This document shows, one piece after another, positions 1-64,000 of a stretch of DNA of 64,000 nucleotides. The stretch comes from Halocafeteria seosinensis (Eukaryota): positions 1 through 64,000 of the forward strand of contig LVLI01000109.1 of assembly GCA_001687465.1 (NCBI GenBank), read 5' to 3'. The position numbers and the translations under genes were made by a program. Below the pieces are notes generated by a model. It saw only the letters and a list, made by a program, of their open reading frames with translations, searched no databases and was not told the origin of the DNA. Every line of letters starts with the position of its first letter. Positions within the stretch are counted from its first letter, which is position 1.

Positions 1-7
1 TTTTGTC

Positions 8-2326
8 ATGGCCGGGGTGCAGTCTCACCTTGCATGTGCACAGCTATTGTACCTGCATGCGTCCGCTCAAAAACATGCGAATGATGGCACAGATTTTGGC
101 CCGAGTGATCTTGAATCCCCCAATGCGTCGACCAATTCGATGTTTATGAGTCCGCAATGGGTTCCTCCGGAAACCCTACCTACCTTACAACCTCAGATTT
201 TGAATGTTATTGGCAAACGCTTGTCTTCTGCGGTCATTTCAGGAGCTCTAGACTGGCTCGTTCCGGCCCCTTACCATGTGCAAACTCGTACAATTGCATG
301 GCCACCCCAAAAAACTGCCATCCAGGACTGCTCGGACCGGTCAGTGTCCCTCTTGAAAGAAAGAATGCTCCAAGGTCTAGAACATCCTGAGTTGCACTAT
401 TTCCAATTTGGGTGCCAGACGGACGAGGACTTAAGACAAGGGGGAGATACGCTACCTTCATCAACTCGCTATTTCACATGCCTACTCTTTCCGCAGCCTA
501 TTTGCCTAGATTGGAGGAGCATTACAAGACACCTGGAAGACGCTAATGCCGGAGAAGGAGCCAAAGCCTACGAGCTTGTCGCCGCTGTTCGGGAGTTGCT
601 ATCTCCAGCGAGTACAACCCATTATGCTGTATCATGGAAGTGTTTAAGCGTAATCTCTAGGTACCCGTTCCTTGGTTTATTTGAACGAATTTTGGTTGTA
701 GTGTACAATGTCTTCATTTTTCCTCAAATTGAGGAAGAGCTGGAAAACATAGCGCGAGTGGCAGTTCGAAGCCTAAATTTAACTTCGCACGATTCATATC
801 AGTGTTTTTCGCCGGCAGTACAGACTGGAGACTCCCCGATTGGAACTGTCGCTCCTTTGAAAGACATTTTGAAGGAGGGTTGTACGCTTCAGTGCAGTTC
901 CTCCTCTGGAACATTCTCTGAGTCATCTAATGGGAGGAAGCGGTTGTTTTCGGAGCCTTTGAGACGGTTGAGAGGCCTCAAACCATGGAGAAAAGATGGG
1001 AAGAATAAGATCCGTAAGCAAAATCAGAATAATTCTTTAAGTATTGACGATACTCCTCATGAATCCGTTAATATTGAAAACGGTTCGGATGAGGACGATG
1101 CTTTTGTTCGGGCTCCGTCAAAGAATGTCGTTCAGACTCTTGCAAGCGTGTGGCCGAAGTTAGAACAGCAAATTGAGTGCGTCATCGATTTCAGAGCGTT
1201 AACCGCCTGGCTGGAAAGGAAAGTATTTCCTCTTCATCCTCCTTCTCCATCGTGCACTGTTCGTATAGAGCTTGATACCGGCTCCGACGAAACTCGGGAT
1301 TTTATCTCTTGGGCTCGTCCCGGATATCCCCAGGAATACGACGAACGGTTGCTTGAAATAACTAGCGCGTGTCGTTACCCTGCTGTTCGTGATCTATGCC
1401 GTCGCTTGGCTCAAGATCACCGTCGTATTTCGGACGATGTTGGCCTTCCGCTAGGTTCCGAGGAATCCAATGAGCTGATCCAGGAGCATGCCCTTCCACA
1501 TATCTTGGAGACAATTCCTGTGCACACACTTGTTGCACTTATTGGATCTCTACTAGTGGACGACAAAGTCATCATTACAGGCCAAAATCTAATTGGTCGC
1601 TCCACTGCGCGAAGAAGTTTTGTCCGTCACCTGAAGCAGCACAACTCCTTTCGTCCTCGTACAAAACCCACAGCAAGCGCATATCGTGTCCCTCGTTCTT
1701 GGATGCAAGATCGCTATACATTGTCTTTGACCGTGCTTTTTTTACGGTCAATAATTTCTCCGCTCCAATGGGTGTACCCGGTGCTTCCTATAATTCCTGT
1801 AAAATCAATGTCATTACTGGCTTCCCCTGTGCCGATCCTAGCCGGTGTGGATTACACCGATGAGGAGGATATGCCAACGGAGCGGAGCTTGATATATAGT
1901 CTTCACGATGGGTCTCTCTATCGACCAAATACATCATATGGAGGCCATTCTCCTGCGCTGGAGGAAGAACATTTGGAACCGCAATTACCCAATGCCAGCA
2001 TTCTACATTATGAATTGTCTCGTATCGCATCGCTATTGAGGTCAAACCCTCAAAACGCTGATTGTAGCGACATCGCGTTCCGAAGTCATGACTTTTGTTT
2101 ATGTGCCAAAGAACACATATTTTGTTTGCTAGTGGAGATATGGGAAGTAGAACATGACTCCTGCTGCGAAAACGGTGAACCCCTGGTGAGCAAGTTTAGA
2201 CGGAAACTGGTACAGGAGTTTCGACATTCGGAAATCCCGTTTTGGAACCGGTTTCTTAGGACGCAGCTGGTTGAACAATACAGCGCTTTGATGAAACCAC
2301 ACTCGGATACCCTGACCGGGTCGTGA
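8..2326 (+). CDS. DENN-domain protein (putative Rab GEF), possibly 5'-incomplete
   Basis: 772-aa ORF with DENN-like segments 'CLSVISRYPFLGLFERIL', 'LVALIGSLLVDDKVII', 'ISPLQWVYPVLPIIP..LLASPVPILAGV' and a C-terminal 'FWNRFLRTQLVEQY'. Confidence 0.75.
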   Translation: MAGVQSHLACAQLLYLHASAQKHANDGTDFGPSDLESPNASTNSMFMSPQWVPPETLPTLQPQILNVIGKRLSSAVISGALDWLVPAPYHVQTRTIAWPPQKTAIQDCSDRSVSLLKERMLQGLEHPELHYFQFGCQTDEDLRQGGDTLPSSTRYFTCLLFPQPICLDWRSITRHLEDANAGEGAKAYELVAAVRELLSPASTTHYAVSWKCLSVISRYPFLGLFERILVVVYNVFIFPQIEEELENIARVAVRSLNLTSHDSYQCFSPAVQTGDSPIGTVAPLKDILKEGCTLQCSSSSGTFSESSNGRKRLFSEPLRRLRGLKPWRKDGKNKIRKQNQNNSLSIDDTPHESVNIENGSDEDDAFVRAPSKNVVQTLASVWPKLEQQIECVIDFRALTAWLERKVFPLHPPSPSCTVRIELDTGSDETRDFISWARPGYPQEYDERLLEITSACRYPAVRDLCRRLAQDHRRISDDVGLPLGSEESNELIQEHALPHILETIPVHTLVALIGSLLVDDKVIITGQNLIGRSTARRSFVRHLKQHNSFRPRTKPTASAYRVPRSWMQDRYTLSLTVLFLRSIISPLQWVYPVLPIIPVKSMSLLASPVPILAGVDYTDEEDMPTERSLIYSLHDGSLYRPNTSYGGHSPALEEEHLEPQLPNASILHYELSRIASLLRSNPQNADCSDIAFRSHDFCLCAKEHIFCLLVEIWEVEHDSCCENGEPLVSKFRRKLVQEFRHSEIPFWNRFLRTQLVEQYSALMKPHSDTLTGS

Positions 2327-2949
2327 TGCATACTCGGCAACGTTTGACTTCCACTCCAAGTCTGCATTTCTTCGTGATATACACTGGTTGCGTCACCATC
2401 ATTTGCTTGTTTTACGACAATCCAGCTGCGTACTCCTCTTATAAGGCACAAATTCGAAAATGGGTTGGCACACCATCCTTTATCTGCAGAATATATCGTC
2501 GGGTAGAAGCCACGGAGCGGATCAGAACGCGTAATGGGATGTGTACCAGTTCCGCTTGTTTGCTATAGCAAAATCGTCAAGCAAGAACCGGAGAACCGCC
2601 GTTCCAATATTGCATGTGAGCATAACTGAAGAGACACACTACCGCCTTCAGTACTATCTCACAAAATACATTAGCATCCTCAGTTCTGCTATTCATTGCA
2701 CCGTTTCGGACGACTGTATGATCAAGCGTTAACTTTGGATGTGAGCTAGGGAGGTTATTCCGTTTTGCTTATTCCGTTCTGGTTTTGTTGTCGTTTAAGT
2801 TCGTATAGGAGATTCCAATGTTAACTTTCAAATCCAGCATGTGTGATCGTGAATTGCCGGCAGCCTCGAATCAAGAGTACCGTCAGGCGCGACACATGTG
2901 AGATTACAACTGCCATATTCAGCATAGAGAATTTTGGCAGGTGCTACCA

Positions 2950-4011
2950 TTATCCTATGTCAGTTTGAGAAGTATCGGAACGGATTATGTGAAGTAGCCT
3001 CTTGCGGGCAGCCGCAGCTTCGATCAGCGAGTCAAGAGGAGAACAACATCTAGCATCTCTCTTAGGTATTCGGTGGAATGCGTGGTCCCTGAATACTGCA
3101 GATTCGGCGGTTCTCTCCTCACACAAAGTAAGAAAGCTGGATACTGACCGTTCATTCTTTCTGCTGAGATTCGCGTTGGATACTGCTCTGACTCTGTCGC
3201 TCCCATTCCCAGAATCATGCTTGGATAGCAAACCTGGGTCGGTTCTCTCATCTAGGTTCCCCGCACAAAAACTACAAGAGCTGGATGTTGGTCGTTCGTT
3301 CATTTGACTCGGACAAGCTTTTGAAACTTTTCTGGCTCGACAATCCGCTTTTTCAGCTTCATATTTGAATAGCGGAGGCCGATCGGTTTTTTCATCAACG
3401 TCCCATGGGTAAACACTGGAATCACTTGAAGAACTGGATGTTGGTCGTTCTTCCTTTTGGCTGAGACAAGCATTGGAAGCTGCCCCGGCTCTGTCATTCG
3501 ATTCTCCATTTTCACGTTTTATTGGTGGTGCTGGCTCGTTATTCTCCTCTACGTCCCCCGCAGAAGAACTACAAAAACTGGAAGAGCTGTTCCGTATGCT
3601 GGGACTCGCTTTGGGCGCTCCTCCGGCTCTGTCATTCGGTTTCCCAGCTTCATGTTTTTGTAGCGGAGGTCGGAAGTATTCTTCACTGACTTCTCCAGCA
3701 AAATAACTACACGATTTGTACTCTGGGCACCCATATCCTTTGCTGGTACACACACTGCGCAATGCTCTTTCTCTCCTATTGAGTTCGCAGGCAATTTTTT
3801 GCTTTTTCCGTGTTCTGATAGGATAGGGAGAGAAACGCCCAAATCTTTCTGCTACTTTTTTCGATGTCCAGCTTGTGTTTCTGCATCGGCTTGTATGTGG
3901 TAATCCGTGCGCAGTTGAGAGATCACATACATGCATGGTATAACTCACTTCGGGTGCTCGCTGCTGATGTTGAGTAGGATCCGGATGATTTGTTTCGTCG
4001 AGTACGGACAC
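2950..4011 (-). CDS. Hypothetical Ser-rich protein with four ~43-aa imperfect internal repeats
   Basis: 353-aa ORF; the unit (PPL.K.E....DRA....A..S...ER..SSS) recurs four times. Confidence 0.5.
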   Translation of the reverse strand: MSVLDETNHPDPTQHQQRAPEVSYTMHVCDLSTAHGLPHTSRCRNTSWTSKKVAERFGRFSPYPIRTRKKQKIACELNRRERALRSVCTSKGYGCPEYKSCSYFAGEVSEEYFRPPLQKHEAGKPNDRAGGAPKASPSIRNSSSSFCSSSAGDVEENNEPAPPIKRENGESNDRAGAASNACLSQKEERPTSSSSSDSSVYPWDVDEKTDRPPLFKYEAEKADCRARKVSKACPSQMNERPTSSSCSFCAGNLDERTDPGLLSKHDSGNGSDRVRAVSNANLSRKNERSVSSFLTLCEERTAESAVFRDHAFHRIPKRDARCCSPLDSLIEAAAARKRLLHIIRSDTSQTDIG

Positions 4012-5222
4012 GGGACTACCGCTGGTGAATTACTCCCCGTCACTGTTGGCAAGATTAGTTTTTTTACTTCCCATTTCATCGATTTTGGGTCCTTGACTCC
4101 ATGAAGAGCTAAGACATCTGCAAGGCAAGCAAAAACGAAAACGTAAAGCACACCGCTAGACCTGCGGTCCGTTTCAGTATCAGATGGGAAGGATATCCAT
4201 CACTACCACTATGGCATACCTTGTGAGACGTTCTTTCCACCAAGAACATAGCGTATGTAATTTGACCGAATCACAAGCGGACGAAAGCCGTGCATCTGCG
4301 ATTCCAATGAATTCAACGTCCTTCACAGCATTCCAAGATGGCATAAGTGTCACTCACAGCTACGACGCTACGGAAGTCATAGGACATCGTCTCTTTTTCA
4401 TCGTATAGATCCCCTTCGCTGATGTTGACGTGCGTGGACATGTTTCCCGAGAAATCCGAGGCAGACACAGCCAGAATGGTGGCGAAAAGCCACAACTGGA
4501 GGATGAATCCCACACACGCAGATGGGATGCAAAACAAACAACGTACACTAAAGACACGTTATTCGTACACACACAGTAGTTCCCTTTCTCTTCACTGCAA
4601 TCTCCAAAATTGCATGTCTCTTGTCAGTCAACACACCGATGATACGACAGTGTTCGCCCCGTGAAGTTGTTCAAAAGTGTCCAAAAAACCGAAAAAAATG
4701 TCACATCTATTCTAAGGGGAGGAATACACTTACTGAGTCCCCGTACCACACTGTGTCACTGCATGGTTATAAAGGTTGAATTGATACATGCAAATGGGAT
4801 GAAAAACAAGGCAAGACGCGTTACAGTATTTGTACAGCTGTGTAGTCTCGTTACTGTGACTGTCATCGCCCGCCCAAATTACCTGTCTAGTGTTAACACA
4901 CAGATACCGGTGTAATACATGGTCAGCCATGTCATCTGTTAAAATTGAAACCATACATTTCCTCACTTTGTATTTCCCAAATGCAATCCCACATACTACT
5001 CGTCTTCAGAAGTACCCTTTCGCTGTGTACATAATGTTTCGTACAATAGTTGACGATGTGGAGTACCGGACAACTGCAGTTTCATCCGAGCACACCCGCC
5101 GCTGTAATTTTTCGCACTCACTTGCAGTTTCATTCTACAGATCCATGCATCGGTCATTTCAAAACAAAGCCCCATCCCATCGGTGTATGCCGCCAGACGC
5201 ATTGCAATGGACGGGTTATACA

Positions 5223-5631
5223 GTAGTTGCTTGCATTCACACAGTTCCAACTCCTCCAATGGAGTTTTCATTTTCTGCCCTCCATATGATCTCTCATCTC
5301 TTAATGATTCCTTTATCGGCCTCCTTTCCTAATACTTGTTGTGCCATGCAGTACTGCTTGCGTACAGTACATGTACACTACATGTACGTATTTCCTCAAC
5401 TCATGCATGCATCCCGCACTTACAGTACAGTGTGTAGTTGTTTGCATTCACGCAGTTCCAACTCCCCCAATGGAGTTTTCATTTTCTGCCCTCCATATGA
5501 TCTCTCATCTCTTAATGATTCCTTTATCGGCCTCCTTTCCTAATACTTGTTGTGCCATGCAGTACTGCTTGCGTACAGTACATGTACACTACATGTACGT
5601 ATTTCCTCAACTCATGCAAGCATCCCGCACT
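5223..5631. repeat. Near-perfect tandem duplication, period 211 bp
   Basis: gtagttg...atcccgcact at 5223-5420 repeats at 5434-5631 with only a few substitutions. Confidence 0.95.
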
Positions 5632-5785
5632 CACGGCTACCAAGGTCAGCAGTCCATGTATACAGTACTGCTAGCAGTTGTTAATCAGTGAATATCTGCG
5701 TGTTGATTGGTTGGTTGGTTAGTTTTTTTTCTTTCTAATTCATACAACACAACAAAAAATACACGCTCGCCCCATACCATTCGAC

Positions 5786-7726
5786 ATGAATGCCTCCTCC
5801 TCGTGCTCCTCTGCGCCGTCGAGCAGTAAGATGAAGGTGGATGAGGAGCTGCTCCTGGTGCATCAAAGGGATCATGCGTGGCGGCAGCTCGATGCTCTGG
5901 CGCATAATGTGCTCGAGACCACGTTAGCTCTGCTGGATGAGACTCCAGGGACGAGGACAAAGAAGAAACAGACTGTATACTGTCGAGAGGACATACACAA
6001 GGCCGGGAAGAGAGCCATTGCGCAGTGTATACAGCAGATACAGCCCCATACAAAAGCACGAGCAGGGGAGGATATGGACTGCTTGGTGCCTTTGCCCCAG
6101 TCCGAGGCAAAGAACATGGACAAGGGGGAACGATGTATACGATGCCAGTGGCTCAACCCCCAGGATGCTGTCTTTTGTGGAGGATGCGGCCGACACCTAG
6201 AGAGCATCAACAAGGCGACCACCACACAGGAGGAAGAAAGGGGTACCACTAGTACTACTCGAACAGAGCGTGAGGGGACAACGACGTCTGCATCTGTGGC
6301 GTCATCTCAGTCCTCGTCGAGTGTGCAACAACAGCAACAACCGCAAGTGAAGCATTCCTTCTCTGGGGACGAAGTTACCACAACAGAGGCAGCAGCACCG
6401 AAAACGACCGGCATACCAACAACAACAGCTGCTTCGGATATTGATCGTGGTCAGAATACGGCAACTTCTCAATCTCGAGACCGTAATGATGCGGATGAGA
6501 GCAACGGTACTTGTACGACTGCTCAAACTCCAACGTTGTCGGCCGAGCTGCAGAGACGAGTTAACAGCATGAATATGAAAGAGATGAAAAATGTGATACG
6601 AGTGGCCAAACCCGAAAATCAGGAAACGATTCTGAAATCCTATGGGAAGGAAGATACAAGAGTTGTCGTCGCGCGGTTACTTGCAGAAAATCCTAATCTC
6701 CTAGAAGAAATTGCTGAAAAGAAAAAGCAACGCGCAATTGAACATGTAGAAGGATTGAATGTCAAGGGCCTCAAGGACATTGTTGTTACTGCTGGATATA
6801 GCAAAGATTATCTAAGTGATAATGGAATTGTCGACAAGGAAGACCTCCGTCGGATGGCACTGCGTCTGGTCAACCAAAACCCGCAACTCATTCGTTTAGC
6901 TACCTCGGCACGAAGAGGTGAGGACAACACCAGCGGCTCCATTGCATCCTCATCTGTCTTCGGTGAAAGCTCTGCTGCAGCGACTCAACAGTCGCAGAAA
7001 AGTCATAGTTTCTCAGATTCAGGAAATGCCACTCCTGTAACTCCTCCGGTCACAGCTACAGAGGATACTGAATACAGTCGAGATGACGTTAGAAAAGCTG
7101 AAAGTAAATGGATCCAAACTAGGGACAATGAAGGCCGTGAGTATTTTTATCACGCCGACACCCGCATTACTAGATGGGAGAAACCTACAGGACAGCTGGC
7201 TGCTAAGATGGAGGCCAGATTTCAAGCGGAAAAGCAAGCCGCCGAGGAACGCTCCCAAGTCAGATTACAACGACTCCAACAGTCGGATAACTCCGGAAAT
7301 TCATCGGCTGATCCGGAAAAGTTGCGTTCCCAGGTATCTACCGAAGTTGCCAAATGGGCGAAAAAAGCAGGTTGGCCTGGAAATAAGGTCACTGTCTCCG
7401 AGAAGAAACTCAAAGGGAAGAATCCTGCTGATATACTTCAAGAACTTCTAATTAGTCTTCCAGACCTACTGGGCCCGTACTTGACCAGCTCGACGGCTGT
7501 TGATGATTTTATGGTAAGTACGCGACAGCTCAAGCATGCCACGGCTGCCGACAAAGATTCTCTTTTGAAAAAGACCTATATGAAGACTATTCGTGTCGTC
7601 CATCCCGACAAAATGGTCACTTCCATAGACGGCGAATCCGAAGAGGATAGGATCAAGGGGAAGGCTATATCTGAGTTTACGTTTTCGGTTTTGTCGGCAT
7701 GTAATAACTACTGCAAGGGTAAATGA
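5786..7726 (+). CDS. Zn-ribbon + WW + C-terminal auxilin-like J-domain protein
   Basis: CIRCQWLN..FCGGCG zinc ribbon; WW domain 'WIQTRDNEGREYFYHADTRITRWEKP'; J-domain HPD motif 'LKKTYMKTIRVVHPDK'. Confidence 0.75.
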   Translation: MNASSSCSSAPSSSKMKVDEELLLVHQRDHAWRQLDALAHNVLETTLALLDETPGTRTKKKQTVYCREDIHKAGKRAIAQCIQQIQPHTKARAGEDMDCLVPLPQSEAKNMDKGERCIRCQWLNPQDAVFCGGCGRHLESINKATTTQEEERGTTSTTRTEREGTTTSASVASSQSSSSVQQQQQPQVKHSFSGDEVTTTEAAAPKTTGIPTTTAASDIDRGQNTATSQSRDRNDADESNGTCTTAQTPTLSAELQRRVNSMNMKEMKNVIRVAKPENQETILKSYGKEDTRVVVARLLAENPNLLEEIAEKKKQRAIEHVEGLNVKGLKDIVVTAGYSKDYLSDNGIVDKEDLRRMALRLVNQNPQLIRLATSARRGEDNTSGSIASSSVFGESSAAATQQSQKSHSFSDSGNATPVTPPVTATEDTEYSRDDVRKAESKWIQTRDNEGREYFYHADTRITRWEKPTGQLAAKMEARFQAEKQAAEERSQVRLQRLQQSDNSGNSSADPEKLRSQVSTEVAKWAKKAGWPGNKVTVSEKKLKGKNPADILQELLISLPDLLGPYLTSSTAVDDFMVSTRQLKHATAADKDSLLKKTYMKTIRVVHPDKMVTSIDGESEEDRIKGKAISEFTFSVLSACNNYCKGK

Positions 7727-8005
7727 AATGACTGAAGAGTCATATTTAGTCACAAACGGTAACGCATCAATTGTGTCCGCGTTCACCAGTTAGTAACGGT
7801 AAATCATGTAATAGAGTATTGAAAACACACCTGAAACGACAAGTTCATTTTCTTTCTATCCCAATCTAAAACACAAGCTAGTGGAGATCCTAATCCACAG
7901 AGCGCAAAAACACCGCATGCGCATGACCCGACGCACGCCAGCTAAGAAAAAAACGGGCTCTTTCGGACTGAGCGTAGTGCACTACCACGGTGAATATCTT
8001 CACAT

Positions 8006-11000
8006 CTACGGCATTCCACCTGAAGTACTCATGGTCTCGTATGCACTAAGTGGGGGACAAGAACAGATTAAGTTCCTGTCACCATAGACGTTATCCACGC
8101 GAGCGACACTGGGCCAGAACTTTCGTTCGCGGACCCACGGAAGAGGGAATGCCGCTTGAGCACGACTGTACGGATGGTTCCATTCTTCCGCTGACACATC
8201 TTCCGCAGTGTGTGGCGCATTGACCAGCACATTATTGTTTTGGGGAACGTCTCCGTTCTCTACCTCTCCAATTTCTTTACGGATGCTAATCATGGCCTCA
8301 ACAAACCTGTCGAGCTCTGATTTATCTTCACTTTCAGTGGGCTCAATCATCAAAGTACCAGCAAGTGGCCAACTCATGGTCGGAGCGTGGAATCCGTAGT
8401 CAATCAGGCGCTTTGCAACATCCTCTTCAGTAATGTGCGCACTCTGTTTGAAGGGCCGTAAATCCACGATAAATTCGTGGGCAACGGTCCCGTTTTTTCC
8501 GCTGAAAGCAACCTTATAGTGACCCGACAACCGTTTGGCTAAATAATTCGCGTTCAAGATTGCAGTCTCGGTAGCCCGGCGAAGGCCTTCTGATCCTAAC
8601 ATTTCCAGATACATCCACGTGATTGGCAGAATCATGGCACTGCCATACGGGGTGGCCGCAATACTGTCTGTATTCTTTTTCATTGTTCCATGGCCGTGTC
8701 CGCCGGTCGCTGTGACACTGTGACCAGGGAGATAAGGAGCAAGGTGGGCGGCCACACCAATGGCGCCGACGCCAGGGCCGCCACCGCCATGGGGGATGCA
8801 GAAAGTCTTGTGCAAGTTTAAGTGGCACACGTCTGCTCCGATAAGCCCAGGACTAGTGAGCCCGCATTGCGCATTCATATTCGCACCATCCATATATACT
8901 AAGCCACCAGCATCGTGTACCCTCTGTACTACTTCCGCGATACTATCCTCGAACACCCCGTAGGTTGATGGGTATGTAACCATTAGAGCTCCTAATTCAT
9001 CTTGGTGCTTATGCAATTTCTTGTTAAAATCATCTTCATCCATCACTCCGGTGGCCGGATCATTTTGAACCACGACAACTTTCATTCCAGCCATTACCGC
9101 GGAGGCGGGATTGGTGCCGTGTGCTGATGCCGGAATTAGACAAACATTGCGATGGGGTTCACCTCTTGCAGCGAGAAAGCTTCGAATCGCCCGCAGACCG
9201 GAATACTCTCCTTGAGCGCCCGAGTTAGGTTGAAAGCTCACAGCGGCAAAACCTGTAATCTCCGCCAGTCTGTCGGAAAGTTCCCTCATCATTTCACGGT
9301 ACCCTACGGCATGCTCCCTCGGAGCGAAAGGATGCATACTGGTGAATTCTGGCCATAACATTGGATCAAGCTCCGAGGTTGCGTTTAACTTCATTGTACA
9401 GGATCCTAGGGGGATCATGGAATGAGCAAGGGTTAAGTCGCGGCTAGCCAAGGTAGTCAAGTACCGCAGCATTGCCGTTTCATTATGATAACGATTGAAT
9501 ACCTCATGAGTCAGATACGGGCTACTCGCTGGTCGTTGATGACGCTGCGAAATTTCTGTTGCCAAATGCACCCAGTCTCGGGGATCAAAGGAGAGCTCCT
9601 CCTCATCCGACAAGTCCGAGTCATAGTCGATGGCGAATTCAGATCCAGATCCGGCGTCGTCATCTTTCTGTGCTAGCGCAGCAGTTCGACTCTCCCCGTA
9701 CCTCAGAACAGCCCGAAATATTCCCGCAAGATTGGACAAATCCTCGGTTGTAGTACATTCGTCAACGGAGATCCCAATGCTAAAGTCATCGATGCGACGC
9801 AGATTGTAACCTGCCCGTTTCGCAAAATCCATAACGACATCAGCATTAATTTTAGCTGGGTTGTCTGGCACAATGTCAATTTTCAATGTGTCAAAATATT
9901 CCCCGGGTTTACTCGCGACCCTGAACAGTCCGTTTCCTGGATAGTTTGAGGATGTGATCTGGGTCGGTGCTGCCGACAGTTTGTCATTGTTCACCGCGGA
10001 AATCATCCGTGCAAGCGTTGCCGTCTTAGCGTGTGTACGTGAAGCAATTTGCCTAAGCCCTTCGGGACCATGGTAGATGGCATAAGCAGCTGCAACGTTC
10101 GCTAACAAGGCCTGAGCAGTACAAATATTACTGGTAGCTTTGTCTCGCCGAATATGCTGCTCCCTCGTCTGCATGGCCATTCTGAGGGCAGGTGCACCGT
10201 GCTTGTCTTTGCTAACACCTATCACTCGACCTGGGATTCTACGAGTGAAATTACTCTTTGTTGCAAGAAAGGCGGCATGAGGCCCACCGTATCCCATCGG
10301 AACACCGAAACGTTGAGCTGACCCAACCGCAATGTCGGCTCCCCATTCCGAAGGGGGCCGAAGCAAAGTAAGCGACATAAGATCAACAGCAGAAATTACC
10401 AAACCGGAGTCGCTATGGACAGCCTCCGCAATTTCATCATAGTCGCAAGCGTTTAGCTGACCATAAGTGTTGGGATACTGGACTAACGTTCCTGCAAACT
10501 TTCCAGGGTTTTCAGCTAATTTGCTCGGTATGTCTTTCGCCGGACCTATAGTCACGTCAATTCCTTGGTCTTTGCAGCGAGTGTGAACCACGTCAATAGT
10601 CTGAGGGTGAACATCGTCTGAGACGTAGATGGCCCTCCGTTTCCCTTTGACTGAGTTAATCGCCAGGTTCACTCCTTCTGCGGCAGCCGTCGACTCATCC
10701 AGTAGCGATGCGTTGCTAATGTCCATAGCGGTTAGATCGCAAACCATAGTCTGGAAATTCAGCAACATCTCAAGCCGGCCCTGAGAAATCTCCGCTTGAT
10801 AGGGGGTATAAGCGGTGTACCAAGCTGCAAAGCACACGTACAATAGAAACACTAAATGAACACTCGCCATCGGCGGCACTGGCTAGCATTCCTGACCTAC
10901 ATGGATTCTCAAGCATGTTTCGCTTGATAACTTGGGGGGTCAGTGTATCAGAAAAACCCATACCAATAAGGTTTTTCACCTTTTTGTTTTGTTTTGCGAT

Positions 11001-11704
11001 GTTCCGTAGACGCTCCAATGCCTCCGATTCGGACTTTGCAGCACGATAACTTAGGCACTCCCGATTCAGGATGTTAGATGGAATAGTCGCCTCAATCAAC
11101 TGATCGAACGAAGTAAACCCCCCGGCGGCATCCAACATTTGGGCTGTTTCAGAGCTACCAGATGTTCCCAGGTGTCGTTGAAGGAACTGTAGTAAACAAC
11201 GATATAATGAGATTGACCATAAGAATTCCAAGGGCGGAGTAATGTTATCCTTGTAGACATACCACGTCAGACGCCTTCAGGTCGTTGTCCGTGTAGACGG
11301 CAGTGGTTGGAACATCCTCGGCCTCGAACTGACACCAATAGGAAAAACACAACACAAGTACAATGCAGAACTTTCAAAACAGTGTCTTCAGTGTGTCTTT
11401 TCTTAACCTACCTCTTTCTCGGTGTCGCTGTTCTCATTCTCAGAAGCCTTCGGAGCAAAAGCCTCCATTTGTTGCTGCGAACAAACGTGATCAGAATGAG
11501 TATAGTTTGCCAGTCTACAACGCGAAGCCAGCGGCACAAAGAATACGAAACACTTACAGTTGCTTTTGTCTGAGAGGCAAACCAAGCAGCATTGGATTGG
11601 CGTGTCAGCGTGTTAGCTCTGAAAGCCGCTGCAATGGAGTTAATACCTCCATGCCGTCGCCCAAAAGGGCGGGCCAGGCTCGTCGTCAATCGGGAACTTC
11701 TCAT
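8006..11704 (-). CDS. GLDC: Glycine dehydrogenase (glycine cleavage P protein), mitochondrial precursor, about five exons
   Basis: Motifs 'WYTAYTPYQAEISQGRLE', 'TREQHIRRDKATSNICTAQALLAN', 'MIPLGSCTMKLN', 'HLNLHKTFCIPHGGGGPG'; Arg/Ser-rich presequence exon from 11704; GT-AG introns near 11557-11475, ~11410-11330, ~11260-11190 and ~10900-10825. Confidence 0.95.
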
Positions 11705-14229
11705 GGCTTTGAACGGAAAACCACTTTGAAACCACTTGATTTAGTCAAAATAGCGTTATGTACCCGAATCAGGAATCCTGCTGAAAGCTAACTTCAACTT
11801 TAGTCTGCAGCACGCTCCACGTATATAGCACGTTAACGCCAGAGACAAGCACATGGAACTCAGCGGTAAATTGACATAGAATACAGGACACGACAGAAGA
11901 ATTCAATGATAACTGAAGGCAATACCCTGAGTACAAGTTCCAGGTGGAAGTGACGCGCGCCCAGACCCTTACGTCACCTTGAAATCTCAAAGTTCCAAGC
12001 TTCCAGGAAACATCCACACTGTGGATAGAATCGACATCCGATATTCTAATGCATATATGCATTCAGATGCTGAAGCGAAGCTCATACAAAGGCACTAATG
12101 GTCTTGGAATCATCGGAAGCCACGCCCAACTTGAAGCAGAATAACATTTCTTCTGGCTTTTACTCTCTCTTCCTCTCAATATAGCGCAGTTCTCAGAATC
12201 GCATGGCAAAGTTAATTCAAAATACTTACATTTCGCCTTGGATAGGTCGATGAACGCTCCTCGTAGACACTGATAATTGTACCTGCAATCGGACAGCCTC
12301 AGGTACGTGTCGCAACCGTTTTTGTTGTTTTTCTCAAGGGGACGCTAAAGGGACCAGGAACACCCTCCCTCTTCTGACGTCAAAACCACCACGCAAGCCG
12401 TCGTCGCTATACAGCGCGACAGAAAACATAGACCACGGAATGGAAAAGCTTGATACTTTGGGAATACCTAAAAGACGCCTGAAAAAACTTGATCGAGTCT
12501 TAGAACATAGTTAACTAGTCTTTCCAAGCTTATGTATCTACCTCGTCAATGACCCGCACCACCGGACCATTGCACCGTGCCGAGGCGGCAGTAGTCGGGG
12601 TGTGTCAGTATCATGGCACGGCTGAGAGTTGGTGAGGCGCGGCGCGCGCCGCGTCCTTCATGTTCTCCGATTTGAATCGGGGCGCGCTGACATTGACCTG
12701 GAGTGGATGACAACATGTGAGATGAACCACAATGCAAGTGAACTCCATGAAGGAACGACGGAATGCAGATTACGCGTTCGTTCTCGCAGCTCCAACAGAA
12801 TGTAACCAGTGTTGGTGCCGTGAAGCGGACATACACTGTACATATACTGTACAAACAGAAGAATAGCCGAATTCTGAAATCCTAGACAAATGACAAATGA
12901 TGCGCAGGACCGTTGTATAAATCACCAATGAAGTTACGCCAGACCACTACTTAAAACAGGGCACACATTTTACAGAAACAAGTTGATTGAACCGTATTAC
13001 CGAAATACCTTGAGCACCAATGCGACCTCAGTTGTCTTCAGAGAAACCGAGTTGGCGACTCTGGGCCATTTGCCATTGCAAGAGCTTGGATTGTACCTCT
13101 CTTCACAAATGACTTCGCAGTTGTCTGATCTCCCAAGCAACCAACGGAATGGGTAAAGCACCATGTCTCTTTCCGCGCGAGACCATGGTCCTTGCAGGCT
13201 AAAGATACCGGTAGGTATATCCCCCAAAATAAACCTGGTAGTGCGAAAAGAAATTTCTCATTACTGTCTGTTCCAAAATGTAATTGGGACTGGGACAGAG
13301 AAGCTCCCACGCGCCCTAACACTCACGACCGCTCCCAAACTTCAGGACTTAAAGTTCAAAGAGGATACAGTAGTCAACCCTTACTGCCCAGTAGAACGTC
13401 TGACTGCTAGCTCTTTATCTGCGGAAATTTGGCCTGTATCGGTCTGGGAAGATCGAAGGTGCGTCAGGTTTCTCAATCCAGGTAATCTGGGCACTGGGCC
13501 GGTCAGTAATTCGCTGATGACTATACAACTATGTTGGCAGATAGAACGGGCACGACGTTTTGTTGAAAGCTCCAGTTGAGCTACACTACCCGGTACCATA
13601 TTGTGTACTCTTGTCCTGCAGAGGAAGAACTTACTTGGTTATCCCACACTCGATAATATCGCCCACAATTAATACAGCAGTCCCTACTACAAGTACAAGT
13701 TGCGCTCGTCACGTATGTCATACACGTAAGTTCTGCATAAACTTCGATAAGGCCAATTCCTAAAAACCTCCTCGACTCCCGCTCCAAGTTTACAACGTGC
13801 ACGTGGGCGAAATCGTGCGAAGAAGGCCCGAGTGTAATGGCTGCTTGTGTCGTGGATCTCGGTATCTCCAATATAAAGTGAGTCAATCGGGCAAAACTTC
13901 GTTTACGCCAAACCTCTTTCCGAGCCTCGACCTGTTGTCGAAGTGGAGATAGACAACTCATCCGGCGAAACTGGAGCGCTTCCGGTGGACGCAGTTCGGA
14001 TTCACTTGTATCATAGGCGTGTACGGACAAAACATCGTAGTCAGAAATGGTGAGGCTTTATAATACTCATATCGGCTAATTGTGTCCGAAGGTTGCCAAC
14101 TATGTGGGGAGTAGTGGCTTGACGCGTACCGCACTCCTTGTGTATCCGTATTTATTTATTTAGCAACGATTTAATACAACAAATATTCAATCGTAACTTC
14201 TGCGAGTTTACAAACACGATATTATTGCC

Positions 14230-15333
14230 TTATCGATTGGCCTTTTCGATCATCGTTTTGAGGATCAATGCCTCTTGGGAAGTAGGATTCATCGACAAAC
14301 TTTGGTTAATAAGTTCCAGAGCCTTGTCGTATTTCTTTCCACGAAACATCACAATTGCTTTATACTGATATAGCTCCGGATCCGAAGGACAGAGCTTTAT
14401 CGCCTTGTTGTAATACTTGTACGCTTCTCGAAGTCGACCAAGCCATAGCAATGCAGTTGCCTTGTAAGAATACACCCGATCTTCCAGTTCAATAGGATGC
14501 CCTAGTTCAATGCATTGGTCAAACACTTCGATACAATCTTCATATCTTCCCAAGTTGTACAACATCATTCCTTTGGACGTCAGAGAGCTTCGATGTCGTG
14601 GATTGGCTTTCACCGCCAAATCATAATACTTGAGGGCATCAGCCCACTTGTCTGCGTACATTCGCATATCACCCTTCTTATCCAGAGCCTTCCAGTACTT
14701 TGGGTCCACTTCCAGAGCTTTATCAAACCATGCATCGCCTTCATCTCGGCGTCCTGTCAGAGCCGTCATGGAACCAATTTCGTAAAGGGCATGTGTGAAT
14801 TTGGGGTCAATTTCCACCGCTTTCTTAAAACACGGCAACGCTTCGGCAATGGGCGATCCTTGGGGGAAATCACAGACAATGGGCGTTTCGTTGCCCTCCT
14901 CGCGGTTCTGTGTGTGGATGTACATCATATTCATCATATCACTTCTCTTGCCTTCATGCTCGTCGTAGGATTGCCAGTCACAGAGCGCCATTCCTTTTCG
15001 ATACATGGCACAGGCGTTGGTAGGATCAGCATCGTACGCTGCTTGGAACTTGGGCACGGCATCCTCGGGGCGCTTGAGCATGCAGAGCATATCTCCAGCC
15101 CAATAATGCGCATCTGTGCAGGAGGGGTCAGCTCGCGCAGCTTCCTCAAAGTACTCGAGCGCCTTCGAAAAGTGCCCTCGTCTGTACGCGATCATCCCCT
15201 TGTCGACCCCCTCTTCGGCCTCCTCCACCTCAGAGATGGGCTCCTTCAGCTGGTAGTCCAATGGAGGCGCCTCGGGATCGTAATAGAAATAGGACGAGGG
15301 AGGACGATCAGCGGCAGCGGTGGCGCTCGACAT
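14230..15333 (-). CDS. Tetratricopeptide-repeat protein
   Basis: Intronless 367-aa ORF with many 34-aa TPR units (e.g. 'ALKYYDLAVKANP', 'AYKYYNKAIKLCP'). Confidence 0.9.
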   Translation of the reverse strand: MSSATAAADRPPSSYFYYDPEAPPLDYQLKEPISEVEEAEEGVDKGMIAYRRGHFSKALEYFEEAARADPSCTDAHYWAGDMLCMLKRPEDAVPKFQAAYDADPTNACAMYRKGMALCDWQSYDEHEGKRSDMMNMMYIHTQNREEGNETPIVCDFPQGSPIAEALPCFKKAVEIDPKFTHALYEIGSMTALTGRRDEGDAWFDKALEVDPKYWKALDKKGDMRMYADKWADALKYYDLAVKANPRHRSSLTSKGMMLYNLGRYEDCIEVFDQCIELGHPIELEDRVYSYKATALLWLGRLREAYKYYNKAIKLCPSDPELYQYKAIVMFRGKKYDKALELINQSLSMNPTSQEALILKTMIEKANR

Positions 15334-15784
15334 CCTACAAGGTTTGAAATAAAATTATATAAAAAATAGTCAATTTTGTCTCCCCTCCCTCACAAAGACG
15401 CAGACAAGCCCGGTGGTAGAAATAGTAGTGTACTGTGTGTATGGTTTTGAAACAAGACGTACGTACCTTTCTTTGAAATCTTTGTTTCGTCGCACGGCGG
15501 GTTCCGGGATCCCGGAGTCTCAGAGGAATCGAGTACAGTAGGTATGTGATGTACTGTACATCTCGTGCTCCATACTACAATAGAATGAGATGAATTCCCT
15601 CCCTCAGAGGTTGATTTGGGCAAAGTGATGTGAGAAACTTACTCTGATTGACTTGGTTCTGTAGCTTGATATGGTGTTGAAGACGCTGGTGAGAACTCTG
15701 CAATTCCTCTCTATAGATAAGTACAACAGTTGTACCAGTGTAAACATACTGAGGTGCCAAGGTAGACGAAATGTTCTCGTTCTT

Positions 15785-15785
<1 letters not shown>

Positions 15786-15816
<31 letters not shown>
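15786..15816. repeat. (GA)n microsatellite
   Basis: About 15 uninterrupted GA units. Confidence 0.95.
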
Positions 15817-15819
<3 letters not shown>

Positions 15820-15971
15820 CTCCTGCATTGCCTTGCCTTGCGCCAAAGTGTAGTGAAGGTACATGAAGCAGTATTGTCCCGAAAAATTCCACCCACGTCA
15901 TTTGGTAGGTAGCTAGCTAGGTAGGTATATTCCCTACGTACGTATATATTCATTTTCCGGATGTACGTGCC

Positions 15972-17070
15972 ATGCCGATTGGAAGTCGTCTTCTCCTGGT
16001 AACACCACTACAAAGATTTAGTTCCTCCTCCTCCTCGTCCTTGCTGGGAAGTTTGCGGTCCCTTGCACTACAGTTCAGGACCATGTCCTCCTCTTCCGGA
16101 CCGAGCAGTGGGAGTCCCCTCGTCGAGCCGAGCGAACTGCATGCGCATGTGAATGAGGACAAGGAGTGTGTGATCCTGGATGCGAGCTGGTACATGGATC
16201 CTTCCAGGAATGCGTTCCAGGAGTATAAGGAGGTACGTCTCTTCCTACAGTATGCGCGATACCATGGCCCATGGAGGTAGAATTCTGTTGTCTGTGTATG
16301 TTTGTTTGCAGAGACGGATCCCGCATGCGCAGTTCTTGGATATTGACCATGTCGCTCAGAAAAACACAGATCTGCCACATATGCTTCCCACAGATGATCT
16401 TGACTTCTTTGCTGACTGCATGGCTAATCTCGGGGTGTCCAAGTCCAAGAAAGTCTTCATTTATGACGGTCATGGAATGTTCTCGGCACCGCGAGCTTGG
16501 TGGATGCTCCATGTATTTGGGCACCCGCAAGTGTTTGTACTCAATGGAGGGTTGCCGAATTACACAGCAGCAGGTTACGAGCTGGAATATGGAGAGCCGC
16601 AAGCACCCCATAAAGTCGAAAAAGAAGAATGGAAACTCGATGAAGAGAGGGTGGCGCGATTTGATCAAATTCGGAAAGTTGTGGATAAGAACAAGGTGAA
16701 ACCGGAAGCCGATACAGTTATCCTTGATGCACGAAGTGAAGGACGATTCCAAGGAACAGCTCCGGAACCACGACCTGGGATTCCCAGTGGACATATGCCA
16801 GGCGCTATCAATATACCGTTTACAAGCCTCTTAGATGAGAAAAACAGAATGGTTGATCCCGAAACTTTACAAAAGCGGTTCCGGGAGAGAGGCGCAGATC
16901 TACAAAACGCGGGCAAGATGATTACCAGCTGCGGAACCGGGGTTACTGCCTCGGTACTCTACCTTGGGCTTGTCGCTTGTGGAATCGACCCTTGTAAGCT
17001 CTCAGTATATGACGGGAGCTGGACCGAATATGCCAGTCATAGTAATGTGGATATTGACGGACCAGAGTAG
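15972..17070 (+). CDS. MPST: 3-mercaptopyruvate/thiosulfate sulfurtransferase (tandem rhodanese), one intron 16233-16311
   Basis: 'ILDASWYM', 'RAWWMLHVFGH..VLNGGL', 'LDARSEGRFQG..PEPR..SGHMPGA', active site 'TSCGTGVTA', 'YDGSWTEY'; N-terminal transit-like peptide; gtacgt...ttgcag intron joins the two ORFs. Confidence 0.9.
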
Positions 17071-17365
17071 CTGCAGTAGCAAATCGGTTATACCGTGCAG
17101 TCCAAATAAAATAAAATCTCATACACAATGCGGAAAATAAGATAATTGTATTTTCAGCCTACGGATCGATTATTGGTAAGTGTGTGTGATATGACACTAT
17201 TTGAAGTGGGTAGAGTTGGTATAGAGTGGCTGAAGCAGCGCTTGCTTAGACACCGGGAATGGCTCATGTCATGAGTGATATATTAGAGCGGCAACAGCTT
17301 ATTTTGTTGTAGCTCCATAGTGCGGTTTTATCTTCGCATAAACAGCACCATTTTTGAAAGCATGC

Positions 17366-18467
17366 TTATTCACGTTCTCCCAAGGATGGCACATCTGGTC
17401 CATTGGAAAACTGGCGAATTCCTTCCAGCCAGCTAATATATTCCACCTCTTCTTTCGTATCGCTGATGTCTCTCACTGCTTCAGCAAATGCCTCATCAAA
17501 CCCTCTGTCCAAAAGATAATCGTGAAACGATCTTTGTAGAGAAACGTCAAGCTCACTGAACTCGGGTCCTTCGTATCTCCTCGTCTGCATCACTTCAGAA
17601 GTGCTCATGTCTTTAGGGATGAGCTGTACTCCGACCAATTCCATCTCCGGCTCAGTTTCCATTGATATTCCGGCGGTACAGAATACCTTGTGAGGTTGTC
17701 CCGTCTTTTCGATAGTAATGGCCAATGAAAGCACATCGATTGTATCGGCGCCCTCATCCTCTCCTCCTTCTTCATCCAAATTACTGTGCTCGGTTGCGCC
17801 GCTGCGGTCAGTCACAACAGTCCGTTCATTCTCCTACACATTGCACCACACACTCCCTTGCAGTACGTACCGATCAACCGACTCTGGGTTGCATGCATTT
17901 ACTTCCACTTGAATATGCTCATCATTAAGGGTCTTTTGTAGTCTGAAATAAGCTTGCTCACGGCACACATCGGTCTCCCAGTCGGGGAATAAGCGATCCA
18001 TTTCAGCTTGCAGACCATCATAATCGGGCACCTTGTTGTCCGACTGCAATCACGCATCATAATACGATTTTGGTAATACCGTTGTGTGCATTCAGGCACT
18101 AGAATGAGCCACATACTCGTTCATAAGCGATTTCCCGGGCTGCCACCGTGCCCAAATCCTGAGCTTCATCATCCTCTCCCTCTTGCGCACGAGCTTTCTG
18201 GGCCACACCACTTGACATATGGATACTACGGTATCCAATGCTACTACTGAGCTGCTTTGACGACACAATATTCATTGAATGGGTCCGATTGAAGGTGCTA
18301 AATGAGGGGTGACTCCGGGGTTGGATAGCCTCCGTGGACATGGTTTTTTCATTCGTACTCCCCACACTGCCCGCTGAAGTAGAGACCATAGGCCTCATGG
18401 ATGAAAATACATTCCTGGAAAGCATTCCACCACGAGGAAAGAGCATCTGGCGGCTCGTAATCATCAT
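17366..18467 (-). CDS. MAM33/p32 (C1QBP)-family mitochondrial acidic matrix protein, three exons
   Basis: C-terminal 'YEGPEFSELDVSLQRSFHDYLLDRGFDEAFA..EEVEYISWLEGIRQF' is typical of MAM33; mitochondrial-type presequence in the 18467 exon. Confidence 0.8.
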
Positions 18468-20115
18468 TTTTTTATCTACCTCGTGTAGTTTTCAGCTTCC
18501 GACAGCGCACTTTTCCTGCAATTCCACGTTTTCTACGCCTCTTTACCCAATGAAACTCCGTGCGAAACACGATAAACAACGCAATTCAGTCCTTGGGAAT
18601 GTATTTTATCCGTGCATACACCTTCTACTAGCCACAGATTGTCTCCGGGACCCCAACTTCAACTTCGTCGTCGGTTTGTCAACCGGGTTTGACGAAGCAG
18701 AACTTCTTGCCACTTGGTGGTGGTACCACGATTCCATGGCATACGAAGCCTGAAGTTCCTCCTCGTGGGTACTTGCCGAGCAGGTTGGTTGGCACCGGTT
18801 AGGGTTAGGAGATATTCTGAAATCACTGTAGTTTTCTATGCGCATGTACTGTCGCCGGTGTTACAAGTTGTTAACTTAAGTTACAACCGGTACAGTAGTT
18901 TACTGTATCACGGACACCCGTTTGGATCTCATTTCTCGTTAAGATAGCAAATTTTTGCTGCAGTGTTGAGTGATGTGCGTACGTAAGCTCTACTGAAACA
19001 ACACTTTCCATCTTACATCTTAGTGCGTTGTCCCTTACAGTATCAAGAATCCTCCGGGTCTGAATCTCGTACATCCTTACAATGAAGCGGTCTTCGGAAA
19101 CCAGGCGTTTTTCCATGGACCGTAGCACTGCTTTATCTATTCCAGGATTAAGTTTCCCCCGGATGCTGCTACTCAGTTGGTTCACAAAGTCATTGTGCGT
19201 GAGATATTCGATTCCAGTCCTGCGCTGAACCGCTGTAACAAAGACCACGAGTGCGGCGGAATTCAGTTCTGAAATTGCCAAATCGCATCGGTGAGGGTGT
19301 CTTGTCGACCAACTCGAGCGGATGTGTGTGTAGATGCAGTCAAGCAAATCTGCTGTTTAACGCAGCAGCGTAGAAAGGAAAGATATTAGAGAACTCTTAA
19401 CTTAATTGAACATTGAATGTTGATGGTTGCATAGCCAATTAGATAGAAAGAAATATCGCTTTTCCGACGTAGGGCAATGAAACAAACATTTCAAACAAGT
19501 TCTTTGGTGTATAACGCTTTTGCTTGCTACAAGTACGTGAAGTAATCGGTGGCAATGGACGTTGTCTCACTGTGTACTGACTACTGGTACTATAATGAGT
19601 ATTTCCTGATATCGAAATTGGTTATCTGTCAACAAGACTAACATTCAATCCTGCATCATTCCTTAAGTAGTTTCGCACCGCATCTTATGTGTCGTTGCAT
19701 GATGGACGTGTACCTCTAACTATGTCGCTTCTGGAAGTACCAAAAGTTGGACAAAACGGGCTCTGGGTTACCTCCCCGGGAACTCAGTTTGGACTGGTCA
19801 AACATTTTGAATGCTGCAGGAAGAACTTGGAACCAGTTTGCAATAGTTAATGTTGTCAGCCGGATTAGATATTATTGTAGTGGGTGAAATGCACGTCTTC
19901 CTTTCTCATCTTGAGCCTTAAGCGTTTTCAGTGAAGTTCTACCAACCAAACGACAAATGATTTATACGTAGGTACTTAGTACGGCGACTGAATAAACACG
20001 ACATTCCGGCCCATTTTCAGCAATAGGGTGGTAAGGGTTCATGAACCTAGTTAATCAGTCGCTGTAGGCCCACATTCTCAATATGCTGCCAAGTGCTATC
20101 GTACCGCAGTTGCAG

Positions 20116-21911
20116 TCATGTGCTGTTATCGACACCGGCGACCTCCGATTTTTCCCGAAGCTTTCTCTGACGCTTCTCTAAAATGTACTGCGACGCCGCC
20201 TTAGCATTTTCAATATCACCAAGGTCAACCTTTGCCATCTTTTTGTCACCTTTCATTAAATTCACTTGGCACGAGGAACGCGGAATATCTTTATACCGAA
20301 ACAGTGGCAACGGGCGAAACCCGAGACAGGCAGCGAGGGTGAAAGCGCATGTGTAGCCAACGATCAACCCAAGGCATGAGTTACAGCCATACGATCCTCC
20401 GTTGGACCTATCCCAAGAGACATCTTCAAGATTATCACCAGACGCTTCTTTGCCGCTGCCAGGTCTGCGGTAGACGAGTGTACATGTCCTACGTTATCTT
20501 AAGCGACAATTGAGTCAATGAATTGACACGGCTTACCCGAAACTGAACTGCGCTTTGATTGCCTTGTAGTTGCATGCAATGCAAATGACACTACTAGTAA
20601 CACCAAAGAAAAAGATAAACCCAGTAAGGCATATTCCACCACCTTTGCTTCGTTCCTTCTCGTAAAGTTCCATACTTATGTCTTCTTTGTCCGGTGCTGG
20701 ACACAAACACCGTTGGGCAGAGTACATATAGGCATGTGTGCATAGCTATGCAATAGAAACGGATTTTATACTTACGTAGTGCATATGTTCCATCTGGGGC
20801 AACTGCGCACCCATATGGCGCGGTTTGAACGAAATCTGTCATCCCAGAATGTCTCTGGTAGCTAGTCGTGGACGGATACGGCACCTGGTCTTTGAGGAGA
20901 CTGAGACCTCGCACAAGGCCGGCTTCCCGACACATTCCCAGCATAAGCAACATCACTGCAAAAAAATGCCACCATAGCAACAATGCATTGATAAGAAATT
21001 CCTGTTACCGCTTACAGGCTCCAACAGTCGAAACGACCAAAAAGAAAGTTGCCGACACAGGTGCTTTACCCACCTCGCACACTAACGACAGGAGCGTCAC
21101 CGCCAACGTTGCGAGATATAGAGGCTGGGAGCGGCACATGCGACCAATGTAGGAGTTGATCAGCACAACAAGAAACCCTTGCAGTGAATACGACGCAGGT
21201 GCCTTATACTCTAAGGAGCAATCTGTCACGTCCGTTATATGCATGACTCTTGCTGAAGAGCGACCTTCGGGCTTTAATGTTTTTGTAGTAATGGTTTCAT
21301 CGGTCACCTCTAGCTCATGGACGGCAGGCACCCACCACAGGATACTACCTGGAGCAGTGTGTCGCCACACATTTCTCACTTCCGACCAGAGCTCTTCCGA
21401 GATTTTCGATTCCTCCATGACTGTAGGTTCATAACGGTGACCGGGTCGACGTGCATCATAAGTCGGCCACGTCCGTTGGTGGTCGGGTGTCACCATATCC
21501 TGCAGTAAGGAATAGAGATACTATACGATCACGTCTGTAGTTGCAGTATGTGCTAAAAGATCTCACCAGAAAGTGGGAAAAATCCTGATGTCGTCGAAGG
21601 GAGCTCTCGCATTTTACCCATGTGGCATCGCGGGTCTCTTGATAGTGCGGTGCTTGCCCAAAAGGCCAGGGGGCACCAGGTTCGATTCCACCACTTGCTC
21701 CTCCCAAATCACTATATGTGCCGTATCCACCTGGTGGGGTTTGCTGGTTTTGCAAATGCGAGCGAGGCCCTCCATGAGACTCCGCGAGGCCTTGCTGGGA
21801 ATTGCCTTGGCCTTGACGTCCACGTCCTGGTGGAGCCGCACTTGGCTGCTGTCCTTCTTGCAAAAGCGGTTGTCGGTAAGCTGCATGACCTCCATGGATT
21901 TCTTGGCTCAT
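20116..21911 (-). CDS. Multi-exon putative membrane protein of unknown function
   Basis: Chain of same-strand ORF segments with hydrophobic stretches separated by GT-AG-like gaps; Gly/Gln/Pro-rich N-terminus. Confidence 0.45.
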
Positions 21912-22145
21912 TGTTCTATCTTTTGAATTCGGAGAAAACCTTGTAAAATTTTAGAGTGGTACCTGATACTCTAAGTACCGAGTGCTTGGGCAGTAAGTTC
22001 AAGTCGGAGATGGCAGGTGGGCTCGAGACAGAATATCTTTCTCATCCAAAACCTGAAATCAATTTAATTGTGCCGTAAAGAAAAATAGGAGCATGTACAC
22101 GCGCGATACATACACTATGAAACTTCATTCAGGAGCTATCAACTC

Positions 22146-22191
22146 ACTCTGGATGTGTGTGAATTATCACTGTTTCACACACATCCAGAGT
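22146..22191. repeat. Perfect 18-bp inverted repeat with 10-nt loop
   Basis: actctggatgtgtgtgaa-ttatcactgt-ttcacacacatccagagt. Confidence 0.9.
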
Positions 22192-22559
22192 ATTCAGAAT
22201 TTCAGAGTGTACCGGTAGAGTTACGGTGTAACCACCCCACCCCAAGAAAGGTAGAAACAAGGAAAGAAGGCTTACTTGCTGGGAATTGAAGGTCTGGTCA
22301 CCAACCTTGATTGCGGTATATACAGTATGGCCTGACCGAGCGATGCCACCTGTGTTCTAGCATACTGTATTGTTCGCATTTGCATGGAAATCTGACGACG
22401 CGAGAGAGTATCTTGTGTGTATTACTATTGCTCCTACCAGAAGACGTGTATGCTACAGGCTATGGTACGCCGTGTGAGGGGAGAATCCTACGCGGAACCG
22501 GTCCAACATCTTCACGTTGTGGTCAACGTGACTGTCAGTTTGGCCGTCATCAGTTTGCG

Positions 22560-23130
22560 GTAGTTCCTTTGCTGGGAATGAATCATCATGTTTCCCGCAT
22601 TTCCCAGCTAAGTGTCTCTTTCGCATGGACTGTCCGGCCCTCACTTGGAAAAGCAAGGGGTGCAGTGGTCGTACTCATATTTCTCTGCAGGCCAATGAAG
22701 CATTCGATGGGGTGGAAGAAGGACATATCATCGATTTAAAGGACATGAACGAAGTTACTGATAATGGAGATAACAGTGAATCTTTGGATGGAGCTCCCCT
22801 TATACGGAATGTACAAGGCAAGAATGGGGAAGCTGCAGGGCGGTGGTGGTTTTGGTACATATACGAGACTCTTATATACGCAAGGCGATATTGAAACGGA
22901 ATATCCAGGAGGGATTACTCGGGAGGACACCGTGCTAGATAATGGCACTGTATACGTCAAAAGTACGTCCAGTATGCTTCCGGTGTTGTCCATGAACCAA
23001 ATGATGACGGAATTATTGGACATACTGTATGTCACGTACTGAGTCACTACTGACGCCAGCGGTGCCATCAACGTGCAATATTCGGTGTATGATGCCTCCA
23101 GTGGGTTTAGCATTGTTGGAGTCGACAAAC
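22560..23130 (+). pseudogene. Decayed paralog of the GLUG-repeat surface protein at 40521-42332
   Basis: Fragments in different frames ('MDCPALTWKSKGCSGRTHISLQANEAFDG..GHIIDL', 'APLIRNV', 'YTQGDIETEYPGGIT', 'GAINVQYSVY', 'SIVGVD') match the intact copy in order, with frameshifts and internal deletions. Confidence 0.7.
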
Positions 23131-24785
23131 CCTAAGAGATTATCTAAACATAATATGGGATCTGCCAGTTTTAGTCACTCTTGGTCGATCTGCCCAACTT
23201 GCAATTGTAGGATCTGGTGTTGCGCATTCAAGTATTCCAAGACCGGCCGGACGATGCCGATGTTGACTACATATATGTATGTCAATCACAACGGTAAGAA
23301 GGAAAGCACACGCTCTTCACGTGCGTCTCGAAGCGCCATGTTGTCGTAAACCAGCCATACCGGAACATTCTTTCCTAACACGAAGAGTTGGAAGTATGTC
23401 TTGCTTGGCGAATTCCTGCTTGATAGAACCGAACCGTGATTCCAAAACAGCCATTCCTTGCCCGTTAGCTATTTTGTTAACACAAAATACGAAGTAACAT
23501 TCACCAAATGTTTATCTTATATTCATGATATTGACGAAGAACTCACTGTTCTCCTTCATTTTCGACGACGCATCGGGAAGGCTGCATAGCACGTGCTCGT
23601 TCACATGCCCCCTCTCAATACTATGGATCTTTCTGTCACGTTCTAATGCTGCAGTATGCCTCACCTATGAGTATCAAAACGAAAAAGAATAATTTAGTTT
23701 TGAATATACTTACGTGGAAAATACTCATCGATTTCGCCGTCGTCATCGTGCAGTCGGAGTTCCTAGCACTCCGAGCTACCCGGAAGATATTCAATCCCAG
23801 GGACTTTGGAGGGACGAATTACTTCCGTTATGGTCTCCTCTACAGTGCTTTCGGAAGGCAGATATATTCGTAGCCCTAATCGGTTAGCATCGATTGCACG
23901 TCGCTGGGTAATCAGAAGAGATGTTTCGCTCTGGTTTCCACTGACTGAAAGGCTTGTCAACGTACACATACCTACGTATCTGTATGCGTCCGCTTTACTT
24001 AGGAGGATTTGAATTTATTAACCCGAATGACCGACCCGTCACCGAGAAGCACCGAAACATTCGGTCTTTGCCCACGTCTGCCACATGGACGGCTTCCAGT
24101 GTTTAGTAAAGGTTGAATTACCACATGTGCCACATGATACAGTGGTATACACCTGTAGATATTACTAACTTACTAAAGGTGACACAATGTTGATTTACGT
24201 TGGGATATACTGTAGCTATTTGGGAGAATCACCAATGTGTTACTTACGCTGAGCACCCATGTGACCAGGTTGTCCGTTGCTAGATTTTCGATTCCAGGGA
24301 TTACAAGTAGTCTGAGCGCGACCGCGTCGCGGCCCAGAGCCGGAGGTGACGCGGGCGCGCCCCTCGTCCGTCTCGATGACGGCGCCCTTCCTTCCCTTAC
24401 TTGAAAGCTCTATACGTCGGATCAATGCAAAGAGTAGGATGCAGCTTCCAGCCGGGGGTCTGTGACCCACCACTAGATATGTGCGTGTGTGTCCGTCTGT
24501 TGATTCCCAGTCGCACAAGTGCGGATGCGACCCCGCTCTTGCGACTGATTCAGTGTGTTTCAAAGCCTCTCGTTGGCTCATTCGCCCCACCCGAAATAAT
24601 TATTGTTGATTAGAACACGATTATGCTGTCCACGACAATATTTCGTCATTCGTTGTTTCATCAGTGTAAATGAACTCTGTTGTTGAAAGCTTCTATCATT
24701 TTTTTTGCATTTTTTTTTTCGGTTTTCTGACTTCTTTCCCCTCGAAACGTAGCATAAATACGATAATCAAAGGGACAGAAACATA

Positions 24786-27700
24786 ATGTCGTCGTCGCCT
24801 GATGCTAAGGTTGGAGCTCCCATGAATGGAGGAGCGCTACAGCGACGCCATACACGCACTGGAATGAGTTCTAGACAACAACAACACCAGCAGCATGCTC
24901 CTGCACATACACCACAGGCTGAAGAAGATAATAGAAGCCCTAGTCAGTCGTTGAGCCGGTCAAAGTCCTCTGAGACTGTATCTCGGCCTCACTTGACGTC
25001 CCCCGGGAACTCGGAGGAAAGCGTCATTCGGACCCTAACGCCCTCCGGCACGGCCATTACGGATGGGTCCGGTAGCTGGAAGGGAAGTAGTTTTTCACTT
25101 GGAGAGATTGGCGCCATGTATGTGGAAGATGGTGGGGAGTCGTTCGCGTCTCCGGTCCCCGGGGAAAGAACGGGCCCAGAGGCACATTCCATGTCGTATA
25201 CGGAAGTTCGAGCTGAGTACTCGGAGTCTTCGCCGAAATCGTCCACAACTACGTTGCAAACAAGTGGATCCAAAGATAATAACAGCAGCGGGAGAAGTTC
25301 CAGTAATAGTAAACCCAAACGGCACAATATCGTGTTGGATGAAGATATAAACAGTCGACCCCCCAGATCGGGATCGAGCGCCAGTAGCAAACAACGTAAG
25401 AGCGCAAGTCTAACGGCATTAAGGACCCGAACGGATAGCAGCAGTAGTGATGGAGGACGAAGTAGCGAAACAGATGACACTGTGACAGAATTATTCAAAC
25501 AATCCGTACCACAGAGGGCACGGGCCTTGAATGGAAGTGCATGCGCCGGTGGTAGTCAGGGAATACACATCAAGGAAACAGATTCGGAAGGACCCACAGA
25601 AGCAGAATCTATGGCGAGAAATTCCCCCGGACACTACGATCCACAGATGCATCAATCCAGTAACAAGCCTAATGACTTTTTTGCGGAAAATGATCGGAAC
25701 GCTGCTTCGCAAAGTATAGAAGAAATTACCCAGAAGGTGGCGGGAATAGATAGATTAGGCAAGTTTTTGAAGAACTTCCTGACTGGTGCAAAGGAAACCC
25801 TCCAGGTTTCGTCGCAAGAAAATGAATTTCTTTGCGAACTCCAGGGGCAAATAATCACTGCTGTTCCGATATTAGAAGAGTTCTCAAAAGAGCTTCTTTA
25901 CTGTTTTGATACTATGGATGAAGACCAATGGAAACGTTCATGCATAGCACTTTCGCATACGTTGGAGGAGTACTCAGAGTGCTTCTCTGTGGTCCAGGAA
26001 TATATATCAAAGGGGGATGAACGTCCAGCGCTGAAGAGTGCTTCAAGCACTTTTATCAAGCACGGTAGGAAAAACAAAGTTTCCGGTGAGGGTTGGGTAC
26101 AACTTGCAACTGAGAAATCGGGACACATGGAGGAGGACTTACTGAGGTTCTGTCGAGGCTTGCGATTGAGACTAACTCAGAACAAAATTGATGTCAATAT
26201 CTCCACCCTTCATGACGTGCCTCCGATCCCTGCTGATCATATACGACGCAGTCACTATGTCACGCAGCTGTCGAAGGCGCTTGTAGATTCGAAAATCGTT
26301 GGAGTATGTGGATCGACGGGGTCAGGAAAAACGTCTATAGTTGCCGAATATGTGCATTCTCTCATATGGCGAAACATACCTCCTTGGACTGAGTCCAAGC
26401 ATAGACAGTTTGACAATGTAGTATGGGTCTACATGGACAGAATTCCTAATGATATTGACTCTGGTGAAAGACAGATATTGCTTTGTAAACTACTGGTAGA
26501 TGCTCTTGGGCTTCGTGAGGATCATCCGGAAGAATCTCCAATCACCTGCATAGAAGATTTTGAGGAACGGCTCGCACGATCCGTGTTCAGGGAAAAAGTG
26601 TGTGTGGTCTTGGATAACGTAGAGAACGCTTGCACTGTCGAGAGCATTGTGAATACAATTTGCCAAACGCAATTGGGCTGTTCAGCGGTGATAACGTGCC
26701 GTCGGGAAGAAACACTGAATTCCATCTGCTGCTTGCATTCTTCGAAAACGCATTTCAATGTTGACTACATTCGAGATAGGGATTTCTTGAAGATATTTCT
26801 CATGTACAGGTGTGGACGTTTCAATCAAACGTTGGGTGCAGTTGAAGACACTTCGGTAAAGGAGCTTATCGTTTTATCGCAAGGATGCTTGTTGGCTGTG
26901 GATATTTTAGGGGGTATAGCTAGAAGGTGTAAGCACTGGTCGTGGGCAAGAATTATTGAATACGTATGTGCCTCTGAGAAACCCAATGTTGGCGGCTTGT
27001 TGAGTGCTGACGTTCCTCTCAATGTCGAGAAGATTGTCCTGGCAGCGATTACCTTAGTCGAACCCGACCGAACTCAGGCTTCCTACAACCACAACCATTT
27101 GTTCCATGACATGCTTTTTCTGCTGGCAACCAGTGACGATGGGATATTCTCGCTGCAAACCCTTTATTTTGTGTTTAAGCATGCCTTTGATGCGGATCGA
27201 AATGTGGTCGACATTTTCCTTGAATGGGTATCAGACTTATCCCTAGTATCTACTCCGGGAGAAAATGATTCCCGAGATGAGAACTCAGCGACCATTGTCA
27301 TCCCACTCTCTGTGTTGAAGGTATTGAAAGCGTATCTTTCATCTGTAGGGTTACTGGCCCGGCAGTACAAAGTATTGATATCTGCTTATGGAGTCGCTGT
27401 CGCAGCAGAACCCGCACTTGCATCATTCCAGTGGTTCGCTATTCCGTCGCAGTTCGAAGCTGGTACCTCAATACTAAGGTCTTGTCTTCTTGTCAAATCA
27501 TCTGATGCCGAGGATTCCGTAGAACAGATACAGAAGATTTTGCTGGACTATCAATGGATAAGGCAAGTGTTACACTGTCCCTATGGGAGGTTTTATCTCA
27601 TGTTTCTGGTTCGTCAGTTTGGAGCTGCCGACGAATCTTGCCAGCTCTTAGATCTGGCCCTCAGACGTATATGGTGCCACCCAAGTTGCGTCAACCAGCA

Positions 27701-30617
27701 TTCTATCGGTGTTGCACTTAATGCTCACTTACTTAGTGATGAAAAGGCCATTGAACCCTTACCCCTGATTAGACGTTTAGTGAACGGCATTGCTTCTTCG
27801 GGCGATACATTTAAACTTCTTTCCGGTAGCCTCGTCAGCTCTGTCTCACGGGACTCGGCCATGTTTGGTCAACACCGAGGAGTCCTTACCACGATGAACG
27901 TCATGCATGATTGGTTGTTGACGGGAGATATGAGGGGCAACTTGAAAATATGGAATGTAAAAAACGGCATTTGCATACACAATGTGCGAAGGGAAGGGCG
28001 CAATAGAAGTACGATTCATCACGTAAGCGTTTCCAGTAATGGGCGACTATTTAGTGTTTGTGGATCCTCAGGATCTCTTGATTTGTGGCACATCGAGTCT
28101 GGTGGAACCTCAAAGCTACTGGGCCAAACCAAACTCAAAGCAAGGAAGCACCATATCAAGTCTCACGTTTGGTGCTCCTCGTTCAGTAGTCCTGCTTCTA
28201 ATACGGAGGGCAAGTACCCACAATTTCTTGCTGTCGGGGGTACAATAATATCTCCTGGAGAAGGCAGTTCTGGAGTTGTCAATGTCTTCGAAATTGCCCT
28301 GGACTTCTCAGGCCATGCGAGTACACCGCACCGCGGAACATTAAACGCTCGTTTTGTAATTGCGGCGCATCCTCGCCCTGTTACCTCCGTGAGGCTTTTT
28401 GCTATGGATTCAGCAAATAGTGAACAAACGTTGATTTCGTACAGTAGGGACCACGGGTCTGCAACTCTTTGGAAACTGAGTAGTCGTGGGATGACTCGAG
28501 AGAATAACGGATTCCCGGGAAATGTAGACTATGACAGTCTTATACTGTGGCTAAGGGATGAGTATTCAAACCGGTGGGACACAGTGCAGACTTCCGAACA
28601 CACGTTGATAGCCGTATTTTGCCATAAAACTCTTACTGTAAGGATATTTTCAGCTACTCGCGCGTTCGACGGAGCTTCTAACAGTAAATATGCCTCTCAT
28701 GTTGGCTATGAACTGGAAGGCGTCGACGAGAACGTTGATACGTTCTTGATTACTGCCGTCGGCAAGAGTGATTCGGAGTACTTCATCGTCGCAAGTACGC
28801 CTTCTGGCGCTCTGAAGGTGTGGCAACTTCCTATAGAGACATCATCTTCGAAACTTCCTCTCTACTATTACGACAGTGTGTATCACAGCGCTGCGATATC
28901 GCGAATGGAGCGGGTACGTCTCATTGGAGCCGCGCCTAACGATTGCTACATTCTAACAGCATCTCTTGATGGGACAGTCAGGCTTTGGAATCTTACGAGG
29001 AAACAATGTTTACAAGTTGTCGTCAATATGACAGAGCCAATTGAACTCCTCTCGTGCTGTAGTGCGCCTAATGAGATGGGAAAGCCAACCAATTACGTGA
29101 CAGCAGGATCTAAAAACAGGCTACAGTCTGTGTCTCTTCCGACGGCGGAATATTTTGACAAGTCGCCAATGAGGAAAAGTCCACTCTCAAGCTTTCTTAT
29201 CAGCGAAGACGAGACCCAATATTGTAAAGAATGGGTGCTAGCCAGTACAAATGGCAAGATCATTTACGCATCTGTTCCCGTGGATGGCACTCCTACCGCG
29301 TTTGCTGGAAGCTACGGTATAAGTTTGCGCCTTCGTCGCGAAGACAGTTTTGGTCATGGTGACGCCGAGCGAATGCGCCCAAGGGCATTAAAATTTCCTC
29401 TGCTTGAATGCCCACAGGATGTCCACGTGCACACAGATACCATCGTATTCTCCCATTTGGAAGCATCCGGGAAGGAAGCGCACCGGAGAATTTTGATGGC
29501 AAATTGTGAAAGGTATGGTTCCCGCGGGGAAAAGCAGGAATTCATACTTGCCTGGGACTTATATCCTGAAGAAAGTAATTCCACTAGGTTTCAACGTCAC
29601 ATTATCATACCCGTGTATCGGGAGATGTGGTGGAAGACAGCTGTAAATGCATCCAGAGGTATCCGAGCAGTTGGAAATGCGGCGTTGAACTTACAAGAAT
29701 GGAGGCGGAACCCGAGGATGTGCTTCAGCCATAATAACAAATATGTCCTGTATTGTAGAGGTGATGAACATGATGGTGGGGGCATATTCGTTTGGGATAT
29801 GCTTAGCACGGACCCGGAACCTGTTTACACTCTAAAGATGGGTCGCAGGAACTTGACAGTACACTACTTGCTATTCAGCAACCTGGTGGTTCATTATGAT
29901 GATGACACCCCTCGGTGGTCTTACTACGTTGCTGCTGTATGCCAGCATCCCGTTGTTCACACACTTGTTCTTCTCTGGCGCTTTCCTGATATACACTCGG
30001 AAACACATGCATCGGTCAAACGAACAGCAAAATCAATAATCTCAACCTGCGAATGGAACATGGACATCGTTGAGCAATCTCCACCCATGGCGTTTGGCGA
30101 CTCGACTGATGGAAGACAAAGCGTTCTGACTCTTGCGTGGGGTGACCAACAGGGACACATACATATCAACCAAGTGGACCTATCTGGTGCAAGAGGCGGT
30201 GACAAGAGTGCAGTGCCAAAAGAAATTGGCATCATTTCATATGCACATTCTTCGCCCGTAACATCCTTACAATTTTGTGCAGATATGACGAGTCAAACAG
30301 GCGCTATTAGGCAGCGCTTAGTCTCCGTAGGCCGGGATAGGAAACTCTACATTTGGGGATGCACCATCTGTAAGGGGTTCAAAGGAAAAGGTGCATATGC
30401 ATCACCGGAATGTATCCATTCCTTCCAGATGGAAAATCTCCCGATAGGACTCTCAAGGCCTCTGTTTATACCAACCGAACAAACCTCCAAATCCGGATGG
30501 CTGTTCCATGTTGAGGCAGAGGCAGACAAAGATATTCAGTCAATGTATCGACACGCAGTTATGTGGTTTAGAGAACATAAACATTTGGAAGGCTCTGCGG
30601 GGGCACATAGTCCATAG
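24786..30617 (+). CDS. STAND NTPase (NB-ARC-like) with C-terminal WD40 repeats; Apaf-1/NLR-like
   Basis: Walker A 'IVGVCGSTGSGKTS', 'FDNVVWV', Walker B 'VVLDNVE', sensor 'VITCR', 'SQGCLLAVDILGG' (GxPLA-like); WD repeats such as 'LLTGDMRGNLKIWN', 'ILTASLDGTVRLWN', 'LVSVGRDRKLYIW'. Confidence 0.8.
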   Translation: MSSSPDAKVGAPMNGGALQRRHTRTGMSSRQQQHQQHAPAHTPQAEEDNRSPSQSLSRSKSSETVSRPHLTSPGNSEESVIRTLTPSGTAITDGSGSWKGSSFSLGEIGAMYVEDGGESFASPVPGERTGPEAHSMSYTEVRAEYSESSPKSSTTTLQTSGSKDNNSSGRSSSNSKPKRHNIVLDEDINSRPPRSGSSASSKQRKSASLTALRTRTDSSSSDGGRSSETDDTVTELFKQSVPQRARALNGSACAGGSQGIHIKETDSEGPTEAESMARNSPGHYDPQMHQSSNKPNDFFAENDRNAASQSIEEITQKVAGIDRLGKFLKNFLTGAKETLQVSSQENEFLCELQGQIITAVPILEEFSKELLYCFDTMDEDQWKRSCIALSHTLEEYSECFSVVQEYISKGDERPALKSASSTFIKHGRKNKVSGEGWVQLATEKSGHMEEDLLRFCRGLRLRLTQNKIDVNISTLHDVPPIPADHIRRSHYVTQLSKALVDSKIVGVCGSTGSGKTSIVAEYVHSLIWRNIPPWTESKHRQFDNVVWVYMDRIPNDIDSGERQILLCKLLVDALGLREDHPEESPITCIEDFEERLARSVFREKVCVVLDNVENACTVESIVNTICQTQLGCSAVITCRREETLNSICCLHSSKTHFNVDYIRDRDFLKIFLMYRCGRFNQTLGAVEDTSVKELIVLSQGCLLAVDILGGIARRCKHWSWARIIEYVCASEKPNVGGLLSADVPLNVEKIVLAAITLVEPDRTQASYNHNHLFHDMLFLLATSDDGIFSLQTLYFVFKHAFDADRNVVDIFLEWVSDLSLVSTPGENDSRDENSATIVIPLSVLKVLKAYLSSVGLLARQYKVLISAYGVAVAAEPALASFQWFAIPSQFEAGTSILRSCLLVKSSDAEDSVEQIQKILLDYQWIRQVLHCPYGRFYLMFLVRQFGAADESCQLLDLALRRIWCHPSCVNQHSIGVALNAHLLSDEKAIEPLPLIRRLVNGIASSGDTFKLLSGSLVSSVSRDSAMFGQHRGVLTTMNVMHDWLLTGDMRGNLKIWNVKNGICIHNVRREGRNRSTIHHVSVSSNGRLFSVCGSSGSLDLWHIESGGTSKLLGQTKLKARKHHIKSHVWCSSFSSPASNTEGKYPQFLAVGGTIISPGEGSSGVVNVFEIALDFSGHASTPHRGTLNARFVIAAHPRPVTSVRLFAMDSANSEQTLISYSRDHGSATLWKLSSRGMTRENNGFPGNVDYDSLILWLRDEYSNRWDTVQTSEHTLIAVFCHKTLTVRIFSATRAFDGASNSKYASHVGYELEGVDENVDTFLITAVGKSDSEYFIVASTPSGALKVWQLPIETSSSKLPLYYYDSVYHSAAISRMERVRLIGAAPNDCYILTASLDGTVRLWNLTRKQCLQVVVNMTEPIELLSCCSAPNEMGKPTNYVTAGSKNRLQSVSLPTAEYFDKSPMRKSPLSSFLISEDETQYCKEWVLASTNGKIIYASVPVDGTPTAFAGSYGISLRLRREDSFGHGDAERMRPRALKFPLLECPQDVHVHTDTIVFSHLEASGKEAHRRILMANCERYGSRGEKQEFILAWDLYPEESNSTRFQRHIIIPVYREMWWKTAVNASRGIRAVGNAALNLQEWRRNPRMCFSHNNKYVLYCRGDEHDGGGIFVWDMLSTDPEPVYTLKMGRRNLTVHYLLFSNLVVHYDDDTPRWSYYVAAVCQHPVVHTLVLLWRFPDIHSETHASVKRTAKSIISTCEWNMDIVEQSPPMAFGDSTDGRQSVLTLAWGDQQGHIHINQVDLSGARGGDKSAVPKEIGIISYAHSSPVTSLQFCADMTSQTGAIRQRLVSVGRDRKLYIWGCTICKGFKGKGAYASPECIHSFQMENLPIGLSRPLFIPTEQTSKSGWLFHVEAEADKDIQSMYRHAVMWFREHKHLEGSAGAHSP

Positions 30618-30712
30618 TCACTAGCATTCGCTCACTGTCCGTGATTCTCCTTGCTTGCACGTTGGAAAGCGTCCACTTCACCGCACCAATACACACATGC
30701 AAGTGTGCCATA

Positions 30713-33178
30713 TCATGATTTTCGAAGTGAGTTGCTTTTCCGTGCGTCAGAAGATAACCTATCTTGGCCAGACGTTCCGTAATACTGGTTTCCCTTAACA
30801 GTCACTGGGTAACTGAGCGCGCCTTCTGGGTGTTCCCAATCTTTTACCGATTGTTCGTCACGCGAGGCAGTCTTTCGTGGAGTTCCTTCGAAGGAATTGC
30901 GAGTATGTTTGTGTTTCGATGAAAACAGGGACCGTAACCGCGAAAAAACGCCACGAGAGTTATCCTGGTGCCCACTCAGCACTCCCGAATCACTCACAAA
31001 AGGCTGATCTAGCTCAGCACCAGAAGTATTTACGAACAATTGCTCCGATTTTTTGGAGTGTCTGTTGGTGGCAGATGGAGAGCTCGCGAACGTGGGGTTG
31101 TCACCATTTGCTTGGCCAGATATAACATCATCAACTCCTGAAGAGTTAACGTCGCAAATATCATCACCCGCAACTCGTTTTGTTTTCTTCTTTTTAGAGT
31201 TACGCGGTTTGCCGTTGCTACTATCTTTCACAAAGGCAACGGATTGCTGCTTTGAACTGTCGGACGTCCTCGAGTTGTTGGAATTGTATCTTTTCCCATC
31301 AGTGGGGTGAGTCTCTCCAGCCGGCTGATTGTGAGATCTCCCATCGAGAAATGTGTGAGTAGTCTCAAACAATGGGGTTTTCTCCACTAAGGGGTGGTGC
31401 ATTAGTGCCCGCGCTGTAGGTCGCTCATCTGGATCATACCTTAGACACGAGAGAATAAAGTCTCTAAGCTCACCGGAGATGCTTGGCGGCAACGGTGGGG
31501 GGGAAGTGGATGACGCTATGTGAAACATTGCAGCCAATGGGTTTTTCAAATGTCCCCAAGGGGGTTGTCCCGTTGCTAGTTCGATCACACTGCAGCCTAG
31601 ACTCCATATATCGGCCTTGCGTCCATGACCAATCTGACGAATTACTTCAGGAGCCATCCACCATGGCGTACCTTGCAAGCTAGCGGGCTCTTTTTTCGAT
31701 GACGCCAAAGTTTGCATTCGCTTAGAAGCCCCAAAATCAGACAACTTGCACGTTCCGTGGAGATCCAAGAGGATATTGGCGCATTTGACATCCCTGTGAA
31801 CAATCATATGGTCATGCAGGTATATTAAACCACTCAAAATCTGCCGAACATAGGTGCGTATTAAGTTCTCATTCAGAGCTCCAAATTTCTTAACGATGCT
31901 GGCCAAGCTACCCCCCGAGACATATTCCATCAATATCCACACACAATCCGCGTCTTCTTCGGTACCCAAGTACCGGACAATGCTTGGATGATCCAGTGAC
32001 GACATCATCGAGATCTCGTTTCTCAAGGTTTCGACAACCTGCGCGAATACAGTCATAGTTTTCTAGAATATGCATGCAGATTATCCAAGGCCTACGTACA
32101 GCATGTTGTTCTTCAGTCTTGCTTTGCTTGGTATTGATCATGATTTGCTTCACAGAGATCAGCTCACCAGTGTCTTGGTCCAATGCTGTGTACACTCTAC
32201 CGAATGCTCCAGAGCCTGTGTTGTTGTTTGACAGAGAGAGATAGAGAGATAGAAAGAAGAAAGGTGGTGAACATAGCCTTGAATATGGGTGAGCCATCCA
32301 CAGTGTCGAACATACCCAACAGGTCGCCCTTCTTCCAGCGGATAGTTTTGCGATGCGGTTGCTCACTTGGCAACTGCTTTTCATACATTTGTACTTCAGC
32401 CTGTGTATAATATCCATCATCATGTCCTTCCTGATGGGGAAACAAATTAATAAAGAAAAAGAGAGTGCTGTACGGATAAATCTCCCAGCCGATGAACGTT
32501 AGAGCGTACCAACGGGTTAAATCCACCATCATCATCATCACTGTAGTCACTAGTATTCCAAGAACGGTAATCCCCATTTTCCTGCATACAGCAGAAAGAA
32601 GCCATAACAGTAAAGGTTTCCAAAGTACACAACTACGCGTTAAAGAGTTGTGTCAAAACCATTTCAAACAACTGGAGGGGACGTACATCAATTTGATTTC
32701 GTCCAGTGTCAGCATTGTTCATTCCGGTCCCATTCCCGCTCATTTCCATACCGTTTCCATTAGGAGACGGCGAGATAGGGGATAATAAAGTGTTACTAAA
32801 GCCATGGGGATAGGTATTCTCCAAGGACGAGACTTCCCCCTGGTCTTCCTCTTCATGGCCTGGCAAAGCCCCATCCGAAGTCGATACAGCTGAGAGCGGA
32901 TGGTGTTTGGCCCTCTTCTTGGAAGATAAATTCGACCCTACGGGAGTCTGAGACTGTGTATAGCCGCTATTAGAGGAGTTTGAACGGCGATGGTACCCTC
33001 GGGCCGAGTGCGTGTGCTCCGGATCATAGGCTGGTTCATCCTCATTTGCTTGCCCCGGCGTTTTCACAAGGACAGGAGGTTCCGTGTCTTTGGAGAACTT
33101 GCCAATGCCCATCGTACTATCCAGTCGAAAAGACACCGGGTGGCCTCCATATACACGATATGGACGGTAAAGAACCAA
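30713..33178 (-). CDS. MAP kinase kinase kinase (STE11/NPK1-like), multi-exon
   Basis: 'WKKGDLLG|SGAFGRVY', 'HRDVKCANIL', 'DFGASK', 'GTPWWMAPEVI..GHGRKADIWSLGC'; exons joined through GT-AG introns. Confidence 0.85.
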
Positions 33179-33426
33179 ATATAGCCGCTTGAGGAGGAGA
33201 ATCCAAACTTTTTAAACTCCAGTTTCGAAGCTTTAAAACCCCTCTATACCAATTACATGAGCACCATCAGGTAGAGCGAAGAGTTCTTTATCACATGCTC
33301 CGATAAACAAGGTTCCAATACCTCTTGTGTAACTGTATATGGATGGACCCGGAAAACCAAGGGGATAACCTTGAACCGTGCAAACTTTTCGTTGGGTTGA
33401 AGATCTGTCTTCTCGAGTCGGAAGTC

Positions 33427-35756
33427 TCGGAACCAGCTCGGAAGCGCGTTACATCGGGTCGGAGGAATCGCCGCTGGATTGGATGAGAAGCCAAAACAGT
33501 GAACAATTAATACATTTTACGTGTACCAATGACACACACTTATTGTGTGAAACGAGGTTCCCGAATGAAATGCTTTCTAGGGGAGGACAGCCAACTGGAA
33601 GTTCAGTGGAAGTTAAATACAAGCAACGGGACAAACTACAGTACAAACTCCGGAGCTGGAGCTACGGTGCAGCATTCTAAGTCAGAAAGCGATCCTAATG
33701 AAATTGTGTTTGTTTTTCCAGGTAACGAACATGAATGACACTGTACACGGCGTACTAGGAGGTACAACCGGACACTACCAGCCCGGTGAATCTGAATTCC
33801 ATTGGAATTGACTCGGGGTGCCGAATGACTTGACAGTCATTTGGGTCCCCATCCGACTTGTTTATGAGATGCCACATACTAGCAGCTTGAACTGTTTTTG
33901 ACATAATCAATAGTTCAAGTGGTTCCAGGCCAAGAGGCGGAGTTGCCACGGGCACTCACACTCCGATGCGGCTGGCCAACGACAGAGTGCGCACTGCCCA
34001 GGTTGAAATGGACTTGTAGGACTGTTGTTGAATTCGATCTTTATTATTGACTGGAACGAGGGTTTCGTCCAATACCCCCAAATAAGCGACATCACGGTAA
34101 GAAATTTTGATTGCGGCTGCTTGTAAGACAAGAGTGTTGGTCAACATTGGGCGGATGTCTCATTCAATCCATATTGACGGGTCTTGGTCTAATATAAAAG
34201 AGAGAGAATATTCAGCTAATGGGGTGTGATTGCGTATACCTGTTGTCAGTGAGTTGTGAGTGATGAGAGTGAGTGAGGTTAGTTTCCTGGCTGGTGCGGT
34301 TGGCAGGAACACCACGAGATACACGAGCGTCAAATTACACCTTTAAATGACTGGATTTGAACATGCTGATATTCTAATGAATTGATCGCAGGCTTGCAAA
34401 GTCACAATGAAGAGCATTCGGACTGTCTTAACAGCGTGCTTCGCCACTGCCTTGCTTCTGACTTCTCAGGCCAACGGCATAACCGAGAATGACATGAAGT
34501 AAATCCAACAGCAACACAAGTCAACTTCATATTCCAAGCAACATTGGGGGATTGTTTACCTTTGCAGAAAGAAGTGGAAAATCAGCGACGGAACCTCATG
34601 TCGATCTATTGATGCTACCGGCGGCAAGGGAAGCGAAGGGAACTTCTGTGACCCACTGTTACAAACGTGCACAGATGCAACGATACTGTACGTATTGTTT
34701 CAATACAATTTATTTCATTCACATTTGTTTCTCTTGCCTAACGAGGACGATGCGAATCGGAGCCACAGGGACTTGGGAGAGAATTCGAAGAATGCCGACG
34801 TCGGATACGTCTCAGTGGACAATCCCGACGGGGACGGTCGCTTTTGTTTCTTCGTCAAATTCAACGGCGATAGCCCCACTACAGACGGCGACACTGTACT
34901 TAACGTGGGTAGCACCAATGAATGCACCTCCAACGATCCAACTACGGACGAGACGGTGACAGGTGAGTGGCGTGCTCCTTCATTTCGGGCTATTATATCT
35001 TTGCCTCGGGTGATAGGTTCTCCCTGAAATTCGCGCAGTGGGAGAAGAATGCAGCACAGCAAAACCTGGTACGGTTCGTGCTACGCTTTTCACGTCCATG
35101 GCTGTATTGCTTCTTTGTGTATATCAACTTACGTTTTAGCCGTGATCCCCGCGATGGTCAGAGGAAACAAAATAAACATCTGTACAAAGGATTTTTAACT
35201 GCCTTACGATACTACCACTATCCCACCACCTACAATTCTCATTCTGAGGACACGACTCATTCTAGATAGGCCGTGCCCGTTGGGCCCACGTACTCGTGAC
35301 ATGAACTACATAGGCTATAAGCGGGCCACCCTATACTGTAAAGCAGCTGTATTGCATTTGACTACGGTTTCAGACGTTTCAAAATCCACATCACCACTCA
35401 GAAACCGGAACCGGCTCGGAAGTGCGTCTCATTGACTCGGAAGCGCTCTCGAATAGAATGAGAAGCCAAAGCAGTGAGCAACCAATCCAATTGAGGTTCA
35501 AAATGACACACACTTGTTTTTGAAACGAAGTATCCGTAGACCAACTGGAAGTTAAAAAGCAGCAAGACTCTCCTCCGTGAACTCTTAAATACAGACTCCA
35601 GAGCTGGAGCTGAGTCGCTCAGCCGACTTCTTTGGACTTTAATAACTCACGGTAGGCCATAATAATACATATGCATTGTACTACTAGACATCACTACTAT
35701 GCAGCTTTCTAAGTCAGAATTTCTCAGAACGCGATTAATTTTTGTGTTTCCAGGTA
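33427..35756. repeat. Pair of diverged ~300-bp direct repeats (33427-33725 and 35406-35756)
   Basis: Shared collinear blocks cggaacc.gctcggaag, atgagaagccaaa.cagtga, aatgacacacactt, ccaactggaagtt, gagctggagct, ttctaagtcagaa, tttccaggta. Confidence 0.7.
34407..34963 (+). CDS. Possible small secreted Cys-containing protein (spliced, 3' end uncertain)
   Basis: Signal-peptide-like first exon 'MKSIRTVLTACFATALLLTSQANG' followed by GT-AG-bounded Cys-containing exons. Confidence 0.35.
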
Positions 35757-36232
35757 CTCTACAAAAAGGAAAGTACAGGATGTACAATAGCGTATGCAAC
35801 ATCAAGGAAAGGGAAGACAACACCCCAAGTGCATTGTTAGTTCTCCCACTACTACTTGCACCTAAGTTCGACGACGAGCTGCATATTATAGAGGGCAACG
35901 AAAGGACGGGATTGTGGTCCTGGGTGGGGCTGTAGGAGATGCCACGTTTTGCAAAGCTCACCTCCGGAAGAAGATGATACAGTAGTAAGTTCGACAATAG
36001 GAACCCGCCAAAAATCAACTTAAGTGCAACCACGCAGGTTGTTATAGAGGCGTCTAACTGTCTACATGCCGTTTACAGTTGTGCATTCTCAACTGTATAC
36101 CAGTAGTATGCTCTTCCTTTTTAGTCTTGCAACGCAATGCATCTTGTTTGTTATTGGTGGTACCACCGTAGCAAGTATTTCGTGCCTGATCTAGTTTCGG
36201 GTGTGCTCATCAGTTGTGTGGGGAGATTCCAA

Positions 36233-38346
36233 ATGCCTATTACGCCTGAATTCCGTCTCTCTCAGACCCGGGAGCATGTCATTGCCGTCATTCGCCTCCC
36301 TTATATCAAGGTGACCAATTTAGAGTACCTCATCGAGGGTCATGATTTTTCCTTGTATTGCTACCCTTACCTATTGAAATTGACGCTCCCGGGCGAAGTT
36401 GTGGATGAAGAAGAATCCGGCAAAGGGGAAGCGCAACTGGACGGAAGCGAATCGGAAGGAGGAAGTTTGGATTCCTCAAAGCTTTATACACGAGAAAATC
36501 GAGGTTCTCGGACGGCTCGAGCTCAATATGACCCCAATAAAGTATGTCTTTCATGAACAGAGACCGTCAATACCGGATTCAACGTGATTGCATATGCACT
36601 TGGTTTTGAACAGGATAATGGAACCTTGACGGTATATATTCCTAAAAAGACCCCTGGAGAGGATTTCCCTGATTTAGATATGGTAACAAAGCTAATGCAA
36701 CCAAAGCCGAGATTCCCTGGGACGGGTGCTGCCGGCAGCAGTCAGTATGTATTTCGTCTCCATAATTGACAAAGCTGGGTAGCTCGTCATTCATGTGTGG
36801 TGTGTTTGCAGACCCAAGATACCTACACAACCGGGTGAAGATAAAGAAGAATCTGCTAGGAAACAACTTGAAGAAATGTACGTCTCCCAGCAGCAACAGT
36901 GGGACCGCTATCAACGAAGCAAACAGAACGGACCGCCATTGATTGAGGTTCTGGACTCAACTGAGTTTGAAGAGAATAACGAGAACGCTGAAGATGTGGC
37001 CTCCTGGGAGCCTAGCAGTGGCAGCACTAGTGCAACAGGAAGTAGCCTAGTCACATCTCAACTTGCATCATCGCATTCAGGAGAAGCTGGGGCAACCTCA
37101 TGCTCACAGACAGCTGCAGTCTCTGCTCCCGTGCGTTCATCATCCGAGTTGTTAGACTCGCCTGAAGAGAATGAAATCAAGTTTCCAAGCGGTAATAACG
37201 GAATCTCGTATGGCTTTAATGATCAGTATCAAGGAGTGTTCCGGCCCTTCGGGGAGGAGTCGGTATTAATAGTCGATTTGCCTTCTCCGGAAACGACACC
37301 GGTCGAACACCGTTCGAACCTCAGGGAAAGGTCTGAGATGGAATTATTTGATATTGAGAGATATATGTTGGACTTTTTGTATGGGAATGAGGATAATATT
37401 TATCAATCTGCGGTAGAATATATTCCTTGGTGGGTCGCTTTAGAAAATGAAAGCCGAAGTGTTGGGGACAAACGTCACTTCACGGAACAGGAGAACAGAA
37501 CCCTCCGAGGTCTTCCTAACAAAGAATACCTGATTGGGGATAATGAGAGGCCTAAACTATTTGCTGGACTTGTTAGTCTGGTGTATGCATATTGCTACGA
37601 CTACCGGACAACAGAAGGGGAGCATAGTTCGGAGTCTGGTTGGACATTGTGCAAACTTAGTCCATTATTGTCATGGCTGGACACACTTCCATCTCCTTCA
37701 GAGAGTTTAAAGGCATGTGTGCGTCGTGCCTTGATATTCCCTTATATTCGTAGATTTGATCTTGCAACGCTGGTTGCAACGGATGTAGTGACGGTGTTCA
37801 AGCTCGGAAAGCGAGCAATTCTTAGGTGTCTCCTCGCTGTGAAACAATTGCTGGAGAAAGAAGATCACGTGTATCTGTTGAATACCCTGTAAGTTGTGAT
37901 AAATAAAGGGTTTGGGAATGCTTATCAGGTGTTTACCAATCAATATGAACTTTTTGCTTCACAGGTACATTGATGATTATTGCGTGTGGATACAACACTT
38001 AGCAGAATCTACTATTTGTGATGTGTATTGCGACTTATACAATGCTCTCGAGTCCTTGAGGAAGGAATCACTGTGTCTCGGTTTGCGAGCGAGCGAGGAG
38101 AACGCAGTTCGTGTAAGAGATGATGAAATTTCACCTGAGGAGGCTATTGCGAATGTGAAAGAAACTCTGTGTAAATATGAAGCTGCTGAGTGTGCATCTT
38201 CCGAGGATGATGACTCCTCTATGGCGTCTTCGACGACCGGAACGACAGAAGAGGAAACGGAAAAGAGTAGTGAGTCTCCAGCACAGCAACGTCTCCCGGA
38301 TAACGCGTTTACCGAAGTTACAGAGTCGCCCCCACGTGGTCAGTAG
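36233..38346 (+). CDS. SHQ1: H/ACA RNP assembly factor SHQ1, four exons
   Basis: CS domain 'MPITPEFRLSQ..IRLPYIK..YPYLLKLTLPG', 'PKKTPGEDFPDLDMVTKL', 'YGFNDQY', 'YCYDYRTTEGEHSSESGWTLCKLSPLLSW', 'RRALIFP', 'YIDDYCVWIQ'. Confidence 0.9.
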
Positions 38347-40294
38347 TTTCCTCGCTACCTGACGGCTGCAAGAGTGCCACTCGGCGGCTGTTAAGTATTG
38401 CACTATCGTGTTCTCGAGACTCGGGGGTGCCCTGTGAGAAGTTCACAGACGGGACGATTTCAAGCGCTCAATCTAGTAATGGCGGGCATTCTGTTAGAGT
38501 AGGAATGATTGGGTAAACGTTCTCGTCAGAGTCGGAGGCACCTTCTCCTACTGCGCTGAGGTAACCCCCAGCCCAAACTTACTCGTAAGAATGGTAAGGC
38601 CGCTCGGTCTTAGGGGGCGGGCGAGAGTCATAGTTTTGCTATTACCAGTCGTTAGAGGCACACGTAGAGTAGTGCACTAAGTGTCGACAGTATGTGATGC
38701 TTGTTAGGAACCCCAAGGACTGTGCAAGTTAAGTTGACCACGATTGACCTTCTGGAGTTTGCGACTGCATCGGGTCGTCTTAAATTATGGTTCCGTCGCG
38801 CACCGGTAGAATATACTTATGAGTTTTGCGGTGCTGCTATACAACAACATACACTAGTATGTCCATAATCTTGGATGGGTTATGAATATAGGCCCTCATT
38901 GTTCCGAGCTCTTGCTCAATGCTTCCAGAAAACTTGCAAAGCATCAGTCTTTGACGAACCTCTCTTTTCGGGCATACACGTGCTAGTTGACAGCCGAAGT
39001 TAGGAGCACCAAATTGGCGAGGCTGCATAATACGCGTTTAAAACAAAATTCATGATGGATGATGAAACCCAAAAGTTCCTATCCATGACGAGTGAATGGA
39101 AGTGGGAAGTTCGTCATGGAACTCAACGTATGAGTCAGGGTACAGCGTAGTGCCAGTGCCAGTGCCACCGGTAGTCGTGCTCACCACAAAAATCTGGACA
39201 AAAGCGGTGTATCTGTAGCAAAAGCCTCTGAAGACGCGCAATCTGCTACAAATTGTACTCTGAATAAGTGGGGTTGTTCGCTGCGAATAATAATGTTTTC
39301 CGCTCGTTACAACCGCGTGTGCGTTCTAGAATCTGGACACTCTACCGTACAGAAGTTGTATACACAGTACAGTATTGACAGACCAACCGTGAGGAGCCAA
39401 AAGAAGTGCTCGTCAACAAAGCAAGTATTCCTCCGAAACCATAGGAAACCAAGGCGTCGGGCAGAAAAAACAAACAATAGAGCGTGATGCATCGCCTTTT
39501 CTACAGCTCATAACCATGGCACGACCCACAAAGCGTATATCATCCTCGTTCACCTTGCAGTGGGCGCTGATATTGACAGGGATTGCTTTCATTGATGTCC
39601 GTCCTTGCTTGATATCTGATCGGGAGCAAGAGCAACTCGGCAGTCCTAACCTCACCCTCAGTGAGCAACGCGTACCAGCGCATCGCGTCTTCCCTTGCCA
39701 GTGTGATACTCCCCTGGTGTATGGATCTCGTCAAAGGGTGCATCACTTTACCTGCTCTGCTCGTACCGTGCGGTCATCTTATTTGCTTAATAGCAAACGG
39801 AAAAGCAACCATATCCGTTCTCCTCCGATGATTGGCTCTTTGTTACGAGGAAAACAAGCCCACCAGATGGAATCTTGTGACTATTGCATACTTGGAAATA
39901 CGGGAAAAAGAATACATGCCTCAAATATGACTTCCCTGGAAGATCCAGTTGCCATGGACCACCTTGCAGTTATGAAGGTCCTACGAAAGAAAAGTGACAA
40001 GAAGTTGGTGGGATTCTTCAGTCTCCTGTTGCTATCGTCCGAGACGAACATGTACCTCGAATTGAAGGATGATTTTTCACCAAAACTTCATTGGACAGCG
40101 ATCGAGTCCGTTCGTTGGTGGAGCAAGCTGGCTAATAGCGGACGAGCAGGTGCTGTTTTTGCTATAGCGACCGATATAGGTCCATTCCGTAGTGTTCGAC
40201 AGATGTTTCCCTTCCCTGAACACATGGCGCACCTAGGGTTCCACGGCTTGACTGTCCCAAAGCAGAATTCACTGCTTGTTTTATTTAACCTGCT

Positions 40295-40393
40295 GATCGC
40301 ATCAGTCCAGGTTCTAGCATTGAGTTGGATCGCATCAGTCCAGGTTCTAGCATTGAGTTGGATCGCATCAGTCCAGGTTCTAGCATTGAGTTG
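40295..40393. repeat. Three perfect tandem copies of a 33-bp unit
   Basis: gatcgcatcagtccaggttctagcattgagttg x3. Confidence 0.95.
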
Positions 40394-40520
40394 GAAGTTT
40401 ACCAGGTTCTCAGCTCCAGGAGATCAAGATTTTTCAGCAGCTCCCAGCAACACTTTGGAAAGGACTTCTCGCTTGAAATATAAAGTCCCAATCCAGACAC
40501 TGGTGTGGCCAGTCCCTACA

Positions 40521-42332
40521 ATGGGAATGAAACAGCTAGCGTATCGAACATATTCAAAAGCGTCTCTGGCTTATTCACACACGACGGTTGTGTTGGCGTC
40601 ATTGTTTTTTGGTTGCGTTTTTTCGACCGAGGCAGTGGCAAGAGACTTACGTTTCGCAATTCTAAATGGTGACGAATCTTGCTTCCATTTTATTGCGGAT
40701 CAACGCCAGTTTGAAATGAATTGTAGTGAGTTGGTGTGGAGTGATCACGGTTACACGAACCAGGATTACATCTCGTTGGATGCGAATGAGGTATTTGACG
40801 GTGGACGGAAGAATGGTCATATGTTGGATCTGAACGGAATAGCAGGTTTCAAAGGATTGTATACGATAATGGGTAGTGTTGCATCGTTTGATCAAGCTCC
40901 CTTGATTCGGAATCTTGATGTAAGGCGTGGGGAAACTGCAAAATATGGTGGATTCATTGTCCGACAAGAGCAGAAATTCTTTATTATAGAGTCATGTAGC
41001 TCATCAGGAGATATTGCTGATACGCATGGTGGTGGTATATGTGGTTGGCGAAGCGGTCATAATGGTCAAATCAGGATATCGAATTCGTATTCGACAGGGA
41101 GGATACTGGGTGGAGCAACGGGTGCAGGTGGTATTGCAGGAAACAGAGTAGGAGACAATCATGGTATTGTCAATATCACGGGTTGTTATTCCACTGGGAC
41201 GATTGAAGCCCTGGTTGCAGGTGGTATCTGTGGAAGTGCTGCTGGTCTTACGAATGGTCAAGTGTATATAACTCGTTCCTATTCCACAGGAGATATCACT
41301 CCTAGTGGTCAACAGAGTGGTGGTATTGTGGGTGTCAATGCTGGTAACACCAATGGATTCGTTTATATCAAGGAATGCTATAGTATGGGGCGAATATCTG
41401 CAGATTATAGTGGAGGGATTACCGCCGGCGAGACAGCAGACGATGGGGGTGAAGTACATATCATAGATTGTTATTCACGAGGAGATATTAGTGGCACAGA
41501 AGCAGGAGGTATTACAGGAGACCAGACAGGAGGAGAATCAGGCAGTGCGACAGGCGATGTGTACATCACAAATACATATGCATCAGGTGCAGTCACTGGG
41601 ACGGATGCTGGTGGTATTATAGGCCACATATTCAGTGGAGCGAATGGTACTATTCACGTGAGATACTCAGTATACAATGGCACTGAAGGAGCAGCGTCGA
41701 TCGTAGGAGTGGATGATGGAAATAATCTCCTCGAGACAGACAATTCAGATGATTTGACCGACATACATGGTCAACTGTATCAACTGGGAAGTTGGTCAAA
41801 TGATGTATGGGCTTTAGATAGAGGAGAACATGACGATGAAGAGGAGAATCTGCTGCCGATTCTACGCTTTCAATTACCAGCGTCATCTCCTACTCCTTCA
41901 CCGATGTCGACGCCATCAGCGACAACGACAAAATCGGAGACTCCTTCAAGCAGCGTTACAAAGTTTACATCCTCTGCTACTCCATCGTCGTCGCATAGCC
42001 AAACAAGGATTTCAACTGGAAGGGCAAGCCCCACGCTACCTTTAACACCGACTCAAAGTTCCACTTCCACGTCGACGGCCACTAGATCGGAAACCATGTC
42101 AAATTCTTGCTCATCGTCTGTAAGTGCCTCACCGACTTCGACATCTGCTCACTCGACTTCATTTTCCAACGCTAGCTCTCCGACTATGACAGGAACGTCA
42201 TCGTCCAGCTTGACTCCAACACGAAGCTCCATGTCGACACCCTCCGAAGCCGTTACGGGTAAACCAGACGATCCGTCTGACAAGATCATTGTACTGCCTG
42301 CTCAAAGACCCAAGCGTACGGTAAATGGCTGA
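40521..42332 (+). CDS. Secreted/surface GLUG-like repeat protein with Ser/Thr-rich stalk
   Basis: Signal-like 'TTVVLASLFFGCVFSTEAVA' after ATG 40521; about seven repeats of 'I..CYS.G.I....GGI.G'; S/T/P-rich C-terminus. The upstream in-frame extension from 39516 looks non-coding. Confidence 0.7.
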   Translation: MGMKQLAYRTYSKASLAYSHTTVVLASLFFGCVFSTEAVARDLRFAILNGDESCFHFIADQRQFEMNCSELVWSDHGYTNQDYISLDANEVFDGGRKNGHMLDLNGIAGFKGLYTIMGSVASFDQAPLIRNLDVRRGETAKYGGFIVRQEQKFFIIESCSSSGDIADTHGGGICGWRSGHNGQIRISNSYSTGRILGGATGAGGIAGNRVGDNHGIVNITGCYSTGTIEALVAGGICGSAAGLTNGQVYITRSYSTGDITPSGQQSGGIVGVNAGNTNGFVYIKECYSMGRISADYSGGITAGETADDGGEVHIIDCYSRGDISGTEAGGITGDQTGGESGSATGDVYITNTYASGAVTGTDAGGIIGHIFSGANGTIHVRYSVYNGTEGAASIVGVDDGNNLLETDNSDDLTDIHGQLYQLGSWSNDVWALDRGEHDDEEENLLPILRFQLPASSPTPSPMSTPSATTTKSETPSSSVTKFTSSATPSSSHSQTRISTGRASPTLPLTPTQSSTSTSTATRSETMSNSCSSSVSASPTSTSAHSTSFSNASSPTMTGTSSSSLTPTRSSMSTPSEAVTGKPDDPSDKIIVLPAQRPKRTVNG

Positions 42333-44045
42333 AGATGTTTGACAAGACATTTCAAGGAATCAAACAAGAAAAATGTTGAGGCGTAATCCAATAGCAACAT
42401 GAATGATAAGTTTTACAGTAGCGGTACTCGAAGCATAATGATAATAACCTTAAATTATGTACACAACAGATCTTGCTTGCGCGGATGTATCAGGGTTTCT
42501 GCCGCTGGGGGGAATGGCGCTGTACCCGCGATGGGATCACCTCACGATTGAAGACAGGATATCTGACATTACCACGAGAATCGACATAGACCAAAGCTCA
42601 GCACAATGTTTGAATCTGTATGAGCAGCTTGCGTGTGATATGTTTTTCTTCTTCGCATTCATTCTCCCTTTCATGAACGCTTCCGTCGTGCTGCATTTGC
42701 ATAACATTGCTGTTTTCTCCGCTCGTGGACGGAGTTCGGTAAATGAATCAGGATGATCATAGTGTAGATGTTACTAAGCTCAAGTAACTAAGAAATGCTT
42801 TTATACCGGTTGTGCTGTACTGATCGTCCTATTATAGGCTAAAATCAGAAGTAGGGCTAAACTCTAAACCAGGAGTTCGGCTCTTATTCGCATTTAGAAA
42901 TTCGAACACTCGACAGACGGCGGAAAACTCCACTTTTTTGCCCGCAGTTTTTACTAGAGGGGTGGTATCCGCTGTAGCCAACACGATTTTTTTCCACCTT
43001 GGATACTCTCCCGCAAGTCGTGGGAATTAGCGTGGACATTTGATAGAGGTGTTGCCATCGTAGTCAGAGACAGGAGAATTCGTCACAAAGTTAACGAATG
43101 CGAACAGATTTTACATGGTGTCATACTTTTACAGCAAACCAATGGCGCGACAAGTCTCGAAATCAAAACCTCGAGACAGATTTCGAATAGCTCATCATTG
43201 TAACATGACTCTGGGTTTTGCTGGTAGCCTATCCACACCAGTCCTGGTCCGACCACCGATGGGAACCCTAACTCGTTGATGCAGAAACTTCGAAGCACTC
43301 TGTACATCAGTCCAACTTGGACGATGCAACTATAAATCTCTATATACTTCCTTACCTCGTGACCTCTTTGCCCGTTCGATGACGACGACGGAACCACCAT
43401 TGGTGTCCGAAGCAGTCCGAGGTAGCGTCGGTGGCGAAGATCCCTTCTTCGGCTGGTCCCGGGATAATCGCGCAGTTGCTTCATGGGTATTTACAGGCCC
43501 AGTGGTTTCTGTCTCTAGCAAAAGCAACCATGTTACAGCATACCCCAGCTGACACAGTGCTGAACACCTGCAGGACACTACTGTACATATTATCCTCCTG
43601 CATTCTTTCGCTGTTGTCCCTCGTCCTTGGCATCATTTCACCCTGTTCCCTTCTCTGATTTTCCTCTTCTCTGCTCTCTTTGTACGTGTGTTCTCCGTCA
43701 AGCATCATAAGACCATGTACAGTGCAGGTACTGGTTTTACATATTGTATTCCCGCACCGTGTCCCTCGCCAGATATTCCCAATATTTGCACCTTAACAGT
43801 CTGAAATAGGTCTGTACTTGGTACAATACACCGAGGATCTCTCCTTTCTGTCTTGTTTGCTTTGTAATAACCCTCTCTATTTCTTTTGCTTTTGGCTGAC
43901 CGGAACGGCAAAAAAAAAGATGATGTGAGAAGGAGATACAGAAAAGAAGATACTAACGCTTCTTCTTTTCTGTCCTCCTTCCCAGATGGTCAATTTTGCT
44001 TAGTCTATTAATAATGTTGTTTATGTGTCTATGTGTATATATATA

Positions 44046-44102
44046 TAGATTTTTTTTTATAAATTTATATATATATATATAATATATTTATAAAATAATC
44101 TA
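44046..44102. repeat. AT-rich imperfect palindrome at the host/element junction
   Basis: tagatt..ttttataaat-ttatatatatatatataa-..atttataaaa.aatcta folds with bulges on both arms. Confidence 0.75.
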
Positions 44103-44491
44103 ATAGGCTAGTTAGAAAAAATTAAAAACATTAGCATCAGGCACAATTGCTCCCTTCTTGGGGGAGGTAGCGATTTTTAAAGAAAGTTTATTTTAAACCG
44201 TTATTACCCTTCATTAATGAAACTAAAAGAAAATGAACACATTTTCACAAACGATACTAAATTGTTTTTGACGCCACTTTTTTCTAAAAAGGGCTTTGGG
44301 TTAGTTATTGAAAAGGATAGTCAGTTAATGAACCTAACCAACAACGAACTTCCGTATATTCTAGATTACAATTAACAAAAGCATCCAAAATACATTCATT
44401 TTCAATTCCACCTAAAGAATACAACCATTTAGCTGTTTCTAGATGACCATTTTGACAACACCAACGAAATTCGGGGAAAAGGTTAGGAGTT

Positions 44492-44827
44492 TTAATTTTT
44501 GTTAAACAGTGTTTTAAGTTTATTTTCCCAAGAAAGATTAGGATTATTCATAAAACTAGTAATATCTACCGCATTTTCTAACTGAAGGTATAGGTCTGGA
44601 TTTTGTTGTATAAGAAATGTTTCGTGTAAATAGTCCCAGACTTCATCCCAATTAATCTGCGATTTTTGAATGTTGGGGTAATCATCTACGTTAAATTCTT
44701 TTACGATATCGCTAAGGATACCCTCTTGTTCTGTAAGAGGGTAGTCCCAAAAGTCTAAAGGTATAATGTTGTTCTCGATAATGAGAGCGGTTTCTTTGGT
44801 ATCATAGTTAGTCCATTGGTTTTCCAT
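44492..44827 (-). CDS. Hypothetical viral protein
   Basis: 111-aa ORF with an upstream AAAAATGATTT motif shared with neighbouring genes. Confidence 0.6.
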   Translation of the reverse strand: MENQWTNYDTKETALIIENNIIPLDFWDYPLTEQEGILSDIVKEFNVDDYPNIQKSQINWDEVWDYLHETFLIQQNPDLYLQLENAVDITSFMNNPNLSWENKLKTLFNKN

Positions 44828-44893
44828 TGTTTATATATGTGGTTTTGTTTAAAAAGAAAAAAACAAAATCATTTTTTTTTTCTCATTTTTGAA

Positions 44894-46006
44894 CTATTTA
44901 GAGCAAAATAGAAAGATTTCGTTGGGAAAAAATCGCATTTCTTCTTTTAGATTTTCAAGCTTGTTAGCACAAAATACTTGGCTAAAATATTGCTTCAATT
45001 TTTCAATTCTTTTCAATAGATTGGCTTTACTCCTATCTCGTTCAATATGGTATGCTATAACCATTTTCTTTACCCCTGTAAAGTCAATGTTGTCTATTAG
45101 TTCTATTTCAGCACCTTCAATATCCATCTTAATACAATCGCCTTTTTCTATTAATTCCTGTAAATTTTGAACATCTGTTTCCCAGTATTCGGTTTTATTT
45201 TTGTTCGGATAAAAGGAATTCAACCACGGTTTAGTAGGGTGTTTATAAAACTTTCTTTTATTTTCTCTATCAATACCTAAAGGTTTATCAATAATAGTTG
45301 GAATTTTAACATTTCTTTGACTAAACCAATCTTTCATGATTTCTGTATTCCTAGGGTCTGGTTCGCAAAAGTATTTAACAGAACCTCCATTCATCAGGAC
45401 TTTAAAACTAAAACAACCAATATTTCCCCCACAATCAATCCATCGTTCATAAGGTTCAATTTTAAAACTGCGTCTTTGATAGGGACATTTTCTGATTACT
45501 TCCTTGACTATTGAATTGTATTCCGGATAGTCTGGATAGAAACTGAAACAATTATTATGATACAGCATAACCGAATACCTTGTTCCTTGATGGGGTTTAT
45601 TGTAGTGAGTAATATTAGTTCCATCAAAGACTTGAGGTTTATGATTAATGTCTATTTCTTCAAGTGTTCCATTAGGATGTTCTAAGACTAATTCACCACC
45701 CGTATAATTACCTAAACCTAGTATCAAAGTATTTCCTACATTTTTCCCATCTTTATGAGGCGGACATACAAAATCTTTGTTAATGGTGGCTGATGAAAAA
45801 GGAAAATTATACTCTTTTCCTATCTTTTTTATTGCTTCCCAGATTTCTGGATACTGATAGGTTAATTTCGTGTTTCCAATTTCACTAGTAAATAGTTTTT
45901 GAAAAATGCCTAGATGAAAGGATTGTATTTTGGTATTTGAAAGTTTTTTCCGCTGAGTTGTTGGAAATGGTTCTAGCTGATTAAGTAGGTCTTCTAAAAT
46001 ATCCAT
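44894..46006 (-). CDS. 2OG-Fe(II) oxygenase (TET/JBP-like) fused to FkbM-family methyltransferase
   Basis: HxD 'PPHKDGKN', 'LGNYTGGEL', distal His and Arg 'FDGTNITHYNKPHQGTRYSV'; then 'WIDCGGNIGCFS', 'CEPDPRN', 'IKMDIEGAE'. Likely start ATG 46006, because the upstream in-frame part is translated repeat DNA. Confidence 0.75.
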   Translation of the reverse strand: MDILEDLLNQLEPFPTTQRKKLSNTKIQSFHLGIFQKLFTSEIGNTKLTYQYPEIWEAIKKIGKEYNFPFSSATINKDFVCPPHKDGKNVGNTLILGLGNYTGGELVLEHPNGTLEEIDINHKPQVFDGTNITHYNKPHQGTRYSVMLYHNNCFSFYPDYPEYNSIVKEVIRKCPYQRRSFKIEPYERWIDCGGNIGCFSFKVLMNGGSVKYFCEPDPRNTEIMKDWFSQRNVKIPTIIDKPLGIDRENKRKFYKHPTKPWLNSFYPNKNKTEYWETDVQNLQELIEKGDCIKMDIEGAEIELIDNIDFTGVKKMVIAYHIERDRSKANLLKRIEKLKQYFSQVFCANKLENLKEEMRFFPNEIFLFCSK

Positions 46007-46100
46007 ATATATTTCTGAAATACTTTGTTCCTTTATGCTTTTAAAAAACATGGCAAAACGGTTTTTTGATGTTACTTTTTTTCTAAAAAAGAACAAAGCA

Positions 46101-46373
46101 TTAGATAAGACATTCAACAGGTTCTTTAGGTTGGATAGGTTTAACAGTAGTTTTCTTTTTAGCATCTTTTTTCTTTTCCTTATTATTATTGAATTGGAGT
46201 ATATAGTTGGGTTCTTCTAACCCTAGTTTTTCAAGTCTGGCTTGAATAGCTCCTGTAGTTCGTCCTAATTCTTTGGCTATTTCTTCTTTAGAAATTTTGT
46301 TATTATAACGGGTTTTAAGGGTTTCTTCTTGCTCTGTAGTCCATTTCTTGTATGTACCTGCTTTACCTGACAT
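46101..46373 (-). CDS. Small helix-turn-helix (Myb/GcrA-like) DNA-binding protein
   Basis: 'KWTTEQEETLK....EIAKELGRTTGAIQARLEKLGL'. Confidence 0.7.
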   Translation of the reverse strand: MSGKAGTYKKWTTEQEETLKTRYNNKISKEEIAKELGRTTGAIQARLEKLGLEEPNYILQFNNNKEKKKDAKKKTTVKPIQPKEPVECLI

Positions 46374-46425
46374 TATATATGTGTTTTTCTTTTTGAAACT
46401 AGAAAAAACAAAATCATTTTTCCCC

Positions 46426-47112
46426 TCATTTTTCAGGCTCATCGTCCAGTAGATTAGCGTTGTTTTGATACGATTTACATTTCTTGGACTTATGATGTCT
46501 GGTTAGATTACCCCTACTAACTTCTAGAGAGCAGAATTCACAAGTTATTTTTTGTCTCAAATACTCTTTATTCTTTTCATACCATTGTTTATTCCATTGT
46601 TTAGCCTGTTCAAGATATTTTTCACGATTATCTTTATTCCATTGTTTAGCCTGTTCAAGATATTTTTCACGATTATTTTTCTTCCACTGTTTAACCTGTT
46701 CAATACATTTCTCCCTGTTTTGTGAGTACCATTGTGCATGCCATTGTTTAGATTTATCTTTGTTATTTTGACGATATTCTTTTTTCTCTCTAGAAGGAAC
46801 ACGCTTATTTAACGTAGCTTGTAATTCTTCAAGATAATATCGTTCTCTTTTCGCTAACTGATGGCTAGTTTCACAGGGATACTGTTCAAGCAACACCATA
46901 TCCCAGTTTTCCCAGCCACCATTTTCTCTAATAAACTGATAAACGTAGTAATCATATTTTTTATCATTTGGAATGGTGCTACAGGATTTATGTTGCCTTT
47001 TTCTCTGTTTGAAATTTGTTGTGCTTCCCACATAACAATCATTTATTGAAGGGTCTAAACATGCTATCTTGTATATCAAACCATTATTGTAATTCACTTG
47101 TTTTTTTGGCAT
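46426..47112 (-). CDS. GIY-YIG endonuclease with C-terminal zinc finger
   Basis: 'GLIYKI..CYVGST..FKQRK..H', conserved Glu in 'RERYYL', 15-aa repeats 'REKYLEQAKQWNK', C-terminal 'CEFC..LTRHHKSKKC'. Confidence 0.85.
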   Translation of the reverse strand: MPKKQVNYNNGLIYKIACLDPSINDCYVGSTTNFKQRKRQHKSCSTIPNDKKYDYYVYQFIRENGGWENWDMVLLEQYPCETSHQLAKRERYYLEELQATLNKRVPSREKKEYRQNNKDKSKQWHAQWYSQNREKCIEQVKQWKKNNREKYLEQAKQWNKDNREKYLEQAKQWNKQWYEKNKEYLRQKITCEFCSLEVSRGNLTRHHKSKKCKSYQNNANLLDDEPEK

Positions 47113-47185
47113 TTAAACTTTATAATACTTTTTAAAAGATATAACTCTAAATCATTTTTTTTGTTGGCTATAGATATAATAAAAA

Positions 47186-47371
47186 ATGGTCAGATTAGGA
47201 GGAGCAAAAGGAAAGAAAAGAAAATCGAAGTGGAACACTGTGCTGTCGGATGCTCTTAAAGCACGTTACCAAAACATACCTAAGTTAGCTCAACAGTCCA
47301 AATGGACAAGAGAACGAGTATTTAGGAATGCTGTAGAAGCAACAAAGAAATGGTATAAACCTAAGAAATAA
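47186..47371 (+). CDS. Small basic protein with N-terminal GG motif (putative core protein)
   Basis: 'MVRLGG|AKGKKRKSKWN'; paralog at 61028-61231. Confidence 0.65.
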   Translation: MVRLGGAKGKKRKSKWNTVLSDALKARYQNIPKLAQQSKWTRERVFRNAVEATKKWYKPKK

Positions 47372-47428
47372 AGCTCTTTTTTAGAAAAAATACTTTTAAA
47401 AAAGTTCTGCTATGTTTTTTTAAAAGCA

Positions 47429-47635
47429 ATGAATAATCCTAAACTAAACGGGTTACAGAAGCGAATTTTGAAGCTAAAGAAATTACAACAGTGGTTAGTT
47501 TACCGTATGATATCTGAACGATATGGTGAGGACATACTACACGTGAGTGGAAGTATAACGACTTTCTTACCGGAGCATTTAGACGATGATTTCATAGATG
47601 AACTGGATGCGTATGTTAAGAGTTTCCAGCGTTAG
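47429..47635 (+). CDS. Hypothetical protein
   Basis: 68-aa ORF bracketed by repeat modules. Confidence 0.5.
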   Translation: MNNPKLNGLQKRILKLKKLQQWLVYRMISERYGEDILHVSGSITTFLPEHLDDDFIDELDAYVKSFQR

Positions 47636-47684
47636 CGTCTTCAAAAGAATGTGTTTTTTTGACGCCACTTTTTTTTAAAAAGGG

Positions 47685-47906
47685 CTATTTTTTAGTTTTA
47701 CTTTTGGCCTTTTTCTTTCGTTGTCTTAGTTCCTTTTTAAACTTTGCTTTTTCTTCGGGGCTCGCAAGGATAAGGTCATCAATTTCCTGTTCAGTTTGAA
47801 AATTCCTGTTAGGAGCTTTTTTCTTTGTCCTGATTTTTTTCAGAAAATTAACAGCATCCTTGATTTCTTTTATAGGATTTTTTGCTCCACCTGTTGTTCC
47901 AACCAT
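47685..47906 (-). CDS. Small basic protein with GG motif (putative core protein)
   Basis: 'MVGTTGG|AKNPIKEIKDAVNFLKK..DDLILA'; paralog at 59667-60071. Confidence 0.65.
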   Translation of the reverse strand: MVGTTGGAKNPIKEIKDAVNFLKKIRTKKKAPNRNFQTEQEIDDLILASPEEKAKFKKELRQRKKKAKSKTKK

Positions 47907-47955
47907 TATTCTTATATAGCTCTTTTAGAAAAAAGTTCTTTTTTAGAAGCACAAC

Positions 47956-48687
47956 TTAAGCATATTCACGGACTCTAAGAGCTCTATCTGTTTGGTTGGA
48001 TATGGATTGGGCAATTACATCACTGCTACCATCCTGATAAACGAATAAATCAGGGTTATCATCAGACCTGAGATGAATATTAGTTAAACTATCTCCTAAT
48101 GGCTGTGGAGCATATGACCAGTGAAGCAGATAGTCGGTAGGTGTAGCCCCAACATCAAAAGCTTTACTTTGGGCGTCAGCCTTGGTATTACCAGTTCCGT
48201 CAAATACATTATCAATGGCGTCACGAGCACCAGTACTCATATTGTAAATGTAGAGCGTTCCGGCATCATCTTCCAACATAACATAAAGTTTAGAACCAGT
48301 CCGCTGTATCATTTCAAAATGAGTGGCATCAACAGCACTGGCGACATCACCCGCGACAGCTTTGTATTTGGAATCACCGGAACTCCATTGGTAGTAATAT
48401 TGGTCGGATTCACCAAGGGATATCTCCCCGCTGGGAGCTGTGACATCTACAACCATAGCGGACAATAGCGCTTCAATATCGTTTTGTTTGAGGTTGTTAA
48501 GACTGGTAATATCGTTATCGTTACTGGCAATATCAGATTGATTTTGCGCAATATCGTTTGAGTTGGTAGTCACATCACTTTGAAGAGTGGAGATATTACT
48601 TGAGTTGGTAGCTATACTAGCTCCGTTAGCGAAAACTAGGTCTCTAAGATAGTTTGAAAAGCCTCTGAACACATCACCTGCTGACAT
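47956..48687 (-). CDS. Putative fibre protein (coiled-coil stalk plus head)
   Basis: Asn-rich heptads 'IATNSSNISTLQSDVTTNSNDIAQNQSDIASNDNDITSL' followed by a beta-rich domain. Confidence 0.5.
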   Translation of the reverse strand: MSAGDVFRGFSNYLRDLVFANGASIATNSSNISTLQSDVTTNSNDIAQNQSDIASNDNDITSLNNLKQNDIEALLSAMVVDVTAPSGEISLGESDQYYYQWSSGDSKYKAVAGDVASAVDATHFEMIQRTGSKLYVMLEDDAGTLYIYNMSTGARDAIDNVFDGTGNTKADAQSKAFDVGATPTDYLLHWSYAPQPLGDSLTNIHLRSDDNPDLFVYQDGSSDVIAQSISNQTDRALRVREYA

Positions 48688-48764
48688 CTTTTTCTTATTA
48701 TATACCTATAGCTAAGAAAAAAAATGCTTTTGAATAATGTTTTGCCGTGCTTTTTCTAAAAGCA

Positions 48765-49034
48765 CTAGGGAATAGTTGAACCATCATCAAATTCTATAGT
48801 ATAGGTTTCCTTAAGATAACTGATATAATTTTCTAATTCAGTGACACGGTTCTTAAGGTTGTTAATTTCTTGGGTTAAGCTTTGAACATCGTCATCGAGA
48901 ATATCCTTAAGTTTTATTTTACCGTTAGACAATTCTAAACCGCTTCCGAGGCTCACTTTTTTGGTGATTTTGTCGGAATGTAGATACCGTTCAATAATAG
49001 TATTATCGTTATCAAGAATGAGTGCGACAGCCAT
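48765..49034 (-). CDS. Short fibre-like protein
   Basis: N-terminus 'MAVALILD...IIERYL' shared with the 52394 spike; shaft-like 'LGSGLELSNGKIKL'; coiled coil. Confidence 0.5.
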   Translation of the reverse strand: MAVALILDNDNTIIERYLHSDKITKKVSLGSGLELSNGKIKLKDILDDDVQSLTQEINNLKNRVTELENYISYLKETYTIEFDDGSTIP

Positions 49035-49165
49035 ACTGCTTTATAATAGATGATTTTAAAAAAATGCTTTTAAAAAAGCATGGCAAAACTGTGCTTTCCG
49101 CGTTAGCGTCTTCAAAAGAACTCTTTTCACATTAGCATCTTCAAAAGGCGGGCTGTTTTGCCGTG

Positions 49166-49720
49166 CTACTTTTGTTTTTGGATATCGCGGGTAAGCCAAG
49201 TTACAACTTGGTCATAGGTTTTTAAACCTAATTCCTTTTTGGCTTTATCCAAGGCTCTTTTATACTGTCCGATATCCAGATTTCTATTGCGGTATCTGAC
49301 TAAGGCGTGACGACCACAAGTATTGGAATCATCGGCCTGTAACTTGAACGGATTGTAGTAGATTGGCTTTTTTTCCAGACCTTGGGCTATTTTTTGGAGA
49401 ATTAGCGGGTTTTCTTGTCCTAACTCATCGTTCTTAGCTTCGGAAAGCCAAGCCAATGGTTTATCAGGGTATCCGCCGTAAGAATCAAAATATTCAACGT
49501 AATTGCCGTGGTCAATAAGCAAGACCCAGTGACCAAAATTATGCTTTTGGAGATATAAAACCATCAAAGCATGAGAAGGATTATCTAATAACTTACAGAT
49601 ATTATTCTTATTCAATTCATCATAGGTTTTTATAGGGACATGTAACCGTGTAAATTCTTGGAGCTGAGATTCGCTCAAGGCTATCTTTTCCAATTTCTTA
49701 ATTAGTTTCTTATTCACCAT
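49166..49720 (-). CDS. Adenain/Ulp1-like (clan CE) cysteine protease, virion maturation
   Basis: His 'GHWVLL', Asp 'EYFDSYG', Gln/Cys 'LQADDSNTCGRH'. Confidence 0.85.
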   Translation of the reverse strand: MVNKKLIKKLEKIALSESQLQEFTRLHVPIKTYDELNKNNICKLLDNPSHALMVLYLQKHNFGHWVLLIDHGNYVEYFDSYGGYPDKPLAWLSEAKNDELGQENPLILQKIAQGLEKKPIYYNPFKLQADDSNTCGRHALVRYRNRNLDIGQYKRALDKAKKELGLKTYDQVVTWLTRDIQKQK

Positions 49721-49900
49721 ATAGCTCTTTTTTAGAAAAAAGTATCTTCCGCGTTAGCGTCTTCAAAAGAACTTTAATAATTCTTTTGGAGTTCAATTCA
49801 AGTGTTTTTGATGCCACTTTTTCCTAAAAAGGGCTGTTTTGCCGTGCTTTTTTAAAAGCGAAGTTCAGGTGTTTTTGACGCCACTTTTTTTTAAAAAGGG

Positions 49901-50167
49901 CTAGGCACTAGCGATAGCACTAGCAATACCCTTGATTGATTTCTTAACTCCTGTTTTAAAAGCGTTTTTAGCCGTCTTTTTAGCACCTTCCCGAACTCCT
50001 TCTGGTAGATTATCGAAGATAGCTCTAGCGTTTTTGATTCCGAAGCCTCCTCGTTTAGTGGTTGGCTTATAAGTCTGAGATGCTAATTTAGAAACTTGAC
50101 TGAAAGATTTCTGGGGGTTTTGTTTGGCGACTTTACTGACGTGTTGATTCCAAGCTGTTTTTACCAT
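49901..50167 (-). CDS. Small basic protein with internal GG motif
   Basis: 'WNQHVSKVAKQNP..SKLASQTYK..KRGG|FG'. Confidence 0.6.
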   Translation of the reverse strand: MVKTAWNQHVSKVAKQNPQKSFSQVSKLASQTYKPTTKRGGFGIKNARAIFDNLPEGVREGAKKTAKNAFKTGVKKSIKGIASAIASA

Positions 50168-50218
50168 TCTGTCTATATAGCTCTTTTTTAGAAAAAAAGT
50201 AGCATCAAAAAATCTTTC

Positions 50219-50342
50219 CGCGTTAGCGTCTTCAAAAGAATGTTCTTTTTTAGAAAAAAAGTAACGTCAAAAAACTCTTTCGCGTTAGCGTCTTCAAAAG
50301 AATGTTCTTTTTTAGAAAAAAAGTAACGTCAAAAAACTCTTT
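50219..50342. repeat. Exact tandem duplication of a 62-bp R3+R1 module
   Basis: cgcgttagcgtcttcaaaagaatgttcttttttagaaaaaaagtaacgtcaaaaaactcttt x2. Confidence 0.95.
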
Positions 50343-50361
50343 CTAAAAGCACAAAAAGGGC

Positions 50362-50949
50362 TTAAAAAAAGTTTCGACAGATAGGACAAGACAATTTCTC
50401 CAGATGGGGGTAACAATCTAGACAGACAAAGTGATTACACCGTTTCCATAAATAAACGAGAGCCGGTTTCTCTTTGATACAAATGGGGCAGTCTTCAAAA
50501 TAAGGGTTTTTCAGAGTACTAAACGGGACACACTGGATATTGGGACGAAAATAACGACGAACGGCACTATATTGGGCTTTTTCAAGTGCTATCTGACGAT
50601 ATGACTCGCCGGAATAACAGTTTAAGTCCCAATCTGCACCGTGTTGTTCAAAGAACTTGACCATATATAGAGGAGCGGAAGTAACGACTGCCCATAAAGG
50701 AGAAAAAATCCACGGTTCTTCTTCTTGATGACATTCATTCGGATGAATATAATTAATAATTAGATATCTGACGAATTCATACTTGCGACAATGGAGGGCA
50801 TGAACGACATCAACAGGTTCAACCGGCATATGTTTTAATTCACAAGCGTATCTAAGAACCGCTAAATCGTTACATCTTTCAATGATACAATCAATCCTCC
50901 CCATTATGAAACAGGGAGTATGAGCCAAACATCCAATCACACGATTCAT
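50362..50949 (-). CDS. Ankyrin-like plus RING finger protein
   Basis: 'SPLWAVV..MVKFFEQHGAD' ankyrin-like; C3HC4 'CPIC..CNHFVCLDC..CPICR'; ATG 50949 directly after the R1 motif. Confidence 0.75.
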   Translation of the reverse strand: MNRVIGCLAHTPCFIMGRIDCIIERCNDLAVLRYACELKHMPVEPVDVVHALHCRKYEFVRYLIINYIHPNECHQEEEPWIFSPLWAVVTSAPLYMVKFFEQHGADWDLNCYSGESYRQIALEKAQYSAVRRYFRPNIQCVPFSTLKNPYFEDCPICIKEKPALVYLWKRCNHFVCLDCYPHLEKLSCPICRNFF

Positions 50950-51045
50950 ATAGCTCTTTTTTAGAAAAAAAGTAGCGTCAAAAAACTCTTCCACTCTAAT
51001 AATTCTTTTGGAGTTCAAGTGTTTTGCTGTGCTTTTTTAAAAGCA

Positions 51046-51195
51046 CTAGGGCTTGATACTGATTTTGGAACAGGTCATTTGGGAGTCTTCGTAGAGACAG
51101 CTACTTCGGCATCGTAATTTCTTAAAAAGTTTGTAGAAAAATGGTATTGCTCCCATCCCTCCGGTAATTATTAGGACTATAGTTATTATTTCCAT
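51046..51195 (-). CDS. 49-aa single-pass membrane protein (not in ORF track)
   Basis: MEIITIVLIITGGMGAIPFFYKLFKKLRCRSSC...; paralog at 59487-59639. Confidence 0.65.
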   Translation of the reverse strand: MEIITIVLIITGGMGAIPFFYKLFKKLRCRSSCLYEDSQMTCSKISIKP

Positions 51196-51231
51196 ACCCT
51201 ATACTTAAGGGTAAATAAATAAAATCCCCCT

Positions 51232-52335
51232 TTAGCGGAGTCTATACTTAATCCCTATCTTTTTAACAGGTTTTTTGCCAGTTTTATTCTTTTTGTTTTT
51301 CCTATTAGTAGTTTTGCCGTGCTTTTTTAAAAGCACAGTTTTGCCTTGACCTAGTGGTGGTGTTGGTGGTCGGTTTTGTGCTGGTGGTGGTGGTGTTGGT
51401 GGTGTTGGTGGTCGGTCTCTAGTAGATGCTTCGGGTTCAGCCGATAACATCCCTGTGCTCAGTTTCTCGATAGTAGCATTGCTAATTTTACTCCATGTAC
51501 GGATATCGGAGCTGTTTTGTAGTGTGCCAATCAATGATGCGTGACTCGTAGATGTAAGCTTATCAAAGACGGTTTGTATGTCTTGTGTACGCCCTTGTTG
51601 ATGAAAGGTTTGTCGTAGTATCGTTGTCAGAAGAAACATAATAATCAAAATTCGGAAGGGTTGCTTATTGGCTTGGATAAGTTGCCACGTAACTTGGCTG
51701 GAACTAAGAATAGCATTCAAGAGAGACTGTATTTTTTCTAACTGCTGTTCGTTAAATTTAGTTCCTTGTTTTTCTATGTTATTCATAGCCCGACCTAGTT
51801 CTTCAATCTTGACTTCAGAAATACGGGCTTTGGAACTTGTTACAGCGGAACGGACATCTTGAAGAACTTGTATGATACGTAGGTATTCACCTCGGTTTTC
51901 AGTCAATGGGAGCGTATCTTTATCAAGAATTTGTTTAGCTTGTTGCCCTTCTTGTTTGTTTTCGGCGTTACGCCGTAATAACCGTTGCTTTTCACGGACT
52001 AATTCATTTTCTTCGTTGGCGTTTTTTTTTATTAGAGCCCCTCCTGAATTGCTTTTGTTTTGGAATCGTCCAACCTCATCGGTTTCAAGAGATTGATTTT
52101 TTCCTTGATTGAATGCTCGATAGACCTTTTTGGTTTCAATTCGTTTTTGAATAAAGTTGATTTTGGCTTGTTGTAGCCGATTGGAATTAGTGAAGGTCTT
52201 CTTACTAGGCTTTTCTGTGATGTAAGGAGAATTAAAGAAAAACTTATAGGTTGGGTCACCCATACGACCATAATCAAGAGTAGGACGATGAGGTTGTTCA
52301 AACATTGCGTTGCCTTTAAATCCGCGTGAAGTCAT
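51232..52335 (-). CDS. Hypothetical helical protein with Pro-rich and basic tail
   Basis: 367-aa ORF preceded by the R1-type motif; an R2 repeat is translated in its tail. Confidence 0.6.
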   Translation of the reverse strand: MTSRGFKGNAMFEQPHRPTLDYGRMGDPTYKFFFNSPYITEKPSKKTFTNSNRLQQAKINFIQKRIETKKVYRAFNQGKNQSLETDEVGRFQNKSNSGGALIKKNANEENELVREKQRLLRRNAENKQEGQQAKQILDKDTLPLTENRGEYLRIIQVLQDVRSAVTSSKARISEVKIEELGRAMNNIEKQGTKFNEQQLEKIQSLLNAILSSSQVTWQLIQANKQPFRILIIMFLLTTILRQTFHQQGRTQDIQTVFDKLTSTSHASLIGTLQNSSDIRTWSKISNATIEKLSTGMLSAEPEASTRDRPPTPPTPPPPAQNRPPTPPLGQGKTVLLKKHGKTTNRKNKKNKTGKKPVKKIGIKYRLR

Positions 52336-52393
52336 TTCTCTATAGCTCTTTTTTAGAAAAAAATTTCTGAAAAATAACTATAAGGAATAAAAG

Positions 52394-53845
52394 ATGGCAG
52401 TAGCACAAATCTTGGATGATACGGGAAAAATTTTACAAAGATACATTCCGGATACTGAACACGATAGTTTTAGTGTAATAATTGCTTCGTCGGAAGCCCC
52501 ACAAGATGTTAAAGACAGTGCTGACTATGTTTGTTCTGGAACGGATGACCAAAACACAATTCAGAATGCTATTAATCAGGCTCAAGATGGGGATGTTATA
52601 CGGCTTACTAGTGGGAAATTTTTTATTGATGGAGGTAGTACCAACAATGGAAATGTGGCAATTAACTTATTAAGCGGAATTTCATTTCGTGGCTCATCTA
52701 GCAGTGGAACTATTTTAGAAGTTAACGCTAATTTTGATACTGCTATCAGAACGTTACATGCCGATGATAATAAAGATAATATAGCAATTCGTGATTTATT
52801 TGTTGACAACCAATGGGCAACTCGTGGAAGTCCAGCAGATGACCGTGGTCTTATAATTTCTACCTGTAGTTCGGTTGTTGTAGAAAATATACGCCTCGCG
52901 GATGCCGACGTAGGAGGTGAATTTAACGATAACACGTTATTTCGCGGTAATAATATTTTATGTTCCAACTGTAGTGCCGGTATTATTATAAATGGAACAG
53001 AAGCTAAAATGCCCATATATAACGGGATAAAGTGTGTGGATTGTAACAACGGAATACAGTTAAAAGGAGGATATACAACTTTGCGAGACTGTCAGTTATT
53101 GAACTGTAACGTAAATGGGGGAGATGGTGCTCTGTGGCTATATGGCTCTTCTCGTAACTTGATAGAAAATATTTCTATTCGTTCTGATACTCAAGGTTCT
53201 CCAACAGTAAAAGGAATTTATTTTGGAGATGATGGAGAGGGAAATCATAGTAGCAATAACAAACTGAGACAACTGTACCTTGAGAACTGTACTACAGGTA
53301 TGGACTTCGACCAATTAAATCAAACTAACTTTATTAGCGATGCTTGGTGTGTAAGCAATAACCGAGACGTATCTCAAAATCAAGGAGCACAAAACGAATT
53401 TTCAGGTCTGGATATTAGCAAAAAGATAGACCAACAGTACCTTTCCGCTATCTCCTCAACGGATGCTTCAATACGTATCAAGAATTCCACTATTGATATG
53501 TTTACCAGCACTGTCGACAATATTGGTGACCATTGTATTAGTATTGGGGGTAACGGTGATGGTACAAGAAACATTATCACGAACAATCGACTTCGTTCGT
53601 CCAAAGTATCTGGTGTGTTAGTTGAATTCTCTAACGTGGGAGAACCGAGTAACAATCCTTTCTTAATGATTAGTTCAAATACTATTTTTAATTGTGGAAA
53701 TTTTGGTTTAGAAATAAAAAATACAAAGAAATCCCTTATTACCGGTAATCTGGCGGAGAATAATACCGCATCAATTAACACTTTGAGTAATGATAGTAAC
53801 TCTGATTATACTGTGGTTGCCAATAGCTTTGCCAACCAACCATAA
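52394..53845 (+). CDS. Right-handed beta-helix (pectin-lyase-like) spike protein
   Basis: 'ADYVCSGTDDQNTIQNAINQA..GDVIRLTSGKFFI' tailspike-type start; Asn/Ile-rich PbH1-like repeats. Confidence 0.75.
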   Translation: MAVAQILDDTGKILQRYIPDTEHDSFSVIIASSEAPQDVKDSADYVCSGTDDQNTIQNAINQAQDGDVIRLTSGKFFIDGGSTNNGNVAINLLSGISFRGSSSSGTILEVNANFDTAIRTLHADDNKDNIAIRDLFVDNQWATRGSPADDRGLIISTCSSVVVENIRLADADVGGEFNDNTLFRGNNILCSNCSAGIIINGTEAKMPIYNGIKCVDCNNGIQLKGGYTTLRDCQLLNCNVNGGDGALWLYGSSRNLIENISIRSDTQGSPTVKGIYFGDDGEGNHSSNNKLRQLYLENCTTGMDFDQLNQTNFISDAWCVSNNRDVSQNQGAQNEFSGLDISKKIDQQYLSAISSTDASIRIKNSTIDMFTSTVDNIGDHCISIGGNGDGTRNIITNNRLRSSKVSGVLVEFSNVGEPSNNPFLMISSNTIFNCGNFGLEIKNTKKSLITGNLAENNTASINTLSNDSNSDYTVVANSFANQP

Positions 53846-53939
53846 GTGCTTTTAAAAAAGCACGGCAAAACTTTTTCCGCGTTAGCGTCTTCAAAAGAAA
53901 TATAATAATTCTTTTGAAGTTTAGGTGTTTTTGAAGCCA

Positions 53940-54911
53940 CTAAGAGCACAGAGCATAGTATCGGCAAACTGTTTCAGGTAGTTTAACACCGTTAGGTAGT
54001 TCAACTATTTCTTCATCTGGATGACCATACCCTAACTTAACTAAATCGTTTTTAGTGGGGGGTTTCAACTTACCACCGCCTCGTTTCACGGCGTCAGCCT
54101 TTGTCAAACCTTGGAAATTAATTAGTGAATGGTTCTTAACATTGGACTTAGCTACGCGTGGGAAGACAACTAAACCCCGTCTCAAGAATCGTCCTGATAA
54201 TTCAAAAAGTGGGTCACCTTTGATATACCAGAAACTGAAATTTTTAGGGGTTCGTAAAAGGTCTCGGGGTTGTAAAGCACCGTTATATCCGCGACCCGAC
54301 TTGCCTATTTTGAAATCCCGATGAATTTGAAGTTGAATTGCGTTGCCTAAACTATGTCCGGTTAAGAAAAAGCAAATCTCAGACATTTGGTCTTCGTAGG
54401 ATTTCAGAATTTCTGTTGTAGCTTTCGAATCCGCTTGATATCTTGGACTATCGGTCAATCGGTTAAACATAATATTCTTATCGGCGACAATGTCTTGGAC
54501 ATCTAGTTGAGTGCCACGGTAAGCAATAACAACTGAATTAACTAATTTATCTTGATAAACGGCGACTGTAGGAGTAGAAATATTGGCTTGGTATTGCCAC
54601 CAATCATTAATGAGCATAGGTCGTTTCTTGGGAGCTTCATAAGATGCCGAACAAATTTGAAAATAGCTTTTGTCACTAGGCTCTTTACAGCCTTTAAACA
54701 TTTGACCATTCTTGGCTTTGGCACGTGTCTGGATATCATCCACTACTTCTTTTTTGTCCTGCTCCGCGTTAGCGTCCTCTTGCTCGTTTTGCCCACTTTT
54801 GCTTTCTTTAGCTGTCTTAGCTTTTTTATTATTAACTTTGGTATTTACTTCTTTGGCTAGATTTTCCTGAAGTTTGTCAAGTTTTTTCAACAATTTAGTA
54901 ATACGACTCAT
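53940..54911 (-). CDS. Class-3 lipase-like alpha/beta hydrolase
   Basis: 'VVIAYRGT', nucleophile elbow 'LTGHSLG', 'GDP', C-terminal 'HSL'. Confidence 0.8.
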   Translation of the reverse strand: MSRITKLLKKLDKLQENLAKEVNTKVNNKKAKTAKESKSGQNEQEDANAEQDKKEVVDDIQTRAKAKNGQMFKGCKEPSDKSYFQICSASYEAPKKRPMLINDWWQYQANISTPTVAVYQDKLVNSVVIAYRGTQLDVQDIVADKNIMFNRLTDSPRYQADSKATTEILKSYEDQMSEICFFLTGHSLGNAIQLQIHRDFKIGKSGRGYNGALQPRDLLRTPKNFSFWYIKGDPLFELSGRFLRRGLVVFPRVAKSNVKNHSLINFQGLTKADAVKRGGGKLKPPTKNDLVKLGYGHPDEEIVELPNGVKLPETVCRYYALCS

Positions 54912-54971
54912 TATAATTATTCGTTTTAAAATCTAAGAATTTTTTGACGCTACTTTTTTATAAAAAGAGCA

Positions 54972-55472
54972 ATGACATTAATTTCACCTTGGTTTTGTTT
55001 CTATTGTCGTATAGAACCCGAACAATGGGTAGTTGAGGACTGGTTACGAAAAACATTTAACCAACTTTACCTTCGTTTGAAGTTAGAAGACGAACCGCAT
55101 TTAGCATTCATCTGGGATGCTGGAAAGAAAGAAATATGGCTACAATTCCCGCACATTTGGGTATCTCAAGAGGATTTGGAACGCTTACGTAGGACTATTA
55201 TTTGGATAGTCCAAGACAAGTTTGTGAATAAGGACATCATCGAAGATATTATCACCTTCAGCAAACCACCGGTTATTGAGGGAGGAAACCTACCTCGTCC
55301 AGTATTTATTGAAAAGGTAAGTCAAGTAGGTAAGACACTTTATTATGAAATTACTGATATTACTGACGAACTAGATGATAATACGGAAGCACAATGGGAC
55401 TATTTTAAGAAGGCTTGTTCATCAACTGGTCATCCGAATGACCCACATAGGGAATACAAAATCATCATCTAG
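54972..55472 (+). CDS. Hypothetical protein (weak resemblance to an inactive AEP primase-like domain)
   Basis: 166-aa ORF bracketed by inverted R1; 'KEIWLQFPHIWV' weakly recalls the 'GIHL.FP.I.V' motif. Confidence 0.45.
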   Translation: MTLISPWFCFYCRIEPEQWVVEDWLRKTFNQLYLRLKLEDEPHLAFIWDAGKKEIWLQFPHIWVSQEDLERLRRTIIWIVQDKFVNKDIIEDIITFSKPPVIEGGNLPRPVFIEKVSQVGKTLYYEITDITDELDDNTEAQWDYFKKACSSTGHPNDPHREYKIII

Positions 55473-55574
55473 GTGCTTTTAAAAAAAAAGTGGCGTCAAA
55501 AACCTAAACTGACTAGGACGCTGACGCGAAAAGTGTTTTTGATGCCACTTTTTTTCAAAAAGGGCTTATATAGT

Positions 55575-55829
55575 ATGTATCTTAAAGATTCCAGAGTTAA
55601 ACCAAGTCTATCATTGCTTAATACACCTGAAGACCAGTTTTTTAGTATGATAAAGGATTGGAAAAAAGAACTGATGGAATGGAGGGAAAAAAATAAAGAT
55701 TTCTCAGCAGGTGATACTGTGTCATGTGACCACCAGACCATGTATATAATGGTTAATGTTCTAGGTATAGTTCAATGTACCCCCGATATGTCTATTGATA
55801 ATTTTGAAAAGTATAAGGTATGCTTTTAA
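55575..55829 (+). CDS. Hypothetical protein
   Basis: ATG 55575 follows R1; stop lies inside an R2-type palindrome. Confidence 0.5.
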   Translation: MYLKDSRVKPSLSLLNTPEDQFFSMIKDWKKELMEWREKNKDFSAGDTVSCDHQTMYIMVNVLGIVQCTPDMSIDNFEKYKVCF

Positions 55830-55862
55830 AAGCATTTTTTTCTAAAAAAGAGCTATATAAGA

Positions 55863-56455
55863 ATGAAACTATTAGAACTATTCAGCGGAACAAAAAGTAT
55901 TGGAAAAGTATTTGAACCAAATGGTTGGATGGTGGTTTCCGTGGATAGTGATTCAAAATCTGAGCCGACTATTTGTGAAGATATTCTTAAACTTGATTAC
56001 AAATCCTTATGGCAACCAAAAGAGTTTGATGTAGTATGGGCAAGTCCACCGTGTACCGAATATTCCAGAATTTAGAATTAGCTAACAAAATTGTTCAAAG
56101 AACTTTGGAAATTATTATTTACCTTCAACCCAAATTTTGGTTTATTGAAAACCCCGATTCTGGATTGCTGAAAAATCAAGATTTTATGAAAAATATCCCT
56201 TTCACCAGAGCAGATTATTGTAAATATGGCTATAAATACCGTAAAAGAACGAGATTTTGGGGGACTGTTGAAGGTTTGGAACTGAAAATGTGTAAGTATG
56301 ATTGTCCAGCAACTGATGAAACAGGGAAAAAACATCTTACTTCAATAGGACAACACAGAACAGGAAATGGTCAAGTAGATAGGACTACATTAAATAAAAG
56401 ACATTCAATTCCACCTGCGTTATGTAAAGCATTTTATGATTACGTGTGCTTTTAA
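55863..56455 (+). pseudogene. C5-cytosine DNA methyltransferase, frameshifted near 56070
   Basis: Motif I 'LELFSGT', motif IV 'WASPPCTEYS', then in another frame motif VI 'FIENP' and motif VIII 'KRTRFW'. Confidence 0.8.
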
Positions 56456-56613
56456 AAAAGCACGGCAAAACACTTGAACTTCAAAAGAATTATTAGAGTT
56501 CTTTCTAAGACGCTAACGCGGAAAGAGTTTTGAAGTTTTTTAGATGCTTTATGCTTTTAAAAAAGCATGGCAAAACTTTTTTGATGCTACTTTTTTTTCC
56601 AAAAAAGAGCTAT

Positions 56614-57048
56614 ATGAAACGGTCTAGATTTTTTACCAGAGAGGAAAAAAGAATTATTGATGTATTGACATTTACGGACGATTGGACATTGTTAGGGTCT
56701 CCAGCTGACCCGAACTTTCGATATACATCTGATTTTGATGTAATGGGAAATGTGCCCTTTTCAGGAAAGAGCAAGAATATGGGACAGATGTTAGCTGATA
56801 TGTTGAAAAAGAAAGTAGAAACCATTCATCGTATGAAAAACGTCTATCTAGGCGATGTAAAAGCTGGGACACACAAAGGTGAAAAACTGAGGTGGAATAG
56901 AACAACTATTCGTCAAGGTTATCAGGTGCTCAGCCCTTTTAAAAAGAGTGGCGTCAAAAACTTGGTTTATTTAAGTGATGCCATTAACCAAATCGAAGCA
57001 GAGAATATCTGGCGGAAAAAGTGGATAAAGGGATACATCCTAATATAA
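56614..57048 (+). CDS. Pol-beta-superfamily nucleotidyltransferase-like protein, probably truncated by element B
   Basis: 'LLGSPADPNFRYTSDFDV' (hGS..DxD); the ORF runs into the 57012 hairpin and stops. Confidence 0.55.
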   Translation: MKRSRFFTREEKRIIDVLTFTDDWTLLGSPADPNFRYTSDFDVMGNVPFSGKSKNMGQMLADMLKKKVETIHRMKNVYLGDVKAGTHKGEKLRWNRTTIRQGYQVLSPFKKSGVKNLVYLSDAINQIEAENIWRKKWIKGYILI

Positions 57049-57217
57049 TTGGGGATTATCCCCAAAATTTTATAGCAGGGGGTAAAACCCTAAATCCACA
57101 GGGAACCTGCTACCTGAAGGTAGCAGTCCTATACATCTAGGGTTTAATCCTCTATTATAAAACCAAGGGGCTTAACCTCAATCATACAGGGATATACCCT
57201 ATATCCACTTTTTCCGC
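57012..57217. repeat. ~206-bp imperfect inverted repeat (long hairpin)
   Basis: Ends gcggaaaaagtggata / tatccactttttccgc; arms remain complementary up to the central ctgctacct-ga-aggtagcag; followed by ~12-bp tandem units (aaaattacact/aaattaagttt) to ~57272. Confidence 0.9.
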
Positions 57218-57383
57218 AAAATTACACTTAAAATTACACTCAAAATTAAGTTTTAAATTAAGTTTTAATAAGTAGCAGGCACCGTGGTCTTTAGGTTGTA
57301 GTGGGACTCTACAATGAGCGAGGCTTTATTGAGCGAGTCCTACATTATATATTTATATTTTCTCTAAATAGAAATTTTTACAA

Positions 57384-57644
57384 TTAATCAGTTCTAAGAT
57401 TGTTGTTGGAAAGGTAATTGGAAAGATATAATAGTCGGAAAAATACGTGTGATGTTGAGCCGAAAAGAGGTTCATCAGGGTTCAACTTCCCTTGTTTCCA
57501 ATTTTCATATAGTTCTTTTATATCATCAGCATCATCAGTTTCATACATTTCTGTGAAATGGGATTGTTCTTCGTCCCATAAGTAATTTATTACATAATTA
57601 ACGCAGTCAATGAAATTTTTGTGGGTTTCCTGTGTTTCCGTCAT
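57384..57644 (-). CDS. Hypothetical acidic protein
   Basis: 86-aa ORF with AAAATTGA about 37 nt upstream. Confidence 0.6.
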   Translation of the reverse strand: MTETQETHKNFIDCVNYVINYLWDEEQSHFTEMYETDDADDIKELYENWKQGKLNPDEPLFGSTSHVFFRLLYLSNYLSNNNLRTD

Positions 57645-57680
57645 ATTGGTAATTTAGTTTAAAGGTTACAATTTTAAAAA

Positions 57681-58076
57681 TCAATTTTTTGTTTCTATAT
57701 GTTTAAGGGTAATAACGAGTGATGGTGTATTTTGTCGGACATAATCCATAGGTAAACTATCCACTTTATTAAGGAAAGGATCCCTTTCACAGTTAGCACC
57801 TAAGGAATTAACGTAATTTTCAGAATTTAAGTAATCAACATGAAGAAGGGAAGGGGGATTATCACAAAAATTCAGGGTGATTTTCTCTATGTTATCATCA
57901 GGAATATTAAAGTCATTTGTTAAGGTTCTATTGGGGAGAATACCTTCATAGTCAATACTATGTAAATAGTTTAAATCTTTGGAACAGGATAATTTTTTTA
58001 CACCACAGGAGGTTAGATATAAAGTTGCGTTAATAAGTTGCCTTTGTTGTTGTTCAGTTATAGTGTTTTCTATCAT
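57681..58076 (-). CDS. Hypothetical protein
   Basis: 131-aa ORF with AAAATTGA about 37 nt upstream. Confidence 0.6.
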   Translation of the reverse strand: MIENTITEQQQRQLINATLYLTSCGVKKLSCSKDLNYLHSIDYEGILPNRTLTNDFNIPDDNIEKITLNFCDNPPSLLHVDYLNSENYVNSLGANCERDPFLNKVDSLPMDYVRQNTPSLVITLKHIETKN

Positions 58077-58188
58077 TTTCTTGGTAAATTTTATAATTTT
58101 AAAGTTTAAAAATCAATTTTTTGTTACCGGTAAAATTAAAGTAAAAAATTGAAATTTTATTTTATAAACCTATAAACAATATACCACA

Positions 58189-58479
58189 ATGGGAAAAGTA
58201 AAAGAACAAGTTATGGAACAAGAACAGAATGAAAATTATCAATGGTTAAAAGAACAATGGGGTTATGCGTATGAAAAAGCAAGGAAAATATTTGAACAAG
58301 GTAAAGATAAAGATCAGTTTTATTTGGATGACCGGTTTTATACAGAAGAAGAGAAAAAGAACTTTTTTGAGGATATAGAACTATTTGATTATCCAGTCTG
58401 GGAATATCTCGCAGATAGAACCATATATGGGTATTTAAGTGTTGACAAATACATTTTTTGCGATAGTGATAGTGAGTAA
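58189..58479 (+). CDS. Hypothetical protein, tandem paralog 1
   Basis: 'WG..Y..AR.I.E.GK.K..F..D..YT.EE...FFE..E.FDYPVWEYLA' shared with the next gene. Confidence 0.7.
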   Translation: MGKVKEQVMEQEQNENYQWLKEQWGYAYEKARKIFEQGKDKDQFYLDDRFYTEEEKKNFFEDIELFDYPVWEYLADRTIYGYLSVDKYIFCDSDSE

Positions 58480-58553
58480 ATAAAATTGGTAATAATATAA
58501 TGAAACAAAAAATTGATTTTTATATTTTTGAAGATAATAAGTAATATAAAACA

Positions 58554-58910
58554 ATGGGACGAATGAAAGACCGCTTGAGAGAACGAGAAGGTTGCCAATT
58601 TATGGTTAACACTTGGGGTGAGACTTATTTTGAAGCTAGAAGAATTTATGAAGAAGGAAAACCAAAAGAAGAATTTGAAATAGACACTAATTATACACAC
58701 GATGAAAGAGAGTTGTTTTTTGAGAATCTTGAAATATTTGATTATCCAGTTTGGGAATATTTAGCAGAAATAAATAAAGAAGGATTTCTAAGTGTAGATA
58801 GTTATATATATAACTATGATATTACGTCATTATATCCAACAGCAATGTTTGAGACTTTAAACGAACACACATTTAGTTATACAGACACTGACTCAGCACA
58901 TATCTTTTAA
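58554..58910 (+). CDS. Hypothetical protein, tandem paralog 2, with a tail made of PolB motif A and C fragments
   Basis: Ends '..YNYDITSLYPTAMFETLNEHTFSYTDTDSAHIF'. Confidence 0.7.
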   Translation: MGRMKDRLREREGCQFMVNTWGETYFEARRIYEEGKPKEEFEIDTNYTHDERELFFENLEIFDYPVWEYLAEINKEGFLSVDSYIYNYDITSLYPTAMFETLNEHTFSYTDTDSAHIF

Positions 58911-59458
58911 TCAATATCTCTAGTTAACCAACTGACTGTCTGGTCAAACGTTTTCAAACCAAACTTATCTTTTTTCTGAGTGAGCCAGTTTATAAAACCT
59001 CTTAGGGTTAAATGTTTCTTACGCCAACGTAAGACCACATATCTCCCACACGTCTCGCTGTCATTTTTGAACAACTGAAGCTGTTGGTCATTCCAATATA
59101 TTGGTTTGGGGTTTTTAGATTTAGCCACACTTTGTAGAATTAGTGGACTTTGACCTAATCGTTGGTTCTTTTTCTTTGTGTTTCCGCTTAAGGGTTCATC
59201 GGGATAATCCCCATAACTATCAAAATAAGATATATATTTACCGTGATCTAATAGAATACACCAATGTCCGAATGATTTTTCAAATAAGTAAAGGATAATA
59301 ACCGCTTTGGATGGGTTATTTAAAATATCATAGATTGTTTTGTGTTTAGGGATTTCATTTAAAGATATAATAGGAATTTTTAACTTAGTAGCAGTTTGTA
59401 ATTTTCGGGATGATAATGCTTGATGTTTTAGTTCATTTATTAATTTGCGATTGACCAT
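58907..59458 (-). CDS. Second adenain-like cysteine protease
   Basis: 'GHWCILL', 'YFDSYG', 'LQLFKNDSETCGRY'; collinear with 49166-49720. Confidence 0.85.
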   Translation of the reverse strand: MVNRKLINELKHQALSSRKLQTATKLKIPIISLNEIPKHKTIYDILNNPSKAVIILYLFEKSFGHWCILLDHGKYISYFDSYGDYPDEPLSGNTKKKNQRLGQSPLILQSVAKSKNPKPIYWNDQQLQLFKNDSETCGRYVVLRWRKKHLTLRGFINWLTQKKDKFGLKTFDQTVSWLTRDID

Positions 59459-59486
59459 TTAAATCTCTTATATTTAGAGATTTAAA

Positions 59487-59639
59487 TTATTTTTCTGTTT
59501 CAACACTAGACTTACATTCAGAATTTTTACCACAACGACTTTGACAAGAGTATCTTTTACGAATGAGCTTATAGATAATGGGTGAAATTCCAGCACTACC
59601 CCCAATTACTGTTGTTAAGATAATGGTCAAAAGTTCCAT
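59487..59639 (-). CDS. 50-aa single-pass membrane protein (not in ORF track)
   Basis: MELLTIILTTVIGGSAGISPIIYKLIRKRYSCQSRC...; paralog of 51046-51195. Confidence 0.65.
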   Translation of the reverse strand: MELLTIILTTVIGGSAGISPIIYKLIRKRYSCQSRCGKNSECKSSVETEK

Positions 59640-59666
59640 TCTATAATTAACCTTAGATTTTAATTT

Positions 59667-60071
59667 TCATTTAAGCTTTTGAATAACTTTTTTGTGTTGA
59701 AGTGGAGGACCATATGTAGATTTTTTAGTACCTAGTCTTCCACATGCTCCACCTTTTTTCTTACCTTTCTTACCCTTTTTACTTTGTTTTCGTTCTTTTT
59801 CTTGCTGTTTACGAATTTGTTTCTTTTCTTCTTCGGTGGCTAACATTAAATCGTCAGGATCACCTTGGAAAATTTTTGTTCCGTGTTTAGGTTTAGCACC
59901 TTTCTTGTTCAACTTTTTGAAAAAGTTAATAGTATCTTTAATATTTTTTACAGCACCTCCTCCTTTTTTACCACTTCCTTCTGGAGGCATAGCTTGACCA
60001 GATTCAGCAGATGCTCCTTGATCAGATTGAGCTTTTTCTTTAATTTTTTCAATTACTGTTGGTTTAGTCAT
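59667..60071 (-). CDS. Basic protein with two GG motifs (putative core protein precursor)
   Basis: 'KKGGG|AVKNIKDTINFFKK..DDLMLA..KKGG|AC'. Confidence 0.65.
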   Translation of the reverse strand: MTKPTVIEKIKEKAQSDQGASAESGQAMPPEGSGKKGGGAVKNIKDTINFFKKLNKKGAKPKHGTKIFQGDPDDLMLATEEEKKQIRKQQEKERKQSKKGKKGKKKGGACGRLGTKKSTYGPPLQHKKVIQKLK

Positions 60072-60178
60072 GTTTGTTTTAAGATCTAGTCCTAATTCAT
60101 TTTTACCAAAATTTCTAAGGATGTCTAGCGAGATTGTCTTTCCTATATCTTTATTAATTTCATCTACTGTTTGATTGA

Positions 60179-60319
60179 GATAAGAGCTTAAATCGTCGGG
60201 TCTGTATGTCGGAGTCTTTAGACGATATCCAATATTGGAAAAATTGTGGGCATTTCGTTTGCCAAGATTGTTTCAAACAGTTAAGTAATAGTCTTTGTCC
60301 GTCGTGTAGAGGAGTGTAA
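60179..60319 (+). pseudogene. Degenerate RING-finger fragment
   Basis: Reads 'RRVCMSESLDDIQYWKNCGHFVCQDCFKQLSNSLCPSCRGV*' with an in-frame stop just upstream and the first Cys lost; resembles the RING at 50362. Confidence 0.6.
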
Positions 60320-60362
60320 TTAAAAATACAATTAAAGTTTAATATTCTTGAACTTTAATTAA

Positions 60363-60434
60363 GATCAACGGAGGGAATTGAACCCTCAACTGCTTTGCCA
60401 CAAAAAGCCGATTTTCCATTAATCTACGTTGATC
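60363..60434 (-). tRNA. tRNA-His(GUG) with encoded G-1 and C73
   Basis: G-ATCAACG/CGTTGAT-C acceptor stem, GATT/AATC D stem, GCTTT-TTGTGGC-AAAGC anticodon arm, GAGGG-TTCAATT-CCCTC T arm. Confidence 0.85.
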
Positions 60435-60459
60435 TATTAACAATAATTAATAGATCACT

Positions 60460-60825
60460 TTAATCTTCTTCCAGATCATCATGTTTTTCTTTTTTTGCTT
60501 TTTCTCTTCTTGCTTTTTCTTTGATATTGGATAGCCTTTTGCTTATTACATGCTTTAACCAGCCTTCGTCTAATTTCGGTTCTAACCAAGCCAAATAATT
60601 TTTATCTATTTCCCTAATTTTTTCACCTTTGTATTTCCCAAAAGGCATAGGTTGAAATCCGTCATCTAACCATTTCTGAGCGTGAACATAAAAAGTATTA
60701 TTTAACCAACTTTCTTCCACGTTGTTTAATAACGTGTATAAATAACTAGGGTGTTCAATTGCTACGTCTTGTAAGAGAAAACCTTTATATTTCCCGAACG
60801 AGAAAGTTATTTTTCTAAAATCCAT
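60460..60825 (-). CDS. Protein with two 'FGKYKG' repeats (DUF3820/ExoX C-terminal-like)
   Basis: 'FSFGKYKG..PSYLYTL' and 'MPFGKYKG..NYLAWL'. Confidence 0.65.
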   Translation of the reverse strand: MDFRKITFSFGKYKGFLLQDVAIEHPSYLYTLLNNVEESWLNNTFYVHAQKWLDDGFQPMPFGKYKGEKIREIDKNYLAWLEPKLDEGWLKHVISKRLSNIKEKARREKAKKEKHDDLEED

Positions 60826-61027
60826 TTTCTTATAATAATATATGTTTATTCCTCTCTAAATAGAAATTTTAATAATTGCTCAATGACGCCTCGGTCATTG
60901 TAGCCACGGACTACACCCCAAATACATCGCAAAGCTACATGCTATAGAATTATTTTAATTCGCTTGTATCTTTCACGTGGTTAAGTTGCTTGTAGGTGCT
61001 ATTACAGGGTTCGCGGCAACGCTGTAA

Positions 61028-61231
61028 TTATAGACCTTTCGTAAAGAAAAAATCCCCAACACCACCTCCTTTTTTACTGTATTGACTTTTTGCTTGTTTT
61101 ACACCCCGTTTAAAGGCATTTCTCCTTTCTTGTTTATTAGCTTTACCCTTAATCTGGTTGAACTGCTTTTTTACAGCTTGACCAACTAGTTGGTTCCACT
61201 TAGATTTTTTTCTACCTGCTATTCGTACCAT
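61028..61231 (-). CDS. Small basic protein, paralog of 47186-47371
   Basis: 'MVRIAGRKKSKWN..FKRGVKQAKSQYSKKGGG'. Confidence 0.65.
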   Translation of the reverse strand: MVRIAGRKKSKWNQLVGQAVKKQFNQIKGKANKQERRNAFKRGVKQAKSQYSKKGGGVGDFFFTKGL

Positions 61232-61260
61232 TTTCCTATATATTATACGAAGAAAAATAT

Positions 61261-61791
61261 TTAAACTGTTTGATAACTTTGACATTTTGTTGACTTCTGG
61301 TGTCGCATTTTATTGGTTCTGGAAACTAAAGAACCACAATGTTCACATTCAACTTTTTCTGATTCACGGTTTTTAATATGTTCTTTATTCTTTTCTTTGT
61401 ATTGTTTATGATAATTTTTAATGTGTTCTTTATATTTTTCCCGATAATTTTCATTATATTCTTCCTTGCTTTGAGTAGGAAGTTGTTTATTACATTTTGG
61501 ATTATAGTGTTCTATTAATTCCCGTTCTCGTCGTTCAAGTTCTAATTTGCTATTACAGGGATAGTATTCAATTAAGACCATCGTGAAATTTTCCCAGCCT
61601 CCATTTTGTCTAATTTCTTGATAAAGGGGGTAAGAATAACCTTTTACGTTCGTGTTATTAAAACATTCTTTATGATTCTTCTTTCGTTGCTTAAAGTTAG
61701 TAGTGGAACCAATGTAAACAACTTCGGATGAATCTATCGGTACAATCTTGTAAATCAAACCATTGGAATAGTCTATGTTTTGTTTTGGCAT
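61261..61791 (-). CDS. Second GIY-YIG endonuclease
   Basis: 'GLIYKI..VYIGSTTNFKQRK', 'NGGWENFTMVLIE.YPC', 'CEHCG..RHQKSTKC'. Confidence 0.85.
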   Translation of the reverse strand: MPKQNIDYSNGLIYKIVPIDSSEVVYIGSTTNFKQRKKNHKECFNNTNVKGYSYPLYQEIRQNGGWENFTMVLIEYYPCNSKLELERRERELIEHYNPKCNKQLPTQSKEEYNENYREKYKEHIKNYHKQYKEKNKEHIKNRESEKVECEHCGSLVSRTNKMRHQKSTKCQSYQTV

Positions 61792-61828
61792 TTAGTATTA
61801 TTTGGTATTAATTAGTATTAAATAAGTT

Positions 61829-64000
61829 CTAAATCATTTTGTAAATTAAATTTATATTACCGTTAGGGTACCACCGATTATCAATCAAACCACCATCTGT
61901 GGTAGACCAATTAGGAGACCACGTCTTTTCAAACTTAGTTTGAATGATATCAAAATGCTCCACTCCTTTAGTCTTTTGTTCTTTTGAAGGTTTTAAATTA
62001 ACCTTTTTTAAATGTGGGTTTGAATCTGTAATCACTGTTTCCTGTTCGTGTTCATAGATATCTCCAAATTGTTTAAGCAAATCTTTGGGTATACCCTTAC
62101 ATTTTAAATCATCGCAAATATTCCCGAACTTGTCTATATAAATATAGAAATAATTCTTAGGACTGTAATTTCCTTCACACAGAATCTTACCACCGTCATC
62201 AATGTCATTACTCAAACATCCAAGACCTGTATCAAACCAGTATTTACCATTGGTGGGATTAATCTTGTTTTCTAGTCTTGGTAAAAGTGATGAATGGATA
62301 TGTGCCGAGTCTGTATCTGTATAACTAAATGTGTGTTCGGTTAGAGTTGGATCTAAAGCCTCAAACAGATTTAACATAATTCTCCTACTGTAAGAGAGAA
62401 GAAACATTCCTACGTGAATAGGTTTATTATTAATAGTATCATCATCGTCTTCTTTGGTTCCTGTTACAGCTATCCCGTGGTTCATAACAATTATATCATT
62501 AATGTATTTATGGTCTCTCCAAAATCCAATAAAGGAATTGTAGTCATTACAAATTTCTGTTTCAGAATATCTTGGCTTTTGTAAAGTTTTACCAAATAAA
62601 CTATTTAAAAAGAGCTTCGCACAAGCTCGGATACTTTTATTATAGTTAGAATCTCCATTTTCTTTATATACATCTTGTTCGGCTTTAACACGGAAAAACA
62701 TATCTACATAATCCTTAAAAATATAATCCCCTGTTTTCCATTCATAACCTTCGTGAATTCTAGTTATTTCGTATCCATGTTTTATAGCATGTTCTAAATC
62801 AATATGTGTGTACCATTCTTGAGATATATTTTTGATATTCCATTGTACACCTATTCTTTGGTTCAAATGATTATATTTAGGACTAGGAACCGGTGAAATA
62901 ACTAAATCACGATTATGATTAACCATATCCACTTTTAAAAGATAGAATTTATCTAAAGTCTGTCTAGCATTTAACTTTTTCTTTACATCTTCAAATTCTT
63001 CCATTTTTTCAGGTTCTCCCATAGGATACTGATAATAGTACATAGCTGTCGGATATAATGACGTAATATCACCATTAAAAATATAATCTTCTGTATTCTT
63101 ATATAATTGACGAGCTTGATGCTGAAAATAAATACCTTCCATTCCTTTATTCCTGTTTAGTTTCTGTTCATCATAAATTAATTTAGCACCCCTAAAAGAT
63201 AAACTCATATAATGCTTTTTCATAGGATAGGTTCTGCCTCCATAAGTAGCTTTCCGACAATCTTCTAACAATTTCTTTTCTTTAGGAATATGAACCAATT
63301 TTTCAGTCTCTCTTCCTTCAATAGTAGGTTTTTTATTTTGTGATTTATCAAATACCCTTCGGTTAATATCATCAGCAAACTGTGGTAAAGTACAAAAATC
63401 TAAAGGTTCATACTTTTCAAGATAATCCAATTCTTCTTTCCCGAAAATATCCGAAATAGCTTGTCTATATTTCATTACTAATTCAGCTAATCCCATAACA
63501 TCTTTCTCTAGATAAGGTCCCCATTCAGGTTCATATTTTTCTACATCATCCCATGTTTTGATTTTAGAATGCTCAAAATCCCCTTTACTAACCTCACAGT
63601 TAAAATCTTTCAAGGCTTTCTTTAAACTCCCTCCTACATGATTGTTAATATCCCAGAAAACTAAATTATTTTCTTCAATCTTCATACTTAAAATTCTCCC
63701 ATTATTCAGAATAATATCTTTCATTTTTACACCCTTTTCTTGTAGTTTAGATAAAATAAAATGAAAATCAAAACCTGAACCATTAAAAGCCACCGCATAT
63801 TGAGGTTTGGTGTAAGTTTTTTCTTTCATCACTCCTTTTTCCTTCCCTTTATAGGTTCGTGTTATTTTAGGAATATTAATTAAATAATCCACAAAAGCAT
63901 CCAAACAATTCTCTCCTTTAAATCTTTGTCTAGTCTCTGGATTCCTACCTTGTACAATATCACCCGCATAGACACGATGAATTAACTGATTTTCTGGGAA
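61829..64000 (-). CDS. Protein-primed family B DNA polymerase (pPolB), 5'-partial
   Basis: ExoII 'FNGSGFDFHFI', ExoIII 'YLEKDV', 'YGGRT', motif A 'DITSLYP', motif B 'KLFLNSLFGK', motif C 'YTDTDS', 'PKNY', 'KCKGI'; the frame stays open to the window edge. Confidence 0.92.
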   Translation of the reverse strand, partial: FPENQLIHRVYAGDIVQGRNPETRQRFKGENCLDAFVDYLINIPKITRTYKGKEKGVMKEKTYTKPQYAVAFNGSGFDFHFILSKLQEKGVKMKDIILNNGRILSMKIEENNLVFWDINNHVGGSLKKALKDFNCEVSKGDFEHSKIKTWDDVEKYEPEWGPYLEKDVMGLAELVMKYRQAISDIFGKEELDYLEKYEPLDFCTLPQFADDINRRVFDKSQNKKPTIEGRETEKLVHIPKEKKLLEDCRKATYGGRTYPMKKHYMSLSFRGAKLIYDEQKLNRNKGMEGIYFQHQARQLYKNTEDYIFNGDITSLYPTAMYYYQYPMGEPEKMEEFEDVKKKLNARQTLDKFYLLKVDMVNHNRDLVISPVPSPKYNHLNQRIGVQWNIKNISQEWYTHIDLEHAIKHGYEITRIHEGYEWKTGDYIFKDYVDMFFRVKAEQDVYKENGDSNYNKSIRACAKLFLNSLFGKTLQKPRYSETEICNDYNSFIGFWRDHKYINDIIVMNHGIAVTGTKEDDDDTINNKPIHVGMFLLSYSRRIMLNLFEALDPTLTEHTFSYTDTDSAHIHSSLLPRLENKINPTNGKYWFDTGLGCLSNDIDDGGKILCEGNYSPKNYFYIYIDKFGNICDDLKCKGIPKDLLKQFGDIYEHEQETVITDSNPHLKKVNLKPSKEQKTKGVEHFDIIQTKFEKTWSPNWSTTDGGLIDNRWYPNGNINLIYKMI

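Follow-up and report, generated by a model that had tools for sequence, protein, structure and literature searches.

Virophages as well as Polinton-like viruses (PLVs) have been described as endogenous elements in Halocafeteria seosinensis itself (Haro et al., bioRxiv 2026, 10.64898/2026.07.28.741278). According to the accessible text of that report, the genome is ~39 Mb in size with 47% GC and its virophages have ~35% GC; nine virophages and five PLVs are embedded in other viral elements, tandem arrangements also occur, and the elements include fragments without core genes and carry palindromes at their termini. Publications thus already cover endogenous virophages that are nested or in tandem and end in palindromes, and the locus analysed here, in which nesting is likely, is a good example of a kind already described in related protists. 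Mavirus and the EMALEs of Cafeteria burkhardae (Hackl et al., 2021, PMC8547959) are, by the accessible description, likewise low-GC integrated elements with a protein-primed family B DNA polymerase (pPolB) and a cysteine protease; they share with the present elements a TCTA-type late promoter with AT-rich flanks, and they include truncated and recombinant elements and insertions by other mobile elements, as here. PgVV-14T, the Polinton-like virophage of Phaeocystis globosa virus, has AAAATTGA upstream of part of its genes in the available account (10.1101/2022.07.28.501842), and Polintons/Mavericks are chromosomal inserts that combine pPolB and a protease of the CE clan (adenain/Ulp1-like); both traits recur in this locus.

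The window, the whole stretch of 64,000 nucleotides that was analysed, begins in host DNA with ORFs for DENN, NB-ARC/WD40, SHQ1, protein kinase and glycine dehydrogenase domains. At ~44,000 the GC content falls from 46–49% to 30–40% and stays low through 64,000, the window end, a difference like that between host and virophages in Haro et al. (2026). The segment 44,046–64,000 is foreign, integrated viral DNA in a eukaryotic chromosome. A separate short-read run (run X1; 37.8 Mb of contigs, depth ~130 at the host flank) has contigs that end at the (TA)n run marking the left edge, and among the run X1 contigs listed none crosses 44,046. Two units, A and B, and the sequence X between them are made up as follows.

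44036..44092, unstranded: (TA)n microsatellite where host DNA meets the element, bounding the low-GC block on the left
44046..56999, unstranded: element A, virophage-type fragment of ~13 kb, 30–43% GC (600-base windows), own intergenic motifs
44492..44827, minus: A, 111-aa ORF, no assigned function; AAAATGATTT 39 nt before ATG
44894..46165, minus: A, FkbM-type methyltransferase (PF05050, E 2e-8) with a fused N-terminal part that resembles 2OG/Fe(II)-oxygenases (PF12851, E 0.002, below cut-off)
46101..46442, minus: A, GcrA-like helix-turn-helix protein; likely start 46373, AAAATGATTT before it
46426..47112, minus: A, GIY-YIG endonuclease; 45-nt in-frame tandem repeat at 46588–46710
47186..47371, plus: A, basic protein 1, 61 aa
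47685..47906, minus: A, basic protein 2, 73 aa
47956..48687, minus: A, fibre-like protein; N-terminal coiled-coil repeats, weak likeness to trimeric adhesins (E 0.01)
48765..49034, minus: A, 89-aa coiled-coil protein; first 18 residues common to the beta-helix protein (56%)
49166..49720, minus: A, CE-clan (Ulp1/adenain-like) cysteine protease, virophage type; H64, D86, Q128 and C135 invariant in 58 sequences
49901..50167, minus: A, 88-aa basic protein
50362..50949, minus: A, RING-finger protein (zf-RING_5, E 2.6e-5, just below cut-off)
51046..51195, minus: A, 49-aa mini membrane protein
51232..52335, minus: A, 367-aa lineage-specific protein with Pro-rich basic tail; 2 homologues found
52394..53845, plus: A, right-handed beta-helix (tailspike-like) fibre protein
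53940..54911, minus: A, lipase-like protein, GHSLG motif (Lipase_3, E 0.049, below cut-off)
55863..56455, plus: A, C5 DNA methyltransferase lying in two separate frames (55863–56075, 56036–56455); weak PF00145 match, E 0.0018
56614..56999, plus: A, N-terminal 128 codons of a Mg662-type nucleotidyltransferase (NTase), cut at 56,999/57,000
57000..57217, unstranded: X, high-copy unit containing a 206-nt imperfect palindrome (57,012–57,217) with a 21-nt outer inverted repeat
57218..64000, unstranded: element B, virophage-type, ~27.5–34% GC (600-base windows), running off the window end
57217..57268, unstranded: B, 12-nt tandem repeats in two short arrays, immediately inside X
57384–57644 minus, 57681–58076 minus, 58189–58479 plus, 58554–58910 plus: B, four small ORFs, AAAATTGA 37–38 nt before each ATG
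58802..58913, plus: B, two inverted pPolB gene fragments, 85–87% like 63040–63086 and 62288–62347, fused to the end of ORF 58554–58910
58907..59458, minus: B, CE-clan cysteine protease, paralogue of A's
59487..59639, minus: B, 50-aa mini membrane protein
59667..60071, minus: B, basic protein 2, 134 aa
60179..60319, plus: B, RING-finger remnant, 46 codons
60363..60433, minus: B, tRNA gene, anticodon GTG (His), 57.5 bits against a gathering score of 29
60460..60825, minus: B, 121-aa protein with two ExoX-like C-terminal motifs
61028..61285, minus: B, basic protein 1
61261..61791, minus: B, GIY-YIG endonuclease; AAAATGATTT 40 nt before ATG
61829..64000, minus: B, pPolB, C-terminal 723 codons; 5' part past the window end

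The initial annotation had read the block as two related, diverged units with six gene types on both sides of ~57,000. The GC shift and the host ORFs mark the block as foreign DNA in a eukaryote; the diverged gene pairs (32–49% identity), the disjoint motif sets and the protease tree bear out the two units. Five of the six gene types stand as full pairs. In an all-against-all blastp comparison of 32 ORFs, the two GIY-YIG endonucleases are 40% identical (E 9e-43), the proteases 48.6% (E 3e-60), the copies of basic protein 1 31.7% (E 1e-5) and those of basic protein 2 38% (E 3e-8); the mini membrane proteins are alike by eye and unscored. The sixth type, RING, is present in B only as a stop-to-stop remnant on the strand opposite to A's, which lacks the first Cys pair and resembles the C-terminus of A's RING protein (42% over 38 aa; E 5e-11 for the pair). 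Gene order is scrambled, the pairs not being collinear between the units. A and B thus share gene families, each with its own diverged copies. Genes for RING-finger proteins and GIY nucleases are also common to the H. seosinensis elements in the accessible text of Haro et al. (2026). Within B, ORFs 58189–58479 and 58554–58910 are paralogues of each other (47%, E 1e-25).

Repeat and motif content switches at ~57,000, in agreement with what had been noticed earlier. Confined to A are TTTGAYGCYAC, with 11 of 11 matches within 44,267–56,958 (0.18 expected), AAAAGAGCTAT, with all seven exact matches within 47,916–56,613, and TTTCTAAAAAAGAGC, for which all 11 matches at up to two mismatches fall within 46,080–56,610 (0.35 expected). 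On the other side, four genes in a row in B have AAAATTGA 37–38 nt ahead of their ATG. Over the whole window this motif occurs 11 times against 6.65 expected, a count reached in 8 of 100 shuffles and hence not above chance; only its fixed spacing before the four neighbouring B genes is telling. The promoter variant AAAATGATTT is common to the GIY-YIG genes of A and B. A late-type motif in A, a TCTA core within TTTCTAAAAAAGAGCTAT, stands directly before ATG, and TCTA-like late motifs in B precede only two or three genes; CroV late-like promoters occur in the H. seosinensis elements as well (Haro et al., 2026, in its accessible part). According to the accounts available, a Polinton-like virophage uses AAAATTGA, the early motif of mimivirids (10.1101/2022.07.28.501842), and TCTA flanked by AT-rich sequence is the CroV late or mavirus motif (PMC8547959). 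The upstream motifs here mimic mimivirid early (AAAATTGA) and late (TCTA-type) promoters. Unlike mavirus and the EMALEs as described in the accessible text (PMC8547959), the present elements use a AAAATTGA-type early motif in addition.

Comparison with homologues shows that a gene of A is truly broken at the junction near 57,000. The truncated NTase ORF continues for 16 unrelated codons past the break to a stop at 57048. Among 70 relatives found, 52 are 250–400 aa long, and the part that matches is their N-terminal 100–130 residues. The best of them, P0055 (301 aa), aligns over residues 1–128 at 64% identity, and its alignment stops at residue 130 of the window ORF (base 57,003). The G-S and D-x-D residues are invariant in the family; K130, D132 and K179, also invariant, fall past the break and are absent from the window copy. 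Run X1 holds an uninterrupted gene, in a contig that tracks A to 56,999 and then reads DFKIDLVGW in A's frame, the same nine residues that P0055 has after the break point. The cut in this ORF, which the initial annotation had placed at 57,012, is thus confirmed at 56,999/57,000; position 57,012 is the start of the 21-nt inverted repeat. The fold of full-length P0055 is like that of the Megavirus chilensis Mg662 NTase (PDB 4XUL, 4AMS and 4AMQ; TM 0.66–0.69, E 1e-10 to 5e-9), although sequence identity is only 14–16% and the window copy keeps the first 128 of ~300 residues.

In addition to the break, the junction carries a feature absent from the initial annotation, the 206-nt high-copy palindrome of X. 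As single-stranded DNA the palindrome folds at −48.7 kcal/mol (z −7.7), and none of 200 shuffles is as stable. Depth in run X1 is ~171 on the A side, 1056–2106 over 57,001–57,108 and 410–458 from there to 57,189, so that the left arm of X stands at ~10–16 times host depth. Three other left-hand contexts of X were found in the same run, ending at 56,997, 56,999 and 57,032, and two further contigs match B from 57,218 onward and diverge before that point. Because X is high-copy in run X1 and present in several other contexts, it looks like an element terminus, most likely that of B. A 16-mer from X has 12 exact matches in IMG/VR, none of which extends beyond 26 nt, so that these speak neither for nor against a separate mobile element.

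Taken together, 44,046–64,000 comprises two diverged virophage-type elements, of which B (from 57,000) likely inserted in the NTase gene of A. This arrangement is favoured; it stays unproven because the far end of B, and with it any target-site duplication and any return of A, would lie beyond the window, past 64,000. Several observations count against it, among them the unmarked left end of A and the missing capsid genes described below; in addition, none of the run X1 contigs listed crosses 56,999/57,000, and terminal palindromes occur mostly with elements lacking pPolB in the accessible text of Haro et al. (2026), whereas B has pPolB.

It is rather unlikely that the two units are adjacent and not nested, with A already truncated at 56,999 by deletion or inter-element recombination, B integrated or recombined alongside in a tandem array or at a hotspot, and A never resuming. 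Tandem virophages and fragments without most core genes have been reported in a comparable genome (Haro et al., 2026, accessible text), and recombination scars are present in B, in the inverted pPolB fragments at 58802–58913 and the inverted RING remnant. At its left end A lacks a terminal repeat and any match to X, and run X1 depth does not rise there; A can therefore not be demonstrated to be a bounded element, and may be a fragment in any case. Against adjacency, the break is base-sharp, lies within a gene and abuts a terminal-type palindrome, the exact product of a single integration, and the uninterrupted NTase copy in run X1 argues in the same direction.

A further alternative, which we consider improbable, treats X as a free-standing miniature fold-back transposon that broke A, either by itself or through recombination at X, so that the end of B is 57,218 or B is a fragment. 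X is indeed small (~206–218 nt) and non-coding with inverted ends, and its multiplied left arm, its at least three other left contexts and the two contigs with B-like sequence from 57,218 but no X would fit. However, there is no target-site duplication around X, no direct join of A (56,999) to B (57,218) is found among the run X1 contigs listed, and virophages have been described as ending in palindromes (Haro et al., 2026, accessible text). Finally, it is very improbable that the block is one larger virophage genome of chimeric make-up in which genes were duplicated, or that two loci were wrongly joined by the assembly at ~57,000: the lack of a junction contig among those listed, the difficulty of assembling multi-copy elements noted for Cafeteria (PMC8547959, accessible text) and the AAAATGATTT variant shared by both GIY-YIG genes would suit it, but two proteases and two GIY-YIG genes at 40–49% identity would be unusual in one small genome, the joint interrupts a gene, GC and motif sets are not the same on its two sides, and run X1 depth in the bin 56,974–57,000 is 460 against 171 for the one A-side contig listed, so that further contigs overlap the A side of the joint.

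The initial annotation had left the origin of the two units between Polintons, PLVs and virophages; the neighbours of their protease relatives argue for the last and against the other two. Among IMG/VR stretches matching the protease pattern, 530 of 554 encode protease relatives. Sputnik-type penton and capsid genes adjoin these relatives in 24 of the 29 IMG/VR loci tested: both Sputnik capsid domains are present in 22 of 27 loci, mostly in the order protease, penton, capsid, and in 2 of 2 further loci. Since the protease relatives adjoin such genes, A and B are of virophage type, rather than Polintons or Polinton-like viruses. In H. seosinensis virophages carry the protease and PLVs lack it, according to the accessible text of Haro et al. 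(2026), and both A and B have one. PgVV-14T, in contrast, is described as a Polinton-like virus in the available account (10.1101/2022.07.28.501842), and Polintons/Mavericks differ in the rve integrase and Polinton-type capsid genes, none of which was found in the window. The model of the protease (pLDDT 92.4) has only CE-clan proteins as top matches (SseL, Den1, ASFV pS273R, SENPs, Ulp1 and poxvirus I7L). In the protease tree that had been asked for, a quick tree of 66 rows, the proteases of A and B are each other's closest relatives and group with P0048, a 92% relative of A's (SH-aLRT 91).

Contrary to most of these relatives, neither the protease of A nor that of B has penton and capsid genes after it. 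No capsid, penton, ATPase or integrase gene was found in the window by Pfam on 31 ORFs or by tblastn with virophage proteins, and profile HMMs from 21 capsid and 12 penton proteins gave best E values of 0.59 and 0.49 against all six frames; A and B cannot therefore be called complete. In element A itself no capsid, ATPase, polymerase or integrase gene was found. The window differs in this from mavirus and the EMALEs as accessibly described (PMC8547959), as it does in having the protease away from capsid genes.

If B inserted into A, the rest of A would lie beyond B, outside the window, and B would have been placed by an integrase, which the window does not encode. Both units would have decayed since, A in its frameshifted C5 methyltransferase and B in its RING remnant and stray pPolB fragments. 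The genes would be switched on only when the cell is infected by a mimivirid giant virus, whose transcription machinery would read the early-type motifs 37–40 nt before ATG (AAAATTGA in B, AAAATGATTT in A) and the late-type motif of A with its TCTA core inside TTTCTAAAAAAGAGCTAT. The pPolB would then copy excised linear DNA, the CE-clan protease could process the small basic core proteins, and the fibre-like proteins might decorate a capsid whose genes would necessarily lie elsewhere.

The pPolB of B (PF03175, E 4e-45) has 47 relatives, three of the top four being 1161–1228 aa long; the nearest are metagenome proteins, at 45–46% identity. No PF00145 methyltransferase is reported for the H. seosinensis genome in the accessible text of Haro et al. 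(2026), whereas A has its frameshifted C5-methyltransferase-like gene; a run X1 contig has 40 extra bases at 56067/56068, which by frame arithmetic would join the two frames. Lipase-like relatives occur in 14–15 of 85 IMG/VR loci, and relatives of the FkbM-type methyltransferase of A in two.

The low-GC block at the right of the window very probably holds two related elements, joined at a real break in a gene. Eukaryotic host DNA makes up the first 44 kb of the window, and its long ORFs encode DENN, glycine dehydrogenase, TPR, NB-ARC/WD40, protein kinase, SHQ1, and rhodanese domains. GC content drops at ∼44,000 from 46–49% to 30–40%, where it stays through 64,000; passages of the published account of the 39-Mb Halocafeteria seosinensis genome give 47% for the genome and ∼35% for its virophages (10.64898/2026.07.28.741278). 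The ORFs of the viral block are intron-less, densely packed, and placed on both strands. The features that bear on the junction and on the condition of the two elements are the following.

44,036-44,092: (TA)n run, the edge of the low-GC block
44,046-56,999: A, a virophage-type fragment
46588-46710: 45-nt tandem repeat, in frame inside the A GIY-YIG gene (2.7 copies, 92%)
48765-49034 (-): 89-aa coiled-coil protein of A
50182-50343: 62-nt tandem repeat in the interval between ORF 49901 and the RING gene (2.6 copies, 96%), made of stacked promoter and hairpin modules
52394-53845 (+): 483-aa beta-helix protein of A
55863-56455 (+): C5 methyltransferase of A, split over two frames
from 56,614: nucleotidyltransferase (NTase)-like ORF of A, behind an A-type promoter
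57,000-57,217: X, a high-copy unit at the A/B junction
57,012-57,217: imperfect palindrome of 206 nt within X
from ∼57,000/57,218 past the window end: B, a virophage-type element
58554-58910 (+): chimeric ORF of B
60363-60433 (-): tRNA gene with anticodon GTG (His), inside B, right past the stop of ORF 60460-60825

The gene that is broken is the NTase. A full HMMER search returned 70 relatives, 52 of them 250–400 aa long, and the part matched by the window is their first 100–130 residues. The best relative, P0055 (301 aa), is aligned over residues 1–128 at 64% identity, and the last matched position is window residue 130, at base 57,003. What stands in the window is a stump of 128 codons, followed by 16 foreign codons to the stop. 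The invariant family residues G28, D40, and D42 and the nearly invariant S29 are all kept in this copy; the invariant K130, D132, and K179 all lie past the break point. As a truncated copy, the window NTase is a gene fragment. A model of P0055 (pLDDT 93.8, built with 45 sequences) has the fold of the Megavirus chilensis Mg662 nucleotidyltransferase (TM 0.66–0.69, E 1e-10), with which the family also shares the catalytic G-S ... D-x-D residues. Given this fold and a match that ends at the break, the initial annotation was right both in its NTase label and in calling the gene cut: the family fold is of the Mg662 type, and the match stops at 56,999/57,003, a sharp point that abuts the candidate terminus of B, the palindromic unit from 57,000. 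An Atlas search with the NTase fragment gave leads only (score 0.91–0.92), with giant-virus NTP_transf_2 clusters at rank 13 and below. One NTase alignment (A3) was too diverse for scanning; a scan with a smaller one (A4) found a single distant metagenome relative (26%), on an IMG/VR locus (L098) that has no virophage hallmark beside the gene.

Unit X is the only candidate element terminus in the window. Its palindrome has a 21-nt outer inverted repeat and is directly followed by short 12-nt tandem repeats; folded as a single strand it reaches −48.7 kcal/mol (z −7.7), and none of 200 shuffles was as stable. No target-site duplication was seen at 57,000/57,217 or at 57,012/57,217. Searching IMG/VR for an exact 16-mer of X gave 12 matches, none of which extends beyond 26 nt, as fits chance.

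Public sequencing runs were compared with the window; none of the runs listed as containing this stretch is an RNA run. In the run X1, 66% of the sampled words of 52,500–62,000 are present. An A-side contig of this run (56,772–56,999, depth 171) stops where the contigs fork, and in A's frame one of the branches reads DFKIDLVGW, the exact residues found past the break point in P0055; an uninterrupted NTase copy or allele thus exists in X1. A 21-letter piece of the A-side contig branch past 56,999 was searched for in the rest of the window and not found. Three X1 contigs carry other left-hand sequences, of which 12–29 letters each are visible, reaching 56,997, 56,999, and 57,032, and two contigs match from 57,218 on and differ before it. 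Among the X1 contigs listed, none bridges the 56,999/57,000 junction. Depth in X1 is 1056–2106 over 57,001–57,108 and 410–458 up to 57,189, against ∼130 in the host flank.

On the simplest reading, the B family would have 57,000–57,217 as its multi-copy terminus, and the NTase gene of A would be where B landed; we consider it probable that B is nested in A. The far end of B, a target-site duplication, and the resumed NTase gene, which should read like the X1 branch, would then fall past 64,000. Alternatively, B may have integrated adjacent to A after an earlier truncation of A. X may also be a separate miniature element, a MITE-like fold-back, and for this speak its small size (206 nt), its inverted ends, the absence of coding sequence, and its many copies (depth 1056–2106 vs ∼130). 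It is improbable that X is a self-standing miniature derived from two virophage termini that is moved in trans by virophage integrases, breaks the genes of other virophages, and seeds recombination, in which case X could also act as a hairpin primer and offer a pPolB-bearing element a second way of replication.

The kinship of A and B was assessed by all-against-all blastp of 32 ORFs. Four of the gene pairs proposed across 57,000 are borne out in this manner: GIY-YIG (40% identity, E 9e-43), protease (48.6%, E 3e-60), basic protein 1 (31.7%, E 1e-5), and basic protein 2 (38%, E 3e-8). The proposed pair of mini membrane proteins (49 and 50 aa) is plainly similar by eye, without a score. For the RING pair, the relationship stands and the full B copy does not: B retains a stop-to-stop remnant of 46 codons on the opposite strand that has no first Cys pair and matches the C-terminus of the A RING protein at 42% identity over 38 aa. 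Between the two elements, the paired genes stand in a scrambled order. A Pfam domain search of 31 ORFs matched two GIY-YIG proteins, an FkbM methyltransferase, a GcrA-like HTH protein, and a beta-helix protein, with the RING and C5 methyltransferase matches both under the curated cut-offs. The polymerase pPolB (PF03175, E 4e-45) occurs in B only, in a gene cut by the window end.

The two elements had been described as Polinton-like/virophage; the virophage part of this label holds and the Polinton-like part is dropped. They are of virophage type because the relatives of their protease lie beside Sputnik-type penton and capsid genes, the protease has a CE-clan fold, and the protease tree places it accordingly among virophages. 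This virophage-clade cysteine maturation protease is present in two copies, one in A and one in B. Scans of IMG/VR with a single pPolB or protease sequence gave no close relative, and alignments were needed; the alignment-based scan yielded 530 protease relatives among 554 pattern matches. In a survey of loci by Pfam (47 large ORFs from 27 of the 80 IMG/VR loci kept), both Sputnik capsid domains were found in one ORF in 22 of the 27, the usual order being protease, V18/19 penton, capsid. Two further loci (L004 and L005) present the same protease-penton-capsid picture, and overall 24 of 29 loci have the protease adjoining genes for penton and capsid. The protease model (pLDDT 92.4, from a 58-sequence alignment) has only CE-clan proteins as its top structural matches (SseL, Den1, ASFV pS273R, SENPs, Ulp1, and poxvirus I7L; TM 0.3–0.5), and H64, D86, Q128, and C135 are invariant in the 58 sequences. 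Protease profiles run against the PDB matched sub-threshold CE-clan deubiquitinases only (E 0.07–2). In a quick tree of 66 proteases, the copies of A and B group together with P0048, a 92% relative (SH-aLRT 91), in agreement with the kinship initially proposed, and this group falls inside the IMG/VR virophage proteases. In passages on a comparable genome, the protease is described as present in virophages and absent from Polinton-like viruses (10.64898/2026.07.28.741278).

The polymerase draws in a second set of comparisons. The 723-codon pPolB fragment of B has 47 relatives, the best at 45–46% identity; three of the top four are 1161–1228 aa long, and many of those more distant sit on contigs of 16–18 kb. 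In IMG/VR, the pPolB sequences nearest to that of B are on contigs L001–L003 (about 15–17 kb, 33–34% identity). These contigs encode a Pox_A32-type ATPase and have a 618-aa ORF that matches nothing in Pfam or the PDB, and a relative of the A/B protease was not found on them. They may represent a Polinton-like virus group with a polymerase common to this virophage lineage. B has a pPolB, as Polintons/Mavericks do; unlike in Polintons, an rve integrase was not found among the 31 ORFs of the window searched with Pfam.

Virion and integration genes were sought in several ways. Among the same 31 ORFs, Pfam found no major capsid protein of the Sputnik V20 type (double jelly-roll), no V18-19 penton, no FtsK/HerA-type packaging ATPase, and no integrase or recombinase family. 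Virophage capsids gave no tblastn match, and profile HMMs of 21 capsid and 12 penton proteins, run against all six frames of the window, reached best E values of 0.59 and 0.49, respectively. Queried with the ATPase ORFs of L001, L004, and L005, 44,046–64,000 gave no tblastn match, and weak matches (E 0.006 and 0.034) fell only in host DNA, at ∼6,200 and ∼31,000. All large ORFs of five loci, used as tblastn queries, matched pPolB and protease and nothing else. Thus, over the 20 kb of the viral block, no capsid genes are seen in A or in the part of B that the window covers; capsid and integrase genes may lie beyond 64,000.

Both A and B are damaged, and the RING remnant is part of the damage in B. 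For the split methyltransferase of A, an X1 contig (depth 121) has 40 extra bases between 56,067 and 56,068, with no stop by frame arithmetic and by eye; judged from the reading frames, these bases would join the two halves. Given the extra bases, the window copy has either a 40-bp deletion or an assembly gap. In the chimeric ORF of B, the first 90 residues are 47% identical to the neighbor at 58189-58479, and the tail of ∼35 residues derives from two inverted pieces of a pPolB gene, from the regions of motif A and motif C, with 85–87% DNA identity to the B pPolB. These fragments, which run to 58913, occupy the place next to the protease that in most relatives is taken by penton and capsid genes.

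A has three fibre-like proteins, two of which have an N-terminal MAVAxILD motif in common. Between the coiled-coil and beta-helix proteins, 10 of the first 18 residues (MAVAxILD...) are identical, and this common segment may be a virion-attachment tail for alternative fibres. The fibre-like and small basic proteins of A, together with its maturation protease, are sensible only with a capsid encoded elsewhere. The lipase label of A rests on a GHSLG motif, a sub-threshold Lipase_3 match (E 0.049), and relatives in 14–15 virophage loci. ORF 51232-52335 has only two homologues (85% and 68%), both partial. A PDB sequence search returned nothing usable for the fibre-like protein, the protease, ORF 51232, the lipase-like protein, or the 618-aa ORF of L001.

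The repeated intergenic modules of A end at 57,000. All 11 window matches to TTTGAYGCYAC lie within 44,267–56,958 (0.18 expected), all seven exact matches to AAAAGAGCTAT within 47,916–56,613, and all 11 matches to TTTCTAAAAAAGAGC with up to two mismatches within 46,080–56,610 (0.35 expected); AT-rich palindromes of the GCTTTTAAAAAAGC type stand at gene ends of A. The AAAAGAGCTAT module, a TCTA core flanked by a T-run and an A-run, is located directly 5′ of the ATG of basic protein 2, protease, ORF 49901, RING, ORF 51232, methyltransferase, and NTase, and the TCTA-core motif directly precedes the ATG of at least seven A genes. A TCTA core with such flanks matches the CroV late / mavirus promoter as described in passages of an earlier study (PMC8547959). 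A second motif, AAAATGATTT, is found 37–39 nt before the ATG of three genes at the left end of A (ORF 44492, the HTH gene at its second ATG, and GIY-YIG) and 40 nt before that of the B GIY-YIG; AAAATTGA precedes the ATG of four consecutive small B genes by 37–38 nt. In total, eight genes have one or the other 37–40 nt upstream. AAAATTGA is described, in the relevant part of a report on the Polinton-like virophage PgVV-14T, as the mimivirid early promoter core and as in use by that virophage (10.1101/2022.07.28.501842). Across the window, AAAATTGA is no more frequent than chance would give (11 vs 6.65 expected, reached in 8 of 100 shuffles), so the case for it rests on the constant spacing before neighboring genes. 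A and B putatively use single-base variants of this early promoter. The claimed switch of variant at 57,000 is nearly, not wholly, correct, because the B GIY-YIG carries the A-type variant. With motif meanings taken from these papers, the upstream motifs putatively copy giant-virus promoters.

At the left end of A there is neither a terminal repeat nor any similarity to X, and depth is not raised; an inverted repeat joining the left and right ends of A was sought and not found. No contig among the X1 contigs listed bridges the 44,046 edge, which is a microsatellite; the (TA)n run is where contigs break. X2 and X3, two further runs from the study that includes X1, contain next to none of the words of 43,001–63,000. 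Some of their contigs are 90–95% like parts of A (protease, RING, and beta-helix) and a 50-nt piece of B; in X2 the element-like contigs have depths of 148–730, and the sole host-flank piece has a depth of 3.9. Related elements are therefore present there at high depth without this host locus. In the host DNA, 13 kb upstream of the viral block, a single frame of 1954 codons (24753-30617, +) encodes an NB-ARC and WD40 protein of STAND/NLR-like architecture.

Endogenous virophages are candidate heritable defenses of protists against giant viruses, and their pile-up, mutual breakage, and decay decide whether reactivation is still possible. The locus is a clean worked example, in which a virophage NTase, whose closest solved fold is from a mimivirid, breaks off to the base at the probable palindromic terminus of another virophage. 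Passages in print describe endogenous virophages that are nested or in tandem arrays, fragments that lack core genes, palindromes at the termini, and promoters like those of giant viruses (PMC8547959; 10.64898/2026.07.28.741278), and, for H. seosinensis itself, palindromes that adjoin target-site duplications at element termini, as well as virophages inside other viral elements (10.64898/2026.07.28.741278). With nesting, palindromes, and promoters all in print, the locus fits a known kind and is possibly already catalogued; it adds detail to the published picture and opens no new one. Candidates for fresher detail are the probable palindromic terminus on a pPolB-bearing element, the single-base variants of the early promoter, the Mg662-type NTase, and the tRNA-His in B.

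This tRNA scores 57.5 bits against the Rfam tRNA family (gathering score 29). A tRNA was found in one of 60 IMG/VR loci scanned (L014, Gln). The ARAGORN call of the tRNA-His begins one base earlier, at a G, which would give a gene-encoded G-1 opposite C73; a gene-encoded G-1 in tRNA-His is of bacterial or organellar style, not eukaryotic nuclear.

Follow-up and report, generated by a model that had tools for sequence, protein, structure and literature searches.

Hairpin repeats at the gene boundaries of a virophage-like element in the genome of Halocafeteria seosinensis: a probable promoter/terminator unit of giant virus type

In Mimiviridae, polyadenylation takes place at hairpins cleaved by an RNase III-like enzyme (PMC4402537), and Marseilleviridae follow the same scheme (PMC5413956). 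Virophage and transpoviron genes carry late promoters and terminator hairpins resembling those of the host virus on their flanks (PMC7031253). Herein, we describe hairpin repeats, designated R1, R2 and R3, from a virophage-like element that lies integrated within the genome of a eukaryote. By analogy with the Mimiviridae 'hairpin rule', transcripts of this element would be expected to end at its hairpins likewise. Overall, we consider it probable that R1–R3 constitute a portable unit of promoter and terminator that suits the transcription system of a giant virus.

Two virophage-like elements

The window, i.e., the whole stretch of 64,000 nucleotides analysed here, carries an AT-rich insert adjoining host DNA, element A (43990-57048). 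Its left edge is approximate, being placed where GC content drops from 46-48% to 31-38% at about 43.9-44.0 kb. The genes of element A are tightly packed and use both strands, and a BLAST search within the window found no terminal repeats of the element. Element B (57361-64000), a second virophage/polinton-like element, continues past the window end and contains pPolB, GIY-YIG and protease genes along with tRNA-His. Both elements are virophage-like: the cysteine proteases of the two are related to those encoded next to Sputnik-type capsid genes, and a protein-primed polymerase is encoded by B.

The virophage-type cysteine protease gene of A (49169-49720, minus strand; 49% identity to 58910-59458 of B) has relatives in six IMG/VR contigs. 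Four of these were scanned for ORFs: in three, the relative adjoins Sputnik-type mCP and MCP genes, and in the fourth MCP is present elsewhere on the contig. The protease also has a match in the free virophage G001 (E 4.6e-26). The GIY-YIG endonuclease gene of A (46429-47112, minus strand; Pfam PF01541 at 1.1e-8) is 40% identical to 61264-61791 of B. Furthermore, element A encodes a fibre-like right-handed beta-helix protein (52394-53842, plus strand; Pfam PF13229 at 2.1e-7, PHROGs minor tail protein at 7e-9) and a 323-aa protein (53943-54911, minus strand), in which a GHSLG lipase-like motif was recognized by eye only and for which Pfam, PHROGs and NCBIfam gave no family match.

R1 hairpins and the R2 and R3 modules

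A regular-expression search of the whole window, covering both strands and allowing all 16 outer-stem combinations, returned 12 full R1 hairpins, every one of them inside positions 44273-56610, that is, within element A (44.0-57.05 kb). In all 12, the outer stem is complementary and one A is unpaired (bulged), in line with the bulged hairpins and compensatory stems proposed in the first-pass annotation. The eight copies located there by their TTTTTGA lead are all among the 12, the four additional ones being those at 49813, 55544, 50180 and 50304. Five copies are of the GCC/GGC type (GCC-a-C(T)n..(A)nG-GGC), four of GCT/AGC and three of GTT/AAC, and mixed combinations were absent. As RNA, the copies are predicted to adopt the drawn structure, with energies of -6.4 to -7.4 kcal/mol, and the core CTTTTTNNNAAAAAG occurs six times against 0.05 expected. 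The covariation is real but thin: three stem types need only two double changes, followed by copying.

The GCC/GGC copies all lie on the plus strand, and two of them overlap the stop codon of an opposite-strand gene. The copy at 49880-49901 overlaps the stop codon of 49904-50167 (minus), while the copy at 47664-47685 (convergent spacer; RNA fold -7.4 kcal/mol) has its final base in common with the first position of the stop codon of 47688-47906 (minus; CTA on the plus strand). The copy at 44273-44294 faces the decayed 3' end of gene 44495-44827 (minus) and adjoins about 44484 in a sibling contig from run X1; the one at 49813-49834 sits inside a 180-nt spacer array (partial R1, R3, R1, R2, R1), and the one at 55544-55565 lies 9 nt before the ATG of 55575-55826 (plus), reading ...AAAAAGGGCTTATATAGT-ATG. 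GCT/AGC copies lead into ...CTAAAAAAGAGCTAT-ATG. They are found 1 nt before the ATG of 54972-55469 (54949-54970, plus, in a divergent spacer), 3 nt before those of 56614-57045 (56586-56610, plus) and 50365-50949 (50953-50976, minus), and 12 nt before that of 49904-50167 (50180-50203, minus; ...CTAAAAAAGAGCTATATAGACAGA-ATG). Of the GTT/AAC copies, one (46071-46094, plus) is 6 nt from the stop of 46104-46373 (minus), and two (50242-50265 and 50304-50327, minus), each with an R3 half after it, fall within a 62-nt tandem duplication; GCTATA follows neither.

Partial R1 copies on the minus strand include one (AGCTCTTTTTTAGAAAAAA...) at 47372-47402, directly 3' of the stop of 47186-47368 (plus), and three promoter halves: 47915-47948 (..CTAAAAGAGCTATATAAGAATA-ATG, outer stem unpaired), preceding 47688-47906; 49720-49753, abutting the ATG of the protease gene; and 52341-52379, preceding 51235-52335 (minus). 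The last belongs to one of two divergent spacers (52336-52393), where the promoter half is kept and the hairpin 5' arm lost, and the plus-strand gene 52394-53842 has a look-alike word, TTTCTGAAAAATAACTATAAGG..ATG. On the plus strand, the promoter half at 55834-55862 (TTTTTTTCTAAAAAAGAGCTATATAAGA-ATG) precedes a C5-methyltransferase ORF, directly 3' of an R2-like hairpin enclosing the stop of 55575-55826, and at 53926-53942 there is only the 5' half of R1, the remainder being replaced by the stop codon of 53943-54911 (minus). An R2/R1 hybrid (55473-55503, minus) lies directly 3' of the stop of 54972-55469 (TAG-GTGCTTTTAAAAAAAAAGTGGCGTCAAAAAC), and a GCC/GGC copy with one extra C in its T run (56935-56961, minus) is inside ORF 56614-57045.

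R2 (GTTTTGCCGTGCTTTTTCTAAAAGCAC) abuts the stop of 48768-49034 (minus) at 48739-48765 (plus; -8.0 kcal/mol) and lies directly 3' of the stop of 52394-53842 at 53846-53871 (plus; -7.6 kcal/mol). Further copies are at 46033-46058, 49064-49089, 49836-49860, 51021-51046, 51311-51336 (within a CDS), 56446-56471 and 56551-56576. R3 (TTCCGCGTTAGCGTCTTCAAAAGAA..TTCTTTTGAAG; 53875-53921, plus), the strongest hairpin, has other full copies at 49747-49796 and 56474-56523 (inverted) and halves at 47636-47652, 49096-49120, 50216-50240 and 50278-50302, with predicted folds of -13.7 and -12.2 kcal/mol. As the first-pass annotation had it, R2 and R3 fill the remaining spacers as shuffled modules, truncated or hybrid. 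The host DNA of the window contains none of R1-R3. Such modules may have spread between spacers via recombination or gene conversion, which would also account for the hybrids, halves and tandem duplicates.

Inverted full or partial copies were likewise said to bracket single genes, and four such genes were found: 49904-50167 has a full R1 on both sides, while 47688-47906, 50365-50949 and 54972-55469 have one full and one partial copy each. This bracketing, together with a hairpin whose single extrahelical base is constant and whose outer stem covaries, might lead one to suppose that R1 is an attC-like, structure-recognised recombination site, the genes between inverted copies being cassettes and the recombinase being encoded elsewhere. 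R copies inside two ORFs, GIY-YIG nucleases in both A and B, and the order of the four genes of B paralogous to A genes, which differs from that in A, would agree with such a system. So would a contig from X2, where the protease and RING genes are joined by 71 letters and gene 49904-50167 with both its repeat arrays is missing. However, the sides of contig joints at repeats are only 20-43 letters long and lie inside repeats; this is what short-read graphs give at any repeat, and the breakpoints are unreliable. Integrons have one site per same-strand cassette, unlike the inverted site pairs and genes on both strands in A, where every gene has its own promoter-like word. As already claimed from the sequence, no recombinase is visible in the window: scans of all ORFs with Pfam, PHROGs and NCBIfam found no tyrosine or serine recombinase, HUH or transposase family in A or B. 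Moreover, element B has a GIY-YIG gene and yet no copies of R1-R3 (57.4-64 kb); its paralogous genes are indeed reordered, with repeats absent. Keeping in mind also the fixed distances to ATG and stop codons and the viral hairpins described below, we regard a cassette system as very unlikely.

Placement at gene starts and stops

The 3' arm of R1 faces the gene at 0-12 nt in all nine gene-adjacent full copies, for which simple arithmetic gives p of about 0.002 under random orientation. On the two strands of 47113-57048 there are 20 RCTATA words, of which ten (seven counted by script plus three overlapping ATG) are in sense, -1 to 19 nt before an ATG, and serve 10 of 16 genes, where arithmetic predicts about 0.4. 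Two convergent spacers (47636-47684 and 53846-53939) contain hairpins only, GCTATA being absent. Upstream of the left-hand genes 46429-47112, 44495-44827 and 46104-46373, the word AAAAATGATTT is found instead of R1; left-hand gene 44897-46006 is without it.

Gene ends show a corresponding pattern: at 13 of 15 in the repeat region, a hairpin predicted at -6 kcal/mol or better overlaps the stop or starts within 25 nt, and the stop codon itself lies within several of them. Non-R hairpins account for two of the 13, at 51235-52335 and, as TTGGGGATTATCCCCAA, after 56614-57045, which suggests that structure rather than one sequence matters. The spacer before 50365-50949 keeps a hairpin without keeping R in the X1 sibling contig, since the 37 other letters replacing 50953-51052 (R1, R3 and R2) hold their own short palindrome. 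Element A has 14 perfect hairpins of 8 bp or more, 12 of which are outside coding sequence, although non-coding DNA makes up 21% of its bases (Fisher p 6e-7).

Several observations count against a punctuation role. Three full R1 copies internal to arrays touch no gene; a full hairpin persists in the divergent spacer 54912-54971, although nothing there calls for a terminator; comparable hairpins are found at only 3 of the 9 gene ends of B and at only 1 of 4 in the left part of A; and R2 and R3 have no exact matches outside the window. The copies inside ORFs (R2 at 51311-51336, R1 at 56935-56961) look more like insertions of mobile DNA than expression signals. These two copies, the tandem duplication, the halves and hybrids, and the R-free spacers at the same places in sibling elements would fit selfish palindromic repeats, MITE-like or REP-like, multiplied in tolerated non-coding space with no expression role; a dispersed repeat of about 250 bp, which contains the hairpin and itself lies in both orientations in a giant-virus-like contig, points the same way. 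Such an explanation covers element A and some giant viruses. However, it would lead one to expect neither the single polarity towards genes, nor ends 0-12 nt from ATG or stop codons, nor GCTATA only at gene starts and lost in convergent spacers. By eye, no target-site duplications were seen. We therefore find selfish repeats unlikely. Of the two readings offered in the first-pass annotation, a promoter/terminator unit fits all positional tests run and also the occurrence of the same hairpin word in viral genomes, whereas recombination or cassette shuffling gained no support, given the absence of recombinase families, the non-integron geometry and the lack of reliable breakpoints.

The hairpin in giant-virus-like contigs and a free virophage

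In one IMG/VR contig, which encodes an NCLDV capsid protein, Rpb1 and D5 primase, the fetched parts contain 36 intergenic copies of the word TTTTTGAYGCYACTTTTTT. The word recurs in a 118-kb metagenome contig; a reversed control word gave 14 single matches and no multi-copy contigs. Across these two giant-virus-like contigs, there are 28 intergenic hairpins of the form GACGCCAC(T)n..(A)nGTGGC with the same polarity as in A and no cassette structure. Their 3' arm points to a gene start at +8 to +126 (11 in range) or to a convergent gene end at +3 to +93 (15 in range). At least one gene end adjoins 24 of the 28, but chance alone would bring this to about 75%, and the count by itself is therefore no proof of terminator use in these contigs. 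The hairpin partner is AAAAGTGGC there versus AAAAAGRGC in A, and no relatives of A or B proteins were found in the fetched giant-virus loci. Among solved structures, iridovirus capsids are closest to the capsid protein of the IMG/VR contig (E 1.7e-106). To our knowledge, every known virophage helper is a mimivirid.

In these contigs, the word forms arrays with a 25-nt period, and it is better conserved than its hairpin partner. It is thus conceivable that the GAYGCYAC word and hairpin serve in replication, packaging or genome partition, as binding or cruciform sites at the DNA level, and not in transcription. However, element A has more than 20 sites in 13 kb, one per gene boundary, and an origin or packaging signal needs far fewer; why the sites are coupled to ATG and stop codons would be left unexplained as well. 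We give this possibility hardly any credence.

A complete free virophage genome of 28 kb encodes a Sputnik-type MCP (E 1.4e-55), an A-like protease and an A32-type ATPase. The R1 word with its hairpin occurs there only once, overlapping the stop codon of the ATPase gene: TAG-CCACTTTTAAAAAAAGTGGCGTCAAAAA, the window equivalent being TAG-CCCTTTTTAAAAAAAAGTGGCGTCAAAAAC.

Returning to the promoter/terminator unit, we propose that an R1 directed toward a gene start would act as a promoter (TTTTTGAYGCYAC - T run - CTA - A run - GAGCTATA - ATG), with transcription probably starting at or after GCTATA. At a gene end, R1, R2 or R3 would form an RNA hairpin at the predicted end of the transcript. The helper might be a giant virus carrying the GACGCCAC hairpin, and it would end and polyadenylate transcripts at these hairpins. 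Most likely, R1-R3 serve this integrated virophage-like element as gene punctuation and were borrowed from a giant virus whose relatives share the hairpin word.

Gene content of elements A and B

Bases 1 to ~43,900 of the window are ordinary eukaryotic DNA with a GC content of 46–50%, the long ORFs of which encode a DENN-domain protein, glycine dehydrogenase, an NB-ARC/WD40 protein, a protein kinase and SHQ1. This host DNA also contains the palindrome GTACATGTACACTACATGTAC in two identical copies (5367–5387 and 5578–5598), 211 nt apart. From ~44.0 kb, GC content falls to 31–38% and remains low up to the window end. The AT-rich part is composed of two sections, element A (~43,990–57,048) and element B (~57,361 to beyond 64,000), both having small genes densely packed on both strands.

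Element B encodes a protein-primed family-B DNA polymerase (Pfam DNA_pol_B_2, 3.6e-45), a GIY-YIG endonuclease and a tRNA-His with the anticodon GTG (60362–60434, minus strand), which lies inside the element, flanked by a protein gene on each side. The 3' end of ORF 58554–58907 consists of two inverted pieces of B's polymerase gene (58802–58913 versus 62288–63086); the copied pieces include the ...SLYPTAM... motif, and the arms are 85–87% complementary. This 3' end represents either a rearrangement within the element or a duplicate that has decayed.

Element A encodes an FkbM-type methyltransferase, a small GcrA-like HTH protein, a GIY-YIG endonuclease, a RING protein, a beta-helix fibre-like protein and a C5 DNA methyltransferase split over two frames. 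The last of these genes (55863–56452, plus strand) occupies frames 55863–56072 and 56036–56452, and a sibling contig from X1, one of three contig sets (X1–X3) from sequencing runs with sibling copies, carries 40 extra letters at 56067/56068. In the FkbM-type methyltransferase ORF (44897–46006, minus strand), an N-terminal match to a Tet/JBP 2OG-Fe dioxygenase stayed sub-threshold (E 0.0017, 18 bits versus a cut-off of 34.9). ORFs 51235–52335 and 54972–55469 had no usable match in the protein atlas.

Four paralogous pairs are common to A and B, namely the GIY-YIG endonucleases (40% identity), a 184-aa protein (49%), a lysine-rich protein (38%) and a small basic protein (32%), and their order differs between the two elements. 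A putative fifth pair, recognized by eye, comprises small single-pass membrane protein ORFs at 51078–51197 (minus strand, ~39 aa) and 59484–59639 (minus strand, ~51 aa). A 45-nt tandem repeat of 3–4 units occupies the C-terminal half of A's GIY-YIG gene (46565–46793), and a related stretch is present in B's paralogue (61382–61475).

The 184-aa protein resembles an adenain-type cysteine protease, and six relatives in IMG/VR were retrieved with an alignment of its A and B copies. ORFs were scanned in four of these six contigs: in three, the relative immediately precedes minor and major capsid genes of Sputnik type; the fourth has a Sputnik-type major capsid protein (MCP) at another place on the contig. 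Because of their gene content and the protease relatives near Sputnik-type capsid genes, we regard A and B as endogenous virophage-like elements, B being mavirus/polinton-like. MCP, penton and packaging ATPase gave no family match in the window (Pfam), and the protease is the only part of the morphogenesis module in A and the seen part of B. Element A may be defective, or interrupted by B; no terminal repeats of A were found within the window.

Bulged hairpins at gene boundaries of element A

R1, a hairpin with a bulged A and a variable outer stem, was searched for in the whole window by a regular expression in which the two variable stem positions could take any combination. All 12 full copies lie in A; five have the stem type GCC/GGC, four GCT/AGC and three GTT/AAC, two of the last three representing a single 62-nt tandem duplication. 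Stem pairing was read from direct enumeration; a MAFFT alignment of the 12 copies put the 3' arm wrongly. The unpaired A is constant in every copy, and none of the 12 stems is mismatched. The loop-proximal core occurs six times against 0.05 expected (a 120-fold excess), RNA folding of the copies matches the drawn hairpin (−6.4 to −7.4 kcal/mol), and R1 is strongly conserved in sequence as well as in structure. Two further hairpin modules, R2 (stem GTGCTTTT/AAAAGCAC, tail GGCAAAAC) and R3 (CGCGTTAGCG plus stem CTTCAAAAGAA/TTCTTTTGAAG, −12 to −14 kcal/mol), fill the remaining spacers as wholes, halves and hybrids. Rfam contained no family for R1–R3, returning two sub-threshold miRNA look-alikes and one real tRNA.

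The first-pass annotation had described R1 as a hairpin with one unpaired base whose inverted copies flank genes on both sides, R2 and R3 as modules of the other spacers, and B as carrying paralogous genes in another order without any of these repeats. All 12 copies conform to the first description, mapping of the copies confirmed the second, and the statements on R2/R3 and on B likewise hold. The compensatory changes it saw in the outer stem are real too, although they consist of two double changes that were then copied.

All nine gene-adjacent full copies have the 3' arm (A run-G-RGC) facing the gene, at a distance of 0–12 nt. At gene starts, R1 lies on the gene's own strand, belongs to the AGC type (GGC once) and leads into a TATA-like word, forming the junctions ...TTTTTTCTAAAAAAGAGCTAT-ATG, ...GAGCTATATAGACAGA-ATG and ...GGGCTTATATAGT-ATG; the upstream word, ...T run-CTA-A run-GAGCTATA, is located 0–19 nt 5' of the ATG. 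The promoter half alone is found in five more genes: in three, the outer stem is unpaired or an adjoining R2 replaces the 5' arm; in one, the stem is partly paired; and in one, there is only a look-alike word. RCTATA occurs 20 times in the 9.9-kb repeat region. Half of these occurrences (seven counted by script and three overlapping the ATG) lie in sense between −1 and 19 nt upstream of an ATG, and 10 of the 16 genes are served in this way.

Where a gene ends, R1 is found on the opposite strand, belongs to the GGC type and has as its last base the first base of the stop codon; the mRNA would therefore read UAG-CCCUUUUU...AAAAGUGGCGUCAAAAAC. R2 abuts or encloses the stop of four genes, namely 48768–49034, 52394–53842, 55575–55826 (with an R2-like stem) and the methyltransferase ORF. 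Both convergent spacers contain nothing but hairpins; one of the two divergent spacers has the promoter half only, and the other retains a full R1. Between 47.1 and 57.05 kb, a hairpin of −6 kcal/mol or lower is found at the stop or within 25 nt of it for 13 of 15 gene ends (two of these hairpins being unrelated to R1–R3), and a comparable one for one of four gene ends in A's left part and three of nine in B. Perfect hairpins of at least 8 bp, a count to which the bulged R1 does not belong, lie outside coding sequences in 12 of 14 cases, with CDS-free DNA representing 21% of bases (p 6e-7). From this placement, the typical head-to-tail spacer can therefore be drawn as stop, terminator hairpin (antisense R1 or R2), R3, sense R1 with GCTATA, and ATG.

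Judging from the sequence, R1 is probably a dual-use unit, a promoter in sense and a predicted 3'-end hairpin in antisense. Sense R1 would act as the promoter, antisense R1 would form the 3'-end hairpin of the transcript, and R2 and R3 would provide additional 3'-end or insulating hairpins. The compensatory stem types and the constant bulge would be accounted for if pairing were under selection, be it in the RNA or in extruded DNA, and the hybrids and duplications by spacer-to-spacer copying through recombination. A combined promoter/terminator unit was one of two options proposed by the first-pass annotation, and it fits the anatomy of gene starts and gene ends in A.

Such punctuation has precedents. 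The late promoter and terminator hairpin of the host virus were reported to flank virophage and transpoviron genes (PMC7031253); in Mimiviridae, mRNAs are described as polyadenylated at palindromic hairpins cleaved by an RNase III-like enzyme (PMC4402537), and Marseilleviridae are reported to obey the same hairpin rule (PMC5413956). What is seen in A agrees with these host-virus signals and with the hairpin rule. Like A, virophages and transpovirons (Sputnik/Zamilon with Mimiviridae, mavirus with CroV) are reported to have a giant-virus-type promoter word before genes and a hairpin after them (PMC7031253). Like virophages, A is also a small parasite element and itself encodes virophage-type genes. 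Unlike in virophages, the promoter and terminator of A are two faces of one near-palindromic unit with a constant bulge and compensatory stems, and this unit occurs together with two other hairpin families as shuffled modules. The hairpins of the hairpin rule are not known to be related in sequence, whereas those of A belong mostly to three repeat families, one of which also carries the promoter; polyadenylation within the hairpin is predicted for A. The likeness to Mimiviridae, Marseilleviridae and Pithovirus consists of palindromes between genes, just 3' of stops, and of a single palindrome reported to serve both genes of a convergent pair (PMC4402537, PMC5413956).

Elements A and B seem to use, in addition, a second promoter class unconnected with R1. 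The word AAAAAATTGATTTTTA is located 30–50 nt 5' of the ATG in four B genes (57387–57644, 57684–58076, 58189–58476 and 58554–58907; interval 57645–58553), and AAAAATGATTT at the same distance in three left-hand A genes (spacers 44828–44893, 46374–46425 and 47113–47185). AAAAAATTGATTTTTA contains the mimivirid early-promoter word AAAATTGA, and in sequence both words look like the mimivirid early motif. With an early-motif-like word beside R1, A may therefore have two temporal promoter classes. A AAAATTGA early motif has been reported as common to a polinton-like virus and its helper (bioRxiv 10.1101/2022.07.28.501842).

Turnover of modules and the cassette-like appearance

The other option proposed by the first-pass annotation was that R1 serves as an attC-like recombination site in a cassette system. 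R1 resembles integron attC sites in its imperfect hairpin with an extrahelical base, its compensatory changes and its position adjoining single small genes, although its sequence is strongly conserved as well. Three observations leave this option a low probability. In a sister-strain contig from X2, the protease and RING genes are joined by 71 letters, without gene 49904–50167 and its two repeat arrays; one sibling copy has a 37-letter R-free spacer where the window has R1, R3 and R2. An R2 copy (51319–51336) and an R1 copy (56935–56961) are located inside ORFs 51235–52335 and 56614–57045, respectively, so that repeat sequence is translated at the protein tails, which suggests that a module was inserted or that the original stop was lost.

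The geometry, however, is unlike that of integron cassettes: R1 lies inverted on both gene sides, overlapping start and stop codons, and the genes of A, a eukaryotic virus-like element, occupy both strands. Integron cassettes share one orientation, carry a single attC at the 3' end and are mostly promoterless, whereas 10 of 16 genes here have their own RCTATA within 19 nt of the ATG. An integron array also adjoins attI, Pc and the gene for an IntI-type tyrosine recombinase. By eye, attC core sites do not match R1. As the first-pass annotation had seen, the visible A and B contain no recombinase; no recombinase, integrase or transposase family matched any ORF between 44.0 and 64.0 kb (Pfam, PHROGs, NCBIfam). 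The joints at repeats in X1–X3, short-read contig sets of one study in which contigs break at repeats and diverged sibling copies are many, were short-sided (20–43 letters) and were not counted as rearrangements. With the wrong geometry, no recombinase family within the window and short joints, integron-like recombination was not borne out, and we assign it a low probability.

Overall, these comparisons show that modules, together with at least one gene, are gained and lost among closely related elements, a turnover compatible with ordinary recombination at repeats and not requiring a site-specific system. R1–R3 resemble the dispersed palindromes of giant viruses and bacterial REP/MITE sequences, which also appear as short palindromes in many spacers, as tandem arrays, halves and hybrids; unlike these, R1 shows strict polarity and spacing to genes, with no transposase partner seen.

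Related hairpins in giant-virus-like contigs and a free virophage

The 19-nt R1 lead word matched 16 IMG/VR contigs, 14 of them by single matches that appear to be chance or coding; a reversed control word gave 14 singletons and no multi-copy contig, and the exact R2 and R3 patterns gave zero matches each in IMG/VR. In contig IMGVR_UViG_3300044731_002225 (55.7 kb), the parts examined contain 36 sites, all intergenic and often forming 25-nt tandem arrays that close with a perfect hairpin GCCAC(T)n..(A)nGTGGC. This contig encodes an NCLDV major capsid protein, Rpb1, a D5-type primase-helicase and an RNB nuclease. The closest solved structures to its capsid are iridovirus capsids (1.7e-106, versus 7.6e-15 for PBCV-1); a homology search with the capsid gave 2561 relatives on contigs of up to 705 kb, and because these bear no informative names, the lineage is placed by the closest solved structures only. 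The GACGCCAC arrays of this contig (matched loci L002–L007, L012–L017 and L024–L026) lie within a ~250-bp composite repeat, which also holds a second hairpin, CACGGCTTTTT..AAAAAGCCGTG, faintly R2-like, and occurs in both orientations in at least eight spacers.

The R1 module was also found in a 118-kb metagenome contig, whose genes in the parts examined are giant-virus-like and not hallmark genes, and in four short ones. At least 126 metagenome loci match the R1 word; among the matches listed, the full hairpin is present only in seven JACCDO010420528.1 loci (L077–L083) and in L123, L139, L140 and L163. The two large contigs contain 28 full hairpins with the 3' arm towards the nearer gene boundary (a start or the end of a convergent gene). 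Convergent spacers are over-represented among them (~12 of 28 by our own count); 24 of the 28 stand beside any gene end, a figure not far from chance. The GAGCTATA part of R1 is not shared as such by the giant-virus-like contigs, in which the 5' word and hairpin are abundant, and tBLASTn of all A and B proteins against the giant-virus-like loci examined gave no match.

The sole remaining single IMG/VR match, G001, is a complete 28-kb free virophage genome with direct terminal repeats, encoding a Sputnik-type capsid gene (1.4e-55), a protease like that of A (4.6e-26) and an A32-type ATPase. Its one R1-like hairpin sits in a convergent spacer and overlaps the stop codon of the ATPase gene, with the register found in the window. 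G001 further contains a repeated hairpin of its own, TATCCGnAAGGATA, which precedes a AAAAATGA-type word and TTTATAAAAAGTTTAAGT at three gene ends or boundaries (L010, L164); repeated terminator-promoter modules are therefore not peculiar to A. As in virophages, a regulatory signal of A, here the 5' word plus hairpin of R1, recurs in giant-virus-like contigs; these contigs, which would represent a putative helper, have an iridovirus-like capsid rather than a demonstrated mimivirid one.

It is tempting to go further and to see R1–R3 as portable "expression cassette ends" that move between a giant-virus lineage and its virophages, with genes exchangeable by recombination and a helper with an iridovirus-like capsid, although we find this rather unlikely. 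Single genes would be exchangeable by recombination between copies because identical promoter/terminator hairpins flank them as inverted pairs, and the GIY-YIG nuclease of the element might cut extruded hairpins, aiding such recombination. If true, this would be a eukaryotic-virus analogue of cassette shuffling, with a helper outside the known mimivirid helpers.

As for R1 as promoter/terminator punctuation, it is already known that virophages copy expression signals of their helper. What appears to be new is that a single family of covarying bulged hairpins combines the two signals, that this family has spread as modules through an element, and that the GACGCCAC hairpin word ties together an endogenous element, a free virophage and an uncultured giant-virus lineage. 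Two R1-specific words returned only unrelated papers in the literature searched; supplements of bioRxiv virophage-promoter preprints may list similar motifs.

If our interpretation is right, a single short hairpin would carry the start signal of virophage genes as well as their end signal, with stem pairing under selection, and would offer a compact testable model of gene recognition by giant-virus transcription machinery; it would also mean that expression punctuation can produce an integron-like appearance. The GACGCCAC hairpin would then be a sequence tag, so that partners could be predicted from regulatory words alone, possibly beyond mimivirids. Finally, two neighbouring elements that differ in promoter vocabulary (R1/GCTATA as against the AAAATTGA type) would suggest that a single host genome keeps a store of defences or parasites, each adapted to a different giant virus.

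Follow-up and report, generated by a model that had tools for sequence, protein, structure and literature searches.

A half-size TET/JBP-type oxygenase fused to an FkbM methyltransferase in an endogenous polinton-like element: a candidate enzyme for two-step DNA hypermodification

In the base J system, JBP is combined with a glucosyltransferase, a pairing of oxygenase and tailoring enzyme analogous to the one described below. In ALKBH8, an AlkB-like oxygenase and a methyltransferase act on one tRNA base. FkbM enzymes are O-methyltransferases that act on hydroxyl groups, with small molecules and sugars as the best-known substrates of the family. The TET-Associated Glycosyltransferase family (TAGT, PF20691) is said to go back to Iyer et al. 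2013. In phages, TET genes together with tailoring enzymes were described by Burke et al. 2021 (PMC8256090), a paper in which FkbM, methoxy and O-methyl are not mentioned in the portions of text considered here. In O'Toole et al. 2026 (PMC13229309), O-methyltransferases are one of the domain types listed as co-occurring with 5-methylpyrimidine dioxygenase (5mYOX/TET) genes of phages. TET-like genes in polinton-like viruses (PLVs) and O-methyltransferases near phage TETs are already in print.

The window analyzed here is a stretch of 64,000 nucleotides from Halocafeteria seosinensis (contig LVLI01000109.1, positions 1 to 64,000). New in it is a half-size TET fused to FkbM, encoded by a polinton-like element that is endogenous to a eukaryotic genome. 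Neither an oxygenase-FkbM fusion nor its product was reported in the literature returned by searches for FkbM with JBP or 5-hydroxymethylcytosine and for 5-methoxymethyl in hypermodified DNA. We propose that this compact protein probably oxidises thymine or 5-methylcytosine (5mC) in the DNA of the element, turning the 5-methyl group into a hydroxymethyl group, which it then O-methylates.

The GC content of the window steps at ~44 kb, from ~47% on the left to 31-38% on the right. Long, unbroken ORFs for DENN, WW, SHQ1, protein kinase, NB-ARC plus WD40, and glycine dehydrogenase were found left of this step. From this gene content, the left flank is taken to be eukaryotic nuclear DNA in which the element is inserted. 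The low-GC insert (44000..64000, no strand assigned) was classified as polinton-like/virophage-like by using the GC step, Pfam matches, and genes held in common with virophage-like contigs. It encodes a protein-primed PolB (155 bits) as well as two GIY-YIG genes and genes for RING, beta-helix fibre, ExoX-like_C, and lipase-like proteins. Two further genes are protease-like paralogues with counterparts among the ORFs of virophage-like contigs. L084, one of these contigs, also has a Sputnik V18/19 penton protein together with an A32-like ATPase and a D5-type primase-helicase; no capsid or packaging ATPase gene was recognized within the window. No ParB gene was returned by a Pfam scan of the 28 element ORFs, and no contig bridging the host-element junction was present among the contigs listed. 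Additionally, a PolB remnant was observed in the insert (inverted repeats I3 and I5), and a second copy of the element was seen to encode a tRNA-His.

The fusion gene was located in an uninterrupted reverse-strand ORF of 423 codons (44894..46165, -). All nine full-length homologues in the alignment begin at the residue corresponding to M54, and the start was placed there (46006). Given this agreement, and given that an earlier ATG (M39) falls within a conserved intergenic motif, the gene was defined by ORF and alignment as 44894..46006 (-), encoding 370 aa. The motif pair that holds the spurious M39 ATG lies just upstream of the gene (46053..46095, no strand assigned) and was delineated by repeat analysis (repeat families D2, D5, D8, and D9; inverted pairs I6, I8, I11, and I12). 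Its core pattern occurs five times against 0.01 expected, and the same motif family is found repeatedly in the insert, both ahead of and behind many of its genes. By this recurrence, the fusion gene is judged to sit within the element's own regulatory pattern. The upstream neighbour is a gene for a GcrA-like helix-turn-helix protein (46101..46442, -; PF07750, 29.1 bits against a cut-off of 26.9).

Two domains were assigned to the fusion protein. The oxygenase domain, a double-stranded beta-helix, comprises residues 1-152 (45551..46006, -) on the basis of conservation, profiles, and a structural model, and the FkbM-type SAM methyltransferase domain comprises residues 166-370 (44897..45511, -). 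The nearest homologue of the protein shares 72% identity with it (E 5.9e-186). Searches of PDB sequences with the fusion protein and with the oxygenase-domain profile gave matches at chance level only. ESM Atlas matches to the whole protein scored < 0.9 and were set aside as evidence.

In the oxygenase half, the predicted Fe(II) ligands H84 (45755-45757, -), D86 (45749-45751, -), and H134 (45605-45607, -) and the 2OG-binding residue R143 (45578-45580, -) are all present. The HxD...H...R 2OG-Fe(II) signature described for this gene in the preliminary description is therefore intact, and it is conserved across 86 aligned relatives: H84 is retained in 85 of 86, D86 in 86 of 86, and H134 in 85 of 86 (the window protein reads H84-K-D86), and the R143 column holds arginine in 65 and lysine in 20.

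The match to Tet_JBP (PF12851) falls below the cut-off of 34.9 bits, with 17.8 bits for the whole protein and 19.8 for the domain alone, and spans model positions 68-164 of 164, which leaves the start of the model unmatched. Tet_JBP was the sole 2OG family matched by Pfam in 10 of 11 family members (best E 8.1e-6); AlkB, P4H, or any other non-Tet_JBP Pfam 2OG family gave no match in the window protein or in 10 of 11 relatives. Among 148 further relatives, Tet_JBP was matched in 30, 2OG-FeII_Oxy_3 in two, and AlkB in none, and the gathering cut-off of PF12851 was passed by just one (P0043). When compared using hhalign with true Tet_JBP-FkbM fusions, a set of five proteins with Tet_JBP domains of 85-95 bits, the domain gave an alignment of 123 columns at 88% probability (E 3.1e-6), in which HxD, H, and R of the two sides coincide.

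The oxygenase-domain profile also matches true Tet_JBP ORFs in viral loci at 44-92 bits. Searched against 1.84 billion representatives, it returned 4248 clusters at E ≤ 0.001, 1779 at E ≤ 1e-10, and 80 at E ≤ 1e-30. By these profile matches, the domain is part of a large "mini-TET" branch that is mostly missed by Pfam. This agrees with a remark in PMC13229309 that thousands of contigs found by phage 5mYOX profiles have no TET/JBP annotation. The TET/JBP-type call, which was initially made from motif spacing only, was thus supported by the Tet_JBP-only Pfam matches and by hhalign. A grouping with protein or small-molecule hydroxylases, previously set as the refuting outcome, did not appear in the Pfam comparison of the window protein and its family; it is supported that the oxygenase groups with TET/JBP-type nucleic-acid oxygenases instead.

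The full-length AlphaFold model (mean pLDDT 80) shows two domains, joined by a linker of low confidence (residues 154-173). Modelled alone with 86 input sequences, the oxygenase domain was predicted as a jelly roll (pLDDT 92.8, pTM 0.87). NgTET1 was the top PDB match of this model, TET proteins occupied eight of the ten top rows, and a VIA alignment placed the domain on NgTET1 residues 121-318. In the fold comparison NgTET1 and CcTet stood at the top, tied with AlkB, and ALKBH2/3/6 and FTO were also returned, with ALKBH8 (PDB 3tht) at rank 20. The top named viral fold matches were JBP1/TET domain proteins. By itself, the predicted fold is that of a "nucleic-acid-type 2OG oxygenase", and because of the tie between TET and AlkB, the TET assignment rests on sequence profiles and context. 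The HHpred/AlphaFold-type check suggested earlier thus favored Tet_JBP in its profile part and put TET enzymes level with AlkB in its structural part.

The methyltransferase half was recognized above the cut-offs of both family models, PF05050 (Pfam, 34.8 bits against 22.7) and TIGR01444 (NCBIfam, 47.1 bits against 37.7). Together with the start shared by the nine homologues, these matches confirm that a full FkbM domain is joined in frame to the oxygenase at 44894..46006, as first described. Model comparison indicated a class I SAM-methyltransferase fold with conserved family motifs, and the SAM-motif columns were intact in the homologue alignment. Judged from the sequence comparisons, the two-domain architecture of the fusion protein is far beyond chance. 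In the FkbM tree, the window protein falls in a starred clade of 15 fused proteins. The next starred set has 24 rows, six of which are FkbMs without a TET neighbour, so the TET-linked FkbMs do not form one clade.

In order to characterize the partners of the mini-oxygenase, relatives of each half were examined in their loci. A search with the oxygenase-domain alignment gave 47 viral loci, in which the mini-domain either stands alone (~155-215 aa) or is the last domain of 416-478-aa proteins. Of these longer ORFs, 11 were tested and 10 begin with TAGT. Among the 148 database relatives of the oxygenase, 15 are fused to TAGT and nine to FkbM, and the FkbM fusions occur in both domain orders (P0011, P0058, and P0065 are reversed). 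On the oxygenase-domain tree, which is weakly resolved, the partner label changes 11 times for FkbM and 14 times for TAGT, indicating that partners were exchanged, fused, and split many times. No mini-TET-FkbM fusion locus was obtained from viral contigs or among the metagenome matches listed in a search with the full-length alignment.

Neighbourhoods of the closest FkbM relatives were then considered. A TET-like ORF was present in 71 of 80 viral loci; in 70 it lay ≤ 300 nt away, usually abutting and on the same strand. Of 80 metagenome loci, 12 held a TET ORF, all within the 16 closest, and the remaining 64, many of them short contigs, held none. In a giant-virus bin (L022), the FkbM gene and a 66-bit Tet_JBP gene are 4 nt apart. 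Repeated fusion to TAGT or FkbM and the TET adjacency in 70 of 80 viral loci point to a shared oxygenase-FkbM pathway. Such a pathway for the mini-oxygenase and the FkbM domain is well supported by these gene arrangements, and they also support window-type FkbM domains being dedicated partners of TET/JBP-type oxygenases.

The preliminary description had noted that the same element also encodes a C5-cytosine methyltransferase (MTase) and had proposed a route from C to 5mC to 5hmC to an O-methylated base. A compact C5-MTase-like gene of about 200-210 aa was indeed found, split by a frameshift in the window copy. The N-terminal half (55863..56072, +), with motif I and the PPC motif, ends at the frameshift and matches PF00145 below the cut-off (18.2 bits against 22; E 0.0018); the C-terminal half (56036..56455, +) lies in another frame, was recognized by BLASTP to a relative on contig L088, and is unmatched by PF00145. 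The intact 203-aa relative (L088:10378-10986) is matched by the N-half in phmmer (8.5e-15) and by the C-half in BLASTP (39% identity, E 6e-22). It has no Pfam match at 0.001, and its resemblance to viral short cytosine-MTase clusters (ESM Atlas score 0.97) was treated as a lead only. On contig L088, a stretch of 2 kb includes a mini-TET, a separate TAGT gene, and the compact MTase. In run X1, a contig has 40 extra letters exactly at the break in the MTase gene, and by arithmetic these keep one frame across it, so the MTase is intact elsewhere.

Given that PF00145 barely detects the element's own MTase, a local phmmer search was used for the mini-TET loci, and relatives of this MTase were found in 4 of 48. 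Among the phage records with the closest FkbM-TET pairs, PF00145 was present in 3 of 50 (0 of 9 among records at least 90% complete), and ParB_N was present in 37 of the 50 phage records with the closest FkbM relatives. In PMC13229309, 5mYOX genes co-occur with C5-MTs in only 6%, and thymine dioxygenases, with and without ParB, were shown experimentally, ParB being the mark of a subclass. Common ParB and rare C5-MTases beside the relatives match the thymine-dioxygenase subclass. The suggested co-occurrence with C5-MTases therefore proved to be rare, and with ParB common and the window MTase broken, the route through 5mC is not specifically supported. Thymine, which the preliminary description had mentioned in brackets, is at least as likely; as the substrate base, thymine and 5mC are about evenly balanced.

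In order to assess whether the fusion gene is maintained, it was compared with its counterpart in run X1, a ~1% diverged haplotype or strain in which depth over the fusion gene is similar to that of the host flank. Over 1085 nt the two copies aligned without indels; they differ by four codon changes that are synonymous and by two that replace an amino acid conservatively (V126I and K88R). These counts are small and agree with constraint, and the fusion gene looks maintained.

The reaction proposed for the fusion protein has two steps. Once the DNA has been replicated, the oxygenase would hydroxylate one of its pyrimidines at the 5-methyl group, and the fused FkbM domain would then move a methyl group from SAM to the new 5-CH2OH group, which is the same group that TAGT would glycosylate in the sister proteins. 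The FkbM domain would in this way tailor the oxidised base, and the product would be a 5-methoxymethyl pyrimidine. Alternatively, after repeated oxidation the acceptor might be a 5-carboxyl group, giving a methyl ester. Both DNA as the substrate and O-methylation of the hydroxymethyl group are inferred. The modification would probably serve to hide the DNA of the element from host silencing or from nucleases, whether these belong to the host or to a co-infecting giant virus. More broadly, and more tentatively, half-size TETs of protist viruses might form a family whose fused tailoring domain alternates between a sugar transferase and a methyltransferase, the methyltransferase form making 5-methoxymethyl-uracil or -cytosine, a natural DNA base not known from any report, in one 370-residue polypeptide.

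If the proposal is true, one small protein would carry out both steps of a DNA hypermodification, oxidation followed by methyl capping, and TET-based hypermodification would reach beyond phages to small viruses whose genomes are inserted in those of eukaryotes. The proposal would also define a large, mostly unannotated "mini-TET" branch of 4248 clusters, almost all of which fall short of the Pfam cut-off, and supply a compact pair of enzymes with which DNA could be labelled.

An alternative reading, which we consider unlikely, is that the oxygenase strips host 5mC from the integrated element, the purpose being de-repression, with FkbM in a side role or as a block to re-methylation. The element lies in a eukaryotic nuclear genome, as this reading expects, and there is precedent in two preprints: Tet-like genes occur in about half of one PLV group and were read as demethylases against host silencing (Bellas & Sommaruga 2026, 10.64898/2026.06.19.733378), and a viral TET was linked to an unmethylated endogenous giant virus in the punuivirus preprint (10.64898/2026.10.09.758095). 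Erasure leaves the recurrent fusion of the oxygenase to a transferase unexplained, however, whether FkbM or TAGT; partners of this tailoring kind speak for a stable modified base rather than for erasure, and free viral contigs also carry the mini-oxygenase domain.

Less probable again is that the protein does not act on DNA, and that an ALKBH8-like combination of an AlkB-type oxygenase and a methyltransferase works on RNA (e.g., a tRNA wobble base), protein, or sugar. The fold ties with AlkB, ALKBH2/3/6, and FTO and the presence of ALKBH8 at rank 20 would suit such an enzyme, as would the small molecules and sugars on which FkbM enzymes are best known and the tRNA-His of the second element copy. 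Against this, Pfam matches Tet_JBP only, in the window protein and in 10 of 11 relatives, and the module is linked to DNA systems both by the TAGT fusions and by the closest FkbMs, which adjoin true Tet_JBP genes in the company of ParB. To much the same low degree of belief, the gene could be a relic, a decaying and now inactive passenger of a dead endogenous element, as the frameshifted MTase and the PolB remnant in the same element might suggest. Here, the ORF is full length with every catalytic and SAM-motif column intact, the comparison with X1 showed no indels and four synonymous against two conservative changes, and the MTase of X1 is without the frame break. The reading of the fusion as a writer of a tailored base is retained, and it bears on the debate over whether PLV Tet-like genes are erasers of host methylation or builders of protective bases.

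Compared with known systems, the window gene resembles the phage 5mYOX/TET clusters in pairing a TET/JBP-type oxygenase with a tailoring enzyme. It differs in having an oxygenase of roughly half the size, one that does not reach the Pfam cut-off and shares its polypeptide with a methyltransferase, and in that it belongs to a eukaryotic host and to an element in which ParB was not found; the portions of PMC8256090 and PMC13229309 considered here characterise no O-methylated product. The PLV genes described as Tet-like "demethylases" (10.64898/2026.06.19.733378) are likewise TET-like genes of PLVs, including endogenous ones in algae. In the text of that preprint, FkbM and glycosyltransferase have 0 occurrences each and the genes are read as methylation erasers, as opposed to the tailored base argued for here.

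The TAGT proteins share the same mini-oxygenase family, with a transferase fused in either order, whereas the transferase of the window protein is a SAM methyltransferase and its predicted cap is a methyl group, not a sugar. In the giant-virus bin L022, FkbM and Tet_JBP are split genes in contrast to the fused gene of the window. Five long Tet_JBP-FkbM fusions (P0012, P0017, P0022, P0024, and P0026; 558-590 aa) have the same activities in the same N-to-C order as the window protein. Unlike it, they possess a full Tet_JBP domain (85-95 bits) and ~150 extra N-terminal residues; their FkbM domains are 26-32% identical to that of the window protein and are placed by the FkbM tree outside its clade of 15. 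ALKBH8 is like the predicted window protein in carrying a 2OG oxygenase and a SAM methyltransferase for the same nucleobase in one polypeptide, but its oxygenase is AlkB and not TET/JBP by Pfam, its methyltransferase is of another family, and its substrate is RNA.

The low-GC polinton-like or virophage-like insert (window ~44000 to 64000) looks like a head-to-head arrangement, either of two related elements or of one rearranged element. The full pPolB gene (61829-64000, minus strand) lies in opposite orientation to a short PolB remnant (58554-58910, plus strand), a relationship captured by inverted repeats I3 and I5. The protease-like gene also has a diverged second copy (49166-49720 and 58907-59458), as does the GIY-YIG gene (46426-47112 and 61261-61791), and small basic genes are likewise present in diverged second copies. 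A tRNA-His (GTG) gene was located within the second element copy (60362-60434, minus strand; Rfam, 57.5 bits), and a 45-nt in-frame tandem repeat with units resembling KQWNKDNREKYLEQA lies inside the GIY-YIG gene at 46565-46793.

A conserved intergenic motif of ~35-45 nt recurs over 44242-56608 and consists, in order, of a T-run, GAYGCYAC, a second T-run, TAAAAAAG and GCTATA. Examples were recorded at 44262-44295, 47653-47686, 49802-49902, 50176-50338, 50949-50987, 52341-52379, 54938-54971, 55533-55566, 55834-55866 and 56575-56608. This motif runs up to the ATG of many element genes, and inverted copies, frequently coupled with a second, palindromic motif (GTTTTGCCRTGCTTTTTTAAAAGCA), also occur immediately downstream of stop codons. 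The motif and its inverted and palindromic partners are likely a promoter plus hairpin terminator system. Naive ORF calls translate the intergenic motif into a spurious "FFLKK" peptide.

The compact C5-cytosine-MTase-like gene of the element (55863-56072 and 56036-56455, plus strand) breaks frame at 56067/56068. At the same place, a contig from X1, a sequencing run of a ~1% diverged haplotype or strain, carries 40 extra letters and keeps a single frame; the break is therefore either private to the window copy or an assembly fault. Beside the element, summed X1 contig depth rises to ~6400 over 40466-42383, compared to ~100 in the flanks, and this interval is a member of a highly repeated family in the organism of that run. 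The interval holds the repeats of host ORF 39516-42332, rich in glycine and in Ser/Thr; no Pfam match was obtained for this ORF.

The compact 2OG-Fe(II) domain (mini-TET) occurs in several other arrangements. Virophage-like contig L088 contains a 2-kb cluster (9069-10986) of a mini-TET (168 aa), a separate but overlapping TET-Associated Glycosyltransferase (TAGT, 249 aa) and, on the opposite strand, a compact C5-MTase-like gene (203 aa). The syntenic contig L092 has one TAGT-mini-TET fusion instead, and the MTase is absent at the corresponding place. On the 7.3-kb contig L103, inverted mini-TET genes with identical scores are positioned at both ends (55-588, minus strand; 6691-7224, plus strand) and may lie within terminal inverted repeats. 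The domain was also present in large database proteins P0043, P0053, P0056 and P0057 (726-1143 aa) and P0085 (1569 aa), some with two matching stretches at the C-terminus. P0043 has an additional Tet_JBP stretch (41 bits) and P0085 a region of DUF5906 primase-helicase type; the remaining parts of these five proteins had no Pfam match.

Directly upstream of the TET-FkbM fusion gene (44894-46006, minus strand) is a gene with a GcrA-family match (46101-46442, minus strand; 29.1 bits, cut-off 26.9), relatives of which were sought in 48 mini-TET loci and not found. In Caulobacter, GcrA binds DNA marked by N6-methyladenine.

Follow-up and report, generated by a model that had tools for sequence, protein, structure and literature searches.

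The catalytic motifs of a protein-primed DNA polymerase spliced in frame onto a small gene of a putative Polinton-like virus: a possible decoy

Introduction

In Bodo saltans virus, according to the available text of its description (Deeg, Chow and Suttle, 2018, PMC5871332), ankyrin-repeat ORFs carry catalytic-domain fragments of DNA polymerases or MutS at their 5' ends, which have been proposed to act as decoys for host antiviral factors. We found no test of this idea in the open-licence literature. MIMIVIRE of Mimivirus reportedly involves repeats of foreign virophage sequence within the giant virus, and to our knowledge almost nothing is known about the detection of Polinton-like viruses and virophages by protists or giant viruses. 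GIY-YIG genes are often found next to PolB in virophages and Polinton-like viruses (PMC11296320, PMC12220804, 10.64898/2026.10.13.758929, available text), and bacterial Avs/STAND receptors sense core phage proteins, with Avs19 sensing family A polymerases (PMC13581612, available text). A description of multi-motif polymerase collages was not found in the open-licence literature, and motif collages are not mentioned in the available parts of PMC12721341, PMC11476376, PMC11043551, and PMC11464507.

Here we describe a small gene found in a stretch of 64,000 nucleotides from Halocafeteria seosinensis (positions 1 to 64,000 of contig LVLI01000109.1, the whole of which is called here the window). 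As in the available account of Bodo saltans virus (PMC5871332), an accessory ORF is joined in frame to an unrelated piece, here a catalytic-domain fragment of the element's own essential polymerase. What is new here is that several polymerase motifs are put together as a collage in a small element of a eukaryote, recently enough for the donor to be still visible, and that there are independent parallels in protein-primed phages.

Genomic context

The GC content of the 64-kb window is about 47% up to position 44000 approximately, corresponding to gene-dense eukaryotic host DNA, probably that of a protist, and 30–38% beyond, and this low-GC part looks like two nested elements. The outer one (about 44000-57047) has a GIY-YIG gene along with an intergenic repeat family and hairpins of its own. 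It also includes a split DNA methylase (55863-56455), and the ORF at 56551-57048 runs up to the boundary of the inner element. The inner element starts near 57048, where an imperfect inverted repeat (57012..57217), located in a region of high contig depth, is probably its left end, and it runs off the end of the window, with 7 kb inside. It combines a protein-primed family B polymerase (pPolB), a GIY-YIG nuclease, low GC, the inverted-repeat end, several small genes, and a probable protease. From these traits, among which capsid, packaging ATPase, and integrase do not figure, we call it an integrated Polinton-like virus, whose capsid and integrase genes would lie outside the window. In the host part, an ORF of 1954 aa (24753-30617, plus strand) contains a P-loop and WD40-like repeats, and presumably resembles an Apaf-1/NB-ARC receptor, as judged by eye.

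The polymerase gene (61829..64000, minus strand), inside which the window ends, matches PF03175 (E 2.5e-45), and its structural model (pLDDT 89.5) has the phi29 polymerase as top structural match (E 1.7e-19). Both the family match and the phi29-like fold are therefore present in the putative donor gene of the motifs described below. Directly downstream of it there is a free-standing GIY-YIG nuclease (61261..61791, minus strand; Pfam GIY-YIG, E 4e-10). Two contig joints (61255-61851 and 61258-61877) skip this gene, with sides of only 27 and 34 nt that make them weak, and it is apparently missing from some copies, as expected of a homing nuclease. A small protein with two ExoX-like C-terminal domains (PF20600) is encoded at 60460-60825 (minus strand). 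Further to the left, a gene of 183 aa (58907..59458, minus strand) converges on the gene under study, the two stop codons overlapping, and has relatives in four of the 89 loci compared. Its protein gave no match in Pfam, PHROG, or PDB, and from the pattern of catalytic residues we take it to be the probable cysteine protease of the element.

The gene under study (58554..58910, plus strand) is an intact ORF of 118 aa, made of a carrier of approximately 86 aa and a tail of 30–35 aa with polymerase motifs. The carrier belongs to no Pfam or PHROG family, no homologs of it were found in several searches, one of which gave one candidate and none scored, and the single-sequence fold of the whole protein (pLDDT 40) is uninformative. 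Just upstream there is a tandem paralog (58189..58479, plus strand) that shares 47% identity with the 58554 protein over 90 aa and stops before the tail, which agrees with the tail-less paralog of the initial annotation. The end of this paralog (58459-58476) encodes a short acidic stretch, Tyr-Ile-Phe-Cys-Asp-Ser-Asp-Ser, loosely similar to motif C, that may be due to chance or may be an older mimic.

The motif AAAATTGA is found upstream of the tailed gene (58509..58516, plus strand), where it would act as promoter, and the paralog has its own at 58145. There are four copies in the 7-kb element, each before one of the four small genes at 57384-58910. In the available text of PMC6163669, AAAATTGA is the early-promoter consensus of Mimiviridae, whose genes likewise end in hairpins. 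Strong gene-end hairpins were seen here at 59457-59487 and 60430-60457 (folding z -5.1 and -6.2). Taken together, hairpins and AAAATTGA motifs suggest that the element could use the transcription system of a giant virus.

Structure and origin of the tail

When positions 58500-59000 were compared with the window by BLASTN, two fragments of the tail matched the polymerase gene, both on the opposite strand. The first one (58802..58848, plus strand) is a copy of polymerase positions 63086-63040 that includes motif A, with 40/47 identical nucleotides (E 2e-9). Its core (58818-58847) encodes ten residues, all of them identical to the polymerase, with two synonymous changes. The second (58854..58904, plus strand) is a copy of 62347-62297 that includes motif C, and the alignment extends from 58854-58913 to 62347-62288 with 52/60 identities (E 2e-15). 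Here 16 of the 17 residues are identical, with four synonymous changes and one non-synonymous. The polymerase stretch had no match below E 0.1 in the rest of the window beyond these two tail fragments, and the real tail scored 70.7 and 54.5 bits against the polymerase, compared with 31.9 for the best of 1000 codon-shuffled tails. The motif A Asp and the motif C Tyr, separated by 249 codons (747 nt) in the polymerase, are 20 codons apart in the tail, where 229 codons are gone. The initial annotation had read the tail as motifs A and C of pPolB, copied from the opposite strand and lying some 700 bp apart in the polymerase, and these alignments and the spacing bear it out.

Among the 27 core codons, 26 encode the same residue as the element's own polymerase and seven differ, five of them by synonymous third positions, one by a synonymous first position (Leu), and one by a non-synonymous change (Thr to Asn). 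Two further non-synonymous differences are found in the five codons preceding the motif A Asp, within a palindrome at 58798-58817. The earlier description of the nearby differences as synonymous third positions holds for most of the core (5/7), and has to be amended for the first-position change and the non-synonymous ones. Six synonymous codons out of seven have a probability of 0.001–0.003 under neutral drift from an identical donor, but a donor that was itself a diverged sister polymerase would be expected to give this bias just as well. As for the choice of the fragments, we estimated post hoc that two random fragments of such sizes would cover both motifs with a probability of 8e-5 to 5e-4, and would also be in frame with one of about 1e-5 to 6e-5.

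The joints give indications of how the tail could have been formed. At the first one, between carrier and motif A, the codons for Tyr-Ile-Phe are common to the paralog and the polymerase, and there is a perfect 20-bp palindrome (58798..58817; folding z -1.1, not significant) that is possibly a fold-back scar or a weak terminator. The codon alignments place at the A-to-C joint (58845..58859, plus strand) a 3-nt microhomology (58846-58848) and a short third piece of the polymerase, in which 58845-58859 corresponds, with 13/15 nt, to the codons located 12–14 codons before motif C. At the third joint, the end of the convergent gene is an imperfect inverted repeat of motif C. These microhomologies and the palindrome fit template switching. 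Capture of the fragments from a related polymerase, as originally proposed, is supported by the BLASTN matches and the codon alignments, which point to the element's own polymerase or a closely related one as the probable source. The capture would have been recent and guided by microhomology, with the template switching to the own or to a sister polymerase. Since the donor DNA is still 85–87% identical, the copy in the window shows how such genes arise.

Template switching leaves unexplained why only the two catalytic motifs were copied, and in frame. This is also the main difficulty for a one-off neutral insertion, in which the repair of a break at the gene end would have copied patches of a sister polymerase by microhomology and left a functionless copy. 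Such an event would account for the microhomologies at the three joints (the Tyr-Ile-Phe codons, the 3 nt, and the inverted repeat between protease end and motif C), for the perfect palindrome at the first joint, for the presence of the tail in one copy class only, and for the many variant copies that recombine in this genome according to the contig joints. It does not explain the recurrence of collages elsewhere (see below), and we regard it as unlikely.

We have also considered a role at the RNA level, in which the insert would be a terminator hairpin for the convergent gene or would provide, as 3' UTR, an antisense RNA against polymerase transcripts. The minus-strand end of the presumed protease gene pairs with the motif C antisense (-11.4 kcal/mol, z -2.2), and other genes of the element end in the strong hairpins already described (z -5.1 and -6.2), as in Mimiviridae (available text of PMC6163669). 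On the other hand, the whole region folds no better than shuffled sequences (z -0.9 and 0.0), neither motif A nor an open frame would be needed, and the phage cases described below would not be covered, all of which makes this role very unlikely.

Copy number and assembly

The tail is covered by contigs of one public run (X1), which is possibly the source of the window itself and hence does not count as independent support. One contig (58543-58883, 341 nt, depth 26) runs from the gene through motif A into motif C. A second contig (58856-58990 and further on, 180 nt, depth 72) goes from motif C into the convergent gene. Each has a single letter different, and together they bridge the three junctions of the tail. 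The tail is not covered in runs X2 and X3. Positions 58770-58849 are covered by the depth-26 contig alone, compared with depths of 233–253 for the contigs with the polymerase motif C and of 24 and 99 for those of the tail-less paralog, contig depth being a rough guide and rare variants being dropped from contigs. The full tail seems to be confined to one copy class among many related elements in this genome. A depth-44 contig, read by hand, matches the end of the convergent gene and then diverges into another plus-strand frame with the same stop codon and without polymerase motifs. A contig of 32 nt and depth 135 coincides with the beginning of the motif C fragment, so that a closer sister allele of the polymerase may exist. 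The DTDS codons of the tail were absent from every polymerase contig aligned from run X1. Another contig (depth 14) appears to join 63103 to 60838, which would place a promoter and start codon resembling those of the 60460-60825 gene immediately ahead of motif A, in the polymerase frame. Either another capture or a spurious match of AT-rich sequence could account for it.

The inverted orientation and the distance of 3–4 kb, in data from one run only and with an X1 library type that is not on record, could be produced by an assembly or amplification chimera. This is the least probable of the explanations considered here, because the joints are spanned by two contigs (depths 26 and 72), the tail and the local polymerase are not the same at 7/81 core nucleotides, the DTDS codons of the tail are found in no aligned polymerase contig, and three joints would be needed within 110 nt, plus a return to the original template.

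A tail unique to this copy and due to a simple deletion by microhomology had been named in the initial annotation as an outcome that would refute its interpretation. We do find a single copy class and microhomologies at the joints, but the insert is inverted, in frame, made of the motifs only, and separated by 3–4 kb from a polymerase gene that is intact, which is not what a simple deletion produces.

Related sequences in phages and metagenomes

A motif-pattern scan of metagenome contigs gave nine matches, eight of them due to chance. The remaining one, L089, is a partial contig (7.4 kb) of a phi29-like phage, with a phi29-type polymerase (phrog_1907, E 2e-136) and a packaging ATPase. It contains an ORF of 79 aa (L089:4585-4824, minus strand), unrelated to the window carrier, that ends in motif A, three residues, and motif C. 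Seven homologs of this ORF were found, of which P0065 keeps the splice and the other six (P0066-P0071) lack the tail, the same pattern of tailed and tail-less versions as in the window. P0064, the tailed allele from the pattern scan, gave a weak unnamed match in an atlas search. Between the tails of P0065 and L089, 1/11 positions that are invariant in polymerases has changed versus 5/7 of the variable ones (Fisher p 0.013), a comparison that is partly circular since P0064 was picked by the motif pattern and its invariant positions were in part selected by the search. Compared with the polymerase of the same phage, the L089 tail is identical at 12/18 amino acids and at 28/54 nucleotides (52%), with both serines in the other codon block, which points to selection at the protein level. 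In another phi29-like phage, an ORF of 94 aa (L028:944-1228, minus strand) begins with motif B and finishes with motif C, at near-native spacing, and lies opposite an intact phi29-type polymerase; it may be a mimic or a decayed fragment.

The phage data bear as well on a DNA role linked to homing, in which the GIY-YIG nuclease would cleave motifs A and C of polymerase alleles, the tail being then either a binding decoy or a by-product of repair at these two cut sites. Polymerase motifs A and C are targets of inteins and homing, the GIY-YIG gene is directly behind the polymerase and apparently missing in some copies, and the DTDS codons concentrate three of the synonymous changes, the preceding 32 nt being common to a high-depth contig. 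The available text of PMC11296320 likewise has such nucleases adjoining PolB in virophages and Polinton-like viruses and proposes them as conflict drivers. However, if the decoy could be cleaved the element would cut its own genome, an in-frame fusion would be unnecessary, and the L089 tail retains only 52% DNA identity to its own polymerase, as opposed to 85–87% in the window. In addition, no nuclease ORF was recognized by eye on the partial L089 contig. We consider this role quite unlikely.

A search with a 19-position profile over 1.84 billion representatives gave, at E values up to 0.001, five matches: three polymerases, one repeat-like ORF (P0074), and one collage (P0075). The search is insensitive, as P0065 had an E value of 0.86 locally and P0064 was not returned. 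P0075 is a protein of 97 aa that ends in motifs B, C, and A, i.e., in permuted order, separated by linkers of two or three residues, and the permutation means that it is not obtainable by deletion. In its cluster of ten members (the others being P0078-P0086), SLYGK, CYADTDSV, and D-x-x-SLYPSVM are invariant in 10/10, and the two free positions of motif A vary. The Asn of motif B, invariant in polymerases, is Ser or Thr in eight of the ten. Contigs of up to 15–17 kb and a weak match to the phi29-type polymerase family suggest that the P0075 proteins come from phi29-like phages.

In none of the 75 testable loci among 80 related viral ones was a polymerase motif copied as DNA to a place outside the polymerase gene, which indicates that the tail is not a feature of the clade. 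Self-matches of L055 were discarded as motif copies for being low-complexity. Three pattern scans of viral contigs for the short A-to-C splice gave 0, 0, and 0 real of 5, a loose scan of viral contigs had D-x-x-S before LYP in none of the at least 120 matches listed, and the scan of prokaryote genomes had no convincing case among eight. The splice patterns fix the first codon and many variants are therefore missed. Two in-frame A-to-C look-alikes in prokaryote genome contigs (L210:148-221 and L216:3619-3671) are probably due to chance. Collages were not found by tblastn among cultured phages, and a single-sequence search of viral contigs for near relatives of the polymerase found none. The best protein matches of the polymerase were 44–45% identical.

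Discussion

We favor the reading of the 58554 gene product as a non-catalytic peptide mimic of the polymerase active site that would act as a decoy, a reading for which, from sequence, we put the chances at about even. Its last 30–35 residues are an in-frame splice of both catalytic motifs of the element's own polymerase. The small protein is likely made early in infection, to judge from the promoter-like motif upstream, and it would soak up a host or helper-virus factor that recognizes the polymerase active site, with selection presumably acting on the peptide. Among the four ideas put forward in the initial annotation, the peptide mimic fits best, because there are independent collages, the catalytic residues are conserved, and the motif order is permuted in one family. 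The recurrence of the design, together with the likeness of the L089 tail to its own polymerase, good as peptide and poor as DNA, makes a selected mimic more probable than a DNA decoy aimed at the neighboring GIY-YIG nuclease or a simple relic of a deletion. The memory of a competing element is a weak idea, given that 26/27 core residues are those of the element's own polymerase.

The same identity weighs against a dominant-negative poison, a peptide that would block the polymerase of a competing element by inserting itself into the palm. Motifs A and C build the catalytic center of the polymerase palm and many related elements coexist in this genome, but such a peptide should poison the own polymerase too, and we find this explanation highly improbable.

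Different parts of the favored mimic reading deserve different confidence. That motif collages are selected as a class is very probable, and that the copy in the window is a selected member of this class is fairly probable, the decoy role itself being held less firmly. Against the decoy reading, the tail is present here in one copy class, with no second class in which to see it conserved. Furthermore, Avs-type receptors, in the available text of PMC13581612, read folded cores and not short linear motifs, and none is shown there for family B. Moreover, the parallels are in phages or probable phages, and a cause common to them and to the eukaryotic element is inferred. More tentatively, and with more doubt than conviction, protein-primed DNA viruses of eukaryotes and bacteria might repeatedly build decoys by stitching the catalytic motifs of their polymerase to early proteins that are dispensable, the targets being undiscovered immune factors that read invariant motifs. 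The window would then display a newly formed decoy of this kind, whose donor is still recognizable, and the protist or its giant virus would sense the polymerase of Polinton-like viruses. If the tails are decoys, they are also ready-made baits, as a 30-residue peptide names the epitope and allows the sensor to be isolated by pull-down or co-expression. P0064 and P0065 with their tail-less alleles, together with P0075, provide natural controls for the decoy idea.

Compared with known systems, the tail resembles a protein-primed family B polymerase in motifs A and C (26/27 core residues) and differs in having no exonuclease, fingers (motif B), TPR, or thumb. As the full polymerase is intact at 61829-64000, the tail is not an enzyme, nor is it one of the two halves of a split enzyme. 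Like MIMIVIRE, the gene has a short virus-derived sequence embedded in another viral gene; unlike it, the pieces are single and match the element's own polymerase. The free-standing nuclease that adjoins the polymerase, apparently optional among copies (on the weak evidence of contig sides of 27 and 34 nt), is shared with the GIY-YIG homing nucleases of virophages and Polinton-like viruses, for which, in contrast, the available text of PMC11296320 and PMC12220804 does not describe copies of the target site elsewhere in the element. A receptor like Avs19 is the kind of factor that a polymerase decoy could absorb, although Avs19 is bacterial, directed to family A, and fold-based, and the available text of PMC13581612 shows no sensor for protein-primed family B or for this host. 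Finally, in comparison with the available description of Bodo saltans virus (PMC5871332), the carrier in the window is small, non-ankyrin (no Pfam match), and occurs there as two paralogs instead of 148 copies, the polymerase fragments are at the 3' end and not at the 5' end, and two non-adjacent motifs are brought together within 30 residues in a small Polinton-like virus and not in a giant one.
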